Source: Trichoplax sp. H2
Taxonomy: Eukaryota
NCBI GenBank assembly: GCA_003344405.1
Contig: NOWV01000001.1
Coordinates: 1,178,001-1,242,000, forward strand
Length of the DNA: 64,000 bases
Direction of reading: 5' to 3'
Under the pieces are notes generated by a model. It was not told where the DNA came from, did not search any database, and saw only the letters and a list, made by a program, of their open reading frames with translations. Made by a program: the position numbers and the translations under genes. Shown here in pieces: positions 1 to 64,000 of this stretch; within the stretch, counting starts at the first letter, position 1; each line of letters starts with the position of its first letter.

Positions 1-1049
1 GGTATCATGTCATTTCTGATTAATGATTGAGTGAATATGTGTACACTGTATCGCATTAAATTGTTTCTAATTTGTTGATAGAGTTCTCGTAACGGTTTTA
101 CCGATTCGCTTGTCAGCTAGTTTATATCATAGTCGAAAATATTCAGTTTATTTTATAAAAGATGATGAAAATTTATTTTAATGATAGTCCGAAATTGTAG
201 CGTCTTTTTGAAGTCTTTGATAATCTGAAAGTGTATCATTGCCGATTTTCGGTTGACTTATTAAATATAGCATCAACTAAATCAATCGCTCAATGTAGAT
301 GACTTGAGTAGGTGTAGTATATATGCAAGTAGTCATGTCCTTTTTTAAAACAGGAAGATTGGTATTTCCATTGGAAAGACATTGCTGACCGCTAGTTTAT
401 TAGGTATTTTTCAAAAGTAGGGATTAAATATACGAATTTCCAGTACACGAGTCCGGCCATTTAGATCACATTACTGACATGTGGCCTAGTAAGAAGAGTG
501 GTGATGCACTTGATTTTCTGAAGTAAAATATTGTCTTCATTTCATATATCGTAAGTCCTACGATCAAACAACTAGGAGAGAGTTCAACGTTTACGAGGGT
601 ATCCATGCAATGGATCATAATTATACTGCTGCATTAACTTTGACATTAATGCATTTATGTAGGAAATCATGATTGTATGGAATGTTTTATCATGGACTAC
701 TGGATATACTGTACATCGATGTATCTAGTAGTTTATGGTTTTATCCTCAGTATGCCTTTACTATCCGATGTGTCAAAGCCTGTGATTGTGTAAGTTTTCA
801 TTAGCTTAGTAATTTCTATACTGTATTTACCACTAGTATGCGGTTGATTCATTCATCATTATACATAACATATAGTATCTACAATATGTCTTAATTAATT
901 CTAACTGTCAGGAACCAACAACAGCTACTGTAATACTGGGGCCGATGTTCACTTCCTGAGCCATACATTAGTGCTGTAGATGATTTATTAGGTCTTAGAC
1001 CAATGGTCATGAGTGCGCTTGAAATATTGAAATAAAATCCTACTGAATA

Positions 1050-1850
1050 TTGCTTATGTACGCGTATACTGTACTATAGGATTAAAGATTAATAAAATTA
1101 GGACTTTTGCCTACCTTTTACGGTTAATGCCCTAATTCATGCAGTTATTAAGGAATCACAAGAGCTGAATGTAATTTCAATTGGAATAAAATCGTCGTCA
1201 ATTCTACCTATATATGACATATGACTATATACGCGTATACTGTACTATGGATCAAGGACATTTCAATTGAAATAAAATCGTCCATAATTTTACACATATA
1301 CACGTACAGTATACTGTACTATACTGTAGGATCAAGGACATTTGCCCATCTTTTACCGTTAATGCTGTATTTCATGCAATTATTAAGGAATGATCAGAGC
1401 TGAATGTCATTTAAACTGGAATATAATCGTATTCAGTTCTACATATATACGCGTATACTGCACTATGGATCAAGGACATTTCAATTGAAATAAAATCGTC
1501 CATAATTTTACACATATACGCGTACAGTATACTGTACTATGCTGTAGGATCAAGGACATTTGCCCGTCTTTTACCGTTAATGCTGTATTTCATGCAGTTA
1601 TTAAGGAATCACAAGAGCTGAATGTGATTTCAATTGGAATAAAATCGTCGTCAGTTCTACCTATATATGACATATGACTATATACGCGTATACTTTACTG
1701 TACTAATGGATCAAGGACATTTCAATTGAAATAAAATCGTCCATAATTTTACATACTGTACTATAGTGTAGGATCAAGGACATTTGCCCATCTTTTACCG
1801 TTAATGCTATATTTCCTGTCGTGGTGAAGGAGTCACGTGAGCAGAATGTG
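1050..1850. repeat. Higher-order tandem repeat, ~220-240 bp period, ~3.5 copies, built from two alternating subunits
   Basis: GGATCAAGGACATTT recurs at ~1249, 1329, 1467, 1547, 1707 and 1771, followed alternately by CAATTGAAATAAAATCGTCCATAATTTTACAC or GCCC(A/G)TCTTTTACCGTTAATGCT. The palindrome TATACGCGTATA occurs at 1228, 1446 and 1681. Confidence 0.9.
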
Positions 1851-1854
1851 ATCG

Positions 1855-2030
1855 ATTGTATACAGTATATTCTACTGTACAGTGTACAGTGTACAGTAGA
1901 ACACAGACACAGTAGACAGTACTGTACTGTCCAATGGCACGGCACACACACTCTTGATACAGTATTGCAGGAAGTCGTTGATAGCGCAGTCAGTAGCCAG
2001 TGTACTGTGTACTGTACTGTACAGTATGTA
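1855..2030. repeat. TACAG/CTGTA-rich array upstream of the first carboxypeptidase gene
   Basis: Runs such as tactgtacagtgtacagtgtacag and gtactgtgtactgtactgtacagt. Confidence 0.8.
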
Positions 2031-2344
2031 TCCAACGCAAGAATGGACACCACTCGAATAAGCTGGGCTGACTCTTCCTACAGTTCGACTCAGTCCGGTA
2101 TGATGGGTGTGGAAGACGCGTCAGTCAATCACAACTCGCTATTTCATGACGACAATAGATCTCCAAAGGAAGTTCCTATTGCTATTGTTCTCCACTTTAG
2201 TTTCTTTTGTCTTACTGGTTGCCTGGTCGATGTTACGGTTGCCCAGTGTCAGCCCATTGCTCGGTTCAACCTTTGTCATTGTATGGCGCTAGACTGCAAT
2301 CACTCTCATACTTGATTCTACAAATTGTAAATCATCAATTGATG

Positions 2345-3130
2345 ACTGCAACAACAAATATTGTAGACGAATTGTGAATTTCCATCAAAGTTGACAGCCA
2401 ACGTAGGAAAAGCGACATGGTTGATTTCAACTGACAGTTTCGATCTCGTCCAATGAACGATTGAAGTTGATTATCCACAGTTTTCTACCTACGCAGTTAT
2501 CGCAAGTTCATCGATCTTGTGCGTTTATATAAACAACATTGCTGGTGATTCCAAATCTTTAACCAATTGTTAACGTTCATTAGGGTGGACAAGCGGTGTG
2601 GAAAAACGACTTGGCTCATTCCAACTCCATATTTTGATCTTGCTAAATCAACTATTGAAGCTGGCTATCCATACTTTTCCACCAACAGAGTTAGCGCATG
2701 GTAATCAATCTTTTACGTGTATAAGTAGCATTGTTGGTGATACCAAAATCTTCAATTAATTGTCAACATTCATAAAAGCGGACAGTCAGCATAGAACAAC
2801 CACTCCACTGATTCTAGCTCAGTATTAAACTCTTACCAAATCAACCATTGATGTTGGCTATCAACAGTTTTCAATCAACTGAGTCATCGTAAGACAATCT
2901 ATCTTATAATACGTCTATAAACGACATTGTTGGTGATTAGAAATCTTGCAGAATTGACAAATTGTCAACATTCACAAGGGCTGACACACAGTGTAGAAAA
3001 GCGCCTTGGCTGATTCCAACCCGGTTTTGAAATCTTCTCAAATCGATTGTTAAAGTTTACTATCGAGAATTTTCTACTGACAGTACTGGGTTATCGTGGG
3101 GGTAATCGATCTTTTATATAAACAACACAG
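2345..3130. repeat. Degenerate ~190-200 bp tandem repeat, about 4 copies
   Basis: ATAAACAACATTG(C/T)TGGTGAT...AATCTT...AATTGTCAACATTCA-like blocks begin at ~2529, 2721 and 2917, with a partial copy at ~3118 and a more diverged copy from ~2345. Confidence 0.8.
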
Positions 3131-3261
3131 TCGGTATTGAAAAACTTGACAAAATTTATCCTTCAAGTTGAATCTGCCTACTCCAATTCAAAAAAAAAAA
3201 CTCCACGCTTGACGATATCATCAAATATTTATATTGACTGGTGACCAACAAGGAAAGAAAA

Positions 3262-4728
3262 ATGGAAGACGAACTATTAGATGAAACACAACATGGAGGT
3301 AAAGTGGCGTTAGAATTTGTCCAGAAAAAGCGATTCTCATCCAAAATCTATGCGGCTATCGTGGTTTTTGTAATAGCAGTAATTTTAATAGCAGTCTTAA
3401 TCACTCTCTTTGCTACCGGTGTCATCGGCGGCAACAAGGCTCAAACTCCAACCAATGTAACCAATGTTACTATCAATGGTGTACCAGGAGAACGCTGGGA
3501 TTATGTCACCGTTCGACCTGGAGCGCATATGTTCTACATGTTTTATGGCTCAACAAAGACAACACCTTCACGCGATCAGTTGCCTTTAATCCTATGGTTG
3601 CAAGGTGGTCCGGGTGGATCGTCCACTGGATTTGGTAACTTTGCAGAAATTGGCCCGTTAGATATTAATCTGAAGCCAAGGAAATCTACTTGGCTATCGC
3701 GAGCCAACTTATTGTTTATAGATAATCCTGTAGGTACTGGATGGAGTTACGTTGATAATTCCTCCTTGTATACCACCGATGTGGATCAAATTGCTTCCGA
3801 TCTCGTCGTAGCTATCAAAGTTATATTCAATCAAATTCCTAAAATGAGAAAAGTACCATTCTATATTTTTGCTGAGTCGTATGGTGGAAAGATGACTGTA
3901 GCATTTGCAATCCAATTGAAAAAGGCTATTGCTTCCAATAGTATTCAATGCAATTTTCATGGAGTAGCCCTTGGAGATTCATGGATATCACCTTATGATT
4001 ATGTTAACACTTGGGGACCATACTTATTTGCTTTATCGTTATTGGATAAGAAGGAAGAAAAATCGGTCCAATATTACTCATCCTCTATTGCACAAGCAAT
4101 GAAAAATCAACAGTATCAAAATGCTACTAATTTGTGGCGATCAGCAGAACGATACATAGAATTGGTAACTGGGAATGTCAATTTTTACAATGTTTTATCG
4201 CATCGCTACCGTTTCTCCTCTAAAAAACGAGAGCAGTCGGAACAAGAAAAACTTGAAGCTTATTATCATTCTAGAGTTCGCCGATCATCGGGGCGCACAC
4301 TTTCTTCAGTCATGAATAGTGATGTCAGGAAAATGTTAGGAAGTATCATTCCTTCTAATGTTGTATGGGCTGGCCAAGCAAATCAAGTCTTTGCATATCA
4401 AGAAATTGATTTTATGAAGCCAGTGATTGATAGAGTAGATGAGTTGTTAAATATGAATGTTACTGTTGCCGTCTATAACGGCCAATTAGACGTTATATGC
4501 GATACCTTGGGTACGGAAGCTTGGATGGCAAAATTAAAATGGAAAAATTTGCAAAACTTCCAAAGTGCTAAGAAGCACATTATGAAATTAAGCAACAAAT
4601 CAGTTGCTGGCTTTTATAAAAAATTCAATAATCTGTCCTTATTTTGGATACTGAAAGCTGGTCATATGGTACCCATTGATGCACCTGACGCTGCACTACA
4701 AATGGTAGATACCATACTCACATTTTAA
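3262..4728 (+). CDS. SCPEP1: Serine carboxypeptidase (S10), SCPEP1/RISC-like, paralog A; intronless; N-terminal membrane anchor
   Basis: Motifs WLQGGPGGSS, FIDNPVGTGWSY, AESYGGK (catalytic Ser), NGQLDVIC (Asp) and AGHMVP (His). First ATG is at 3262. Hydrophobic segment IYAAIVVFVIAVILIAVLITLFATGVI. Confidence 0.92.
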   Translation: MEDELLDETQHGGKVALEFVQKKRFSSKIYAAIVVFVIAVILIAVLITLFATGVIGGNKAQTPTNVTNVTINGVPGERWDYVTVRPGAHMFYMFYGSTKTTPSRDQLPLILWLQGGPGGSSTGFGNFAEIGPLDINLKPRKSTWLSRANLLFIDNPVGTGWSYVDNSSLYTTDVDQIASDLVVAIKVIFNQIPKMRKVPFYIFAESYGGKMTVAFAIQLKKAIASNSIQCNFHGVALGDSWISPYDYVNTWGPYLFALSLLDKKEEKSVQYYSSSIAQAMKNQQYQNATNLWRSAERYIELVTGNVNFYNVLSHRYRFSSKKREQSEQEKLEAYYHSRVRRSSGRTLSSVMNSDVRKMLGSIIPSNVVWAGQANQVFAYQEIDFMKPVIDRVDELLNMNVTVAVYNGQLDVICDTLGTEAWMAKLKWKNLQNFQSAKKHIMKLSNKSVAGFYKKFNNLSLFWILKAGHMVPIDAPDAALQMVDTILTF

Positions 4729-7700
4729 TAAGAACGACCCTACAATTTCTTGATATACATGCATTTTCTCCGATGTATGTAGTTGGCATAATGCATACAG
4801 TATCTTAACACAGGAGTAGCTTTTAGTAATATGTAGTTTTGCTTTAACGGGTTTGAAGATGATATCCATCAATGGTTTAAAGTACTCACATGTATAAGAT
4901 AGCAAATGCTACTCAAAAATACTTTGGCAATCTTAACTGTGGATACATTTTAAATTATCATAAGTCATTACTGCATGATACGATTAAATTAAACATGATT
5001 TCATGCCTTATTTCTTTATTCTTTATGTTAATATTATTCCTGATTCAATCTATAACATGTTATTAACTTATTCTGTAGCAATTATTATCTTTGCAATTAA
5101 CGAAACATTGAACCATTTGTCATTTTAAAAATATTATTATACTGTAGCTTGATTTATAGGCTATAACCAAATAGAATAGATTTCGTTTATATCGTAAAAA
5201 TTCTTTCTTGTTGTATATATATCAGGAAAATGTTATTAATAAAATTAATTTGCTTGTGATTTAAGACAACTAGAATTTACTCTATCGTTTGTAAAGTATT
5301 ACTTTGTAGCAAGATATCCAACAATAAGAATAAAACTACGTCTCAACAAAAGATGATTTATGAACGTTCTGATTGTATGTATAATAGTTAAAAATAGGGT
5401 TTAGTAGTTTTCATTTCTTTTATTAATAATACTTCATAATCTGCCATGTTATAAGAAATGGTCAAATTCCAGTAAATTCTATCTATAGGATGGCATTGTA
5501 TTATTGACATCATGTTCTCATAGTAGCAAAATCTATTTTTCTTGTTTTTTAATGTATTGCTATCTGGCAGTGGCGATATCTTACCTTTGTAAACGGCATT
5601 TCTATGTAAATCCTCAACAATGGCAATAAAAATCTGTCAACGAAAGACTGCTCTATCCGCATATTCGTTTCCTATAGCTCTCTAATAAAGTAGAGACTAT
5701 TAGATTTCCGCCTGTAACTTAACAACTTTTTTTAATAAAATGTACTAATCGTATACTAGGGTAATTATGGTAATGATACTTATTTTCTCAATTATAGCAA
5801 CTGTAAGATGAATAGAACTAGACTTGGTGATATATCTTGAGATTCGAAGAATTTTTTGCCAAGTAAACCTTAAATAGAATTATGGAGTAGTATCGTTATT
5901 TGAACGGAATCGTAGCAATAAACTTCAAATATGTGTACACCACTACGAGTTTTTGATTAGATTGAATCAATTCTAGCCTACACGACGACAATAATTTCAG
6001 TAGATAAATGCTTCATCGCGCTTTGATACATTTAGAGTATAGTACATATGAACAGGTGCAGAGAAAAAAATAAAGTGATTTCTGTAATATTTATTTAATT
6101 AGTTAATGATAACATAACCAGTATTGGGTGAAATCTTATAAAAATTTAGTCTATTTCTGTTTAAAACATATTGTAACTGCATTATGATTTCCTTTATAAA
6201 ACAGTATTAATTGGCGTCAATTTATGTTTACGTAATTTTAAGGTGATGTGATCCAGGCAAAGTATATTTAATGATATGAATTACAAAGCATGTATGTTTA
6301 ATTTTTCCATAGTTATACAAATTTCTTTTCATGAAATAGTGGAAATTGTTTTAGAGTCTAATTAAATGACTTTGACGAAATATGGTATACCGTAAGTAAG
6401 AAACATCATACTGGAGTAGGTTGCTTTATTTTAAGGCTTTATTTTTTATATAGTATACGTTATTTTCTTCCTATAACAGGGATAATCTCTCATAAATGTC
6501 CATAAAACAGGTTTATTGCTATAGTTCATGATAAAACCAAAGCGACTAGGGTGTATATTTATTTAGTAATAGACTAAAAAATTTAGATCCATTAGACCAT
6601 TAGCAAGGAATACTCTCTTGGCAAAACGGCCATAAACGACTGATAGTAAGTACCCCATAGAAAATACTGTATACTAAGGATTGACTAGATACCAAACCCT
6701 ATTACTGCAAAGGATTACTATTATTGTATACGGAAATGATGTAGAAAATTAATTTTTCTAAATATGAAGCAGACATTACCTGTATTTGTATATTTATTAA
6801 AATGATACAGGTATTTATTTCATTCTTATTGACAACAGTACTTATGATACATGATTAAAATCCATAATAGCAGGGAAAATTAAATGAGAATCTTTATATA
6901 ATTTATATGGCTTTAGGATCTTTAATTAATTTATAGTAATACTTATTCATAAATTAGCTTGAAGTAAGGCGATGACAACAATAATAAAAATTTGATGTTA
7001 GTAAATTAGGTTAAAAAGACATTTCATATTGTATATTATTCAATAGCTTTACAATGGACATTCGGCAAATCCTTTTTCCTGTACCATGACTACAAAAGTT
7101 TATGATTAACTTTTGTACAGTTTCAAAGTACAGTCTAAACTAATATAATTTCTTTCTGTATTTCATTATTTAAGAGAATTTTCTCTATAAAATCTAATAA
7201 AGCTTTGAAAATGATTTCAAGTGGCAATATTTCACGATCAATTTATCAATAAATCATTAAACATTAAGAAATATCCAACTGCCAACACTACATCTTTTGG
7301 TGACTTTTATTTATTGTGATAGTTTTGGCATTAATATTGTAGCTTGATAAATGGCCTTGAAATTATTCAGAGTAATAAAATAGTTTAAAATATCGTAAAA
7401 GTTTGAAGAATTATCAGTTATTCTAGCCGTATTGTAATGTTAAAGGCGCATATATTACTATTCTATTAGAAACTGAATTTCTTTGTTCCTCGGCAAAGAC
7501 TTGCGTTTGTTACCTAAAGATAGCTATAGTCTTATTTATTATCTGTCATAAGTAATGGCTCTCTCTCTATATATCTATGTTAACTTTTCGAAATAAAAAA
7601 AAAGATGAATAAAAAAGAGAGCTGCCCTATACATCCTTGCCGCACAGGTTATAAATATTAACTTTTCTATTATATCTTTGACAATCAGTCTTTATTTTAA

Positions 7701-10700
7701 TGGAATGCTTCACACATGCAATGGGCATTATAAATAGATTTTTGTTTATGCTTTATATTCTCTCTAGAATATGAAATACGCACATATATGGATTCATCGG
7801 AATTTCATAGCAAGGATAGTCTACAATCTTACCATTATTTAGTTCATCACCTGTAATACGAGACAGAAGAAATATTTATGTCGCAAACGTTATATTCCGA
7901 TCTCTTATTTTTATTCTATAAAATAGTTCATCATCATGCAGTATTTTACTAATATCTAGTAACTTAAAGCAATTAATGAAACTCACCTAGGGTCCTTTCA
8001 TCCTGCGATATCAGTATGCTAGTCTCTAATACGTACAGCTTCATGCGAAAAGATTTCGTTCTAAGATAGCGGATAAAATAGAGTTAAGATCATATTTTTT
8101 AATTTTTAGCCTTCACTATCATATTTAAAATAGCACTAACTACTTCTTTATTCAGCTTGCATACTTGTAATTGCGATTATTTAATTTCAAGTGCTCCACA
8201 ACTAAATGTAAAATGATATTATTTACTTCTTTACCCAAGTAGTACATTCTTACTCACGAACTATGCATTCTTAGAGATAAATATAATAGCGGTACGATAT
8301 AATCGTTGCCAGTCTGAAAATATTCTATCATAGAATTTCTGTGAAGAATGACCTTCGTTAGTAAAAAACGGGTAGCCAGTTCGAATTAGATAGGATTTTC
8401 TGTATAAATCTATATTGTTTTAAATAAGGCATATTGTCCCTGTAATGGATCCAGCCTTGTTCAGTGGCTGAGTATTTCAGGAAAGAAGTACAGAAGTAGT
8501 AACCTAATTTTAATGCCAGTATATGTAAAGCTAAGGCATACAATAAACCGTATTGAGAAATAAAAGCTGATAATTAAAACTCTTCAGTCAATCTGAATGG
8601 CATAATACTGGATTTCTATTTATATAAATACTTTCGTATCTGGTAAACCAGTTCGCAGTCGATGGCTGTAATTTCAATGAAAGGAACGTAAAATGCTTCA
8701 TTTTTGTAATATGTAAAGCTGAAAGTTATTCTATGGATGTTATTGAAGAATTGTGAGCATTGCGCTATTTACTTCTCAGTTATATTCCTTTCATTAAATT
8801 ATATGAAAGAAATAGTCTTGCTAATAATGATATCCTACTAGGAAAGAACATACAGACAGTTTTATTCGTCATTTGTAGTCGAATTTCATCGCTATAAAGT
8901 TGGAATACATTCTGAGTTGAACAGTTTCACGTTGCATTTTAAATTCATATCTTTTTTGGGGTACTCTTTATAAATTAGGCGTCATTAAATTACGAGTAGA
9001 TTTAAAAGATGTTATAGACTTACAATGCCCTGTACTTTATTCGCTATTAATGGTCTATTTGCAAATGATGCACAATTTCTTATGGAAACTCTATATAATC
9101 AATCCTTCTCTAAAGTGCTTAGCTTCATCCATTACCGGTAATGCCTTATAGTGTGTCTATACGACTTATTTTTCGAAAATTCTGGACAAATCATATTTTT
9201 TGCTAACATTACGGTAACGTTAGCTCTAGCGATGTTGTTGGCATTGCTGTTTAGGTCATTCTATGATTAAAGGCTAAAAATCGAATACTTGGTGTTGATT
9301 CCATACAAATATCGGAATATTTAATTAACGTAACACCAAAAGGATTAATGTAACATTAGTAAAAATTTTTAATAGCTAAAAGGAAGTATGATAGCCTTTA
9401 ACTTTTGATAGTCACACTACAGAATTTCTTCATAAGGCTACTTATAACAATAAAAACGGAAACACAGTTTACAGCGGTTACAATGTTAGAGTAAATTCTA
9501 AAATTTTTAGTTTTCATCTTGACATTAGATCGAATAGCTTTGAAATGTTTTCAGTTTATTCCATAGAATTTTAATGCTTAAATTTTAGGATCATTTTCTA
9601 GCAGCAGAAAAACGGGTTGGTATTGCTGGTAATTTTTAGATTACACTATCAGAATTTACTGCCCAAAATCACTGATAGTTTTCAGTAGCATTAAGGATAG
9701 GATTACAACTGCCAATTTTGGCTATAAAATTAAGGTTAAAATCATTATTCGGAGTAGTTGCAATAACGAAAAATAATTTCGATTTGCTATGATATTAAAG
9801 TGATTAAATCATACAGATTGAATATTTTCAGATTATTTCAATTAATATTTAGCATCTCAATTCAAATCCACACCGTTTTCAGAAACATAAAATAGTGACC
9901 AATATTAAGACTATATTATCATAAACGGTATTATAACTTCTTACAATAACGGACCAAAGAAAACTTCTAATTTACTATAGCGCTAAAGCAATAATATTGT
10001 ACCGACTCAGATAGTCTCTGATTCATTAGGATATAAATTTCAAAACTATATCTTAAAGCAATCCTACTTTCTGCTATAAAAAATTGGATCGTTGTGATCA
10101 TTGAGCTGAAATAAAGGAACAAAGAAAGTTATTAATATCATTTATCACCATAAGAATAGATTTCCATATAGGGAATATCCTTGCAAAACTTTAAAAAAAA
10201 TAACATATTTTCATTCTAGCAGCATTGGCTATAGTACAAATAACGCTATTATACCGATTGCAAATGTAAATACTTTAAGAAAGGCAGTGAAAAATTAAAA
10301 ATTTTCCTTCAATGCCCGACATTTTTCAAAATGTGAATTATTTACTTGATCTATTGTCCGCTAGGCGAGTTTCTAGTATGCATTAGCTAGTCTTTAACGT
10401 GTTCATCGAGATTTTATCAACCTATACACTGGCTAATTGATCATGAGGATATTTGATTAATTTAATTTTCTTTTTGCTGATTAAATATTATGACTAACCC
10501 CGTGGCGACCCGCGAATACTTATGGATAACTGAACACGCATGTCTAAAATTCTCAATTTATAATTAAAATTGAGCAAAATCTTTTATTCCAAATTTGTCA
10601 AGAATAAAGAAAAGTGCTATTCATCTTGACTGGATTTAAATTGATTGAAGCGATCACTGAAAAGAAAGTAACTCTTCAAAATTGTTGGCTATCAACATTA

Positions 10701-11165
10701 TTAGAAAGACTAAAAATAAATTATAACGTTCCAGCAATATTTCAACTTCTTTACTAAATAGAAAAGTAAAGTACAGTATTTTTGATTCTTATTTTTAGAT
10801 TTTATTTTCTCCTAACTAATATCAAGTTGATTTCTAGTTTATAACTATCACATAGCTTATAACCATCCTTATCGATTAAGATTTGGATAAGGAAAATAGG
10901 AGTTAAATACCCTATACGTATCTATTCAATTTTGATCTATTTCGAATCTACTGCAACGGTATTGAAGTTCTAATAAACTGCGCACTTTCGGTTTGATCTA
11001 CTTTACAAATTTGATATAGTGATCATTTTCTGATTAAATTATTGACTAACGAAGAGATTTTCCTGTTTACTGATAACACGACAGATTAAAGATTACTTTA
11101 TTTTACAATAGAAATTGAAGATTTAAGTTTAAAATAGCGAAGATTGACAATCTTAAAATGTTAAC

Positions 11166-12539
11166 ATGCTGTTAAGACATCAAAACCCCGCTAAGGTTAT
11201 TTATAAGGCAGTCCAGTTTCTCCTTGCGGTAATTACTGTTGCAGCAAGCATACGTGCTGGGACTCCAAATATCGTGAAGGAAGGTGCGGACACATTGGTC
11301 AACAAAAATACTCATATTCCTACAGATTTACTTGGCAAGAAATGGTCTTATGTAACTGTTAGACCAGGTGTGCATATGTTTTGGTGGTACTATCCATGCA
11401 GAAACAGTTTCAAGACCAAAAGCCAACAAATACCATTAGTGATATGGTTACAAGGTGGGCCAGGAGAAGCTGCTAGTGGTATGGGAAATTTTTTAGAAAT
11501 TGGTCCGTATGATATGCATTGGCGTACTCGAAATACAACTTGGGCCAATAAAGTTCATTTATTATTTATTGATAGTCCTGTAGGGACAGGCTTTAGCTAC
11601 GCTGATAATTTATCGTTATATGCACGAGATGAGCACCAAATTGCTACCGATTTATTCTCAGTATTAAGAGATTTCTATAGCGCAGTACCAGATATGCATC
11701 AATTGCCCTTGTACATCTTTGGCCAGTCCTACGGTGGTAAAATGGCAGTTTCATTTGCATCTTTACTAACGCAAGCCATTGCTGATACTAGAATCCAATG
11801 TAATCTTACTGGAATCGGCCTATTCGATCCATTAATATCGCCTATAGATACTGTGACATCCTATATTGATTATTACAAAGCTTTCTCTTTAATGGATGAC
11901 AATGAAGCTAAATTGGCTCATGAATACGTTTATAAAATTACCCAATTAATCAATAAACAACAATTTGATCAAGCATCCACAACTTTAATACAATTGCTTA
12001 CGTATATCGTAGATGCTACTGGTCTAGTTGATGTCTATAATGTACTTCGACATGTTGATCATAATCCATTTACACCATCTCATCGTATCAACAATAGTAG
12101 TGAAGAAGTATTATTATCACAATTGATGAATGGCCCAATAAGGAACGCATTAGGCAACATACCTCAAAATTTAACCTGGTATCCTGGCAATGGTCAAGTC
12201 TATCAAATATTAGGAAACGACATCATGCAATCAGTTACCGATAAAATAGATGGCCTACTAAGTGATAATATAACAGTTGCTGTCTTTACTGGCCAATTTG
12301 ATGGTTTAACTAATACCATCGGCACACAAGCATGGATAGATAAACTAAAGTGGTCAGATTTGTATCAATATCAGCAAATTGATAAAGTACCAATATATGA
12401 TCAGGATAATATCATAGCATTTACTAAGAACTATAAGCAATTTTCCTATCATTGGATACTAAATGCTGGCCATTATGCAATTAGAGACGCTCCTGATACT
12501 ACATTTACACTTTTCCAAAAAGTTATTGGTGTTCTTTAA
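11166..12539 (+). CDS. Serine carboxypeptidase (S10), SCPEP1-like, paralog B; intronless; probable signal peptide
   Basis: Motifs WLQGGPG, FIDSPVGTGFSY, GQSYGGK, GQFDGL and NAGHY. Colinear with paralog A. Confidence 0.9.
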   Translation: MLLRHQNPAKVIYKAVQFLLAVITVAASIRAGTPNIVKEGADTLVNKNTHIPTDLLGKKWSYVTVRPGVHMFWWYYPCRNSFKTKSQQIPLVIWLQGGPGEAASGMGNFLEIGPYDMHWRTRNTTWANKVHLLFIDSPVGTGFSYADNLSLYARDEHQIATDLFSVLRDFYSAVPDMHQLPLYIFGQSYGGKMAVSFASLLTQAIADTRIQCNLTGIGLFDPLISPIDTVTSYIDYYKAFSLMDDNEAKLAHEYVYKITQLINKQQFDQASTTLIQLLTYIVDATGLVDVYNVLRHVDHNPFTPSHRINNSSEEVLLSQLMNGPIRNALGNIPQNLTWYPGNGQVYQILGNDIMQSVTDKIDGLLSDNITVAVFTGQFDGLTNTIGTQAWIDKLKWSDLYQYQQIDKVPIYDQDNIIAFTKNYKQFSYHWILNAGHYAIRDAPDTTFTLFQKVIGVL

Positions 12540-14093
12540 TTTGCCGATTTATTATTTAAATGCTGATTGATCATTATTCGTTATGGGATAGATCCGATAA
12601 CCTCATCAATTGTTAGCAAGATTATACACTTTCAAGTCCGTCAGAAAAATAGATTGTATTCTTGATTATTTCTCTCGCTCATTTATACTTTCTTAAAGGA
12701 GATGACTTGCATAATTCTTTATTCCGCCCTTTGATTGATATTTTAAATTATGATGTTTTTTCTGAAAGTTACTATACCTCACTACAAAGTACAATTATAT
12801 TAGATACAGATTATTATGCAGCTACGATGTAGCTTAAATAATATTCTTGGCCATTAACTCAACCACGTACAACTTTAGTCTAATGATTGCGAATATCCTT
12901 ATTGATATGCTTTCTTTACAACTTACAGCTTCTTAAGTAGGATCTAATCTAATTTCAAAATACGAAATAGAAGAAAATATTGTCACTGTGTTAGTTGGTA
13001 TATTGGTTAATTACTATGGAGTAGCACAGATATGAATGATAATTTTACTTAATTTTATGTAGGCTGTCGTTGCGCTAACAAGGCACTAAAAATTAGAATT
13101 GTAATTGCTTGCTTTCCCGAAATCATTACTATAGGAAGTATTACACAAAATCATAATTATTAAATATTATTAACGACTTAGATCAATTACTGCTAGAGTA
13201 ATAATATCTGGATTTCATTCGTTATAAAGTAACCGTCATATTTTTATACATGGTGTTGTAGGGCTTTAATTAAAATGGGAAGACTGACTTTACAGTAATA
13301 AATAAATAGCTACATTTAATTAATATACATATATAGCCATGTTATAAAGAAATAAGTTTAAAACTTTCCCTAGATCTAGGCTACATAGTGATCAAAATTA
13401 AAACTTACTTCATGTGTTAAATATGTATTAACTACCGCTACAGTAATTGCAAATTAAATTATATTTATACCTACACTGCTTGATGTTGGCTACATTCTGA
13501 AACTAAGCATTTATATTAATCTTTGCGTCAGCATTTGCAAACTCTACGACGCAAGGATTTTATTGACAATATGATAGTAACTTTACAGCAAGACTATATT
13601 ATACAAAACTCTACAGCAATATTATATTCAAGAATCAGGTCGTCCACGAATAATGCTGAATTACATTTGTGTATAATGCTTAAGTATATAGAAAGATATT
13701 CGACGGATAATATAAGTATAACAGAATATAATTTTAGTAGGAAGCCTAATAGCATAATTTAGAATGATCGTAATTTAAAGTCGCATTCTTTCCCTAATGT
13801 AGGAAAATGAGAATAATTTACTATCAAATATATTATAGCACATGGCATCAGATTTAATTGATAAAAAGCGCGATTAGATAATGCTATCCTTTGTAGGAAT
13901 ATACTGTATATGTCAGGTCTGTGAGTACTTAATGATAGAATCTTCGGCCATAAAATATTGGCCGAATTAAATATTATCAAATCATATAGATACATACAGT
14001 CCATGACAGTTTTATACAAGTAAGCTTCTATAAAGGAAGGCTGTATAACATTCTTATTGCTATGAATACGTAACACAAAATCTTTCCGTGATT

Positions 14094-17000
14094 TTATCCC
14101 TGAAATAAGTTGACTCGATTACAATCGGTTGTTCCATTGTTTTTCGGTGATTCTTGCACCGGAGCGAGACTACTGCCCGTTTGGGTTTGATCATCACTAG
14201 GACTTTGTTCTACACCAGAATCCACACTATTGATATATAACGTATTGAATGTAAATTAGTGCTAAATTTATGTCATATCAATAATTTAATTCAGTTGGAG
14301 TCCAGCAAATATATAAATCATACACACTTTGTCGCGTGACCAGCAATTTCAGTGTCTATAAATTTATATAATTCAGATGTAGAGGGAGTCTTGATTTTGT
14401 AGCGATCGTAACTAGCCTTTCCGGCAACCGGTGTGGATAAGTCTTACGAAAACGATTTTGAAAATGATTTTATAGCTTCAATAACTTAAATTGTTCATAG
14501 CATAATGCAAAAGTACAACATGGCATTGAAAGCTGACGTATTTTAATTATAATTACTTTATATTAATAATAGTCCCATACCTTGTGATTTCTCAAATGAT
14601 AGAGGAGATGCACCAATTTGTGCCTCTAATAAAGCCACTCGATCACTTTCGAATTCTTTTCGCTAACCAAATATAAATATATCATCAGCTAATCATATCG
14701 ATATAGTAAAAATGTAAAGGGAAAGCTTGAAAATTTATTTTATTACCTCGCGGTTTAATTTGACGGCAGCTTCTGCCACAAGAGCCCTTTCCTTCTCAAG
14801 AGATTCCTTCTGCTTTCGTAATTCAGCCTTTAAATTCTCGACCTCCTCCTTCTCTGCATATAAAAGCGACTCATTCTGGAATAGTAACAATATATCTAAA
14901 ATGAGTTAATGCTAATTAAACTATCGATTTCAAATTGTACACGAAATTAAAAATTTACCAAGACATGGGTATCGTTCTTGATATCACTCTGAGCATTTTG
15001 GAATTCCTGCAGTTGTATGTAACATGATATTATATTGTAAAAGATTTTGAGAATTTGATAATAGCATCATAAAAGATCCTTGACGTACATGAATAACTTT
15101 GTCTCGCTCCGATATTTTTAATAAACATTCCTGCAATTCCAGTTTTAGACTATCGATTTCATTCACATTGGCATCTAAATTTTGACCAGCAGTGTCTTCA
15201 AGAGATAGTAAATAAGTTTAACGTATTAAAAACATTAGAAGTATTTATAGTGATTGCCATCAATAAAGACTGTAATTAGTAATTAGAAGAAACCTATCGT
15301 TTGTTTAAGGGATGACAAAATAGCTTTATCAAAGTTATCCCACATATTCTGGAGAGTAGTTTCAATAGCTATAAATGAAAGATTCAAGATGTTAGAATCA
15401 AGATCAAAATTGTAACTAAGACTGGTATGTTATGGCAATTCACTTACTATCCCTTGACATCTCAAGTGGTAATTGAAAAATACCGTCAGGTAAAATATTT
15501 GGGTCCAACTGCTGCAAATTTTCGTCTGCAGCTTCTGCAAGATTGTGCTGAAAGAAAAGCGCACTTTTACTATTTGCTCAAATCACATACATAGACGATG
15601 ATGATGCTACCTTTCCTTCGAATTTCCATTGTAGTCGTACTAAATTGCTATATATACTATTGGCAAAGTCCCGATAAGTACTATTTTCCATTATCAGATC
15701 CTACGTCAAAAAGTGTTAAAATTAGTAAAAGTAAATGCCTTTATCTCACATTTTGAATCCTATAAAAATTTATAGCTTACTTTTACTTTATCTTCGTATC
15801 CACACACGATTGATTGGTACATTTCTTCATCATCCCTGTACAGTAGGAATAACATTACAACTTAAAATAACCCGATAAATGGACTTAGAGAATGACATAA
15901 TTTGAATACTGGTAAAATTATCGTTCATACTTAGCCTTGGTCTTCCATACAGCACGTTTACCGTTAGGATTCTGCAGTGAGTTTAGAACATCCATGCCAG
16001 CTTTTTTTGCTTGATTTTTGTCTGACATGAACTGAGTTTGATTAAAGAATGGCCGTATATTTTATAAGATTAAATATTGTATCGTGATTTGATATTAATT
16101 TTTGAATGAGTAGAAGTCATGTCATATCTTACGACGTTTAATCTCTCTTTTAGTCTTGTATTAATTTTTTCCATTTTATTCATTTCCTTTTTTTGCTGAT
16201 TTTTTATATACTGTACGTTGCTTCTTAATTTCTTCAGCTTTAATCAATTTCATATAAGAATGAAAATGTAAGATACTCGTATATACATGCAGTAGTTCAT
16301 AATTACATGTGTACAGTATATACGTGGACATTACAAAAATGATCGGAGATTAAATTTGAATCAACTCTTCATCAATATTAAATATGTGACCTTGCGTAGC
16401 TCAAAGAATTTTAATAATTGAAATCTCCATACCTCATCCTTTTCACCTTTTAATTTACTATTCAACGACTTAATTTTCTCTTCTAACTGTCGATTTTGCT
16501 CGCTAATGCTTTGATTTTCTCGCAACGATTTGTCGAGTTCGTCCTATTGCAACGAAAAGTCACTATAAGAACTAGCACGATAGTGTAATAGATTTTATTA
16601 AGTTATGGGTAAAAACATGGTAACTACGTCAATCAGCAGCAAAATCGGAGCATGTCTACAAAATGAAATGTTTGATTTTGTGCATACTAACCAATAAACA
16701 GAATTATCAGTATCTTTACCTTGTATAGTTTTTGACTTCTTTGAGCGGTTTGCATATCACTATTGCTTCGCAATAGTCTGAAATTATTAAGACGACGAAC
16801 TTTTTTAGTGCAATAGATGGTAGTGCATACTCTAATTATCGAAGCGCTAGATACTTAAGTTAACACATGATTACAGTATTAGATCGACATTCGCATAGGT
16901 GCAGCGTGGAATAAATCAATATAGGAATAAGTAATATGATTATAGATTAAATTGCATAATTATGCATTTAGTAACCTCATACAGTAATAGGATATATGAC

Positions 17001-17645
17001 ATGTCATAGGAACTTAACTAATAATTAATTGTATTATTTATATATTATTATCGTTACTTGTCTTGGAGATCTTCTCTAATTTTCATATCATGACGATGTT
17101 GTTGTAGTAATACATATAAGTGATTCAATAATTCAATGGTTAAAGTACGCGAATTTTCTGATGACGCTTGTAGGGCCTGAAATCCATGTACTTGTAATTC
17201 CTAGAAAAGTGTATTAAAATGGAGAATTAATCTTATCTTATTACCCTAACCTATCCATGAATATCATCCTTATCAACTGCATTACAATATATATCAAAGA
17301 AAATCTTATGTAGCTGGAAGCCTAAAAGAGGTCAAACTGTGTCAATTTGAAAAATACAACTCATTTAATGAACAGAATAGTAATAGTTCTGAGGCACTAC
17401 TGTACTTTATCCATGAACAAGTGAGACACTGCAGTATCAGCAGGTACGGTTTCTAATGGAAATAGCTCAAGTTTAGTCATGCTAAAGTAATTTGTACACT
17501 GAGTTACGTTGTAGTGATTCCTAGTTAAATGATGATAAAATTTCATCCATACCTGGTTCATATACGTTATACAGTCGTTAACGTTATCATCACCGGAACA
17601 AAACCGATTTTCTTTTTCTTCTTTTAATGCATAAAATGATTCCAT
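14094..17645 (-). CDS. SSX2IP: SSX2IP/ADIP (Msd1-like) centriolar-satellite coiled-coil protein, multi-exon
   Basis: Spliced exons give FCSGDDNVNDCITYMNQ|ELQVHGF, GKRAVWKTKAK|DDEEMYQSIV and KESLEKERALVAEAAVKLNRE|RKEFESDR, matching recalled SSX2IP motifs ([44 protein letters not shown]). Exon 1 is 17645-17553 and exon 2 is 17200-17058. The 3' end is less certain. Confidence 0.8.
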
Positions 17646-18279
17646 GTTTGTTGTTTCAAGTTCTTCCTTTACCGAAATACGTATGTGATTCAATTGCGAG
17701 TAAACTACGATCGAGTAATATAGTATGTTATCAATTTCACCAATGATATCTAATTTACGCTATCGAAGACAATACGCCTTTGACTTTACTATTCTGTGCC
17801 AGTCAGCAAAAGGTAGATACGTATTTAGCAGCAACTAAAATAAGTCCGGTTATGATTGATTACAAATCAGCACCAGAATATTCGAGTTCAAGGCGTGAAA
17901 AATAACAAGCGAACATTTAACTTTGATACGTCGATGAATGCACAGTCAGTTCTAGCCTTGATTCATCGAATAGTAAGTATCCAGTACACTTCCTAGTGCT
18001 TCTAATCGAAATCCGACAGGCTCTTAGTGTAATAAATCATTTACAGTTAATAATATTCTTCCTAGTTTGCTGGTTGTGAGTGATGCAGATTAATTGATTT
18101 ATTTACTAAATTAGCAACCGTAACAAATTTGAAATATTGCAAACCGATGTTACGGATATGCGCATGCTCGTGTCAGGTCGCTAAGTAGTTGTTTTCGTCT
18201 ACGATCATGTATCCGCTGGTGCATTCTCTATGACGTTATAGCCAGTTTGGGTACTTTCCCTGCGAAGATGTTACGCCGT

Positions 18280-18362
18280 GTATACTGCATTACACGCCAA
18301 TACACGGTATACAGTAACTGTAATCACTCGGCCATCCACCAGTACTGTACTAGTGTACAGTA
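18280..18362. repeat. Short TACAG/CTGTA array upstream of SSX2IP
   Basis: tatacagtaactgta and cagtactgtactagtgtacagta. Confidence 0.65.
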
Positions 18363-19872
18363 TGGAAAGTGTCGAGCTAGGGGTCTAAAGGGGGCGCGCA
18401 CCATTGTTAGCCATGTTTTGAAATTTTTCCTTCGCAATCTATAAAATGTCTCTTGCTCGATGCTTTACTTTGTCGTGTCTGTAATAAAATTCATGAGCCA
18501 ACAGGAATAAGCTTTCTCCACTTCATATATGGATATGCAAAAAGTGACAGCATGAACTAGTATTTTCTCCTTCAACAGCAGACGGCATGACTGCAGTAGA
18601 ATGAAATGTCGTGTTTTCATTCCACAGCTCTAAACAAAAAGGAAAACTGCTCTTCTAAACGTTACATTATGCGAGTATATAACTAATTACTTAAAGACGG
18701 AGAGCTTTAAGTATGTAGCCTACTTTTTGTTGGAAAGCTCGTTTGCATGCCCGTGATAGGATGTGACTAGTTCAATATTATTCTCGGAGGCTCACGTAGA
18801 TGCAGGAAGGAGTCAATGACTGTGAGTATAGGAATATGCATTAGTTTTTGATTGCATCTTCATTCAGCGTTGAGGTGCAACCGCGATAGGCACTCATCCA
18901 TTTACATTTTATTTTATCTTACACTTGGATCAGTATAGTCAATTCTTGGGCTTGTACTATTGGAAATATTTCTGTAAATGTAGAGTTAACCGTAGAGCAC
19001 ATTCACATTCGGCTTGAACTAACCAATTTAAGATAAAAATAAAAAGTGTATGTCTTTTCCTTCTATCATTTTCAACTTTCTTTAGCAGAACAGAGTTGCT
19101 TATTTACTCCTATTCGATTTAAACTCCTAATGAAATTAATGAAAACTACAATGCGGGTGCCATCTGAATACAGTATAATAAACGTACAGATTATTTTGGT
19201 CTAAAAGCGGAATCATTCCTTTCAGATTTGTTAACCTTGTCACTATAGCGGATGCTATATAAAAGCTGTAAACACATTTAGATAATTGAAGTAATTTTTT
19301 CTAGTTAATGCATCGTAGATCGAACCTCTGACACCCCTAATGCATCCTACCCTAAGATATATGTAGATAGCAAAAAGTACCGCAGGAGACATCTATTAAA
19401 TCTTTAGAATTTATCACGGGTTAGTAACAATACTAGAATGCCTTTGCAATGATTCAGTAATGAAGCTGAAAGTAAGTTTAAAATAAGTTTAATAAATGTG
19501 AAAAAAAGATAATTTAGGTTGCTATATAGGTCCAAAAGGTATATGGGCTTGAGGTTTATTTCTAAACTTCCATAAACTTTTTTTATTTCTAAAAGACCAA
19601 ATTTTCGATCAATTTATCATCATTTAAAGAAAATGAATATCATAATTTTCTCTGCATTAAATTGGCATGTACGTAAAATATGAACAATCCGAGGTACATC
19701 TTCTCGTAAAATAATGATTCTGTGTGATTCTTTATGTAAATGCTTGTAACTTTGAGGCTCTATCAGGCATGATACATAACTCCGAGCTTGCAGCTCGTTC
19801 GCAAGACCATCATTTCGAATCTTATAGTGCATTTGCCAGAGCATTGGAAGAAACGAAAGCAAACTTTTGATA

Positions 19873-22840
19873 TTATTTGAGGTGCATTAGCATTAAGTGA
19901 GGATTTTCTACGAAAGACTTCCAAAGATTGGAAAAACGGGCCATCACAGCTCCTTCAATAATGCGATGATCTGCAGACCAGCTAACGTTCATTAATTTAG
20001 CTTCATGCACTTGTCCACTCTCATTGAATCTTGGAACAACCTGCCATTAGAATAACAGTTTAAAAAGAACATAGATAAATAATACAGTGGTTGCAGACAT
20101 GACAAAAACGTTTATAAAATTAGAAATACCTGTGTTCGGCCGAAAGCACCAATAACCACTTGCGGAGTCAGTATAACAGGATGTGAATAGGTACCTCCAA
20201 TCTAAAGAGATGTATCAATTACAAACGTTAGAATTTGTGATTACTTTAATTGGCAAACTATATTCTATTCCAGCTTTGACAAAAAAATGTTACGACTATA
20301 CACGTACAGATCCAATGTTAGACAAGGTAAATGTACCACCAGATAAATCATCCACTCCAAGTTTTCCAGCCATGCCTAATTCTCTTAGTCTGCTAAATTC
20401 TAATGACACGTCGACAAGTGATAATTCCTAGAAAAGAGTGTGCATCATTTGGCTATTCCTACGGTTCTTACCAGATTTTAAAGATTTATTTCATACTCTA
20501 TCTCGGTACCTGAACATTCTTGATATTCGGTACAATTAAGCCTTGTTCAGAATCCATAGCGAAGCCAACATTGTGAGAACTCTAACAACAATAACATGAT
20601 ATCGAGTCAGAAGCCATAAATTAAGAGTAATTTTTGATATTCATACCTTATATATAATATTTTCACAGTTTTCGTCAACGCTGCTATTTAAAATTGGAAA
20701 TTCTTTTAGAGCAAGCGACGCCGCCTAAAGTGAAAGTAATAAGAGTTGTATAAATACTATTTACTTCATCAAGGAAGCAGAGAAAAGAGAACTGCGAATC
20801 TACCTTAATGAAAAAAGGCATCATTCCTATTGGAGTACTACCGCTTTGTTTCCATTTTGCGATTAAGCTGAAAGGGATTCGATAAAATAAAAAATCGATG
20901 TATTCTACTCTCAAGGGTAATAGTTAAGAACTGTATTTTCATACTTACTCAGATAAGGCATTCATAGAGATTTCATCACAATATCCAAACTGAGGAACTT
21001 TCAATGATTCGGTCATGGTTTTAACCATAGCCTTGCGAATTCCACGTATGGGAACAGGAACACCATCGTCAATGGGCGATTGCTTAGGAGTCGGTTTCGA
21101 CGAAATAGGCGCTGGTTCTTTAACGGTTTCTGAATGATATAATGTGTGCATTAACATTGCGAATTAGATTACGATCTTTGTTTGTAATACTGCAAAATTT
21201 TCATTTCCCTCGATGATTACTATCGTAACTTACCTGAAGCTTGTGGTTGTTCAAGATATCGAAGCATATCTTCTTTTAAGACTCTCCCATCTTTTCCTGT
21301 AGCGGGTACTTTTGCCAGATCAATCTAAAATCAAATATGAGACTTTAAATTATCGCATAGAAATGCTATTACAATTGTTCTAGCAGTACTGACTTTATTT
21401 TCCATAGCAATTTTGCGAACAGCAGGAGTTGCTAACACCTTGTCAATGTTGAGATTGGCAGCTTCCACCTAGCGAAATAGATAATAACATCAGTTGACGC
21501 CCATGAGAGTAGAGTAGAGTAGAAGTGATGGAGGAATTTTAGTATTGGTGAGTTATTGGTTGGAAACTTTTGTTCATTACGGTTACTTTGTAAAGCGTAG
21601 ACTATTCAATAGAACTTTTAGTGTTTCCAAACTACTTCAAGTTGATTATTTTCATTAATACCTTCCTGGACTGGGTTGCCTCTTTCGGGGTAGAATCCTG
21701 CTGTTCTGGAGTACTTTGAATGCCTTCTGAGTCGGCTGCATCATCATTTAATTCAATGTCAATTAGTGGAGTACCGACATTTGCGATATCATCAACCTCG
21801 TAGTAGAGTTTTGTAACAATTCCATCGTAGCGACTTGTGATTGTTACAGAGGCCTATCATTGCAAATAATTCATGTTAATCACTAAAGCATCACTGTAGG
21901 ACAATAAGTTTGGTTTTCTAGAGACACCATCATAGGCTGACCTTGTCACTTTGCACTTCGCATACATTATCAAACTGTGCAACAGGATCGCCAACTTTAA
22001 CAAACCTAAATTATTCCATTTATGAAAAGCGTAACTTATAATTTGCCAGCATTGAATCGATACGCAAAATAGATTAATATGACGGATTCATTTTTTCATG
22101 TAGAATTACCATTCTTTGATACTGACTTCGGTGATACCTTCACCGATGTCCGATAAATTGAAGGCAATAACCTTTCCCAACGAGGCTGTCAATAAAGTAG
22201 AGAGTGGATAAATAAATGTGTTTTATATTTACTGAAATGCAAGATATCAAGATATAGTTTCTTATCCAATTGTAGCCTATCCTCTATCTCGTATGCTCAA
22301 TCTGGCTTGGTTTTATCGTCTACTGTAATCGATCTACAGTACCTACACGGGCTTGTGTCAGAAATTTTCTTAACTAGTTTGCGGTGCCTACCTGTAGAAA
22401 TGCGCAACTGTCTTGACGAAATAGCGTTGAATGGATTGCATAAAGTCTTGCCACTATCGCGTATGCTCTACAACATGCAACAGATGATCATCGTCATAAA
22501 ACTAAGATTCCATCATGATTTCGTTATCCTCTATAGTCACTATCCATTGCTTAAAATTAGATTAGCAGAATTGGTATCAAGAGAACTAACCGTAGCGAGA
22601 GACTTTGTCGACGTGCAGCTATGGTTGATGAATGGGCATGACGATGTTAAAGTCCTACAAGCTCGACGAGCAGCTGGCCCCACTGACAGTCGCTATTTCA
22701 AATAATCAAAATGATAGACAGTCTTATACAATTCGTCTGTAGCTAATCATTCAAGATTGGCCTACCCTATTTCAACTTACAGCGGGCAAATGGCTAGGCA
22801 ATCGTCGGATGACTAGACGACTAGAGAGTAAAGCAGCCAT
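19873..22840 (-). CDS. DBT: Dihydrolipoamide branched-chain transacylase E2, multi-exon, with mitochondrial presequence
   Basis: Presequence [15 protein letters not shown]; lipoyl domain [13 protein letters not shown]...[19 protein letters not shown]3-binding [15 protein letters not shown]; catalytic domain ending [27 protein letters not shown]. Confidence 0.95.
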
Positions 22841-23616
22841 GGAGAAGATGAATTTTCCACCTTGGGAGACCACTCACGTATGTTGGTCATGGACAGGGGG
22901 TTATGGGTTGTGGTCGACTTATTACTCTACTGTCCCGAACAGCTCCTAGCTCAATACGCTTGCGTAGGATCATCATTAGCGTAGGCTGGAGGTTTCCCAT
23001 CGCTGTCTCAGTCGGTGCGGACACTGTACCATGTAACAGTGCAACAGCTGGTCTATTCCTGTAAGTTGTTGACTGTACTACGTTACTGTAGCCAGTTTGA
23101 TCACAGTACGTACAGTGTACAGTACAATCCAGTCCATCCCAATGATACTGTACCTTGTGCATAATAAGTTGTCACCTTCTCCCTTAAAAAGAGAATAAGC
23201 TCCTTGTTACTTTTTGGGGAGAAGGATGACAACTGCTATGTAAAGAGGATACCATTCTGATACTGTACTGTACAGTGTACAGTACTGTAGTCTCTGATGA
23301 AACGTACTGTACACTGTACAGTACTGTACTGTACTGTACTGTACTGTACTGTACACTGTACGCCCAATGTGTACAGTGTACAGTGTACAGTCTACAGTGA
23401 ATATGTACTTTGCACTGTATCCTTGTACTGTACTGTACTGTATAGCGTAGCGCGGTCGAAACGAGTCTAAACTACAGTACTGTACAGTACTATAGGCAAT
23501 GCAACATCAGCGATGTTGAGCTAGCTACTGCTATTTCCATCAAAATCCTTCATCTTTGAAGTGCGAGGTTGTCTGGCGATTGCTTGGCTTTTACAACAAG
23601 CTACAACAACTGTAAA
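22841..23616. promoter_or_regulatory. Bidirectional promoter DBT/CWC27 containing a dense (CTGTA)n/(TACAG)n array
   Basis: Divergent ATGs at 22840 and 23617. Pentamer arrays at ~23060-23160 and 23260-23495, e.g. gtactgtactgtactgtactgtactgtact. Confidence 0.8.
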
Positions 23617-26600
23617 ATGAGTAATATCTACATTACTGAACCGCCAACAAGTGGCAAGGTAAGATTACTTTAGACAGATTGACTATCATTCTGCTTCAAC
23701 TGTTGAAAACTGTTCTACTGGTGATGCTAGTACCTGCAGTAGCTCAAACGGCCACCACAGTAGCCAACAAGCTATCCCTCGATACAACCCTTGCAGCGCT
23801 CTACTTGCAGATCATGGATATTGGTAGTCTGGAAACGACTACCAAATCAATTGAGCTTATTCAACATTCAACAATTTGAATCCATATAGACAGCTTTTAC
23901 CATAGAACTTGGATATATCCTATAGTATTATCATACCATGCAATTTTCCAACAGTTACTATTATCCTTTGATATGAAATAAATACTCATAGTCTATCGTA
24001 CGTTTGCCTATTTCATCAACAGCTAAGGTATCTTGCCATCATGATATGCATGACGTTGCACATCTACAAAATGCCATTCCAAGATCTTCACTAGCTGTAT
24101 CTAATTTTCTTCCCTATTTCTTGCATAAACTACATGTTTGACATTATCTCATGGCTATACCGTATAGTAGATATTCCCAAAGATACCAGTATATTCGTGC
24201 AATGCATACTTGTAGTCCATTTTTGGGCAGTACTTGCCTTCAAACCGTTGAGGTCATTACAGTCATTATCAGGGAGGTCTTCAATTTGAACCTCAATACC
24301 TAGCCTGTAAACCATAATGATGTATTATTATAGTATGGCAATGATATCCAATATTGGCCTACGATAAAATAGTATATCTATCATAATTATTATAGTAAAT
24401 CAAACCAACATTGAATAATTGTCGAACTCATGAGATAATATCATCAACTCAAATAATGAATTAAACACAAACTTACAGTATGTTCATCCTTGAGCTAATT
24501 TGAATCAAAATGAAGTACGTTAATAAAAATAAATATGATTTTATAAACTCTGTATCAATAGCATTCTCAACAAAAATTTGATGTAACGTAGGTCTTGGTA
24601 GTAACTTCCTGTGGAGACATTGACATCGAATTATGGTCTAAAGAAGCACCTAAAGCTTGCAGAAACTTTATACAGCTATGCATGGAAGGCTATTATGATT
24701 CTACCGTCTTTCATAGGGTTGTCAAAAGTATGTATCTGAGACACATTCATAAGTAATCAGTAATCGATATGGCAATTAAAAATACTTTGACTTTTCAATT
24801 TTCTTCAAGTCGAATAAACATGCAGCTCGTCATAAATTTGTATCATCTACAGTGAACAAAATGTTTTGCTTCTAAACTAGATTTCATTATCCAAGGCGGA
24901 GATCCTACAGGAACTGGTCAAGGTTGCTTTTAGATTTAATTTTTGTCGGTATTAATGATTGTCAGTTCCACTGAGTAAAACAGATTTGTGCATGCAGAAT
25001 AATAATAGCTGTTAATGATGACGAAATATTGTACACATTAAGAGATAATTCTTCAATATCAACACTCTTACCAGCCTTAGTAGCGATAATTTAAATTAAA
25101 TTTATTCAAAAATTGTGAATTTAAACTAGTTATTCTTTATAATGCACATTAAAGTCAATGTACAGTAAATTGATGCATAATATAGAATTTGTACCGTATC
25201 AATTCAATGATATTTTCGACAAGTTTATAATAAGATAGCAATTAAGGTAGCTGTAATCAAGGCTAAATTTATGTAGCTGGATATTTAAATAGTCAAAGAT
25301 CAACTCACAAAGGCTCGCTTTAATTTTAAAATGTACCTTTATCTTAACTAGGTGGTGAATCCATCTACGGAAAATCATTCCAGGTAAGATCTGTAACTTA
25401 AAATCAATATTATGCAGCGTTTAAATTAGCTCTAGATCTTCACTTTGTATCATCATTAATGGACAATACAATTTCTGGCCTAGAAATTTGTATAATATTG
25501 ACGTTTGATAGATATCTACTATGTAATATTATAACAGGACGAATTTCATCAACGACTAAGATACACGCGAAGGGGTTTAGTCGGTGTAGCCAATTATGGA
25601 CCGAATACAAATGGTAGTCAATTTTTTTTTACCTTAGACCGAGCTGATGAATTAAACGGCAAGAACACTATATTTGGAAAGGTTGGCTATAGATTCCCTA
25701 AATAATTACTAAAAGAATAAATCGTTTGATCCATACTGATATGTACATAATAATACAATTTATTACTGTTGACGACTTAGGTCACCGGTAATACTATCTA
25801 TAATGTACTTAAAATTGCTGAGGTTGAAACTGATGGGAACGATCGACCACTTTATCCTCCAAAAATTATTAAAACAGAGGTGATGTTCTTGCACTGTATA
25901 GACTGTGTCACAATTGGATAGTGAAATTAAGAATTGTGTAGATATTATCTTGTTTTGCAGATTATATGATAAACCTTTGTAATAACATTGCTGATCATCT
26001 ATGATGTAGGTACTTGCAAATCCTTTCGACGATATTGTTCCTAGATTACTGCAAAAAGCTAAGCCTAAGGTTGAAATTGAAGCAAAGAAGCAGGCAAAAT
26101 CAGCAGCAACAAAGTACAGTATTTAAAACTTGTCTATATGATGCAGTCACTTAATTTTAGCTAGTTGTGTTTAATCAGTATCTTTCTATCACAACAAATT
26201 TTAATTTTTATCTAGAAACTTTAAATTACTGTCTTTTGGGATGGAAGAAGAAGAAGATGACGGTGATGTTGCAGCTACATCCACAGATCGCAAAATTAGG
26301 AGTAGTCATGATGTCCTTGATGATCCAAAACTAAGTGCTGAGCCAGCCATCGAGTCAAGCAGTAAAAGGCGACTTTCTGACGATGAAGAAGTTAGACTCT
26401 TGTATAGCCGTAATTATTGTAAAGTGACAATTAATTTAATTATTTAATGATATTTCTTACGTGATTTTAGAATGTATCGGAAGAATATGACAACCTCATG
26501 AAAGAACGGATTAGGAATAAACTACAGAATAGGAATCAAATTGAAAAACCAGTTATTGAAACGCAGGAAAAGAAGATTTCTAGAACGTAAGATTGATACT

Positions 26601-27601
26601 ACTATTCCTGCTACCATTTCAGTTTCGTAAACTAGACATTTTGAAAATTAACATTTATTGTTTATTTAAAAATTGTTAGTTGTAAAATTTTCATTCATTA
26701 CATCGATATTACTTTAGTGAAGAGTTACGAAAAGAGGCAAAAGTACTGATGCGAGAAATAAAAAAATCCCGCAAACAGGAAACAGTAAAGGATGAATCAG
26801 ATGGTATCGAAAATTTGCAAAGCATAATTTATTATTATACGTATAAGTACCTAGTAAATAACTTGTATTAAAAACATAATGACAGATGATGAGGATGAAG
26901 AAGAGGGTGAAAATGAAGTTATGAAAGAGTATAGAGAGCAACAGCAGAAATACTCTACGAATAAAAACTTACGAAAGGACTCTAATAGGGAAAAGAAGGT
27001 ACATACACATGCAGTAGATGTGTCATTCCTATGGAGCGATAACAGTAAAATGTACCAGTAGAGTGAATATGACAGTAGTATATTTACAGTTTTTAAATCT
27101 GCACAAATTGAATGATAAATGAACTCTTCAATCGGTATCTGGTATATAATATAATCCTCGAATAGGCTACATATAAATTTTATATCCGAATTTTAGACTC
27201 TTGAATTCTTAGCGAAATTCCAATCAAAGCTTCAAGCAGCAAGAAGTATGCCTTCGGATAACGACTCCATGAATACTGATGGAAAAGATAATAAGTCCTT
27301 ATTGACTAATGATGAAGATACAGATGAAGATGTTCAAGATGATAGCTGGTATGTAAATCGTTATCAATCAATACCGATTGAATACTGACGATATAGAATT
27401 TAAATCATAAGACAAGAATCATAGAATAGAGTATCTAATAGACTTTATTGCAATGATAGGATGTCTATTCGATTGGATATCGATAATACAGAACATAAAT
27501 CTAGGGATCCGAATAAGCAAGACGTCGACGCCTACCATATTTACGATCCGAGAAATCCGATCAACAAGAGACGACGTGAAAAAGGAAAAGAGAGACGTTA
27601 A
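23617..27601 (+). CDS. CWC27: Spliceosome-associated cyclophilin CWC27 (SDCCAG10), multi-exon
   Basis: MSNIYITEPPTSGK|V...GDIDIELWSKEAPKACRNFIQLCMEGYY; FIIQGGDPTGTG; NFKLLSFG; SSHDVLDDPKLS; C-terminal IYDPRNPINKRRRE. Confidence 0.95.
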
Positions 27602-28777
27602 ATTTTTATAATTCATTGTAGGCCTGACTGAAATCGAAAAATATAACTTGATTTAATTTGACTGTGGATAAACTACTGTAATATACTTTATCATTTTTAA
27701 TTTTAGCTTGTCTCTGATGATGTATGTTTACAATATTTATTGTACATACTACTTTATTCATAAATATAGAGTAGTAAAGTTTGTAAATGATTACTGTAAA
27801 ATGTCTTGTAACTGAAAAGATGCCTGTTAAAGATAGTTTACCGTGTGGATGCCTCCCTATACAAATTACAAACTGTAAAATGAAATTATGAAGAGTAAAG
27901 TTTTATATCCTTAAGCGCAATTCGAAATAAAACTACATTTCTTCACAATTGTTGTATAGAATAAGTTCATACGACATAAAACAAGGTAATTGCTTCAATA
28001 GAAGCACAGACTATTTGTTTGATTCATGCCAATACTACTGTACGACAACTTGCTTGTATTAGCACTTGTTCTCACAGTGATAAGTGAATCCAAACGCATT
28101 CTAAGATATAATAGAGTCTATGGTTCTGTTTGTATAGTCTGTGGTACAGCATAGTTAACATCAAGAAATTGCAAGCACGTCCTAGCTGTGCAAACTATAA
28201 ATACAGCAGATCAAGTTTGCTAGCTCATTATAAGGTAGATATTGTACGCACCACACATTGTACAAGTGATTCCCCTTTACTGTTAGTAACATAACCTGTT
28301 AACATGCTCATCGTCAACATCTGCTGAAATTTAGCAGTCAACGAAGGTTCAATAGTACATCCATCAAAGTGTTGGAAGGTTTGTTTTTATTGCCATGTTC
28401 AATATAAAGAACTTTTGAAAGCATGCAATATTAACCTTTGAATCTTACTGATTTAGATAATATACAGTTAACAATAATTTGCAAATTCATGAAGAAAACG
28501 TAACGTCATCGCAGTGACTGGCAAGCGTTAGAATAGTATACATCATGGACAATTCCAAAGCAGTACTAAGAAAAAGTTAGATTTTGGTATTTGATTTCAC
28601 ATACTGTATCTTTAGTATGTAGTGATGGCCTGAATGAATTTAGTAGATCTGGACCTGTTTACACAATTTGGTAAGGATCGATTGATTGCATTATTTTCCT
28701 TTAATAGATGAAAAAGGTATTTACTTTCTAACACTGCGATAAAACCAGCCTTGACCACTTAAAAAATATCGACCCTG

Positions 28778-30697
28778 TTACAATGACTTTTTGGATTCAT
28801 ACCATTCTGATACTTGTTTCTTTGACGCTGAGGAGATGGTTATAGATTGACTATCTTTAGGAAGGGGAGATTGCCATCCATAACGATTGTCCGGAATACT
28901 GGAACGTGAGATTGTATCAGGAACGAAAGTCTCGATACCTCGATGTAAGTCGAGGTATCTAAGGCTGGCAGAAGTGACTCCTATTAGAGTTCCACTCAAG
29001 ATCATAGCTGCTACACTGCGGACTAATACAAACAATAAAAGGATGCAATTATAACTTGTGTTTATTTATTGATCGGTTATATCTTTAGCAATTTCAATTT
29101 TATCTCTATCCCGTATGCACGTAATAATGACATACATTTAGCTCCAATGACTAATCCGGCACCAAATCCTCCAATAAGTTGATTGACAGAGTCGTCTTTT
29201 CCGCGAACATAGCTTGTATAGCAGCTAGTTACAGCAAACATGCTACCGGTAGCAGCTAGAGTAAGCAATAAAGACAAGTTATTGCATCGACTAACATCAA
29301 ATGTAAAAGATACATTACATGTGCTGTAACTATGATTACACACCAGTCTACACAACTGCATGTGGTGGTATCATATTGTTCACTTTGTATTCACTTACCA
29401 AAGGTAACTGTACAGGTAGCAAGTTTTCCTAGATTTATAATACCGGGGCGGTAGAGAGGCGGGTACGGTTGTGGTTTTTCGTAGGCTAACGCGACGTACA
29501 TTGCGCCATATAGTGTACCTTAAATCAGTACGATAAAAGTTAAAAGTTAATGTAGAATTGTGATGCAGTATCCACTACGGTAGTTACTACTTTAGTGTAT
29601 TTATGGATTGAATTTGTGTCAGCGTAGATTAGTCGTGAAAGGATGATTTCTTTCATCAATGGGCAAATTTAAAAAATTAGCATAACTGTTAACAGCACTA
29701 GAAAAGGCAAAGTCAAAATCTTGAGCTTTTCTCGCTTGGTAGCACTCCTTACGATCATTTCAGTAAAGGGTTTTAATCGTTACGTGAGTCTAATCAATTA
29801 TTGCTATCTATTTATGATTAATTATCAGCGATATTAGCATGAGAAATGAATTGATGATGTAGCTGAAAATTGGGAAAGGAAGAAAAGGCGTTTAGTCAGG
29901 TGCACTCGATTGGTACTATGCGAATAAAGACTACAGCTAAGGCTTTAGGAACAGGAAAGGTTAAGATGTTGTATTGTAGCAGCGAAATGATAACATTACG
30001 TATTCATTATAATCCATCCTTTGCTATCTTCGTATTCCATATGTTGATGAAAGGGTTGATAGGAAAATATGGCCAAAGTGAGCTAGCAAGATAGATGCAT
30101 ATTGTTTCGTTGTCTCAAGATCTTGGTACTATTTATAGTAAGAAGGATATTTTAAATCATATCCTTTCATGAACAGTGTAAGATAACTTCCTACTTTCCT
30201 AGTGCATTCTAGTCGACAGTACTCGATCTTTGTATGTTTATTAAGGTACGCGTATTTTTCGACAACTCTTTATCAACGCCTTGTTGGCTGTTGGTTTTGT
30301 CTCAAAGTTGACTGACTGCATTGTACGCTGTATAATGATTTTCGGCCAATTTGGCATGTTGGCTAATAGTCCAAGATACAATGATGGTATTCGACACACT
30401 ATTCTAGTAGAGGTATATTCTATCATTGGAGGGAAATGCTATATGCAGCATGTTGCAGGCGTTGAAATGACTTTACTCTTGCCGATCAAGTTGAGTAGCA
30501 GCATGGTTACACTGGTATCACTTACCGAATACACCGCCAGTAATGCTGTAACCTATCGCTTTATCTACACAATCTTCACCGTCTCCAGTATAGCGGATAT
30601 TCTTGTGAACAATTTGGTTTAGTATGCCGCTTTTCCTATTTTGGCGAAAAGAGGAAATATTGGTATTTAACTTTGGCGAGTCGTCGTTCTCCGCCAT
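28778..30697 (-). CDS. NDUFA11: NADH dehydrogenase 1 alpha subcomplex subunit 11 (Tim17/22-like fold), 4 exons
   Basis: Exons 30697-30526, 29518-29399, 29255-29136 and 29022-28778. Peptides GDGEDCVDKA and AATGSMFAVTSCYTSYVRGKDDSVNQLIGGFGAGLVIGAK resemble NDUFA11 (DGTDC; [25 protein letters not shown]). Confidence 0.78.
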
Positions 30698-30714
30698 CTT
30701 GACTGGTATAGCGT

Positions 30715-31450
30715 CTACTGTAGTTTTAACAGTACTGCCCGTTTTTGTACGGTCTACAGTCTGTAGTTGACTGTGACTGTACGGTACAGTCCGCCTGTCT
30801 TTCTGTACAGTACCGCGTACAGTACATGATACTGTGCACTGTAGGCATTTTACACGTCTGTACAGTACAGTGTACTGTACTGTACAGTACTATAAGATAC
30901 TCGAAGTAGTCAGTGCTTAGTTGAAAACATTAGAGCTTGAGTCTGTCTGTCTGAGACAAAAAAGACATCAGATTCAAGGTGGAAAACGTTAGAACTTGAG
31001 TCTGTCTGAGACAGAATGGCCATCAGATTCAAGATGGATATTTCAACACGTCTGTACAGTACAGTACTGTAGCCATAGAATACTGTACTGTAGATATTCG
31101 AAGTAGCAAGTGCCTTAAATAGAAAACATTAGAGGTTAAGTCTGTCTGTCTGAAACAGGATGGACATTAGACCCAAGGGGATATTTTGATACGTCTGTAC
31201 AGTGTACAGTACTGTACGGTTAGTAGAAAACATTAGAGCTTGGGTCTGTCTGTCTGAAACAGGATGGACATCAGATTCAAGGGGGTATTTTGACATACAG
31301 TACAGTACTGTATCTGTACAGTACTGTATACTGTACTGTACTGTACAAGACTGTAGGAAACAGTTGAGCTTAAGTCTGTCTGTCTGAAACAGTACAGTAT
31401 TTTGACACATCTGTACGGGTAGAATACTGTAGATATTCCAAGTAGCCAGT
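30715..31450. repeat. Composite tandem repeat plus TACAG/CTGTA arrays in the NDUFA11 / EFCAB14-like bidirectional promoter
   Basis: GAAAACATTAGAGCTTGAGTCTGTCTGTCTGA...CATCAGATTCAAGG-like unit at ~30923, 30982, 31122, 31227 and 31357, interleaved with TACAG/CTGTA runs. Confidence 0.88.
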
Positions 31451-31765
31451 ACTTCAAAGTTACCTTGTGCATGGTATGAATCAATAGCAGCAATGAATGT
31501 TCGAGTAGCTAGACAGAGAGAGTTAATCGCCCATTTTGACCATGTTGAACGACAGCTAGGTGTCCGTCCCATCCGTTTTTGTGAGAGCAGTCCCGGACTG
31601 GAGACTGTACTGTATGGTTTAGTATCCATGGTAGCATGTATCCGTATCAGGTAATGCCATCTTCAACACTTTACTATAGGAATGACCACTAATATACTGT
31701 GGCTAGAACATAATTACTGCCTCGACAGCACAGTATGAAGTAGAAGATCGACACTAGCTGTACAG

Positions 31766-31773
31766 TATATAAA
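31766..31773 (+). promoter_or_regulatory. Candidate TATA box for the EFCAB14-like gene
   Basis: TATATAAA about 30 nt before a pyrimidine-rich CCATTTC and about 210 nt before the ATG at 31980. Confidence 0.45.
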
Positions 31774-31979
31774 CAGCACAACCGACAGACTGCAAGCCAT
31801 TTCAATATTTCAACAACGACAGCCAAGTTGCATTTCAACACTTGCTTGTGATCGACAAATCTGATCAATCAACACTGGTTGGGCCTTATCCATCATCGAA
31901 TTCAGTAGGAAAATTACTCTCCATCTTCTTCAAGTGTTGCAAATCACTTTGACCGCTTGGTTGTTGTTAATGATACAAC

Positions 31980-34900
31980 ATGAAGAAATATATTGTGGAT
32001 GTAGAAGCTCCAAGGATTGAAGGAGATAAATTACTACCGTCCGATTCCGACGAAAATGTCAATCAAGCTCATTTAATCCAAGAAACGAGTCCATCCCGTC
32101 GACGAGTTCGTCGCAGGTAGGGTACTTGATTTCTTCGTCGTCTTCTTCTTTTTATCTTATCCATTCTACGCCAAGTTTTGGAGACATGCAAGGAATCATC
32201 GCAACATACGCGCTCTCTCATCAACTTGACGATCGTCAAGGATGAGTAATACAGTACAATAATAATGAATTGAATTAGCGATCTCTAACAGACAAGACTG
32301 TCCGTACAATCATTTCCAACTAAAGCAGTTTCAATCCGTAGTACACGCTTTTAAATTCTACCTACTTTATTTCCCTCTCTTATGCTTATCCAAGGATAGC
32401 TTCAACGAGTCGAGCATGTCGACCACTGTACATATTCGATGAGCCTGAAATCGCTAATCCTAATGAACTCGGCTTACAATGATGTTTTTGTAAAGTTGAA
32501 GTCCATCAATGGTACTAGAGCTATAGTAGAGATGTTAATCAGAGACTATCGACGATCGATCAACATGGCCACAAATTGGGATCCTGCGAACGAGTAAACT
32601 CCAGTCGATTTCCCGTCCAAAACCGTCGGCAATTTTATTTTTAAAATCTCTATCATCTACCTTAACCGTATCTCTTTCTCTTCCAGTTGGACAACGATAA
32701 CGGTTACTTTAAACTCCTTTAAAGGAGAAACTCTACACCTACTAAAAATGGAAAATATTTCCAAAATCTTAAAATTCCAATGAAAAAAAAAAAGAATTAC
32801 GTATACGGATAAATTATCTCGATACAACCAACCACTATGACGTGCTATTGAATTTTTTTTTTTTTTTGACCTGTCTTCCGCTATTCCACTACACGCGTAG
32901 TCTGTGGTAACCTTGAATTGGACATCAACAGCTGTTGGGATAATTTGTTCGACTTTTTTATCCATTTATTTGTAAATGCGCCTTTCTATTCCCATCTAGA
33001 TTGCCGATCATTTCAATACAATGAGTGTGCACATGATTCAACATCGTATTCATATTCTTTTTGCCACCAATCATTCAATCACTAGCTCGCCCGACGCCTA
33101 CATAGCGATACACAAATGATAACTAAAAAAATCATGCATACAAATGATAGAATGTCCTTTCAATGGCTATTGATGCGTTACTATACTCTGATTTAGACTT
33201 GAAAATCACTCTGTATACTTTTTTATACCTATTAGCAAGAAAGCTCGAAGAATCAACTCTGTTGATTATTCTGCAAGTAATCGCAATCGTAGCTGTTGTT
33301 CATGTAGCCGTTACTTTCTATTTATCATTATGATTGGCTTCTTGGTTGTTCTGGTTGGAATGATATGGGTATTTTTCGATATTAAAAATGAAATGGATAG
33401 AATCAGAGTCAAGTTACATACTGGTAAGTCGCTGCATTAAATGATTGTTTTTTCTTTCATAAGCAAATAGTTCTAATCATATCATGGTGTACGTTAAGTT
33501 AATTAATACGTAGACACAAAATCCACTTTTCATAGGTGTGTATTTATTGAGTAAGCCATATGCCTTATGTTGATTTAAGTTCTGCACAATTGACAATACT
33601 TTATTGATCCGTTAACGCTACCTTAGTTAATTTTCTTGACAATTAATTCTATTATTGACAATCCTGCATTGAAAATTTTCTATACGCTACGATACAAATT
33701 TTATCATCTTGACGATTAACAAATAATTAATCAAAGTACCGTATCCATCGAGATACACTGCTCCTTCCAATCTATCTTTAAATGAAAGATATTAATTATT
33801 CTATTCTTTTTGTACAGTTGAAAAGGAAAATCTTCAAAGGAAACAAGAACTTAGTCTAAATAAACAAAAATTTTCAAAGATCGATAAGGATATCCAACAA
33901 TTACATCAAGGAAAAAATCAGTTACTATCACAAATCTCCTTTCTGAAAAGCGAGGTAAATTTAGCAATATTTTACTTCTAAATTTAAAATCATGCCGATT
34001 CCGTGCTTAATGATTCTAATTTTCCTTGTAATTGTAATTATCTTACAATATGCTATGCAGTAATTTTATTAATAATATATCGGATGAAACTGTTCAAACT
34101 TTGCAAAAATATTATCAATAAATTTTAAAGCAATTTCTTCCGATTGAAAAAAACGTTCAAGACTGAACGACACAGAATCTGTACGTGACCTAAAATGCAT
34201 ATACTCCTATAATTACCTGTTATTTCAAGGTTAAAACTATAAATGCAACATTATTGAAGAAATGGCAAGAGTCGCAAGAAATGCCTCATCGTTTATGGAA
34301 TAATGTAACAAAGAAATCAAACATTAGTAAAATCGTGATAACTACTGTGCAGCTAAACTTTGTACATAACCTAATACGTCAATATAATTACATGCTATTT
34401 CAAGGTAAAAACAATAAATGCCACATTATGGAAGAAATGGCAAGAGTCCGAAAAAATACCTCATCATTTTTGGAATAATGTTACCCAGAAATCAAACATT
34501 AGCAAAATCGTGATAACTACTATAGCTCAACTTCAATACAGAGTAAATAAATTAGTAAATAACACTAACTCTGCTATAAAGTCACTACAAGAAGACAACA
34601 TTGCTAACAATGGCGAAATCAAATTATTGAATACAACAATTGAAGATGTCAAGGTTTGTTCTAATGATTACCAAATCAATCACTAATTAACTCGGCCTAA
34701 AATTACCAAATGACGGAGAGTGTATTGAATTTATTTACCTAACGGCCATGGTAAAGCTGCTTATGAATTTATTATTCATTGCTTCATTGCTATTTTTGCT
34801 TTATACATAGGCAAAGTATGAAAGCATTATCAATCACTATAAGCAACACAAAGTTGAGACGAATGACACAGCCGAAACATCCAATCTCACTAGAAATAGT

Positions 34901-36456
34901 AACGACACTCTAATAACAACACTTCCGGCAAATCCGACGACACTTCCTGTCAATCCTACGACACCTCCCGTCAATCCTACGACTACATGGGAAACTACAA
35001 CAGTTGAAAGGCGAGATAGTAGCACTGATGCCAAGATTAACTACAACAATACGACAACGGTACTGGAGCCGACTTTTCACTGCCGAAATATTCTGTTAAT
35101 GTCTTTATAATTCTAATGTAGTCCTTCGATGAATACTATGTATTATTTTTAATCAAGAAACAACCATGTATGCACTCCCCTTATAGTAATTGTTCATCGT
35201 TGCTCTTCTTAGATTCAACCAACACAGGATTTATTGAATGACTTGCGTATTGAAGAGACACTCACACAACTAACCAACTTAACAATGATCAATAAGGTTA
35301 GTATAATCGCAACTCTTAAAGGGTAAACTGAAATATGAATTAAAAGTAGACAGTATAGCTTTGTACTATCATACAATTAATGATTATTGCATTATATTGG
35401 TAAATTTAGAATGGAATAGAAGAACTAAAAGCCAATATGGAGAAATTGTATACTTCACTTTTCAACTTAAAACGCATAGTTTATTCTACCTTAGATGACT
35501 CTACAGAGGACTCAAAAATTGCCGTCATTGTACAGCAATTGAGTGCAACACTAAATTCTTCTTTAGAAAATATGGCAGATAATGTTAACATGGTTGAAAA
35601 ACGTGTCTTAAAATTGGTATGCATTTAGTTTTAAAACCAAAGTCATAATAATCTTAACATACCTAATTGGTGGTATATTACCCTTTGCTTTAATTTGCTT
35701 TATGATAAAATTTTTATCTCACTGCCCGTATATGTATTAGATATGCAAATACTAGAATAATAATATCAAGATAAAATAAATAATTGCTATCTATTGTTGT
35801 ATATCAATTTTAGCCACAAATAAGAAACGGTGATAAATCTATTAAAATATTCTATCTACGATGTATCTTTATATTTTATCAATTATTTTGTATATTTCGA
35901 TACATAGGAAAATGATGTAAATGCTATTCGCCAAACCAATTCATCGTGTGAACAAGCCGGAAATAATATAGAAGAACCATTAAGCCATAATGGCACATCA
36001 GCTAACAATTCATCTTCGACTATCGGCAGTAATAATACCTTGACAGTAACTACTACGGAGTTAGCTTCAAATTCAAAGGATAATTCTACATCGAATGCAA
36101 TAACTGTTACTCCCACAGCTGCTTCGTTATCGAATTCGGATCAGACAGAAGGTATGATTAGAAATTAATAAAAGATTTTTTCGTACCGCAAAACACCTCC
36201 GAGAATATTTTACTTCTTCTTTACTAATATTGCTGCGATCCTGAAATATTTTTTCACTCACTGTAAGGTTTCGATGCAATGGAAGATAGTGAAAGTGACA
36301 GTGAAAACAGTGTAAGTAATATTTAATGTATCAGTTCATAGACATTTGATGTAACTGATGACGATAGACTTGCTTAATGCTTAAGGAGAGAGTATCAACG
36401 CTCAATTTTTTTTACTTTAGTTTTGGGCTTCAATCCAAGGGCGTGAAAAAAAGTGA
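31980..36456 (+). CDS. Type II single-pass membrane coiled-coil protein, EFCAB14/KIAA0494-like, multi-exon, with Thr/Ser/Asn-rich luminal segments
   Basis: MKKYIVD...LLPSDSDE; RSCCSCSRYFLFIIMIGFLVVLVGMIWVFFDIKNEMDRIRVKL resembles recalled EFCAB14 (RCCKICYPLCGFVIL...VGLVWMQVALKEDLDALKEKF). Coiled-coil exons and PTT repeats at ~34920-34990. No EF-hand recognised. Confidence 0.6.
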
Positions 36457-37467
36457 TATATTAAAGGCCGCAGAGAAACCTCGTAAAATTTTGGTTTTAA
36501 ATTTATTGCAACGTACAAGATAGCATCGTTTATAAATTTTTGTAGACAATTACTGTTATCATTCAAGTCCTAACAAGTTTTAAATATTAAGCTATTTTAT
36601 ATTTTACTACACTTATTTAAAGAACGATATTTATGTTATTATTTCCACATTTGAGCTCACTGGATGTGTACTAAAACACGATAACATCTGCAGTTATCAT
36701 GGCCTTCTTCAAAGCTATCTTGCTTAGACTTTTAATCATGGAATAAAAGTGAAATTTTGCGATAGGCAGTTTAAACCAACAATAGGTTTCGGTTTAGACG
36801 AATATGTCTCTGTATATGAATTTAGGATGTATGTGCGAGTACGAGATACATATATGTACTCTATATTTATATTATATTATTGGATGTTATTTAACTTTAC
36901 ACGATATTTCCGGATATCTGAATAAGGTACTATTTTAAAATTAAGTACAGTTAATATTTACGGTTCAATGCCTAAATGGAATAATACACTTTTCATAGCA
37001 TTTAACGATACAAGCAATTTTTTTGATCTGCAACACCTAGCAATAGATCGACTTCGAATTTCGTTCGATAAAAGATCAATATGAAGCAGACCTTTTGCCC
37101 ATGTCTTTGCAGTAAATCATAAAATGTTACAGATATTAATGAAATGAAATGTTGTCTTACATTACCGTGATTGTAATGTTATAAGAATCAGTAATAAATA
37201 CGAGTAATCAAAAATTTGGTAAGATGAACTACATCTGAGGTTTAACTTCTTCGTAACTTGAATCTTTTATGGGAGAATGATTTTTTTCTCATGATGCGCC
37301 GAAAAGGAATGAACGCATGTCAGATGACTTGTTTCACGCTATTCTGCTGACACTATCACTACTTTGTAAATTACACGGTCTTAAATAATCCCCTTGCAGA
37401 GACGCTAAGCTAAGGAAACAGAGTTTGTTATTAACTATAAGTATAATTTAGCGAATATTGCCATTTC

Positions 37468-37604
37468 AATTTAAGATTTCCAATATTTGAATTACTTTAA
37501 GATAGACGTATGAAATAAAAACACTTCTAGAATTTTAAGATTTGGAATATTTGAATTACTTAAAGATAGACGTGTGAAATAAAAACACTTCTAGAATTTC
37601 AAGA
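37468..37604. repeat. Near-perfect ~65 bp direct tandem duplication, intergenic
   Basis: AATATTTGAATTACTT(T/A)AAGATAGACGT(A/G)TGAAATAAAAACACTTCTAGAATTT occurs twice. Confidence 0.9.
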
Positions 37605-40452
37605 CTACTTCATTTATAATTTACTTATGTAACAATTATTGCAACTTTGCAACCGAATTTTCCTTGTAATCATTAATTCAGTATACTTGTAGGATTACTA
37701 AAGAGTCGTAAAAAAGACAATTTAGTCATTGATATCCAGCTCATGTCGCTATTATTTACCACGATTGGAGCTATTAATATGTACATACACGAGTATATTT
37801 GCTGAAAGATAGTTACGCTAGTGTGAAAGAAACATCTACTATATTCGACAACTATGAAGCATCCGATGTATTTTAAGATTACAACATGAAACCTAATTAT
37901 TTCTATAGCTATTTTAAAGCTAATACAATTGTGGAGACCCTAGACCAACGGGAAAATTAGTTTAATTCTATCATTTAAAATTTCGTTTATTCGTTTTTAA
38001 CTTATAAAAGAGTTTTTAAAAAACAATTTTAATTACGGAAAACGTTAATGAGCATGAAAATAATAATTGTGCTATTTGAAAATTATGAATCATCTAAGAT
38101 ATTCACCTATAATGCAATGCGTATGGTTGTCTTATAATTTAATTACGAGCACTTCTGCAGCCATTATACAACTAACACAGTCGTGGAGATGTTTAGGGTA
38201 ATATTTAAATTACAGAGGGACGGATGCATGAGTTTGAAAATATAATACTATATTTGCATTACGTCAAAACTATGCAATTTCTACTACGATATATTGTATT
38301 TATAAAGCACGACATCAACTTAAACTGCATTCCTATAAGCATTAGTAGTTCAATGTCTGTAGGGATACTAAATTGAGAAAAGCATGTCATGCAATTATTT
38401 AACATTTAATATACAGTATATCGCTGTTTCCTTTAATCATGATTGACAATATTTAAATTACAGGATAGAGATGGGGATGCTAAAATAGCAACAAACCTAT
38501 CGATTAGTATCAGTGTTGACGACATCATTCGAATTTAGAGGGCAAAGGGCATTATTAAAAATTTAAATACTATCGTAATAGCCGTAGTATCTTCTAAAGC
38601 ACAAGAATGAAAAGATTTTTTAGTCAAGCATAATCTAAATCTCGTGAGAACATCTCTAAGGCTCGAGTCGTCATTATTCTGAATGAAATTTTATTCAATC
38701 TCGATTTACAATCAAATCTACAATAAAACAATTAGAATACTAAATTTTGCATCATCCTCTATTGTAGAGAGTCTAAAAATAAAGTTTTAATGTTTTATAG
38801 CTCAGTTATTGCTTCTTCTAGAGTACCGATCTCATGCTTTGTGAATAACTAGTCATGAATTAATACTTATACTTGATTATCCTGGCCTATCTCCTATACC
38901 GTATTACGATACCGCTTACCATCCTAGAATCAACGAAAAATCGACTTCGTTATGCAATATTTTATATATGGTACAATTTCATGTATAGCCACCGTTCACA
39001 GAATACAATTTGTACAGACACGAAGTTGAGGAAACAAATAGTGAATCATAAACCGTCTAAGCACATACACGTATCTCTCTTTAACCATGATCAATTTCTA
39101 AAAATGATTCAAGTATTAAAGAGTGAACATAATGTATGAAAATAATTAAGCACGTACAATTGTGCTGTATATTATTTCATAAATTATGTAATTTACCATG
39201 CAAGCGAGTACAGGATGTAAGAATTATATAATCATTGTCGTCTTTAAAATTTCTCTTCTTGTATACTGTAGCATAGTAAATATTAAGTAAGGAATACGGA
39301 TAATTGAATGATTAACCATCTAGGCGTACGTCTCTTTTTTGAATTATGGTAAATTTGGAAAATATTTAAATTTGGGCAGGATGAATATGTGAGAATGAAA
39401 ATATTTCAAATGCTTATTTATTTATTTATTTTATAAAGTGCATAATTTATCCTATCAAAACCTCTAAAAATTAAAAAGTTATTGCAATCTTTGACTTAGA
39501 TACACCCAAGGGCAATGACAGTACGTACGACCCACTAAATTTTCTCTTTTTCGATAAGCTACAGTAGCTTATTCTGGAGTAAATTACAAGATGGATAATT
39601 CACAATTCAATTTCTTTTGCTTCCATCTTGTCCATCTGTCATAGACGTCCGCTAACGAAGATATCACTATCCCATAGATGGTCCGTCATGTGATAATAGC
39701 ATGAGACTCATGCTTTATTTTACCCATATCCGAATCAGAACAAAGTTGATTATCCAGTACAAACCTAGTAACGCAAACTCTGACATGAGCAGTTTACCAA
39801 TCATTGCCTATACAAATTAGTCAAACAGCGATCTCTTGTTATTTTTAGGATTCCTTCGTCATCAGTGATGTCATTTAAAACTATTAAAACTATACTTAGC
39901 AATATAGTATTTTAAGAGTTAGTTACTGCAACATTGGCAGCCATTACTATTATAGCCGATTACTACGCCTCTCACGAGCATAATATAAAGAAAGAATCAA
40001 AGGCGGTTATTTCCATTAGTTAGCAAATGGTTGGATCAATTTGGGGGGAAGGAATGAATTGGATGTTTGATCTACCGGTAAAGGAAGATTAACGGAAGAG
40101 ATTTTAACGATCGTATACGTCTTGACTACAACTATTTCAATCTTGATCATTCATAATCAATCAACGTAGTAGAATTTGCAATTCTATGAACCAATTATTA
40201 ACGACAGTACAGAAGAAATGATATTGATAGAAGTGATTTGATTGCACTTGAACGAAAATTATCAAATTCCATTTTGTCATAATTTTAGCATACTTGAAGG
40301 CGTAATCATACTAATATACTAGAAAATCCATACAATCCACTTGGAGATTGTATTCTGTCATATTCAAAAGCGAAAGAATGTTGAACATAATAGAGAATAT
40401 AGGCAATTTAATCCGACTATCATCTATTAATTCAACTATCAACGATCCAGTT

Positions 40453-42153
40453 ATGGATAGCGATAAGCGTGCCGATGACGACTTACGTAAATATACTTGC
40501 TTACACGATCTAGAATATAACACCTCGGCGAATCATCAAGATAGTAATCTATCAGGCACTACATCTGACAAACAAATGTTAGATTTATATCTTCCAAAAG
40601 CCGCTGACCCATCAACAGTACCTATCGTCGTTTTTGTACATGGCGGTGGATGGAGACGAGGCGATAGAAAAGCATTTCGTTACTACTTTTCCAAATATGA
40701 TGTCAATTTATTAGCAGCAATGCTAATGGTGAGATGGGGCATTTATGAGAATGTGGGTAAAGCTTTCGCTCGTTCTGGCATAGCTTGCGCTGTTGTCTCT
40801 TACCGATTAAGTCGTTTGAAATTTCCCTATCTCATACTAGAATTACTAAGTTCTTTTCTAATGACTATGGCTATTATTTGCTGGCCAATTTTAGCCTATT
40901 CTTGGGTCATCGTACGCTACGTATTCGCTGCCACTCATTTTGCTATAACTCTAAACGATTGTCTAATGCTTTTATGGTCGACAACACCCTTGTTATTTGT
41001 AATTTTCTGTTTAAGCATGACAATTTATCCACCACCTAAGCGTACTATACTATTACTACCACTCTCGTTACTACTACTGTTAATTATAAATTATCTATCT
41101 CCATTCAAACCATATTTCCACTATTATATATTATACATAACCACGACAATAGCGATGTTGTCTTTATTGCAAACATTTCTAATGGATGATAAAGTTAATC
41201 ATCGTGACAGCAATATTGATGAAATCCGCCATCCTACGCATGTTAATGATGTCGCTTTAAGCGTCAAGTGGTTAACAGAATATGGTAAAAAGACGAAACT
41301 CTATAACCCTCAATCGTTATATCTATGCGGGCATTCTGCTGGTGGTCATATTATATCCTTACTATCCTTAGATCAATCTTACTTGAATAACGTAGGGGTC
41401 CAATCATCGAACGTGAAGGTAACTTAAAACTACACTTTAGTATCATGGAAATTGCTGCAAATTGCAACCTTAGATTGTTCACTAGTTTTAATGAACTTTC
41501 TATTACAAGCTTTAACTCTAGCTTTAATATTTTTAAAGATAAAATAACAGTAAAATCATCTATAAAGGTAATTTGATGAATTATAACTGTAGATTTAAGC
41601 TCTAGATTTAATAATCTCCACACTAAATACTCGTAGATTGGTACATTTCATACCTTAATTCGTAGCTATGCGTACAGTATTATAACTTAACAAAGTATTG
41701 ATAATGCAGTATGTAATTGCCGTTTAACCTGTCTTCATTTTTTTAATTATGATGTAGGCGGCAATAAGCATTTCTGGGGTATACGATCTTGGCTGGTTAT
41801 CGCGCTCCGTTCTTAAACAGTTTTATTTAAATCCAGCTTTTGGTAATGATCCAGCCACCTGGGTTAAAGCTTCACCTTATAATCATATTACTCGAGCTAA
41901 GAGTGAAATCACTCCACCTTTTCTAATAATTAACCCAAAACACGATTTTTTTCCTCTCCTCAATGATGCAAATCGATTTATGGCTAGCTTAAGAAAGAAT
42001 AACTTTAGGTGTAAACATTTTATCACTCCAAATAGAAATCATCTAACAATAATGAAAGAATTTGGATTGAAAGAACGGCCTTGCTGTGGTAATGTCGAAG
42101 AAATGTGTATTTTATTTATTTATCAATGTGAAGCAAACGCCATCGGTAACTAA
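40453..42153 (+). CDS. HSL-like alpha/beta hydrolase (kynurenine formamidase / isoprenylcysteine methylesterase-like) with an internal transmembrane insert; 2 exons
   Basis: LDLYLP, VVFVHGGGWRRGD, SYRLS, HVNDVA, LCGHSAGGH. Intron 41419-41757. Exon 2 encodes AAISISGVYDL...ASP...HDFF...NHLTI. The start could alternatively be the ATG at 40378. Confidence 0.85.
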
Positions 42154-42238
42154 TCAACTGTCCAATTGTATCTTTTAATTAACATTTGTTCTATTACTGC
42201 CTTGTTAAATATATTTCAGTAAGTAGTGAAATTGGTAG

Positions 42239-42960
42239 TCCATATACTCACGATAGCTATCAAAATCAATAACAGTAGACAGTATACAACAGTATATGTA
42301 TTAGTGCAGTAATGAAATGAGTGAATATTTCCACTAATATATTTTATATACTGATACTGCTTTAAGTCCTGTCCTGACGGTGATGAATGCTACGGATTAC
42401 AACATATCTATGTATTATAACTATCAACTCTATACTTAATCACATTTATACCGACAGCAATTTTGAATTTGAAATATTTAAACTGGAGAAACTTTCGCTC
42501 CACACAGTTTGTATTAAAATTTCATGTCAAGTTCACAATTTTATTTTTGAAATACACAGGCTTATTACGTGATTTACAAAAGATATTATTCTAATAAAAT
42601 TATTAAAAATGACTATCAAATTTTGTAGATGTACTAGCTATCAATCTCTGTTCACAATGAACAGTTAGTCCCACTCGTAGTTGTCTTTAACGAGCGTACT
42701 GTCCTTTCTGAAACTAGTGCTTTATGTATTATTTGGCCACTTTTTCTGTAAGTTTAGTGTACTGTACAGTATAGTAGCATATGCATTCATATAAAGCAAG
42801 ATGAGATCATTGAGCTACTAAGCATGCGAACCAACAGCGATTTAAATAATTAGAGTGTGTATGAAGCAATTACTCCATCAGTACAGTAGATTTTTAACTA
42901 TTAATCTTAGCATCAAATATCATGAATTAACTATAATTAATAATATAATCAGTAATCAGA
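42239..42960 (-). pseudogene. Internally deleted tandem duplicate of the ORC1 locus (intron 1/exon 2 fragment joined to a 3' flank copy)
   Basis: 42680-42955 aligns by eye with 46555-46790, and 42239-42645 aligns with 43057-43443. Confidence 0.75.
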
Positions 42961-43448
42961 AATAAAAAATTAGTCTAGAATAACCTTGGCATTTTTACAA
43001 ATTAAGTGTATTGGTAATAAAATACTATTTAATGAATTCTTCACATAATATACATTCCATATACTCACGATGGCTATTGAAATCAATGATAGACAGTATA
43101 CAAACAATACATACATTTAATACAGTCTTTTAAAAACGAAATGATTTGCACTAAGTATTTTTCATACTGATACTATTTTAAGTCCAGTACCGACATAACG
43201 AATGTTACCTATTACAACATATACCTATGAATCACAAACCATGAATTTTATTTACATGAAAGTCGCCATCAATTTTAACTTAAAATATTTTAACAGCCGA
43301 AAATTTTGCTCTATACGGTTTGCATTAAAATTTCATATAGGATTCACGTTTTATTGATGAAATACACAGGGTTATCACGTAATTTACAAAAGATATTCTA
43401 ATAAAATAACTATCGAACTCATAAATGTATACGAATTATCAATGTTAA

Positions 43449-46400
43449 TTAAGATTGCATAGCACTCTGAACGGCATAACTTACATCGTCCTGACTGACG
43501 TTTAATCTAATCTTCGCCAGCTGGGCACAACCGGGTTCTACTAGTAGCAACTTGCAGGAACCCAATCTTTGGCATAACTTAAGTACCTCCGATGGGCTGC
43601 ATACCATAATTCCTAGTAAGAAATATTTAGTTAAAAATTAATAGATAATAAAGCATGCAGTAGCAACTTAACTTTAATATTTATAGTTAAAATAATAACC
43701 TTCCGTTCGGCAAATAGATACATACTGTTCATAAACCTATGCAGAGAAAATAACGTAAGCTGCACATTTATCAAAATTAATATAATGATTTCAAGGAATT
43801 TACAAACCTCTTTAAAAACTGTCTCTTCAACTCCGCTCAATCGAAAAGATACAATAACGGCGCGAAGAAATAACTGTTCATGTACGGAAGCGTTTCTGCA
43901 AAGGATTGCAATGACATTTTTCATAAAATCGATATCATGGATTACCGATCAACTCTGTACGAGCAAATACCTTATAGCGGCTATCTTCGGAGATGAAAAC
44001 ATCTCAGAAATAGCTGTTGCTACATGTTTCATTTCTACCTTTGCGTCGCTACTGTTATCTAAATCTTGCCCTTTGTCTAACTGCTGATTAACAATCTCGA
44101 CAGCTCTGCGACAGATATCTAACGTACGCCTAACATCTCCAGATACTGCAGCAACCTGGTATAATTTATGAATATAAAAAATATCGTAATGGCAATTAGA
44201 CAATGTAAATTGGATTTAAAGGAAGCAATAACACAAATTCAAATATCATCATTATGGAATACTGTATATCATGTAATAACTTTTTAAACTATTTACCTTT
44301 CTAGCCACGAACTGAATCGCATCTGGGCTAAATATTTCCTCCAAATTAGCTAGACGTGCTCGTATAATACGTTCTAACTGATTAAAACTGTACGGCTGAA
44401 AAGTTAATCGAGTCAACCCCTATCAATAAAAATTATAGACATCCTATTTAACTGTTTATATAATTAATCGAATACTCAATTAAAGAATAGCAGTGATCAT
44501 TTCCACCTTACCAATCTACTAGAAACCCTATTGATCATTGTTCGCTCCGGTAGATCCATGGTATTAGCAACAGCCAGTACAATTAAACGGGAGTAGCGAG
44601 CATTTGGCCAATCGAATAAGTTGTACATTACATGTTGTTTACGAGTCCATAGTAGGTCCAACTGAAAACGATATGAAAGACTACTATTAGTTGCGTAATT
44701 AATTTTTAATCAATTACACAAGAATTAAAGCATTAGCCTATGCTAAAGAGCCAGCTGTTTAATTCAAACCTCATCAACAAGTACAATAGTCGCATATTTT
44801 TGGTTAGAGTTAAAATATGTATTTAGAATGCTGGCGCTTCTTTCAGCTGCAGCCTTTTCTCCTGTTAATTGCTGAAATGAACCAATTTTTTACATTTTTC
44901 TTAACTTATTAAGTAAATTTGAGAATTTCTTTACGCAGATATGACAGTATTAAACACAATCATTGTATTACGACAGCAGATCCTTACCTTTAAAATTTCA
45001 ACATAGGCTTGACTTGGTTCTGTAAGTCTCATTCCGTTAATTTCGATAAATTTAAACTTTGGTATCTGCTTCGCTTGCACAGCTTGCCTTAGTTCTTGAA
45101 CTACTGAGTAAATTGTTGCAGTTTTCCCAGTTCCGGGTACTCCAGATATATACATACACCTAACGATTATATAATTATTTCTTAATTGCCATCGATACGT
45201 ATACATCATCCTATTTCCCATCAAATATATGATAGAAATGAATTCATAGTAGTCTAATTAATGATAATCGTAAGGACAATAAAAATTTATGACCAACATG
45301 ACAGTAACTTTAGTTCCACATTACTTATTAATATGAATAGGTAAGTTTACAATCTAATTGTGATACTATAATAACATAGGCATTGCATATTGATATCTAT
45401 GTTGCATCATTAACTTTGTAGCAGTTATATATATAGGAAATACATAAAATTAAAAAATATACGTACATACCCTCCACACTTATCCAATAATTTACTAGAA
45501 ATAAAATCGTAAATGTTAGCGTATTCTTCCTCACGACACGGTAGCGGTCCGACGACTTCGCTTATTTTTAAGCTATAACATAATATTTTTGTTAATAATT
45601 ATAATTCTATTTATTATTTGACTACGTATTTTACATTCTAGGAGATAGTAATACTGTGTATGTGTATAGACTGGCATTGCAATCATGAACCATAAATACT
45701 TATGGTCTGCTTGTATAGTAATCCTTAGCCAACATTATGTTCTTACTAATTCTGCATTATTTGTTATAAATTTTTAATTGGATTAGAGATATTTAGCCAG
45801 TCAATCCAATTTATGATTCGCTTATTAAATGCATGAAAAAAGGGGGTAGATATCTACCGTAGAGATAGGATTAGTATGAGTTTATAGAAAGCGAGTGTAT
45901 TGTTGTACTTAATTTTCCGTGGTATATGAACCAGCGCAGATTACAGTACTGAATTCGGTATAAGAACGTCTATCAGTGGATTGCGTATATAGCCAGAACA
46001 GCAGCTACTTTACTTTATATATATTTTACAGTTTTTTTCTAACGTTATCTAGTACACCACAGACTACAGCTACACCTGATGACGGTTTGAAGCCTTTCAT
46101 GATTTCGATATCGGAAGCAGATTGTTACTATTTACCGTATATAAATTCCATCGTCTTTATATCGATCAGTAAGTACGTACAAGTTTTTCACTTTCAATAA
46201 TATAAGTTATTGCGTTCGGCAGGTACCATGAACTTTTGGACTCAATAACTCGTGTCTCGTAAAATACACGTCACTGTGACTAAATGCCCATAGCCACGTG
46301 TGAGTACTAATCTCTAATCATCATATTGGATCTATTACTGTGATCATCTAGTCTTACATTTTATGCAAGTACGTGTGCTATTGAATATGATAAAGTCACG

Positions 46401-47103
46401 GTCTACCAAGGAATCATAAAAAGTTTTGAGTAAACATTATTAAACTTACCAGAGTCTATTTCTAGTAGATGATTTGCTATTCTTTATTATTGTAGCTGGT
46501 CTGTCATTAGCCGCCGTATCAGCGGTCTTCAAGGTATTGATAGTCTCACTGGTAGGCGTCTTCAACGAGCGTATTGTTCTCTTGGAAACTAGTAGTTTAT
46601 GTGGTAATTGGGCACTTTTGCTGTAAGTTTAACACATATATGCGTGTAAAACAAGAGTAAGATCATTCTGTTACTAAGCATATGAATCAGCAATGACTTT
46701 GCGTATATATGATGCAACTATTCCCTTAATATTCGATTTCTGACTATTTCTCTTAGCATTAAATACCATGCATTAATTATAATTCAGAATCATGGTTATA
46801 AATAAATTTAAATTTATTGATGGTATTGTATAATCAACTTTTATACCGATATGTTATCAGATTATCTGAGTGTGCTTGGCAATATCTTAAAACAGAGATA
46901 ATTTCACCCTACGTAGACGGTATAAAGTATCTGGCGGCGTTTCTATTTCTACATTAGCTTATACGCGAAAGTAATCTGCATCCATTCGCAAACCTCGGTC
47001 TGGTGAGGGAATTTTTAGCTTTCGTTTTCATTGGGCTCATTAACGCAGAAGTTTTACAACTTCGTGTTATCCGACGTTTGATTGCACCTTTACCGATAGG
47101 CAT
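43449..47103 (-). CDS. ORC1: Origin recognition complex subunit 1, multi-exon
   Basis: [23 protein letters not shown] (Walker A); [62 protein letters not shown]-terminal [13 protein letters not shown]. The 5' exons (47103-~46997 and ~46601-46449) are less certain. Confidence 0.9.
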
Positions 47104-47497
47104 GATGTTGCTCTTTCTTTCCTCTCTAGTTTAACTCAATTTCTAAAAAGAAAGTGAGAGTTCAAGCTTATCATTACCAAGGAACATTACATGTAAAACA
47201 TGGCTGCATGTGTATTTTGACTAGAGTTTTTACATTTAAGATCGAATATACAGTAAGTCAATACCAGAGAAATGATGGATTGGATAGTTTGCACCGTTCA
47301 ATGACTTCAATAGACTCCAAGTACTTCAAAGCCTTTCGAAATTCTGATATTACCGAACTGCGTGGACCTTGCGTCTACTTGAGAATGATAGCCCCATCGC
47401 GATGGTTTATTGACGCATTTTATTGACAAGGTTGAGCAGAAGCTGGAGCTGGAGATTTACAGCTTGCAGGATTGCCTGGATACTGGATGCCGTCAGC

Positions 47498-48500
47498 CTA
47501 CAGTGTACAGTACTTTCGAATACAGTACTGTACAGTTGTACTGTACTTTACACTGTACGCTTGTGATCAGATGTGATAATAACTTACTGTACTGTATATT
47601 ATATCAGAATGCAGACAAGTTATGCAGCACTATTTTGGATAAAAATCCATTTAAAAGATGGATGTAGACACAAGAATACACCAAGAATTTTCGATATTGA
47701 ATGCTATGTATTGCTCCATGAGTGTTGTCATTTTGGAAAGCACTGATTGTCAGTGCCATGTAGTCTACAGAACATGATTACCATACAGTTTTACTTCGAA
47801 ATCGGGCCCCCCCCCATGACAAAGCTCACGGAACAGTAGATAGGGCTCAATCTTGTCATGAATTTCGATGAATGAATTTTGATCCCCAAATGATCAATCT
47901 TAATGCCTGCACAATCTTAAATCACAAATACTGAAGGTGAGAACTTGTACTTGCTCAAATACTGTAAATGAGTACGCTTTTCATCAACTAGTTAATTTAA
48001 TTACCGGAAACCATCAATGGCCGGGGCCGGGCAGCAGCCACCACTTCCGCTCGGTTACAGTACAGTACAGTACTGTAGAGTACAGTGTACAGTACAGATG
48101 AGTACTGGCAAGTACAGTACAGTACTGTAGAGTACAGTACAGTGTACAGTACAGTACTGTACAGATGAGTACTAGCAAGTACTGTACTGTACACTGTACA
48201 GTATACTGTAGTACCGTGTTCTCTCCAGACCCGTAATCCGGTAAAGAAAAACGCGCCAAAGGTTCAAATACTGTCCTAGAGGGATTTGGGAGGTTTTTCC
48301 TTTGCCTGTAAGGCTTGTAGTAAGTGTTTGAGTGCATGGTACAGCACGCTAGCAGTTCACTACACATTACCGTGTAACGACGTGACACCCGTAGTCGACT
48401 GACATCAACAGTGGTGTGTAGCAAAATAAGACTGTCAACCTGTAGTCTAGTGACTTTAAAGGTTTGAAGCACCTTGGGAAAAGGCCAATCCAAAGGGTCA
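47498..48500. promoter_or_regulatory. ORC1/SASS6 bidirectional promoter with TACAG arrays and ETS-, E2F-, CHR- and CCAAT-like motifs
   Basis: Arrays at 47498-47600 and 48055-48212; ACTTCCG at 48043; CGCGCCAAA at 48252-48260; TTCAAA at 48263; TTTGAA at 48463; GGCCAATC at 48483. Confidence 0.7.
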
Positions 48501-48646
48501 AAGCTAGTCCAATTTCATTGAAGCTTGAATCCTTGAAAATTGGCTAAGTTGCGACCATTTTTCCTTGTGGATTTTGTTGCATTTTCTCTCTCTTTTACAC
48601 GAATGTTCTTCAAGAATTCTATACCAGTCCATACGGTGATGCCATT

Positions 48647-51600
48647 ATGTCCACTCTCTACCAAAACACGATCCTTGTGACTGTTAAACAAGCGAATGGA
48701 GAAGATAGGTTAGTTCGTTTTCAATGGCCTATGAAGCCATTTCTTAGGACGCAGTGAATAAAAATCTATCCGTTGTTTGGCGTTCTATTTTACCACGTCT
48801 TGGTACAATGATATTTCTATTACACTACACTAATATGAACGCCATGATCAATGGCCACCACAGTATTTCTCACTGACGAATCCTTGGCATGATTTTGAGA
48901 AAATAGCTTTCTCCATGGTCAATGACCCATTGAAATATCAAGTCAACTTTGGAGGAAAACAGTCAATATAGTAACATCCATAGAGTAAACATTGGAGTTT
49001 GTGTCCTCCTTCGTCTACCAAACACTATCAGTGGCTTCGCTTATCTACTCTACCTTTCCAGTTTACCATTTTTATTCTCGCTTTTAACGGACTGTTTACA
49101 AGCAAAGCTTTCCAAAGAGATCACCAATTATTAATATTACCAGTATACAGAAGTGAAATTATGACGTCAATATGATGTTAAGACAATCTTGAAATGAAGG
49201 AAATAACTGTTCACTTTAACTAATATAGTATACGTATCTTTTTATATCGAAGCAAGCTCCTACATATAGACTTTAACCTACTTTCTTATCGACTCTACTA
49301 TAAATGTTGCTATGATAGTCTCAAGTAAAGTTTCAATGTTATTGTCCAGGATTGAGCTAGTTATGTCACTACGTTAAGCTCTGAAGAGTCTGTTGTTCCT
49401 ATTTATCCATGATTAAGCTTGCAAGATCTTCGTTAGATCATATAACAATATTTACCAAACTTAAGATATCTACTGACAGCTGACAAGATATGAGAGAGAA
49501 TACGTATACCGTTCGCTTTACATTCGTCTATTACGGTGATCCTCAGCTGCTTATACGCAAAGTGTACTCGGGCTCGTGGTAGAAATAGCATATTCGTCTT
49601 GTTATAATGATAGTATAATTAGCAGCCAGTTTTCTAGAACTTTTAAATTTGCACTTAATTGGCTATAAAAAATTTATAATAAATGGTGAAACGTATTTGC
49701 TGCTGTAAAGCCTTAAATGAAATACTATAGATACCTGTATTCTATGAATACTATTTTCACATTAATCTATGATGCTGCTCTGCTTATAGGCAAGTCAAAC
49801 TTTCATTTTCTATCGATTGGAAGTACTCTGGCTCTGGCCGTAATCAGGTATTTAACAAATGTTACCTACAAATTATTAATGGATAATTCTGAAGAATTCT
49901 GAATTAACGTAAAATCAGTATCGCCATAATCTGTAACATCTATTAAGGAATGATTGTATTTGATAATGTTAGTATACGGTATATGAAATTTTGTTATCTA
50001 AATAACGATAGGTGAAGATTATTTTGTAACTAATTTACAAATTATGCGTACATGTATGAACATTTGACGTTAAATTTTATCATTGATCTTATCGTTTTAT
50101 TCAATAATCAACCAGCAGTTAGCTATTCGAATTACTGATGAAGCGGATCCATTTTTTATACTAAACCTAACATTAGGCGAAGAAGAATATCGCAGGTTTC
50201 TCATTATCATATTTCTTATTACCAGTAAATAGTCCAGCATATTTTGCTTATTTCTTACTGAACAAAACACGCTGGTATGATCGTTTATAGTACCTGCTAG
50301 GATAGTTACCTGTAACTGTAATACTATGCTTGATATCAATAATGACTTTTTTATCGCTTTCTCTCTCTGTTGAACTAGCCTTAAAACCCAACAAAAATTG
50401 TTAGTTGATTTCATAACATTTCCAAAGAGTATTACTGACCTGTTGGAATTATGTCATAAAGCAGAGACCGAATCTATCCCAAAGTGAGTCATCAATCTTC
50501 GTCCAGTTATTGAAGAAATTTTCTTAGTACATATGATAATGTTTGAAAATTCTACTCGATCTTTGACAGTAAATCGCTTGTAATATCTAGGTATCTCTTA
50601 GTATTGTATACACACAACGGTGTCGATCAAGCTTATCCGACATTGGACGTTATCGAAACAAGCCAGTTTCGACATCTTGTTCATCTATCTCTGACGTTTG
50701 TACCTGGAAATGACAGCGAAGTCAAGAAACATTTAGCGCAATCTCTGAAACATTTTAAGGTATTGTAAAATTTTAACACATAGAATAGATATTGTATCAG
50801 CTAATTTATCATCGTAATCATTTAATCTGTTTTTGATCACGTATTCCATTGTTAAATACGAGTATTTGTATATGATATTAACTTCAGTTTCGTTCCTCAA
50901 TTTATGACATTGCATTAATTGACGGATTCCCTGTGACATTATCTTCTTGATATCTATATACTTTAGACTGAGTGTGGTGTGCTTAAAAGTAATTTAAAGG
51001 AAATGGAAAAGAATTACCGCTATCAGTTAGAAGATGCCAAAGAGGTAACAAATATAGCGAAAAACTTTCGTCTCATAGCATTATATCGTAATAATTTCTT
51101 AGTATGATACTATAAATTTGTTGATACTAAACATACACTTATCTTTGGAATGATGTCGTAGAATTTATCTATTCGTAATAAAGAACTTGAAACACTCAAG
51201 TCGGAATGGAACTCTAGATTGAACTACTTAACATCGACACATAATAACGAACTAGCTACGGAAAAGGAGAAATCTGCCATTGTAATTTATGTCATAATTA
51301 TAAACAAAATTATTGCTTCAATTTCATTACCATTAACGAGATTATAATAGAATTATTGAATGAAATTTTAAATTGGACTCTATTGTAGGCTATGCAGAAT
51401 AATCAACAACGTTACGACACGGAACGTAAAGAAATAGAAGCTTCTCATCAGCGTATGACTCGACAATATGAATCTAAGATATCAGACTTAGAAAATCATA
51501 ATAAAGTACGCTGTGATAAGTTATTTAAGTTAACAAGATGATCAGAAAATCAAAATGGCCTTATACAGTAATAATTATAATTATTTGTGTTTTTTAATCA

Positions 51601-53735
51601 GGAATTGTTAGATTCCAAGTATCAGTCTGAAACGATGTTGCGGGAACTTAAAGGGAAATATGCGAGTTTAGAAAATGTAATTCTTAATTTTCTTAAGGGC
51701 TATTGCGAATCAGTGCATGTGCTTACTATTGCTATTCATTGTTATAGGAGCATAAGATCACTTTCGATGAGTTAGATAAAATAAGAAAGCGAGTTAGCTC
51801 ATCTAACTTAGATTTACAAGATAAAGACAAAATCATACTCCAGTTAGAAACTAAACTAGCAATTTTAAATCAAGATATCGAAAGCAAGGGAGAGGTATTT
51901 ATTTATTCTTTAACTATTAGATATAAAATTAATTTCGGTGAGGATATTAAATGCGCTGATTTCATTTATAGCTTCTACATGAAAATAAAGCACTACTTAC
52001 TACCATTGCTGAGGAAAAGGTACGTAGCCGCTTGATTGTTTCTAAAGTTGTTTTTTGTAATTCTTTCTTTTGTATATTGTTTAGCAACAACTTGGGCAAT
52101 TATGTGATAAAAGGCAGCAAATGTGCAGTAAATTAGAGAATGAGAATATTGCCTTGACAGGAGATATTAAAAAGGTCCTTAATAAATGTATACCTCTAAC
52201 GGTGCAATTTCGTTATTTATATAATTTAAAGTAATTGTATTTGTAATTTATTGCTGGCTATGTAGGCAAATGAAATTATAAAAAATCTTCAAGGAAGTCT
52301 GAAAGCTTCAGAGAGTAAAGTTAGTATCTGATAGCGGATTAATTACTTAATTTTCAACGCTAGAGCACATAATATACAGAAACCTAATGCTAGTTATACT
52401 TTAGATAAAAGAAAGAGATTTCGTAACAGTTGAGCAAGAGAAGATCATCAAGGAGAAGGCAAGCTTTAAATTAGAAATCGTTAAATAGTGTCTTAATTTA
52501 CACTTGTCGGTAAATCTTTGCTGATATCGTACAGGAAAAATCGTTACAATCTAAGAAACGGGAATTGCAATCGATCCGTGACGTAGTAGAAAAAAAGGAT
52601 AACGAGGTACCGTAAATGAAAAGACAGTTTAAAGGATTATTATTATCGTATTAATGCCCAAGAGCTATTATTTGCCTAATAAATTTAGATAAAATCCTTA
52701 AATGACAAAATTGAAAAGTATCATGATAAATTGGAAGAGAGCAAAAAGCAATTAAAAACTAACGAACAATGTTAGTCGTGCTTTAACTTTGAATTATATC
52801 TGGAATGAATTCAAAATTAATCATTTAATTTACTGCATTGTTAAATTCGTAGTAATCGAATATTTAAATAAAATGTTGAATGATGCCCGCATACCTGCTC
52901 AGCCTCGGCCTATTTCAAAGTACACAGGAAGTAATCCTGTTACAGTCGACTACAGCCGACGATATCATATGGTAAGCAAGACAACATTTGAATAATTCTT
53001 AATTTCTAGTACTCGATGAAAATAGATAAATATGTACCGCGTATATATTTTTTGACTTAAGTATTTCATTTTAAGCGGAATACAAACAGTGATTCGGCAC
53101 TTGGTAATGTGCAACCGCGTAATTGGCCTGTACCGATTACCAAGACACTGCAGTCAAGTACAGGAGTATTAACTAATCCACAAACTGATGTGCCAAGTTT
53201 GCCGCAGCAAAACCAAACAGTCAAACTTGAAAAAGTAAGTTTCTGTCTCGATGAATGTATAGTATCATACAATTACTTCTGATTTTAAATGCACTGCAAC
53301 TGTAGTGTAAGACGAAATAAAATTGACTTATTAGTCTTAAATTTTTAATAACAATTTGATACCAATTTATGCCCAATAATTTCAATAAAGTTACTATAAT
53401 AAAATTAATAATGCTTTATATAATTAATTCCATGTACTAAAATGCTTGATTACATTTAGGTTGTATATCAGCCATCGTTGACAAAAATTTCTAGCAATGC
53501 GTCATACGATATTCTAGCTAATAGTGGAACACCCCAGAACGTAGTAACCAACAGACCAGATGTTAAACCAATCGATTCGATATATCTACAAAAAGCCAAC
53601 TCTCCAAATAATGAAAATCATGCCGCGAAACAACCTATTAATAACAGACGTATCGATCCAGATATTGTCACTGGGCCTTATACCCCTCAAAGTTATATGT
53701 CAGCCTACTTTCCGAAAGATGTAGATAAGTATTAA
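48647..53735 (+). CDS. SASS6: Spindle assembly abnormal protein 6 (centriole cartwheel protein), multi-exon
   Basis: LAIRITDEADPFFILNLTLGEEEYR|SLKTQQKLLVDFITFPKSITDLLELC; VIETSQFRHLVHLSL; long coiled coil with K|ANEIIKNLQ and LKTNEQ|LIEYLNKMLN; C-terminal SAYFP. Confidence 0.93.
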
Positions 53736-55893
53736 ATATTGAACATTCTTCCGCAAATAAGTGTGATATTTATCATTTCAAGCCTGTGCTATACTAAGTC
53801 AATAGATATCTTTATTATTACTCGCCAAACCACCGAAGTATTTGCATTCCTGCGCACACATGTATTCTAGGAGCGAGTTTATGACTACTAAATATTATTC
53901 TTTCTGCGTTATCTTTGCATAGTATACTAAATGGTAGCATTTAATTACAACTTGAGTAGCTGTACCGATCTATCCTATATTTTAAATTGGACTCATAAGC
54001 GGTTAGCTTGTGAAGATTGTATCGATGTTAGATTTTAACGCTACATTTTTTACTTTAAACTTTTCGTACCACCTATCGATTTTTACCTTGGCATTTTATA
54101 CTAGACAGGAGTAATGTACATTGTACAGGATATATCACAGCATTTCATACTGTATATATATTATGCGAGTAGATTAATTTCAGCGCATATCATTTCTGAT
54201 TAATTCCTTATTAAATTTTAATATAGTTACGTTACAAGTAAGATTTGCTTACTGAAAGATAGAATTATAATGGTTATGCATTTGCCTTCTTCAAAATTTT
54301 GACATGCTAATTGTTCGAAAGGTGCCTACGGGATTTAAAAGCTTTTATTAGAAATAGCAGAAGGCTATTGTACAAAAATAATAATTGAAGTGAAGTAAGA
54401 AATCTATCCTACTTTTACGCGTAATTAACATAATGCAATAAAATTGATTAGAAAAAGACATCTTTGTTGAGTTACTGCGTAACAAGTGTTACACTTCAAG
54501 AATGTAAAAGCAAATGTAATGAATTGAAATCGTGGCCTTTAGGCTACCTTATTAAAGTCTAGAATACAATTTAAACAAATTTATAACGGACAATAACTGC
54601 CCGGACATTAAAATTAAACAAAGAAAGATAAAATTTTATTAAGTTGTACGTGTATGAATCAATTAAATAGAAATATTACTTTAGTAAATAATTTGATATT
54701 ACAATAATTAATCTTAAAAGATGCCATCTATTTGAACTGTGCGGTATGGCATGATTTGCAATTACCGAAGCTACATAAAAAGTTAAGGAACATTATACAA
54801 TTTAGAAATCTATCCTTTAGCTTATAAATTGCTAACTTGCACATTAAACATAAAATTACAAATTTTAATACATTCTTAAATTATATCAGAAAGAATTACC
54901 AATGTACGCTACCGAAGATAAAAAATGACAGTAATTAAAAATATTACCAGCACTAGCGTAATTTTTTAAATTAAGAAATTATACAAATAATGAAATCTGT
55001 AAATGTTAATTTAAAAGTGCAGTCCATTTTATGATTTCTAATGAGGCTCTTGCAATTAGTATCTTATATAAAATTATTGACTTAATCAGCAAGGATCTTA
55101 GTTAAAACTTTAGGCATGAAGTAGACTGTTGATTATTTTCATTCTTAGCAGTAGATCGATCATCAGCGCAAATTGAAAAGATGTATCTGAAAATGATATC
55201 AAGACTTGATAACAATTAAACATGTATTTCACTGATGGTAAGAAAATTAACGATTTACGTTGTAATTCGTGTCCTACAATTGCTTGTTATACAGATAATA
55301 GTGCGAGCTCTTTAGTTTCGACAATTATAATAGAAAAGCTAAGAGATGAGTAATGCTCTTCTAAGTTTGTAAAGCTTATAGTGACGAAATTTCTATCGTG
55401 ACTATAGCAAAATATCGAAACTTCTCACTGGTAACCAGTTTTACCAGGACTTGTCAAAGATGATTAAGTCTAAAGGAAATTTATAGTATCTCTATTAGCT
55501 TCAATTATTAGTATTGAAGAATGTGAAATTAATACAGTTTATAATTTCATCGCGTATAACTTAGTAAATAGCATTTTATATTACAGTGTATACACGATTG
55601 TGCATCGATATTAACTAAATTAGATTTCTAAGTTATAAAATTTGACAAAGTCAGCGCATTTGCGAAGCACTCATAACGAAATCATGGAGGTTATAGTTAC
55701 TAGCATACCAAGTGTAACGTAGCGATATCACTAGTATGATTACTATATGAATGGGTGAAGTGCTGATTAAAATTAATCAGAAATGATAAGTAATTTAGTC
55801 GATCATTTCTTCTCGCTTGCAAAATTAAAATTTTAATGCATCATATGTAAATTGAATACAACGTCCTGAGTTGGCTTATCCGTATTTGAATAT

Positions 55894-58268
55894 CTAATGG
55901 CAACCACAAGCATCTACGACTATGTCAGGATATTCCTTAATGATAATCTTATTCCCTTCGACATAAAGAAAACTTAGTGGCGATAATTGAGTTGGCGCAC
56001 ATTGAGACGCTTTTACACCTTGGACTTTAAGGTCGTGCAGAATAGCCATCACAATCGCATGATTTGTAGCATTTAAATGAGGTCCAAGAGGATATGAGCA
56101 AGTACCGCTGCAGTAGTATGACTCGAAAACCTTCGGAGCAAAAATAATGTCATTATTAAAAACTTGATCAACCTTAATTTCCATAGAACGGCGCCGGCAT
56201 GACCTTTTCTTCTTCTGTTTGCTTTTTTTCTTACTGGACTTTTGCTCGGTAGATCGCTTAGTGCGCTCGTGCTTTTCATCTGAATCATCATCATCATCCA
56301 TATTGTTTTCGTCGTTATCACTCGCTATTGATCTTGCCATTCTCGATAAAACCCCTCGATGATGTTCAATATTGGGCACTTCTTGCTCATGGTGCGGTCG
56401 ATAGTCGTTAACATTTCCTCTATCACTATAAACGACCAGTAAAGGTCTAAAGTTACCTGTTCTGCGTGTCTTAAATAACTGACGGCTAACATCATTAGAT
56501 TTTACCAGCAGTAAATCCGGTGTTTTGATAATCACACGAAGACCCAAATTGCTGGATTCATCATTAATCCAGGCACGAACAGTAGTCAATACATCGAATG
56601 TAGTTTGTGTTTGATTACCATTTGTGTATATCAAATGTTTAGCTACAACTTGTGTTGATCTGTTGTGGAATATTTGATGAATTTCAACGTAATAAAAGAG
56701 GTGGAGCTTTAGCAATTTCTCAGCATTGAGTGGCCTTCTTGTTAAAACAAGTTCCGCAGCGACAACATTTTCTAGATTTGAAGTTTTATCATTGGTAATA
56801 TCGGACATATTGAATGTAAATCGACCAACTCCTCGAGACCAAGAATGACCTAAAGATACGCCAAGCTTATGAGTATGCGAATGGTTGAAGAGGCAAAACA
56901 TCCGCTACATTAATTAATTAGCAATAAACACTGATATTCAGTCAGTCGCTAATGACTATAATTTCGATGAGTACAACTTTTTAAAACCTTCTAAAGCCAC
57001 ACGATTGAAAACCTTATTTATCTTGTCGAGTTTAGTTCTACAGTCTGAGCGTAGATACTAGAGATTATACTGTATTACAGTATTGAACACGAATTTGTTG
57101 AAATGTTTAGTCAACGAAGTGTCATCAGAAGTCTTTAATTTGTCATACTTTTTACACATTCTAAGAAATAGACAGCATGAGGCTCTATATGTTAGTACAG
57201 TAGTAATGCTATTTAGCACTGTAAGGTTTTCGTAATGATTGAATAAGTATATGTTAACAATCAAAGACCTTGCTGTTCTTGAATACATGCATGATAATTT
57301 ATTTTAGATAGCTTGAAGAAGCCAGATTTCGCTAAACGTACGCTCATTGTCTTACACTATACCGTGTATAGCTAGATACTAGTGCTAGATTTAGCGGTAG
57401 TTCAATCTTCGCTGGATTATTTTATACCGTAAAGTAGAAATTTTTAAGCTGCGCTAGTCCTTTTTATTATACTGTACTATACCAACGTGAAAGCCACGAT
57501 CGAGAAATAAAAGCTTATTATAGCTGATAGTATTTAAAGTAGCGTCAATACTGTTCGATTTTTTGTCACAAGCACTTAAATAAAAAGGAGCGATCTAGAC
57601 AGTCAAATTGATGACAATATTGACTGACCATTTACAAACTAAATCATGACAATTTTTATGTACTAATGGTAGCACGTCAGCGTAGGAACGATTGGGAGCA
57701 TGTTAGAGAATACTAATGCATGACTATCAACTGTTTATGGTTCAAAGTGTAGAATAACCTTCATCTCGACTGTCAGTCTGTTGTCAATTCGTGGTAATCT
57801 CTAATAACAAAATTAAACTACAGAGCCAATACTAGTTTGACGATCATAAAAATTGATTCTGTTTTGTATCATTACGCCATTATGTGCAATTAAGTTAGAA
57901 AATTTACCTCCATCTGCTGTTCGAATGCCTTGTATAAGGTCACACTGAAATTTTTTATCTTCATGTTTGATTAAGAAATTGCTAGCACCACCTTTAATTC
58001 TTCCGGTTTTCTTGTCAGCGATTGAATTATATAAATCCCACATATATCTGGGTGCTTGGACGTTACTCTTTTGCGTAGATGAGACTGATTTCTTCGATCT
58101 GAGTAATTGGATGACTCTTTGTCTCGCCATTGCAGACTCTTCATCTTCATCACTTTCGTGATCTACATCATCCAATCTTGACAGTGCAATTTCTGCTGAT
58201 GAAGCAGTGATGTAGTAAATAGACTGGGCGAGTGTCGCCAAGAGAATAATTATAAACCAGGATTTCAT
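55894..58268 (-). CDS. BMP/Dpp-like TGF-beta family ligand precursor, 2 exons (58268-57908 and 56849-55894)
   Basis: Signal peptide; prodomain APRYMWDLY, FNMSDI, AAELVL, FDVLTTVRAW, RPLLVVYS; furin-type sites RMAR and RTKR; mature domain C...APKVFESYYCSGTC...NATNHAIV...CAPTQLSPLSFLY...VVDACGCH. Confidence 0.92.
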
Positions 58269-61200
58269 TTCGGATTATTCTATTTTGACCACAAATCAAT
58301 TTCAAGTTTATCGTTCACAAAATTTTGTTAATCTTCACCACGTCGACAGAAATATCGATTAATGGTACGACAATGTCGATAAGATAGCGTTGGTTAAACT
58401 CTTAGGTATTTTTGTCTATTCCACTTTTTACTCGTCAGGTTAAACCTGTGCAAGTGAACTATACAGGGTAAGGGAGAAAATCGGGTAACAACTAGTCAGA
58501 ATTGCTCGTACAACACAATACGTATGATCTATTTAAAAGAAGCGAATTAAAATGACGTTGCGCTAATTCATAAAGATCAACTAACCCAATTTCGTACAAA
58601 ACATAAAAGCTAAGGCAAGATTGAGTTTTCCGGTTATTTTTCTGGATAGCAAGTCTAAGGCGACATTTGTGAATTCCTTCAGCGATTTACACCTTGAACC
58701 ACATCTAGCAGAATCTAGCCATTTGCATGAAAAAAAGGTTATCAAAAAGATTAGGAGAAAAAAATCAATTCAACATAAAGATAGCTATTGGTTGACATGG
58801 TAGTGAAAAGAAGATCGATCAAATATAGCGTACTAATAGCATTTAAGACATGGAATTAGTCTTTACACTATAAATTACCCTATTTTAGTTGATCAATAGG
58901 AGTCGTTAACGGCGATAACTTCTGCTTCTATTTTTTGTATGTGTTGTTTTTCAAATTCAAGTTTAACGTATTAATTATATAAGTTGCTGTAGGCAAATAA
59001 TGACTATTCAATAAACAGCGTAGTATTGTCGTTGTTGGAATTGATTGAGTTTGTAGGCCAAGATTTTTTTTCTGTTAATACGAATTGCGTCAAGTAATTT
59101 TATCAACAGGTAGTTCAAAAATACCGATCTTTGCAAGGATGCAAAATGGCCAATGATGGGAAGACGTTGGGACACCGGTGTTGTAATAGCAATAGTAATC
59201 GCCAACTTGAGCACAGTAGGATATGTAATTTTTATTGCTGTTGAAAGATGTAATAATGTACGTTAATTAGTTGACAATTCCAGCATTGACTATAAGCTAT
59301 AATATTGCTTGTTTCTTTTCTCTATCAATCTAATATTGAATAGATGGAGTAATAATATGGCGATTATTTTATTATTTTCCAAGTCAATGGCACCCCACGA
59401 CGCTGAAATGTTGCCACAATCGGTTGGCTGCTATCCAGTGCGTAAGAAAGAATTTGCAATCAAGTTGATCACCACACCTGGGATGAATAAGCAATTGCTA
59501 GTAATGATGGATTGGTTAATAATATTGAGTAGAAATGAATCCCTTGAAGATATTACATGATCTCCTTGCAATAAGAGTGAGAGAAAAAAAAAATTGCTGC
59601 TTGAAGGCCTGTTGCAATGACAACCGTACTACGTAACAGCGATTTGAAAAGACTCTTCTCTACCGTTGCAATGGCTCGTTGTTGTGTCAATTAGCCTTGA
59701 AAAACGCTTTCAATCCTATCATTCAATACTACTATTCGATCACTCTATCTGATCTGGTCTCTACAACTTGGATGAAGATTAATTTTCCACTTTCTTTAAC
59801 TTGAAGGAATGATTTAGCGGCTGAAAATGGAAGAAGAACTTGCAATAGTGTGGTGTTAACTGAGGGCCGAGTTGGAAAAATGGATCGATGTTTTGAGTAG
59901 GTAACGCTTACTATAGTATAGGATGGTCATGATGGGTATTTGAGTTAGCCTACTGGAAACAGACATTTGGTAATAGAAGTAGGTATGGAAAAGTCAATGC
60001 AACCAAGTGTCGATATGAGAGTAAGAATCCATCTAACTGAGCATACGCTCCACCTCACTAGTGTAATCTCTGTATTGCTACAACATGATTGTGCACTCAA
60101 TGACGTTTTACTGACAGCATGGTAAACGCGACCACCACTAGGGTCGCGCGTTGATCCAAGATCCAATCGACTATACTACTACTACTACCCATTCACTAGT
60201 TTATGGACGGAAGAAAGCGTTCAAACTTGTTATCACACTACATGGTACAGTATGAAATGGTCATCAAAATGGATGACATTACTAATACACCAGAATACAC
60301 GATCGTTGGGTCTTGCAACATAGTGACGGGAAGTAAAAAATGGCGGAAATACTTTCAACCCGCCTAGACACAAGGCCAACGATTAAATAGCAAAAAGAAA
60401 TGATAGTCAATCCATATCGAGTTGTGCCATTGCAATTTCTGGTCTGATTGGAATAAAGAAACTTGATAGCTTGGGTTATGTACTTGCATATCTATATATA
60501 TACACGATAGCGCAAAAGCTGATGCAAGTGCAATCGCTGCAGATGAAATGAGTAAGAGGGATCGAGCAATAATAACTGCAATATCCCCTTGCATCATTGA
60601 TCAATCAATATCTTCAAACGATGGTAGATTGAGCAGAAACTATGGAAGGATCGATTGAACCGATAAAGGACTAACTTTCTAACCCTACTTAGATATCCCC
60701 TCCCCCCAATGCCTCTGCCGTATACTAGCTATTATTGACGATTAACAGCGATTGGGTTACGTCGCTGTTTACCCGATTTGCACAGGATACGCGTACATTC
60801 CAAGAATTAGTTCATTCTGATTGATTACTTTATGCAGTATTGAAAATATTGTCATTACTCTACTGTATCATGATGACTGTTAGCATTCAAAATTACTTCA
60901 TAGCAACATAATTTACTATCTTGCGAATCACGAAATCATGCAACTCTTAATCACTGGTATATTCTTTACGAATCTCAACTTCTATTTTGGATATGTTGTC
61001 AATAGAGAAAGCATTGATTGCACGATGATGGCTAAAAATAGTGTAGGTAACTCACGACATGTAATTAATATCATTGCATGCAGTAGAGACCAAGCTATTG
61101 AACTCGTTCGATTGACTTTTAAAATAGTATGTAACGATTCCGTTGCAATAGCGAATTAGCGATAATAGAATAAGTTCGCCAGCTAAATTCTTATACTCTA

Positions 61201-64000
61201 ATCGATATTAGATACCGTTAGCGCTGATATAAAAGGGCTATTACATCATATCTATACTTCAGTAGAAAATAGAAAGCATGCTAGCTATGTATTTATAGCA
61301 CCTTTAAACTGGATACTCTGGGAGAAGATATCAATCAAAAAATAATACGAAATAAAGGAATGCAGTGAAACAATGCAGGATAGGATAATTACATAATTAA
61401 CTTTATTTTGACTATATTTTTACGGAATTTCAATGTCAAAGTATTAAAATGAACTCATCTAATTGAGACCCAATTGGGAGCATTAATAATAACAGCAAAG
61501 TCAGAAGCATATATGTAATGGCGTATGAAATAATAGACGACGTTACGTAGATGTCGTGTCTTCATCAATTTGCTCAACTAGTATTTCATAAATAATTTTA
61601 ATATTAGAACTGTAACAGAATTATTTCAATTTGGTAGGTGTATTAGTCCAGAAAAAGACAAATAATTTCTATTCATCAACGCAATAATTAAACTATAACT
61701 AAACAAATAACAATCTATTGAAATGTTGATAATATTTTTCTCTAGTAAAGTAATTATCATTAAAGAAATGAATAGTTAAGAAAGAATAATTTATTCTTAT
61801 TTATACATGACAATAGTGCAATACAATATGGTTTTACTTCGCACTCTGACGTAGATTGTATTAATGGATGGCACAATATCAACCATTATCATTCTATATT
61901 AAACATATATTTTGCTATTTACAAAGCTCTGTCCATTTCAACAAAATTGGTTCGCCTATGTAAGCTAACGCTAGCTTCTATCAGTATTAATTATGTATCT
62001 TTGCACTATTGAATTACCTAAGTTTGAACTCACAAGTTGCTATCCAGTGACTTTAGAAAGTACAAGATGATTAAGCAAATATGTCACTGTTAAGTTATCC
62101 AACCGATAATAATAACAATATTTTGAGTTATATAAATCACAGATATCCATCTACTTGAACAATTCATGAAAGAGCAATCTTTACAGTAAAATTTTACGCA
62201 CTATCAAGAGCAGTAAATATCAACTAGTGAAAGGATCTGCATTCGTGGAAAAGTATTTTTAGAAATACAGTATTCGGTAAATTGACAGCCTATGCCAGAC
62301 TCTTATCATATGCGCCTATTACTATGCGGTAAATACTGTATGTAATCTATCTCCAAGTAATTATCTTAATCTTTAACTTATTCTAACTGTATACTAGGAA
62401 GAACCACACAGAACTGCTATTTAAATATTTTTTATAAATAAATGAGACAGGAAAATGAAATATCTAACTTCTTCAAAATTTAAAGAATTGACTTGCACCA
62501 TTACAAGATGATGGTAACAGATCAAATATAGCTTAGCATGAAGCGATAACAATAATACTTGTACTTAACACTACCGGTATATTCTTAATGATTCGCAATT
62601 TATGGGTATAAGGCTAGGTTCAAGGTTTGATTAATGCTATAAAAGCTTTGAATTTTAGGTCTCCAATAACTATGATCTTAATGCGTACCGGATATCTCAA
62701 TCAATTCAGTCACGCTGTTATAAGATTAAGACGACTTATCATTTATTTATCAGGATTTTGATATCATTAGCCAGTAAAACCTTAGGAATATAAGAAATGT
62801 TTATGGTTGGTGAAATGTGTGCATAAAACTATTCTATCCGGCTATATATAGCATAGTTGTACAGTAGTATAGTCATTAGCTTTTATCTATTTTAACCAAA
62901 TCTCGTTGAGGAATTTCGTCCATGAGTAATTTCATTGTGTTCAATGTTACTCGAAATTGTGATCTTCATTAGGATATTTAATTATAAAGTCATGATAGCA
63001 TACTGATTTGTAGCATTTAGCTTATAATTCCTGAAATATCTTAACTGATACCAGGACCATTTATACATATTACAATTGCGCTCGATATTAGTACTCTAAG
63101 AGTATCATTCAAGGGCAACTTCCAATCCTATAAATCTACGTGCTTCGATTGATGAGCTGAAATAATTTAGAGTAAACTTGCTATTAAAAACCATTATGGT
63201 CAATTTTTTAAGAGTATATTATTCTTTCATTTTAAAATTACTGAATTAAATAATAATAACCTGTAGAATATTTTATCTAAGATTTACAGGATTAAAATAA
63301 GTAGCTAGCGTAAACCAGAAGTTCCTTAAATTTGCTATGCTATGTTACTAAACAATAGCAAACTAGGAAATATAAATACCAATTCAATAAGCAACGTTCT
63401 ATATAATTTCAAGGTTAGTTTGCTAGGCTTTGTTTTGATATTAATTAAATAATTTTCATCCAGTTTTAGCTACTTTGAGATATTGAGTTGGTTTATTCTT
63501 TGCTTGAAATTACTTTTCAATTTAAGTTAATCACCTCTAATATATAAGCGTCAATAGGATTCTTTGCATAAATTTAGTATGTTAGAAAGATAATTATCAA
63601 TAAACGATAGTATTATGGCACTGGATACGCAGATATGTTCAGAGAAGTAAATAAGAATGATATATGATCAAATTAGAACAGACTGTATCCACTATGGTGA
63701 AAATAGTAATTGATTTTATAATATGTATTACTGAATAAGTAATAACATTATGAGATTAGGTTATATTGTAATAATGCGGATATGGTCTGCTCAAGATAAT
63801 TTGTAATTTTTGGACAAACATACTTTCTATGTCATCATAGCTTTGATAAAGAGCATCACATGTATAGTGTTTGTGAATTGATGAAGACTTTCACAAAATT
63901 ATCATCATTAAAACCATGATTATATATTAGATAAAGATATAACAACTAGATGAATAGACGCCCAAGTTGGGTGCTTTTCCAATATGTTGTGATAGAGGTT

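Follow-up and report, generated by a model that had tools for sequence, protein, structure and literature searches.

Clusters of a TAC(A/T)GTA unit at housekeeping gene 5' ends in Trichoplax sp. H2 and their relation to the (ACAGT)n microsatellite

Several genes in a 64,000-nucleotide stretch of the Trichoplax sp. H2 genome (contig NOWV01000001.1, positions 1,178,001 to 1,242,000; hereafter the window) are preceded by arrays of the pentamers TACAG and CTGTA. The locus raises the question of what these arrays are, whether they mark gene starts throughout the genome, and what might act through them. The original prediction described six dense arrays as a housekeeping promoter signature of this lineage, possibly an undescribed one.

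The six arrays are present in the window, with 10, 4, 31, 38, 9 and 21 units in order of position, and both orientations occur in each of them. The window contains 322 TACAG/CTGTA units, compared to 139, 187 and 262 in sequences simulated with Markov models of order 1, 2 and 3, respectively. When a cluster is defined as at least 5 units per 200 bp, there are 8 clusters, whereas the same simulations give 0.07, 0.37 and 1.8. The densest 200 bp of the window holds 23 units; the simulated maximum is 9 and was reached in 1 of 90 simulations.

The first cluster (1855-2030) contains 10 units, 8 of which are TACWGTA, and adjoins a 218-bp local tandem repeat at 1076-1852. It lies 1.23 kb upstream of the ATG at 3262 of the first of two carboxypeptidase genes; both encode serine carboxypeptidases S10 (Pfam PF00450 for the first). 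The array at 18280-18362 is weak: with 4 units inside it and 5 per 200 bp, it is at the chance level under the order-2 and order-3 simulations. It precedes by about 640 bp the inferred ATG (17645, minus strand) of a gene resembling ADIP/SSX2IP (PF11559, E 1.4e-4, below cut-off). Two clusters of equal weakness had been overlooked where only isolated units were thought to occur, one at 1240-1369 within the 218-bp tandem repeat, and the other, of 5 units and at chance level, at 57039-57223 in an intron of the BMP/TGF-beta gene (exons 55897-56904 and 57816-58274).

The three head-to-head gene pairs said to flank arrays are all confirmed. DBT (ATG 22840, minus strand; PF00198, PF02817 and PF00364) and CWC27 (ATG 23617, plus strand; PF00160) are divergent, and the 775 bp between them contain a dense cluster at 23024-23495, with 31 units in 23060-23495 and up to 23 per 200 bp. 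The 38 units at 30715-31450 form sub-clusters between an NDUFA11-like gene of the Tim17 family (ATG 30697, minus strand; PF02466), whose nearest units are about 20 bp upstream, and a transmembrane/coiled-coil gene (inferred ATG 31980, plus strand), provisionally named EFCAB14-like, in which no EF-hand domain was found. The sub-clusters are separated by a locally duplicated spacer of 60-70 bp. In the ORC1/SAS-6 divergent gap, 9 units at 47498-47600 are on the side of the ORC1-Cdc6 family gene (minus-strand exons; AAA, AAA_lid_10 and Cdc6_C domains), and a dense cluster of 21 units at 48055-48212 precedes the ATG of SAS-6 (48647, plus strand; PF16531 below cut-off, E 4.3e-4) by about 435 bp. The latter cluster has a higher-order duplication of 52-57 bp (TRF periods 5, 52 and 57).

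With gene starts taken as inferred ATGs rather than mapped transcription start sites (TSSs), clusters are found at 7 of the 11 gene starts in the window and in none of its 4 convergent 3' gaps. A head-to-head pair immediately outside the left edge of the window carries just 4 units. Elsewhere in the genome, proteasome and LSM loci served as a proxy for housekeeping genes and GPCR loci as a proxy for cell-type-specific genes. A cluster is present upstream of 20 of 28 proteasome/LSM loci and downstream of 3 of 28 (Fisher p 7e-6), and in 8 of the 28 the 1.5 kb upstream of the Pfam match contain none. None of 30 GPCR loci has an upstream cluster (p 2e-9 against the housekeeping loci), although GPCR genes may have TSSs farther than 1.5 kb from the match. 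Flanks of 3 kb shrink the proteasome contrast to 12 of 13 upstream versus 7 of 13 downstream, probably because neighboring promoters are included in this dense genome. The predicted repeat signature at housekeeping 5' ends, common to the lineage, is supported.

The repeat is abundant in the genome as a whole. There are 38 clusters in 399,720 evenly sampled bases, TACAGTACTGTA occurs at 7619 genome sites compared to 20 for the reversed control, and words of the ACAGT family make up most of the top enriched 10-mers in a 400-kb genome sample. The density of ACAGT is 9.33 per kb at LSM loci and 2.36 at GPCR loci, a 4-fold difference. The 7-mer TACWGTA is nevertheless enriched 2.85-fold in GPCR loci too (70 versus 24.6), which points to a genome-wide mutational source in addition to selection.

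The repeating unit is a pseudo-palindrome, TAC(A/T)GTA, and not a directional pentamer. The arrays are clusters of short, orientation-free TAC-W-GTA runs joined via a shared TA; equivalently, GTAC cores follow one another at 5 bp, with A/T as the spacer, or at 7 bp, with AGT or ACT in between. The center of the unit is A or T in 546 cases and C or G in 31, TACGG being a minor variant within arrays. Units are spaced by 5 bp in 577 pairs and by 7 bp in 140, whereas the 6-bp spacing is depleted (23 pairs). Genome-wide, GTACAGTGTAC occurs 7541 times and GTACTGTGTAC 512 times, a 15-fold bias of AGT over TGT, indicating that the 7-bp step preserves TACAGT. Outside arrays TACWGTA is enriched 3.2-fold and TACSGTA 2.0-fold, compared to 0.9-1.7-fold for words with substitutions at the six outer positions. 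The runs are short, with 1067 singles, 139 doubles and 10 runs of at least five. The orientation of adjacent units differs in 119 of 289 pairs, and orientation shows no bias relative to gene direction (153 versus 128).

This grammar alters two structural suggestions of the original prediction. Palindromes were attributed to strand switches; the unit itself is palindromic, and a 'strand switch' amounts to a single A/T substitution; the arrays show no cruciform symmetry beyond that of the unit. Two units per helical turn is a matter of arithmetic only, and the common 7-bp spacing breaks the 10-bp phase.

The arrays are almost certainly the (ACAGT)n microsatellite of Wang et al. (2010; Biol Direct 5:18, PMC2871265). 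TACAG and CTGTA are rotations of ACAGT and ACTGT, so the pentamer is the same, and the period-5 arrays found by TRF place the window within the class of ACAGT pentamer runs described there. Furthermore, two proteins of the window fall in 90%-identity clusters with T. adhaerens proteins. According to the available sections of Wang et al., (ACAGT)n is the commonest microsatellite of T. adhaerens and comprises 78% of pentanucleotide repeats, in a tally of perfect repeats longer than 12 bp. Those sections place 54% of ACAGT repeats within 1 kb and 85% within 5 kb upstream of genes, report that the associated genes are enriched for the GO terms translation and protein modification, and suggest that the repeats are a factor binding site. 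The phenomenon is real, but it has been known since 2010 and is not undescribed. A literature search by motif letters returned unrelated papers only, and neither ACAGT nor TACAG appears in the available main text of Najle 2023 (PMC10580291).

In the available part of Kim et al. (2025; Nature 642:1097, PMC12221973), the GP1/loop-anchor motif is located at the housekeeping promoters of about one third of genes and is kept in four placozoans. The study presents loop, ATAC and H3K4me3 data for it, which would cover much of the check suggested in the original prediction if the motif and the arrays are one. The arrays are probably this motif, as judged by context, and if so the 2025 study has already connected them with promoter hubs. 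PMC12817080, however, assigns the transposon motif of Kim et al. to ACGG and not to ACAGT, which counts against the link. As a promoter motif of Trichoplax sp. H2, ACGG was rejected: (ACGG)3 occurs only 9 times in the genome and the density of ACGG is flat, 2.76 per kb at LSM and 2.34 at GPCR loci.

We consider it rather probable that identity with the 2010 repeat and action through binding sites hold jointly. The arrays would then be homotypic, orientation-independent clusters of binding sites for a placozoan sequence-specific DNA-binding protein, probably a dimeric one. The putative binder would keep housekeeping and bidirectional promoters open and would help them to come together in the promoter hubs that Micro-C reveals. 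Units would turn over by local slippage and tandem duplication, and an A to T change, or the reverse, at the unit center would be tolerated.

A neutral or structural microsatellite, in which slippage and local duplication amplify a promoter seed and any action is purely physical, by nucleosome exclusion or by the extrusion of hairpins or cruciforms, with no dedicated protein involved, is an unlikely alternative. In its favor, direct repeats within 51 arrays are longer (17.6 bp) than after shuffling of the units (14.4 bp, p 0.001), and neighbors share their orientation slightly more often than expected (170 of 289, p 0.003). Against it, the runs are short, and the 15-fold AGT bias is not expected of dinucleotide slippage. 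Compared to dinucleotide shuffles, folding is much stronger in three of the six arrays of the window (z -9.5, -5.6 and -4.1), whereas the other three do not stand out (z -1.9, -0.8 and -1.1). The longest perfect inverted repeats measure 14.5 bp, compared to 14.5 bp in unit-shuffled and 14.8 bp in unit-flipped controls, giving no sign of cruciform selection; the cruciform option of the original prediction is left with the palindromicity of the unit itself.

The units could also be excision footprints, stacked by a cut-and-paste element of Tc1/mariner or pogo type with CAG ends that jumped repeatedly into TA sites of open promoters; we regard this as decidedly improbable. Each excision would leave TA-CAG-TA or TA-CTG-TA at random and create new TA targets, and the arrays would be a trace of open chromatin and not its cause, or would have been co-opted later. 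TACAGTA and TACTGTA are the two canonical Sleeping Beauty (SB) footprints (bioRxiv 10.1101/659086), and the free A/T center that footprints predict is observed in the arrays. Among inserts between successive TAs in 98 arrays, CAG/CTG is the most frequent (883), followed by empty (238), C/G (185), A/T (122) and CACTG/CAGTG (117). Orientation changes between neighbors are too numerous for slippage alone, and lone TACWGTA is enriched far from arrays. However, SB footprints are known as single scars, unlike these clusters. Non-canonical footprints make up more than half in the SB assay, and TACAGTGTA is absent from its eight footprints (bioRxiv 10.1101/659086). Outside arrays the non-canonical words are not enriched (TACATA 0.8, TACGTA 0.9, TACTA 1.0, TATA 0.9), in a test that the order-2 background blunts for the shortest of them. 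Only two DDE_3 and three DDE_1 loci were found, one broken and four intact single ORFs, and in none of the five did the 1.5 kb around the match contain convincing terminal inverted repeats (TIRs). The available sections of Wang et al. report no active element in T. adhaerens (PMC2871265). A clean TA to TA-CWG-TA insertion was not seen among the indels of 25 minisatellites, which are few, unpolarised and of low power.

That the arrays are Mutator TIRs inserted into, or domesticated at, active promoters, as Kim et al. propose for their hub motif, appears very unlikely. This reading draws on the density of EDTA-annotated Mutator elements at GP1 promoters and on the resemblance of the Mutator TIR consensus to the loop-anchor motif in four placozoans, both from the available part of PMC12221973, and on 6 MuDR-like fragments listed for T. 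adhaerens in the available sections of PMC2871265. An exon-wise search of the Trichoplax sp. H2 genome for MULE (PF10551) and Transposase_mut (PF00872), a loose first look, gave 0 candidates, which is not proof of absence. No motif-free 16-mer is common to the 300-bp flanks of more than two loci among 98 arrays. A dispersed repeat behind the long spacer (30915-31400) was considered and rejected: the spacer has four copies in the genome, all at 30715-31450. The arrays are not fragments of a dispersed long repeat; the original prediction had named fragments of a randomly inserted transposon family as an outcome that would refute it. A rule devised for this analysis, different from EDTA, looked for a TIR with a target-site duplication (TSD) of 8-11 bp, the length typical of Mutator. 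The arrays alone satisfied it: within the window it held for 4 of 5 regions with arrays and 0 of 4 control regions, and elsewhere for 7 of 15 LSM loci, 2 of 30 loci of GPCR genes and none of 45 shuffles. Palindromic units satisfy such a rule trivially, and a match is therefore uninformative on Mutator origin. TIR-Learner applies no copy-number filter and has a false discovery rate of 31-57% in rice (PMC6913007). Palindromic arrays that mimic a TIR with a TSD may have given rise to the 'Mutator TIR' label as an artefact of structural annotation.

More improbable still is a hub motif that is no Mutator TIR but a TAC-W-GTA code, which stacked footprints of Tc1/pogo type would have seeded and which a DNA-binding protein domesticated from a transposase would now read. 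This reader, for which the intact pogo-like or Tc1-like ORFs without TIRs would be candidates, would tether housekeeping promoters in an animal that has no CTCF.

The preferred reading, a binding-site array identical to the 2010 repeat, has several known counterparts. GAGA repeats of Drosophila and CpG islands of vertebrates are low-complexity promoter signatures tied to open chromatin, and they may serve as a working analogy; the dedicated factor originally proposed is likewise putative. Unlike CpG islands, the arrays have a G+C content of 40% and a CpG observed/expected ratio of 0.69, lower than the 0.95 outside. We know of no binder of these arrays equivalent to the GAGA factor. The repeat of Wang et al. 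shares with the arrays the Trichoplax host, the pentamer, the upstream location, the housekeeping bias and the binding-site proposal; the mixed orientation, the TAC(A/T)GTA unit, the 7-bp step and the sharp housekeeping/GPCR split are shown here and are not in the available sections of that paper (PMC2871265). The present analysis also adds that cruciform selection is not indicated and that the arrays are by themselves sufficient to mimic a Mutator annotation. Like the GP1/loop-anchor motif, the arrays are found at housekeeping promoters and not at cell-type-specific genes, as judged by the proteasome/LSM and GPCR proxies. These results bear on which protein organises loops in animals that lack CTCF. 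The Chimaera model, trained on Hi-C data, independently picked repeating ACAGT as an insulation motif of T. adhaerens (NAR 2026, PMC12817080); it is a model prediction alone, without gene-level anatomy, but its pentamer is identical to that of the arrays and links them in silico to insulation.

All six arrays of TACAG/CTGTA units named in the original prediction are present in the window, each with units in both orientations: 10 units at 1855-2030, 4 at 18280-18362, 31 at 23060-23495, 38 at 30715-31450, 9 at 47498-47600 and 21 at 48055-48212. The arrays are strongly non-random. The window contains 322 units; Markov simulations (30 for each order) gave 139 at order 1, 187 at order 2 and 262 at order 3. 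With a cluster defined as 5 or more units in 200 bp, the window has 8, whereas the simulations average 0.07, 0.37 and 1.8. The densest 200 bp contains 23 units, whereas the best simulation reached 9. Four of the six arrays exceed chance by far and that at 1855-2030, with 10 units per 200 bp, is narrowly above the best simulation, but 18280-18362 is marginal, and two equally marginal clusters, at 1240-1369 and at 57039-57223 in an intron of the BMP gene, had not been listed.

Gene identities come from translations and from 137 selected open frames scanned against Pfam. They comprise two S10 serine carboxypeptidases (+), DBT (-), a cyclophilin (+), presumably CWC27 by its N-terminus, a Tim17-family gene (-), presumably NDUFA11, an alpha/beta hydrolase (+), an ORC1/Cdc6 family gene (-) and a BMP/TGF-beta ligand (-). 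The ADIP/SSX2IP-like gene (-) and SAS-6 (+) have Pfam matches below the cut-off, and a TM/coiled-coil gene (+), putatively 'EFCAB14-like', was called from open frames and translations. Clustering at 90% identity groups two proteins of the window with proteins of Trichoplax adhaerens. Within 1.5 kb of the inferred ATG, which is not a mapped start (for ORC1, of the most 5' exon found), a cluster lies upstream of 7 of the 11 genes, the marginal SSX2IP case included. The second carboxypeptidase, the hydrolase and the BMP ligand have no upstream array, with 1-3 units per 200 bp. None of the four convergent 3' gaps of the window reaches 5 units per 200 bp, and a head-to-head gene pair that adjoins the window on its left has no more than 4 units.

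The carboxypeptidases at 3238-4728 and 11157-12539 belong to a tandem series of three intronless S10 genes. The first, at 8549-9886 (+) of the neighboring locus L023, is head-to-head with a gene that we take to be XPF/ERCC4-like. Upstream unit counts per 200 bp differ among these paralogues (4, 10 and 1, in order), a natural example of how arrays turn over.

The 94.9 Mb host genome has 7619 sites for TACAGTACTGTA and 20 for the reversed control. Forty evenly spaced 10-kb stretches from three contigs contain 38 clusters, with at least one in 21 of them. Position was compared at Pfam-anchored loci: 28 housekeeping loci, made up of 13 proteasome genes (23 exon-level matches) and all 15 LSM matches, and 30 GPCR loci, the best of 147 scored matches. 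Two of the GPCR loci, L094 and L095, have identical scores; one is near a contig start, the flank of the other is truncated, and they are probably one gene on overlapping contigs. Within 1.5 kb of the Pfam match, a cluster is found upstream of 20 of the 28 housekeeping loci and downstream of 3 (p = 7e-6), whereas none of these best 30 GPCR loci has one upstream (p = 2e-9). With 3-kb flanks the proteasome contrast shrinks to 12/13 upstream versus 7/13 downstream, as expected where the next promoter lies close by, which limits the test. Dense arrays also occupy the very start of one contig (C1, 773-1441; loci L001-L004), and such arrays may break assemblies.

The unit is an odd palindrome, TAC-W-GTA, and successive units in a chain have a TA in common. 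The distance between GTAC cores is 5 bp in 577 pairs (spacer A/T in 546, C/G in 31), rarely 6 bp (23 pairs), and 7 bp in 140, with AGT/ACT as the spacer in 102. This 7-bp step shows an asymmetry, with 7541 occurrences of GTACAGTGTAC and 512 of GTACTGTGTAC. Outside arrays the 7-mer is enriched 3.2-fold, its C/G-centre form 2.0-fold and other single changes 0.9-1.7-fold. Neighboring units do change orientation, in 119 of 289 pairs, but since GTAC reads the same on both strands, each 'strand switch' amounts to exchanging one A for a T, or the reverse, within a palindromic unit. Long runs are rare: 1067 consist of one unit, 139 of two and 10 of at least five. Unit orientation has no bias to gene direction (153 versus 128).

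The analysis shows where the clusters lie and how they are built; a placozoan protein and its effect are inferred. The clusters are probably homotypic sites that such a sequence-specific protein would read in either orientation, keeping housekeeping and bidirectional promoters open and helping them to contact each other. The proposed formation of cruciforms finds no support beyond the palindromic unit itself: inverted repeats are not longer than in unit-shuffled arrays (14.5 versus 14.5 bp, 51 arrays), and single-strand folding is strong in three of the six arrays but not in the other three.

That the arrays are a neutral or structural microsatellite is unlikely, although local duplication speaks for it; neither their symmetry nor the AGT/TGT bias lends support. 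Direct repeats are longer than in unit-shuffled arrays (17.6 versus 14.4 bp, 51 arrays). Within the NDUFA11 promoter, sub-arrays are separated by a 60-70 bp spacer, duplicated four to five times (30915-31400), which has no copy elsewhere in the genome, and no motif-free 16-mer is common to array flanks at more than 2 loci. The arrays are therefore not pieces of one dispersed element, contrary to the possibility that they are fragments of an inserted transposon family. A local tandem repeat at 1076-1852 has a 218-235 bp period and about 3.5 copies, which have gained or lost motif units relative to each other at TA sites, adjoining TACGCGTA; this 8-mer is 8-fold enriched outside arrays (64 versus 7.7).

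Stacked excision footprints of Tc1/pogo-type transposons are a still less probable origin. Dispersed single units would fit, and the 7-mer exactly matches Sleeping Beauty footprints described in 10.1101/659086, but shorter footprints are not enriched, and five transposase-like loci turned up, one of them a broken copy and the other four single ORFs that lack convincing terminal inverted repeats (TIRs). The broken Tc1-like copy (L130, about 1370-2550, -) appears to contain an intron and is interrupted by an in-frame stop; a matching TIR pair was not found. The four ORFs are intact and intronless. One is Tc1-like (L131, 892-1968, +; 359 aa; HTH_28, HTH_32, DDE_3), and its surroundings contain no convincing TIR. 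It resembles a domesticated transposase and, speculatively, is a candidate DNA binder. Three are pogo/CENP-B-like (DDE_1), at L136 (1039-2616, -; 525 aa), L137 (877-2118, +; 413 aa) and L138 (1393-2514, -; 373 aa); convincing TIRs were not found for them, and they are probably domesticated. A true Mutator origin is very improbable and weak in this genome, where a profile search gave no MULE domain match (not proof of absence) and bare arrays satisfy a simple TIR-plus-target-site-duplication rule devised for this analysis (4/5 array regions versus 0/4 controls; 7/15 LSM versus 2/30 GPCR loci).

The central finding of the original prediction had already been published. In T. adhaerens, ACAGT constitutes 78% of pentanucleotide repeats, lies upstream of genes (54% within 1 kb, 85% within 5 kb), is over-represented at genes for translation and protein modification, and was proposed as a binding site (Wang et al. 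2010, PMC2871265). Placozoan promoter hubs of housekeeping (GP1) genes share a conserved motif, which EDTA assigns to Mutator TIRs (Kim et al. 2025, PMC12221973); TIR-Learner is described as having no copy-number filter (PMC6913007). The residual value here is partly the sharper definition of the unit, TAC-W-GTA, and partly a testable doubt over the Mutator label. The Chimaera paper names two insulation motifs for T. adhaerens, repeating ACGG and repeating ACAGT, and equates ACGG, not ACAGT, with the element of Kim et al. (PMC12817080). In the host genome (ACGG)3 occurs 9 times, and ACGG density hardly differs between LSM and GPCR loci, whereas ACAGT is 4-fold higher at LSM loci. These frequencies make it more likely, short of proof, that the hub motif belongs to the ACAGT family rather than to ACGG.

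What the first reader, a model, noticed from the sequence alone, without database searches (positions are those of the whole stretch)
55894..56205. BMP-like ligand lacks the interchain cysteine and the conserved tryptophans
Seen: the mature domain has six Cys; the usual CC reads QC (KASQCAPTQL), and the GW-x-x-W-I-I-A-P motif reads VFNNDIIFAP. Known: the missing Cys forms the dimer disulfide and is absent in GDF3, GDF9, BMP15 and Lefty; the Trp residues line the type I receptor pocket. Inference: a non-covalent dimer, monomer or heterodimer partner with altered type I binding, potentially an antagonist that arose independently in an early animal lineage.
Basis: partly seen in the sequence, partly recalled or inferred. 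Interest (0 to 1): 0.7.

Follow-up and report, generated by a model that had tools for sequence, protein, structure and literature searches.

The report
Trichoplax BMP ligand without dimer cysteine
A real, expressed growth-factor gene of the simple animal Trichoplax encodes a BMP-type signal that has lost both the cysteine that normally links its two halves and the two tryptophans that normally grip the type I receptor, so it probably works in an unusual way.

Summary
The window is Trichoplax adhaerens. On the minus strand lies a two-exon TGF-beta/BMP gene of 438 aa. RNA contigs from 3 runs of 3 studies confirm the intron. The mature domain has six Cys. Gln replaces the interchain Cys, and Asn and Ile replace the two finger-1 Trp. 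The codons read the same in 4 of 4 runs laid. A 68%-identical relative, taken to be a placozoan orthologue, keeps all three losses. Among 177 relatives, only that orthologue lacks both Trp, and 6 lack the Cys. The protein departs at 18 of 49 conserved columns, all at positions shared with the orthologue and concentrated in finger 1. The fold is predicted confidently and matches BMPs. A canonical homodimer passes its controls, 0.42 against 0.00, though possibly from memory. BMP subfamily placement is unresolved. The functional reading is inference: a non-covalent dimer with a kept type II core and an altered type I mode, as in AMH. An antagonist or heterodimer role is not excluded. I rate it a new variant of a known kind, of moderate interest.

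The parts
57908..58268 (-). Exon 1 (coding part). It runs from the ATG at 58268 and encodes a hydrophobic signal-peptide-like N-terminus and the N-terminal prodomain. It ends in phase 1.
   Evidence: An in-frame stop lies 9 nt upstream of the ATG. The ORF is listed. TGFb_propeptide scores E 0.0068, 16.5 bits, below the cut-off. The exon end is fixed by the RNA joint. The signal peptide was judged by eye; no predictor was run.
56850..57907 (-). Intron of 1058 nt, GT..AG on the minus strand.
   Evidence: Contigs of runs X9 (RNA on record), X7 and X8 (RNA guessed), from 3 studies, join 56847 to 57906. The tool notes that the cut fits equally well 2 places further right. Run X1 covers the intron, so it is DNA or unspliced RNA.
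55894..56849 (-). Exon 2 (coding part). It encodes the rest of the prodomain, the furin site, the mature domain and the stop codon (55894-55896).
   Evidence: The ORF is. Pfam gives TGFb_propeptide at 6.9e-09 and TGF_beta at 6.6e-25. The joined CDS is 1317 nt, giving 438 aa and one stop.
56254..56265 (-). RTKR furin-type cleavage site (aa 316-319). Cleavage here would release a 119-aa mature ligand with a Lys-rich N-terminal tail.
   Evidence: It is also present in orthologue P0001. Cleavage itself is inferred, not shown.
55897..56208 (-). Cystine-knot (TGF_beta) domain of 104 aa with six Cys.
   Evidence: The AF2 pLDDT blocks here are 83-95. Foldseek gives TM-scores of 0.85-0.89 (target-normalised) and rmsd 1.8-2.1 A to BMP2, GDF5, BMP6 and BMP10 chains.
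56002..56004 (-). Gln codon (CAA, aa 403) in the place of the interchain Cys.
   Evidence: The column is C in 171 of 177 relatives. No variant is listed here in the 4 of 4 runs laid. Orthologue P0001 also has Q.
56146..56157 (-). Codons for N-N-D-I (aa 352-355) where relatives have W-x-D-W. Both finger-1 Trp are replaced, by Asn352 and Ile355.
   Evidence: Each Trp column is W in 175 of 177 relatives. Orthologue P0001 has D and V at these places. No variant is listed here in the reads.
57942..57944 (-). Lone Cys109 in the prodomain. It is the only Cys outside the knot.
   Evidence: Its role is unknown. The orthologue's exon-1 part is not available for comparison.

Best explanation
This is an intact, transcribed and spliced Trichoplax adhaerens gene for a secreted BMP-class pro-protein.

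Shown: the gene has a signal-peptide-like N-terminus, a TGF-beta propeptide, an RTKR site and a six-Cys cystine-knot domain that is predicted to fold like BMP2, GDF5 or BMP6. It lacks the interchain Cys and both finger-1 Trp. Its one close relative, taken to be a placozoan orthologue, lacks them too.

Inferred: after furin cleavage the 119-aa ligand forms the usual butterfly dimer, held without a covalent bond. It keeps the Ala-Pro core of the type II (knuckle) epitope and a nearly unchanged pre-helix loop and wrist helix. It has no Trp pair for the knob-in-hole contact with the type I receptor's Phe. It would therefore bind the placozoan type II receptor normally and recruit a type I receptor weakly or in another way, much as AMH does. 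Without a disulfide it could also exchange subunits with other ligands outside the cell, as the BMP15/GDF9 pair does.

I read it as a signalling or modulating ligand with remodelled type I recognition. The remodelling came as a burst of change before the two placozoan lineages split and has been conserved since.
For: Organism and gene:
- A neighbouring ORF is 100% identical to TRIADDRAFT_58150 of T. adhaerens.
- The spliced form stands in contigs of 3 runs from 3 studies, one of them RNA on record.

The losses are rare and shared:
- Only the orthologue among 177 relatives lacks both Trp, and 6 of 177 lack the Cys.
- The orthologue P0001 is 68% identical overall. Identity is 80 of 104 (77%) in the knot domain against 124 of 195 (64%) in the prodomain part.
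- The query departs at 18 of 49 columns that are at least 80% conserved. The other 176 relatives have a median of 2 and a 95th percentile of 10. All 18 positions also depart in the orthologue.

Where the changes lie:
- Departures fall at 9 of 15 conserved columns in finger 1, against 2 of 13 in the pre-helix and helix (Fisher p 0.024).
- Ala24 and Pro25 of the I/V-A-P type II motif are kept, A in 169 and P in 177 of 177 relatives. The preceding residue is Phe.

Variation and structure:
- Strain differences in the CDS are 4 synonymous and 3 non-synonymous, none in the mature domain.
- AF2 mean pLDDT is 80, with the mature domain at 83-95. Foldseek gives TM-scores of 0.85-0.89 (target-normalised) to BMP-class chains.
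- The homodimer scores ipSAE 0.42 against a best control of 0.00. The runs agree in at least 95% of contacts and pLDDT is 81-82. The interface is helix 261-273 against the fingers and includes Gln282.

Literature, passages seen:
- AMH lacks the same two Trp yet signals through ALK2/3/6. [quoted passage not shown]
- BMP15 and GDF9 lack the Cys and can form heterodimers outside the cell (PMC6953019).
Against: No receptor, ligand partner or signalling readout could be tested. No Trichoplax genome or receptor sequences were available.

The homodimer pass may reflect memory of solved BMP dimers, as the tool's own caveat says. The handed-in alignment was not used.

The mapping of individual residues to the wrist and knuckle epitopes rests on two literature passages and on recalled BMP2 numbering, not on a modelled complex.

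The residue before Ala-Pro is Phe, which occurs in only 3 of 177 relatives. That could also disturb type II binding.

Only the 317-aa exon-2 product was folded, so the first 121 residues were not modelled.

The RNA evidence is from contigs, which show presence and splicing but not level or cell type.
Confidence: 0.45

Rival explanations
1. It is a receptor-competing antagonist. The ligand binds the single placozoan type II receptor through its kept knuckle core but cannot recruit a type I receptor. It would then damp signalling by the other four ligands, as I recall for BMP3 or inhibin.
For: Both Trp of the knob-in-hole pocket are gone, while Ala-Pro of the type II motif is kept. Other nearly invariant residues, which I recall as lining the same pocket, have changed too: Phe13 to Val, Met96 to Ile and Gln54 to Met. 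Trichoplax is reported to have one type II and three type I receptors for five ligands, so competition would be effective (passages of PMC2657120 and PMC3169577).
Against: AMH lacks the same Trp and is an agonist. The pre-helix loop and wrist helix, the other half of the type I site, are almost unchanged, with 2 of 13 conserved columns altered. That argues for continued selection on type I contact. No binding data exist.
Confidence: 0.25
2. It is an obligate or preferred heterodimer partner. The subunit pairs non-covalently with another Trichoplax BMP ligand, and the mixed dimer is the active species, as with BMP15:GDF9.
For: It has no interchain Cys, and ligands without it can form heterodimers outside the cell (PMC6953019). 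The dimer-forming helix is conserved. The language-model feature search places it nearest a cluster named GDF9, at 0.96. That is a lead only, with no alignment behind it.
Against: The homodimer is predicted with confidence above its controls. No other Trichoplax ligand was available to test. Co-expression is unknown.
Confidence: 0.2
3. It is a decaying or functionless paralogue on its way to becoming a pseudogene.
For: It sits on a very long stem, 1.67 changes per column. It departs at 18 of 49 conserved columns.
Against: The frame is open over 438 codons and the transcript is spliced. All 18 departures are at positions shared with a 68%-identical orthologue, and the knot domain is more conserved than the prodomain. 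No non-synonymous strain variant lies in the mature domain. The fold is predicted with confidence.
Confidence: 0.05
4. It is a sequencing or assembly artefact at the Cys and Trp codons.
For: None found.
Against: Contigs of 4 of 4 runs laid, from 4 studies, show no difference at these codons. The orthologue has the same losses.
Confidence: 0.01

Closest known systems
BMP2/4, BMP5-8 and GDF5-7 ligands (BMP class of the TGF-beta family)
   Same: It has a signal peptide, propeptide, furin site and C-terminal cystine knot. The best sequence matches among solved structures are a BMP2/6 chimera (101.5 bits), BMP6 (92.9), BMP2 (92.5), BMP7 (89.9) and GDF5 (88.7). The predicted fold superposes at 1.8-2.1 A. 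The pre-helix loop and wrist helix are conserved.
   Different: It has no interchain Cys and no finger-1 Trp pair, and it departs at 18 of 49 conserved columns. It joins none of the three classes with support. Holding it with the GDF5 class or the BMP5-8 class is not rejected, with p-AU 0.20 and 0.203.
GDF9 and BMP15 (six-Cys ligands)
   Same: They lack the interchain Cys and form non-covalent dimers that can exchange subunits (PMC6953019 passage). A cluster named GDF9 is the nearest by language-model features, at 0.96. That is a lead only.
   Different: As I recall, they keep both Trp and are vertebrate genes. No named GDF9 or BMP15 sequence was in hand, so kinship was not tested. The loss here is shared only with the close relative taken to be a placozoan orthologue.
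AMH (anti-Mullerian hormone)
   Same: In the passages seen, AMH is the only human family member said to lack the two conserved finger-1/2 Trp. The authors expect altered, low-affinity type I binding (PMC8256043).
   Different: As I recall, AMH keeps the interchain Cys. It has its own dedicated type II receptor and has Ile where BMP-class ligands have Ala, whereas the Trichoplax ligand keeps the Ala. AMH is not among the 60 PDB sequences listed of the 63 matched, so it is a parallel and not kin.
Ctenophore MlTgf4 and MlBmp3
   Same: These are non-bilaterian ligands reported to lack the fourth conserved Cys (PMC3169577 passage).
   Different: The state of their Trp is not given in the passages seen. 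Their sequences were not in hand, and they come from a different phylum.

Membership tests
TGF-beta superfamily ligand | C-terminal TGF_beta cystine-knot domain with the six knot Cys | tested here: met
   PF00019 scores E 6.6e-25, 88.3 bits against a cut-off of 27. Six Cys stand in the invariant columns.
TGF-beta superfamily ligand | N-terminal signal peptide, propeptide and a basic RXXR cleavage site before the mature domain | tested here: met
   PF00688 scores 6.9e-09, 36.1 bits against a cut-off of 25.8. RTKR is at aa 316-319 and is kept in the orthologue. The signal peptide was judged by eye only.
TGF-beta superfamily ligand | Seventh Cys forming the interchain disulfide (present in most members but not defining) | tested here: not met
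   Gln stands at that column, where 171 of 177 relatives have Cys.
BMP/activin-type ligands with knob-in-hole type I binding | Two conserved Trp on finger 1/2 that clasp the type I receptor's Phe | tested here: not met
   Asn and Ile stand at these columns, which are W in 175 of 177 relatives each. The role of the Trp is given in PMC8256043.
BMP/activin-type ligands binding ActRII/BMPR2-type receptors | Hydrophobic Ile/Val-Ala-Pro patch on the knuckle | tested here: inconclusive
   Ala and Pro are kept. The first residue is Phe, found in 3 of 177 relatives against V in 91 and I in 73. The motif's role is given. No receptor was modelled.
BMP2/4 subfamily | Groups with BMP2/4 sequences in a supported clade | tested here: inconclusive
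   The pair lies on the BMP2/4-like side of the tree, but no starred branch holds it beyond the pair itself.
GDF5-7 subfamily | Groups with GDF5-class sequences | tested here: inconclusive
   It is not placed with the GDF5-class group c5 in the free tree. Holding them together costs 10.9 lnL, with p-AU 0.20, so it is not rejected. Group c5 was named from its PDB best hit, GDF5 at 227 bits.
BMP5-8 subfamily | Groups with BMP5-8/60A-class sequences | tested here: inconclusive
   It is not placed there in the free tree. Holding them together costs 12.2 lnL, with p-AU 0.203.
GDF9/BMP15 subfamily | Orthology to the vertebrate oocyte factors | not testable with these tools
There is only a feature-based lead.
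Dimeric TGF-beta ligand | Forms the helix-into-fingers butterfly dimer | tested here: inconclusive
   The prediction scores 0.42 against a best control of 0.00. That mark was reached by 7 of 16 animal proteins solved as pairs of one chain and by 0 of 30 eukaryote proteins solved as single chains. The pass may come from memory of solved BMP dimers.

The most novel reading that the evidence does not exclude
Placozoa independently invented a non-covalent BMP-class subunit without the Trp pocket. It occupies the animal's single type II receptor without normal type I recruitment. That would make it an endogenous ligand-level antagonist or mixed-dimer modulator, comparable in logic to inhibin, BMP3 or Lefty, in an animal with only four receptors and five ligands.
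Probability: 0.25. Interest if true: 0.7.

Novelty: new variant of a known kind. Interest (0 to 1): 0.5.

Why it matters
The two finger-1 Trp are described as present in every human family member except AMH, and as the clasp for the type I receptor (PMC8256043). The interchain Cys is missing in only a few specialised ligands.

A BMP-class ligand that lacks both, conserved between two placozoan lineages, is a natural experiment on how much of the canonical ligand architecture signalling needs. It comes from an animal reported to have one type II and three type I receptors.

It offers a small, tractable system of five ligands and four receptors. In that system one can test whether ligand-level antagonism, low-affinity type I modes or extracellular heterodimer exchange arose early in animal evolution.

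The public gene model appears to be only an 84-aa fragment. The full 438-aa model given here is useful in its own right.

Tried and rejected
- **Whole-genome search for the other Trichoplax ligands and receptors.** No genome is held for this window. Receptor or heteromer modelling was therefore impossible.
- **Naming the unnamed relatives.** I named tree groups only by their best solved-structure hit.
- **Linking the gene to the published names Bmp2/4 (Ta57057), Gdf5 (Ta9164), Bmp5/8 (Ta9129) or Bmp3 (Ta58663) of PMC6501881.** A search for these identifiers found 0 papers. The held supplement gives only a synteny table and figure titles. The 84-aa identical fragment has its name masked. The table uses Trichoplax scaffold 7 up to position 5.71 Mb, and the window's scaffold is 5.88 Mb. 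That is a weak hint only.
- **Sister relation to the three Ser-for-Cys ligands P0190, P0236 and P0285.** It appears at 99/67 and falls to 74/0 once the Cys and Trp columns are removed. I rejected it as evidence of shared loss.
- **P0233, the nearest row in the FastTree run, which also has Gln at the Cys column.** The tool flagged that join as long branches meeting, and it is not recovered in the careful tree.
- **A second TGF_beta domain in the window.** A six-frame search hit 1 of 1381 ORF pieces, the gene itself.
- **Earlier notes of this scan.** Nothing was found by place, sequence or words.
- **Literature on this trait in placozoans.** Nothing was found. Supplementary trees and alignments of PMC6501881 are pictures and could not be read. 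bioRxiv supplements are closed. They may show the sequence.

Full report
**What is there.** The window has about 33% G+C. An intronless ORF at 3262-4725 is 100% identical to TRIADDRAFT_58150 of Trichoplax adhaerens, on a contig of 5,881,857 bases. The window is therefore placozoan.

The finding lies at the 3' end of a minus-strand ORF, 55894-56904. That ORF carries TGF_beta (E 6.6e-25) and TGFb_propeptide (E 6.9e-09). An upstream ORF, 57813-58274, begins with a hydrophobic signal-like peptide and has a weak propeptide match (E 0.0068, below the cut-off).

By eye I placed a phase-1 donor and an acceptor. Contigs of three runs from three studies (X9, RNA on record; X7 and X8, guessed RNA) join exactly there. 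They skip 1058 bases with GT..AG on the minus strand. A fourth run, X1, covers the intron.

The resulting model is:
- ATG at 58268
- exon 1, 58268-57908
- exon 2, 56849-55894
- a CDS of 1317 nt, giving 438 aa
- RTKR at aa 316-319
- a 119-aa mature part with a Lys-rich tail
- six Cys in the knot and one lone Cys at residue 109 of the prodomain

An in-frame stop lies 9 nt before the ATG. No second TGF_beta domain lies in the window: 1 hit among 1381 six-frame pieces.

**The observation.** Alignments to BMP2/BMP6, BMP6 and BMP2 chains show Gln where the first Cys of the CC pair stands, and F-N-N-D-I where G-W-x-D-W stands.

I collected 181 relatives (31, 150). Four did not cover domain positions 6-101 and were left out, leaving 177. 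In those 177:
- The Cys column is C in 171, S in 4 and Q in 2.
- The two Trp columns are W in 175 each.
- The only relative lacking both Trp is P0001.
- The six relatives lacking the Cys are P0001, P0233 (Q), and P0190, P0236, P0285 and P0264 (S).

P0001 is a 322-aa protein known only from a public read assembly. It is 68% identical over the whole 317-aa query. It reads Q-C and V-F-D-N-D-V-I-F-A-P. I take it to be the orthologue in another placozoan. The neighbouring carboxypeptidase has a similar 74% partner from the same kind of source.

In the reads, none of the four runs is listed with a difference at the Gln, Asn or Ile codons, and all four cover them. The trait is real and heritable.

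**How unusual it is.** Among 1.84 billion representatives, the best hit after the gene's own 84-aa fragment is 43% identical. Only 2 hits reach E 1e-30.

At the 49 domain columns that are at least 80% conserved in the 176 non-placozoan relatives, the query departs at 18. The others have a median of 2, a 95th percentile of 10 and a maximum of 19. All 18 positions also depart in P0001.

The departures fall at 9 of 15 conserved columns in finger 1, 2 of 13 in the pre-helix loop and helix, and 7 of 21 in finger 2. Fisher's test for finger 1 against the helix gives p 0.024.

The two placozoan proteins are 77% identical in the knot domain and 64% in the prodomain part. Differences between runs within the CDS are 4 synonymous and 3 non-synonymous, none in the mature domain. 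This is the pattern of an old burst of change followed by constraint, not of decay.

**Structure.** AlphaFold2 on the 317-aa exon-2 product used an alignment of 139 rows. These were 138 of the 177 relatives plus the query, chosen by length 250-520, with P0153 and the near-duplicates P0013-P0027 left out. It gives a mean pLDDT of 80, with 83-95 over the mature domain and the usual finger-helix-finger order.

Foldseek superposes the mature part on BMP2, GDF5, BMP6 and BMP10 chains at target-normalised TM-scores of 0.85-0.89 and rmsd 1.8-2.1 A.

Two copies of residues 210-317 were predicted to form a symmetric dimer:
- ipSAE was 0.41, 0.42 and 0.42, against 0.00 in three controls.
- The runs agree in at least 95% of contacts, and pLDDT is 81-82.
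- The mark was reached by 21 of 30 microbial proteins solved as pairs of one chain and 0 of 23 solved as single chains.
- Among eukaryotes it was reached by 17 of 29 pairs (animals 7 of 16) and 0 of 30 single chains.
- The interface is helix 261-273 against the fingers and includes Gln282.

BMP dimers have been solved, so this pass may come from memory.

**Family placement.** Among solved structures the query is about equally close to BMP6, BMP2, BMP7 and GDF5.

I clustered a FastTree of all 178 rows. I then built a careful tree of 52 rows chosen from each cluster, leaving out the long rows P0030 and P0031 and 124 others. Groups were named by their best solved hit:
- P0172 is BMP2 class.
- P0220 is GDF5 class.
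- P0007 is named 60A by its source.
- P0190 is nearest BMP7.

The placozoan pair sits on a stem of 1.67 changes per column. No starred branch holds it beyond the pair itself. It is drawn beside the three Ser-for-Cys ligands at 99/67. With the Cys and Trp columns removed, that drops to 74/0.

Holding the pair with the GDF5 class or with the BMP5-8 class is not rejected, with p-AU 0.20 and 0.203. On the tree, the Cys-less state of 6 of 52 rows needs at least 2 changes. The subfamily is therefore open. This agrees with the statement in PMC6501881 that no tree resolved all Trichoplax Bmp ligands (passages).

**What is known.** From passages seen:
- Trichoplax is credited with five ligands (four BMP-like), three type I receptors and one type II receptor (PMC3169577; PMC2657120).
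- PMC6501881 names Bmp2/4, Gdf5, Bmp5/8 and Bmp3 genes.
- BMP15 and GDF9 lack the interchain Cys and can form heterodimers outside the cell (PMC6953019).
- AMH lacks two conserved Trp that are 'present in all other ligands'. The type I receptor's Phe inserts between these Trp. [quoted passage not shown]
- The ctenophore ligands MlTgf4 and MlBmp3 lack the fourth Cys.

I found no paper that describes the loss of the Cys or the Trp in a placozoan ligand. The library is partial. The supplementary trees of PMC6501881 are pictures that I could not read.

The only public model that I could see is an 84-aa fragment.

**Mechanism.**

Shown:
- The gene is intact, spliced and conserved.
- It is of BMP class by sequence and by predicted fold.
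- It has neither the disulfide Cys nor the Trp pair.
- Ala-Pro of the type II patch and the wrist helix are kept.

Inferred:
- It forms a non-covalent dimer.
- It binds the type II receptor roughly as usual.
- It contacts the type I receptor without the knob-in-hole clasp, so weakly or differently, as proposed for AMH.
- It may be free to exchange subunits.

I give this reading 0.45. A pure type II-competing antagonist gets 0.25, a heterodimer-only subunit 0.2, decay 0.05 and artefact 0.01. These overlap in part. None could be tested here, because no Trichoplax receptor or sister ligand was available.

**Verdict.** This is a new variant of a known kind. It is moderately surprising to a specialist, because it combines two rare losses in one conserved BMP-class ligand of a very simple animal.

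Noticed in passing
window 3238-4728 (+) and 11157-12539 (+): Two long, apparently intronless serine carboxypeptidase (Peptidase_S10) ORFs lie 6.4 kb apart on the same strand. The first is 100% identical to TRIADDRAFT_58150 and about 50% identical to retinoid-inducible serine carboxypeptidases. They look like tandem paralogues.
   Followed up: partly
window 40315-41427 (+) and 41758-42153 (+): Two ORFs with alpha/beta-hydrolase matches: BD-FAE at 7.9e-17 and Abhydrolase_3 in the first, Peptidase_S9 at 4.7e-05 in the second. They look like two exons of one esterase-like gene.
   Followed up: partly
window 48056-48210, 23261-23361, and ORFs at 1703-2315, 30518-30889, 31129-31662: Arrays of a TACAG/TACTG-type short repeat translate as runs of C-T-V-Q-Y in several frames and recur across the window. 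They may be a dispersed microsatellite-bearing element.
   Followed up: no
window 57942-57944 (-): A single unpaired Cys (residue 109) stands in the prodomain of a ligand that has no interchain Cys in its mature part. Whether it links prodomains or another protein is unknown. The orthologue's exon-1 part was not available.
   Followed up: no
window 55700-58400; RNA contigs of runs X7, X8, X9: The spliced contigs are 6.8-7.0 kb long. They extend about 4.2 kb beyond 55700 and about 1.2 kb beyond 58400. Either the UTRs are long or neighbouring transcripts are merged in the assemblies.
   Followed up: no
proteins P0233, P0190, P0236, P0285, P0264 (relatives, not in the window): Five unnamed BMP-class proteins from other sources also lack the interchain Cys (Q or S) while keeping both Trp. 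Loss of this Cys recurs in the BMP class. Their organisms could not be named.
   Followed up: partly
window 1226-1667: A 218-bp unit is repeated twice in tandem at 93% identity.
   Followed up: no
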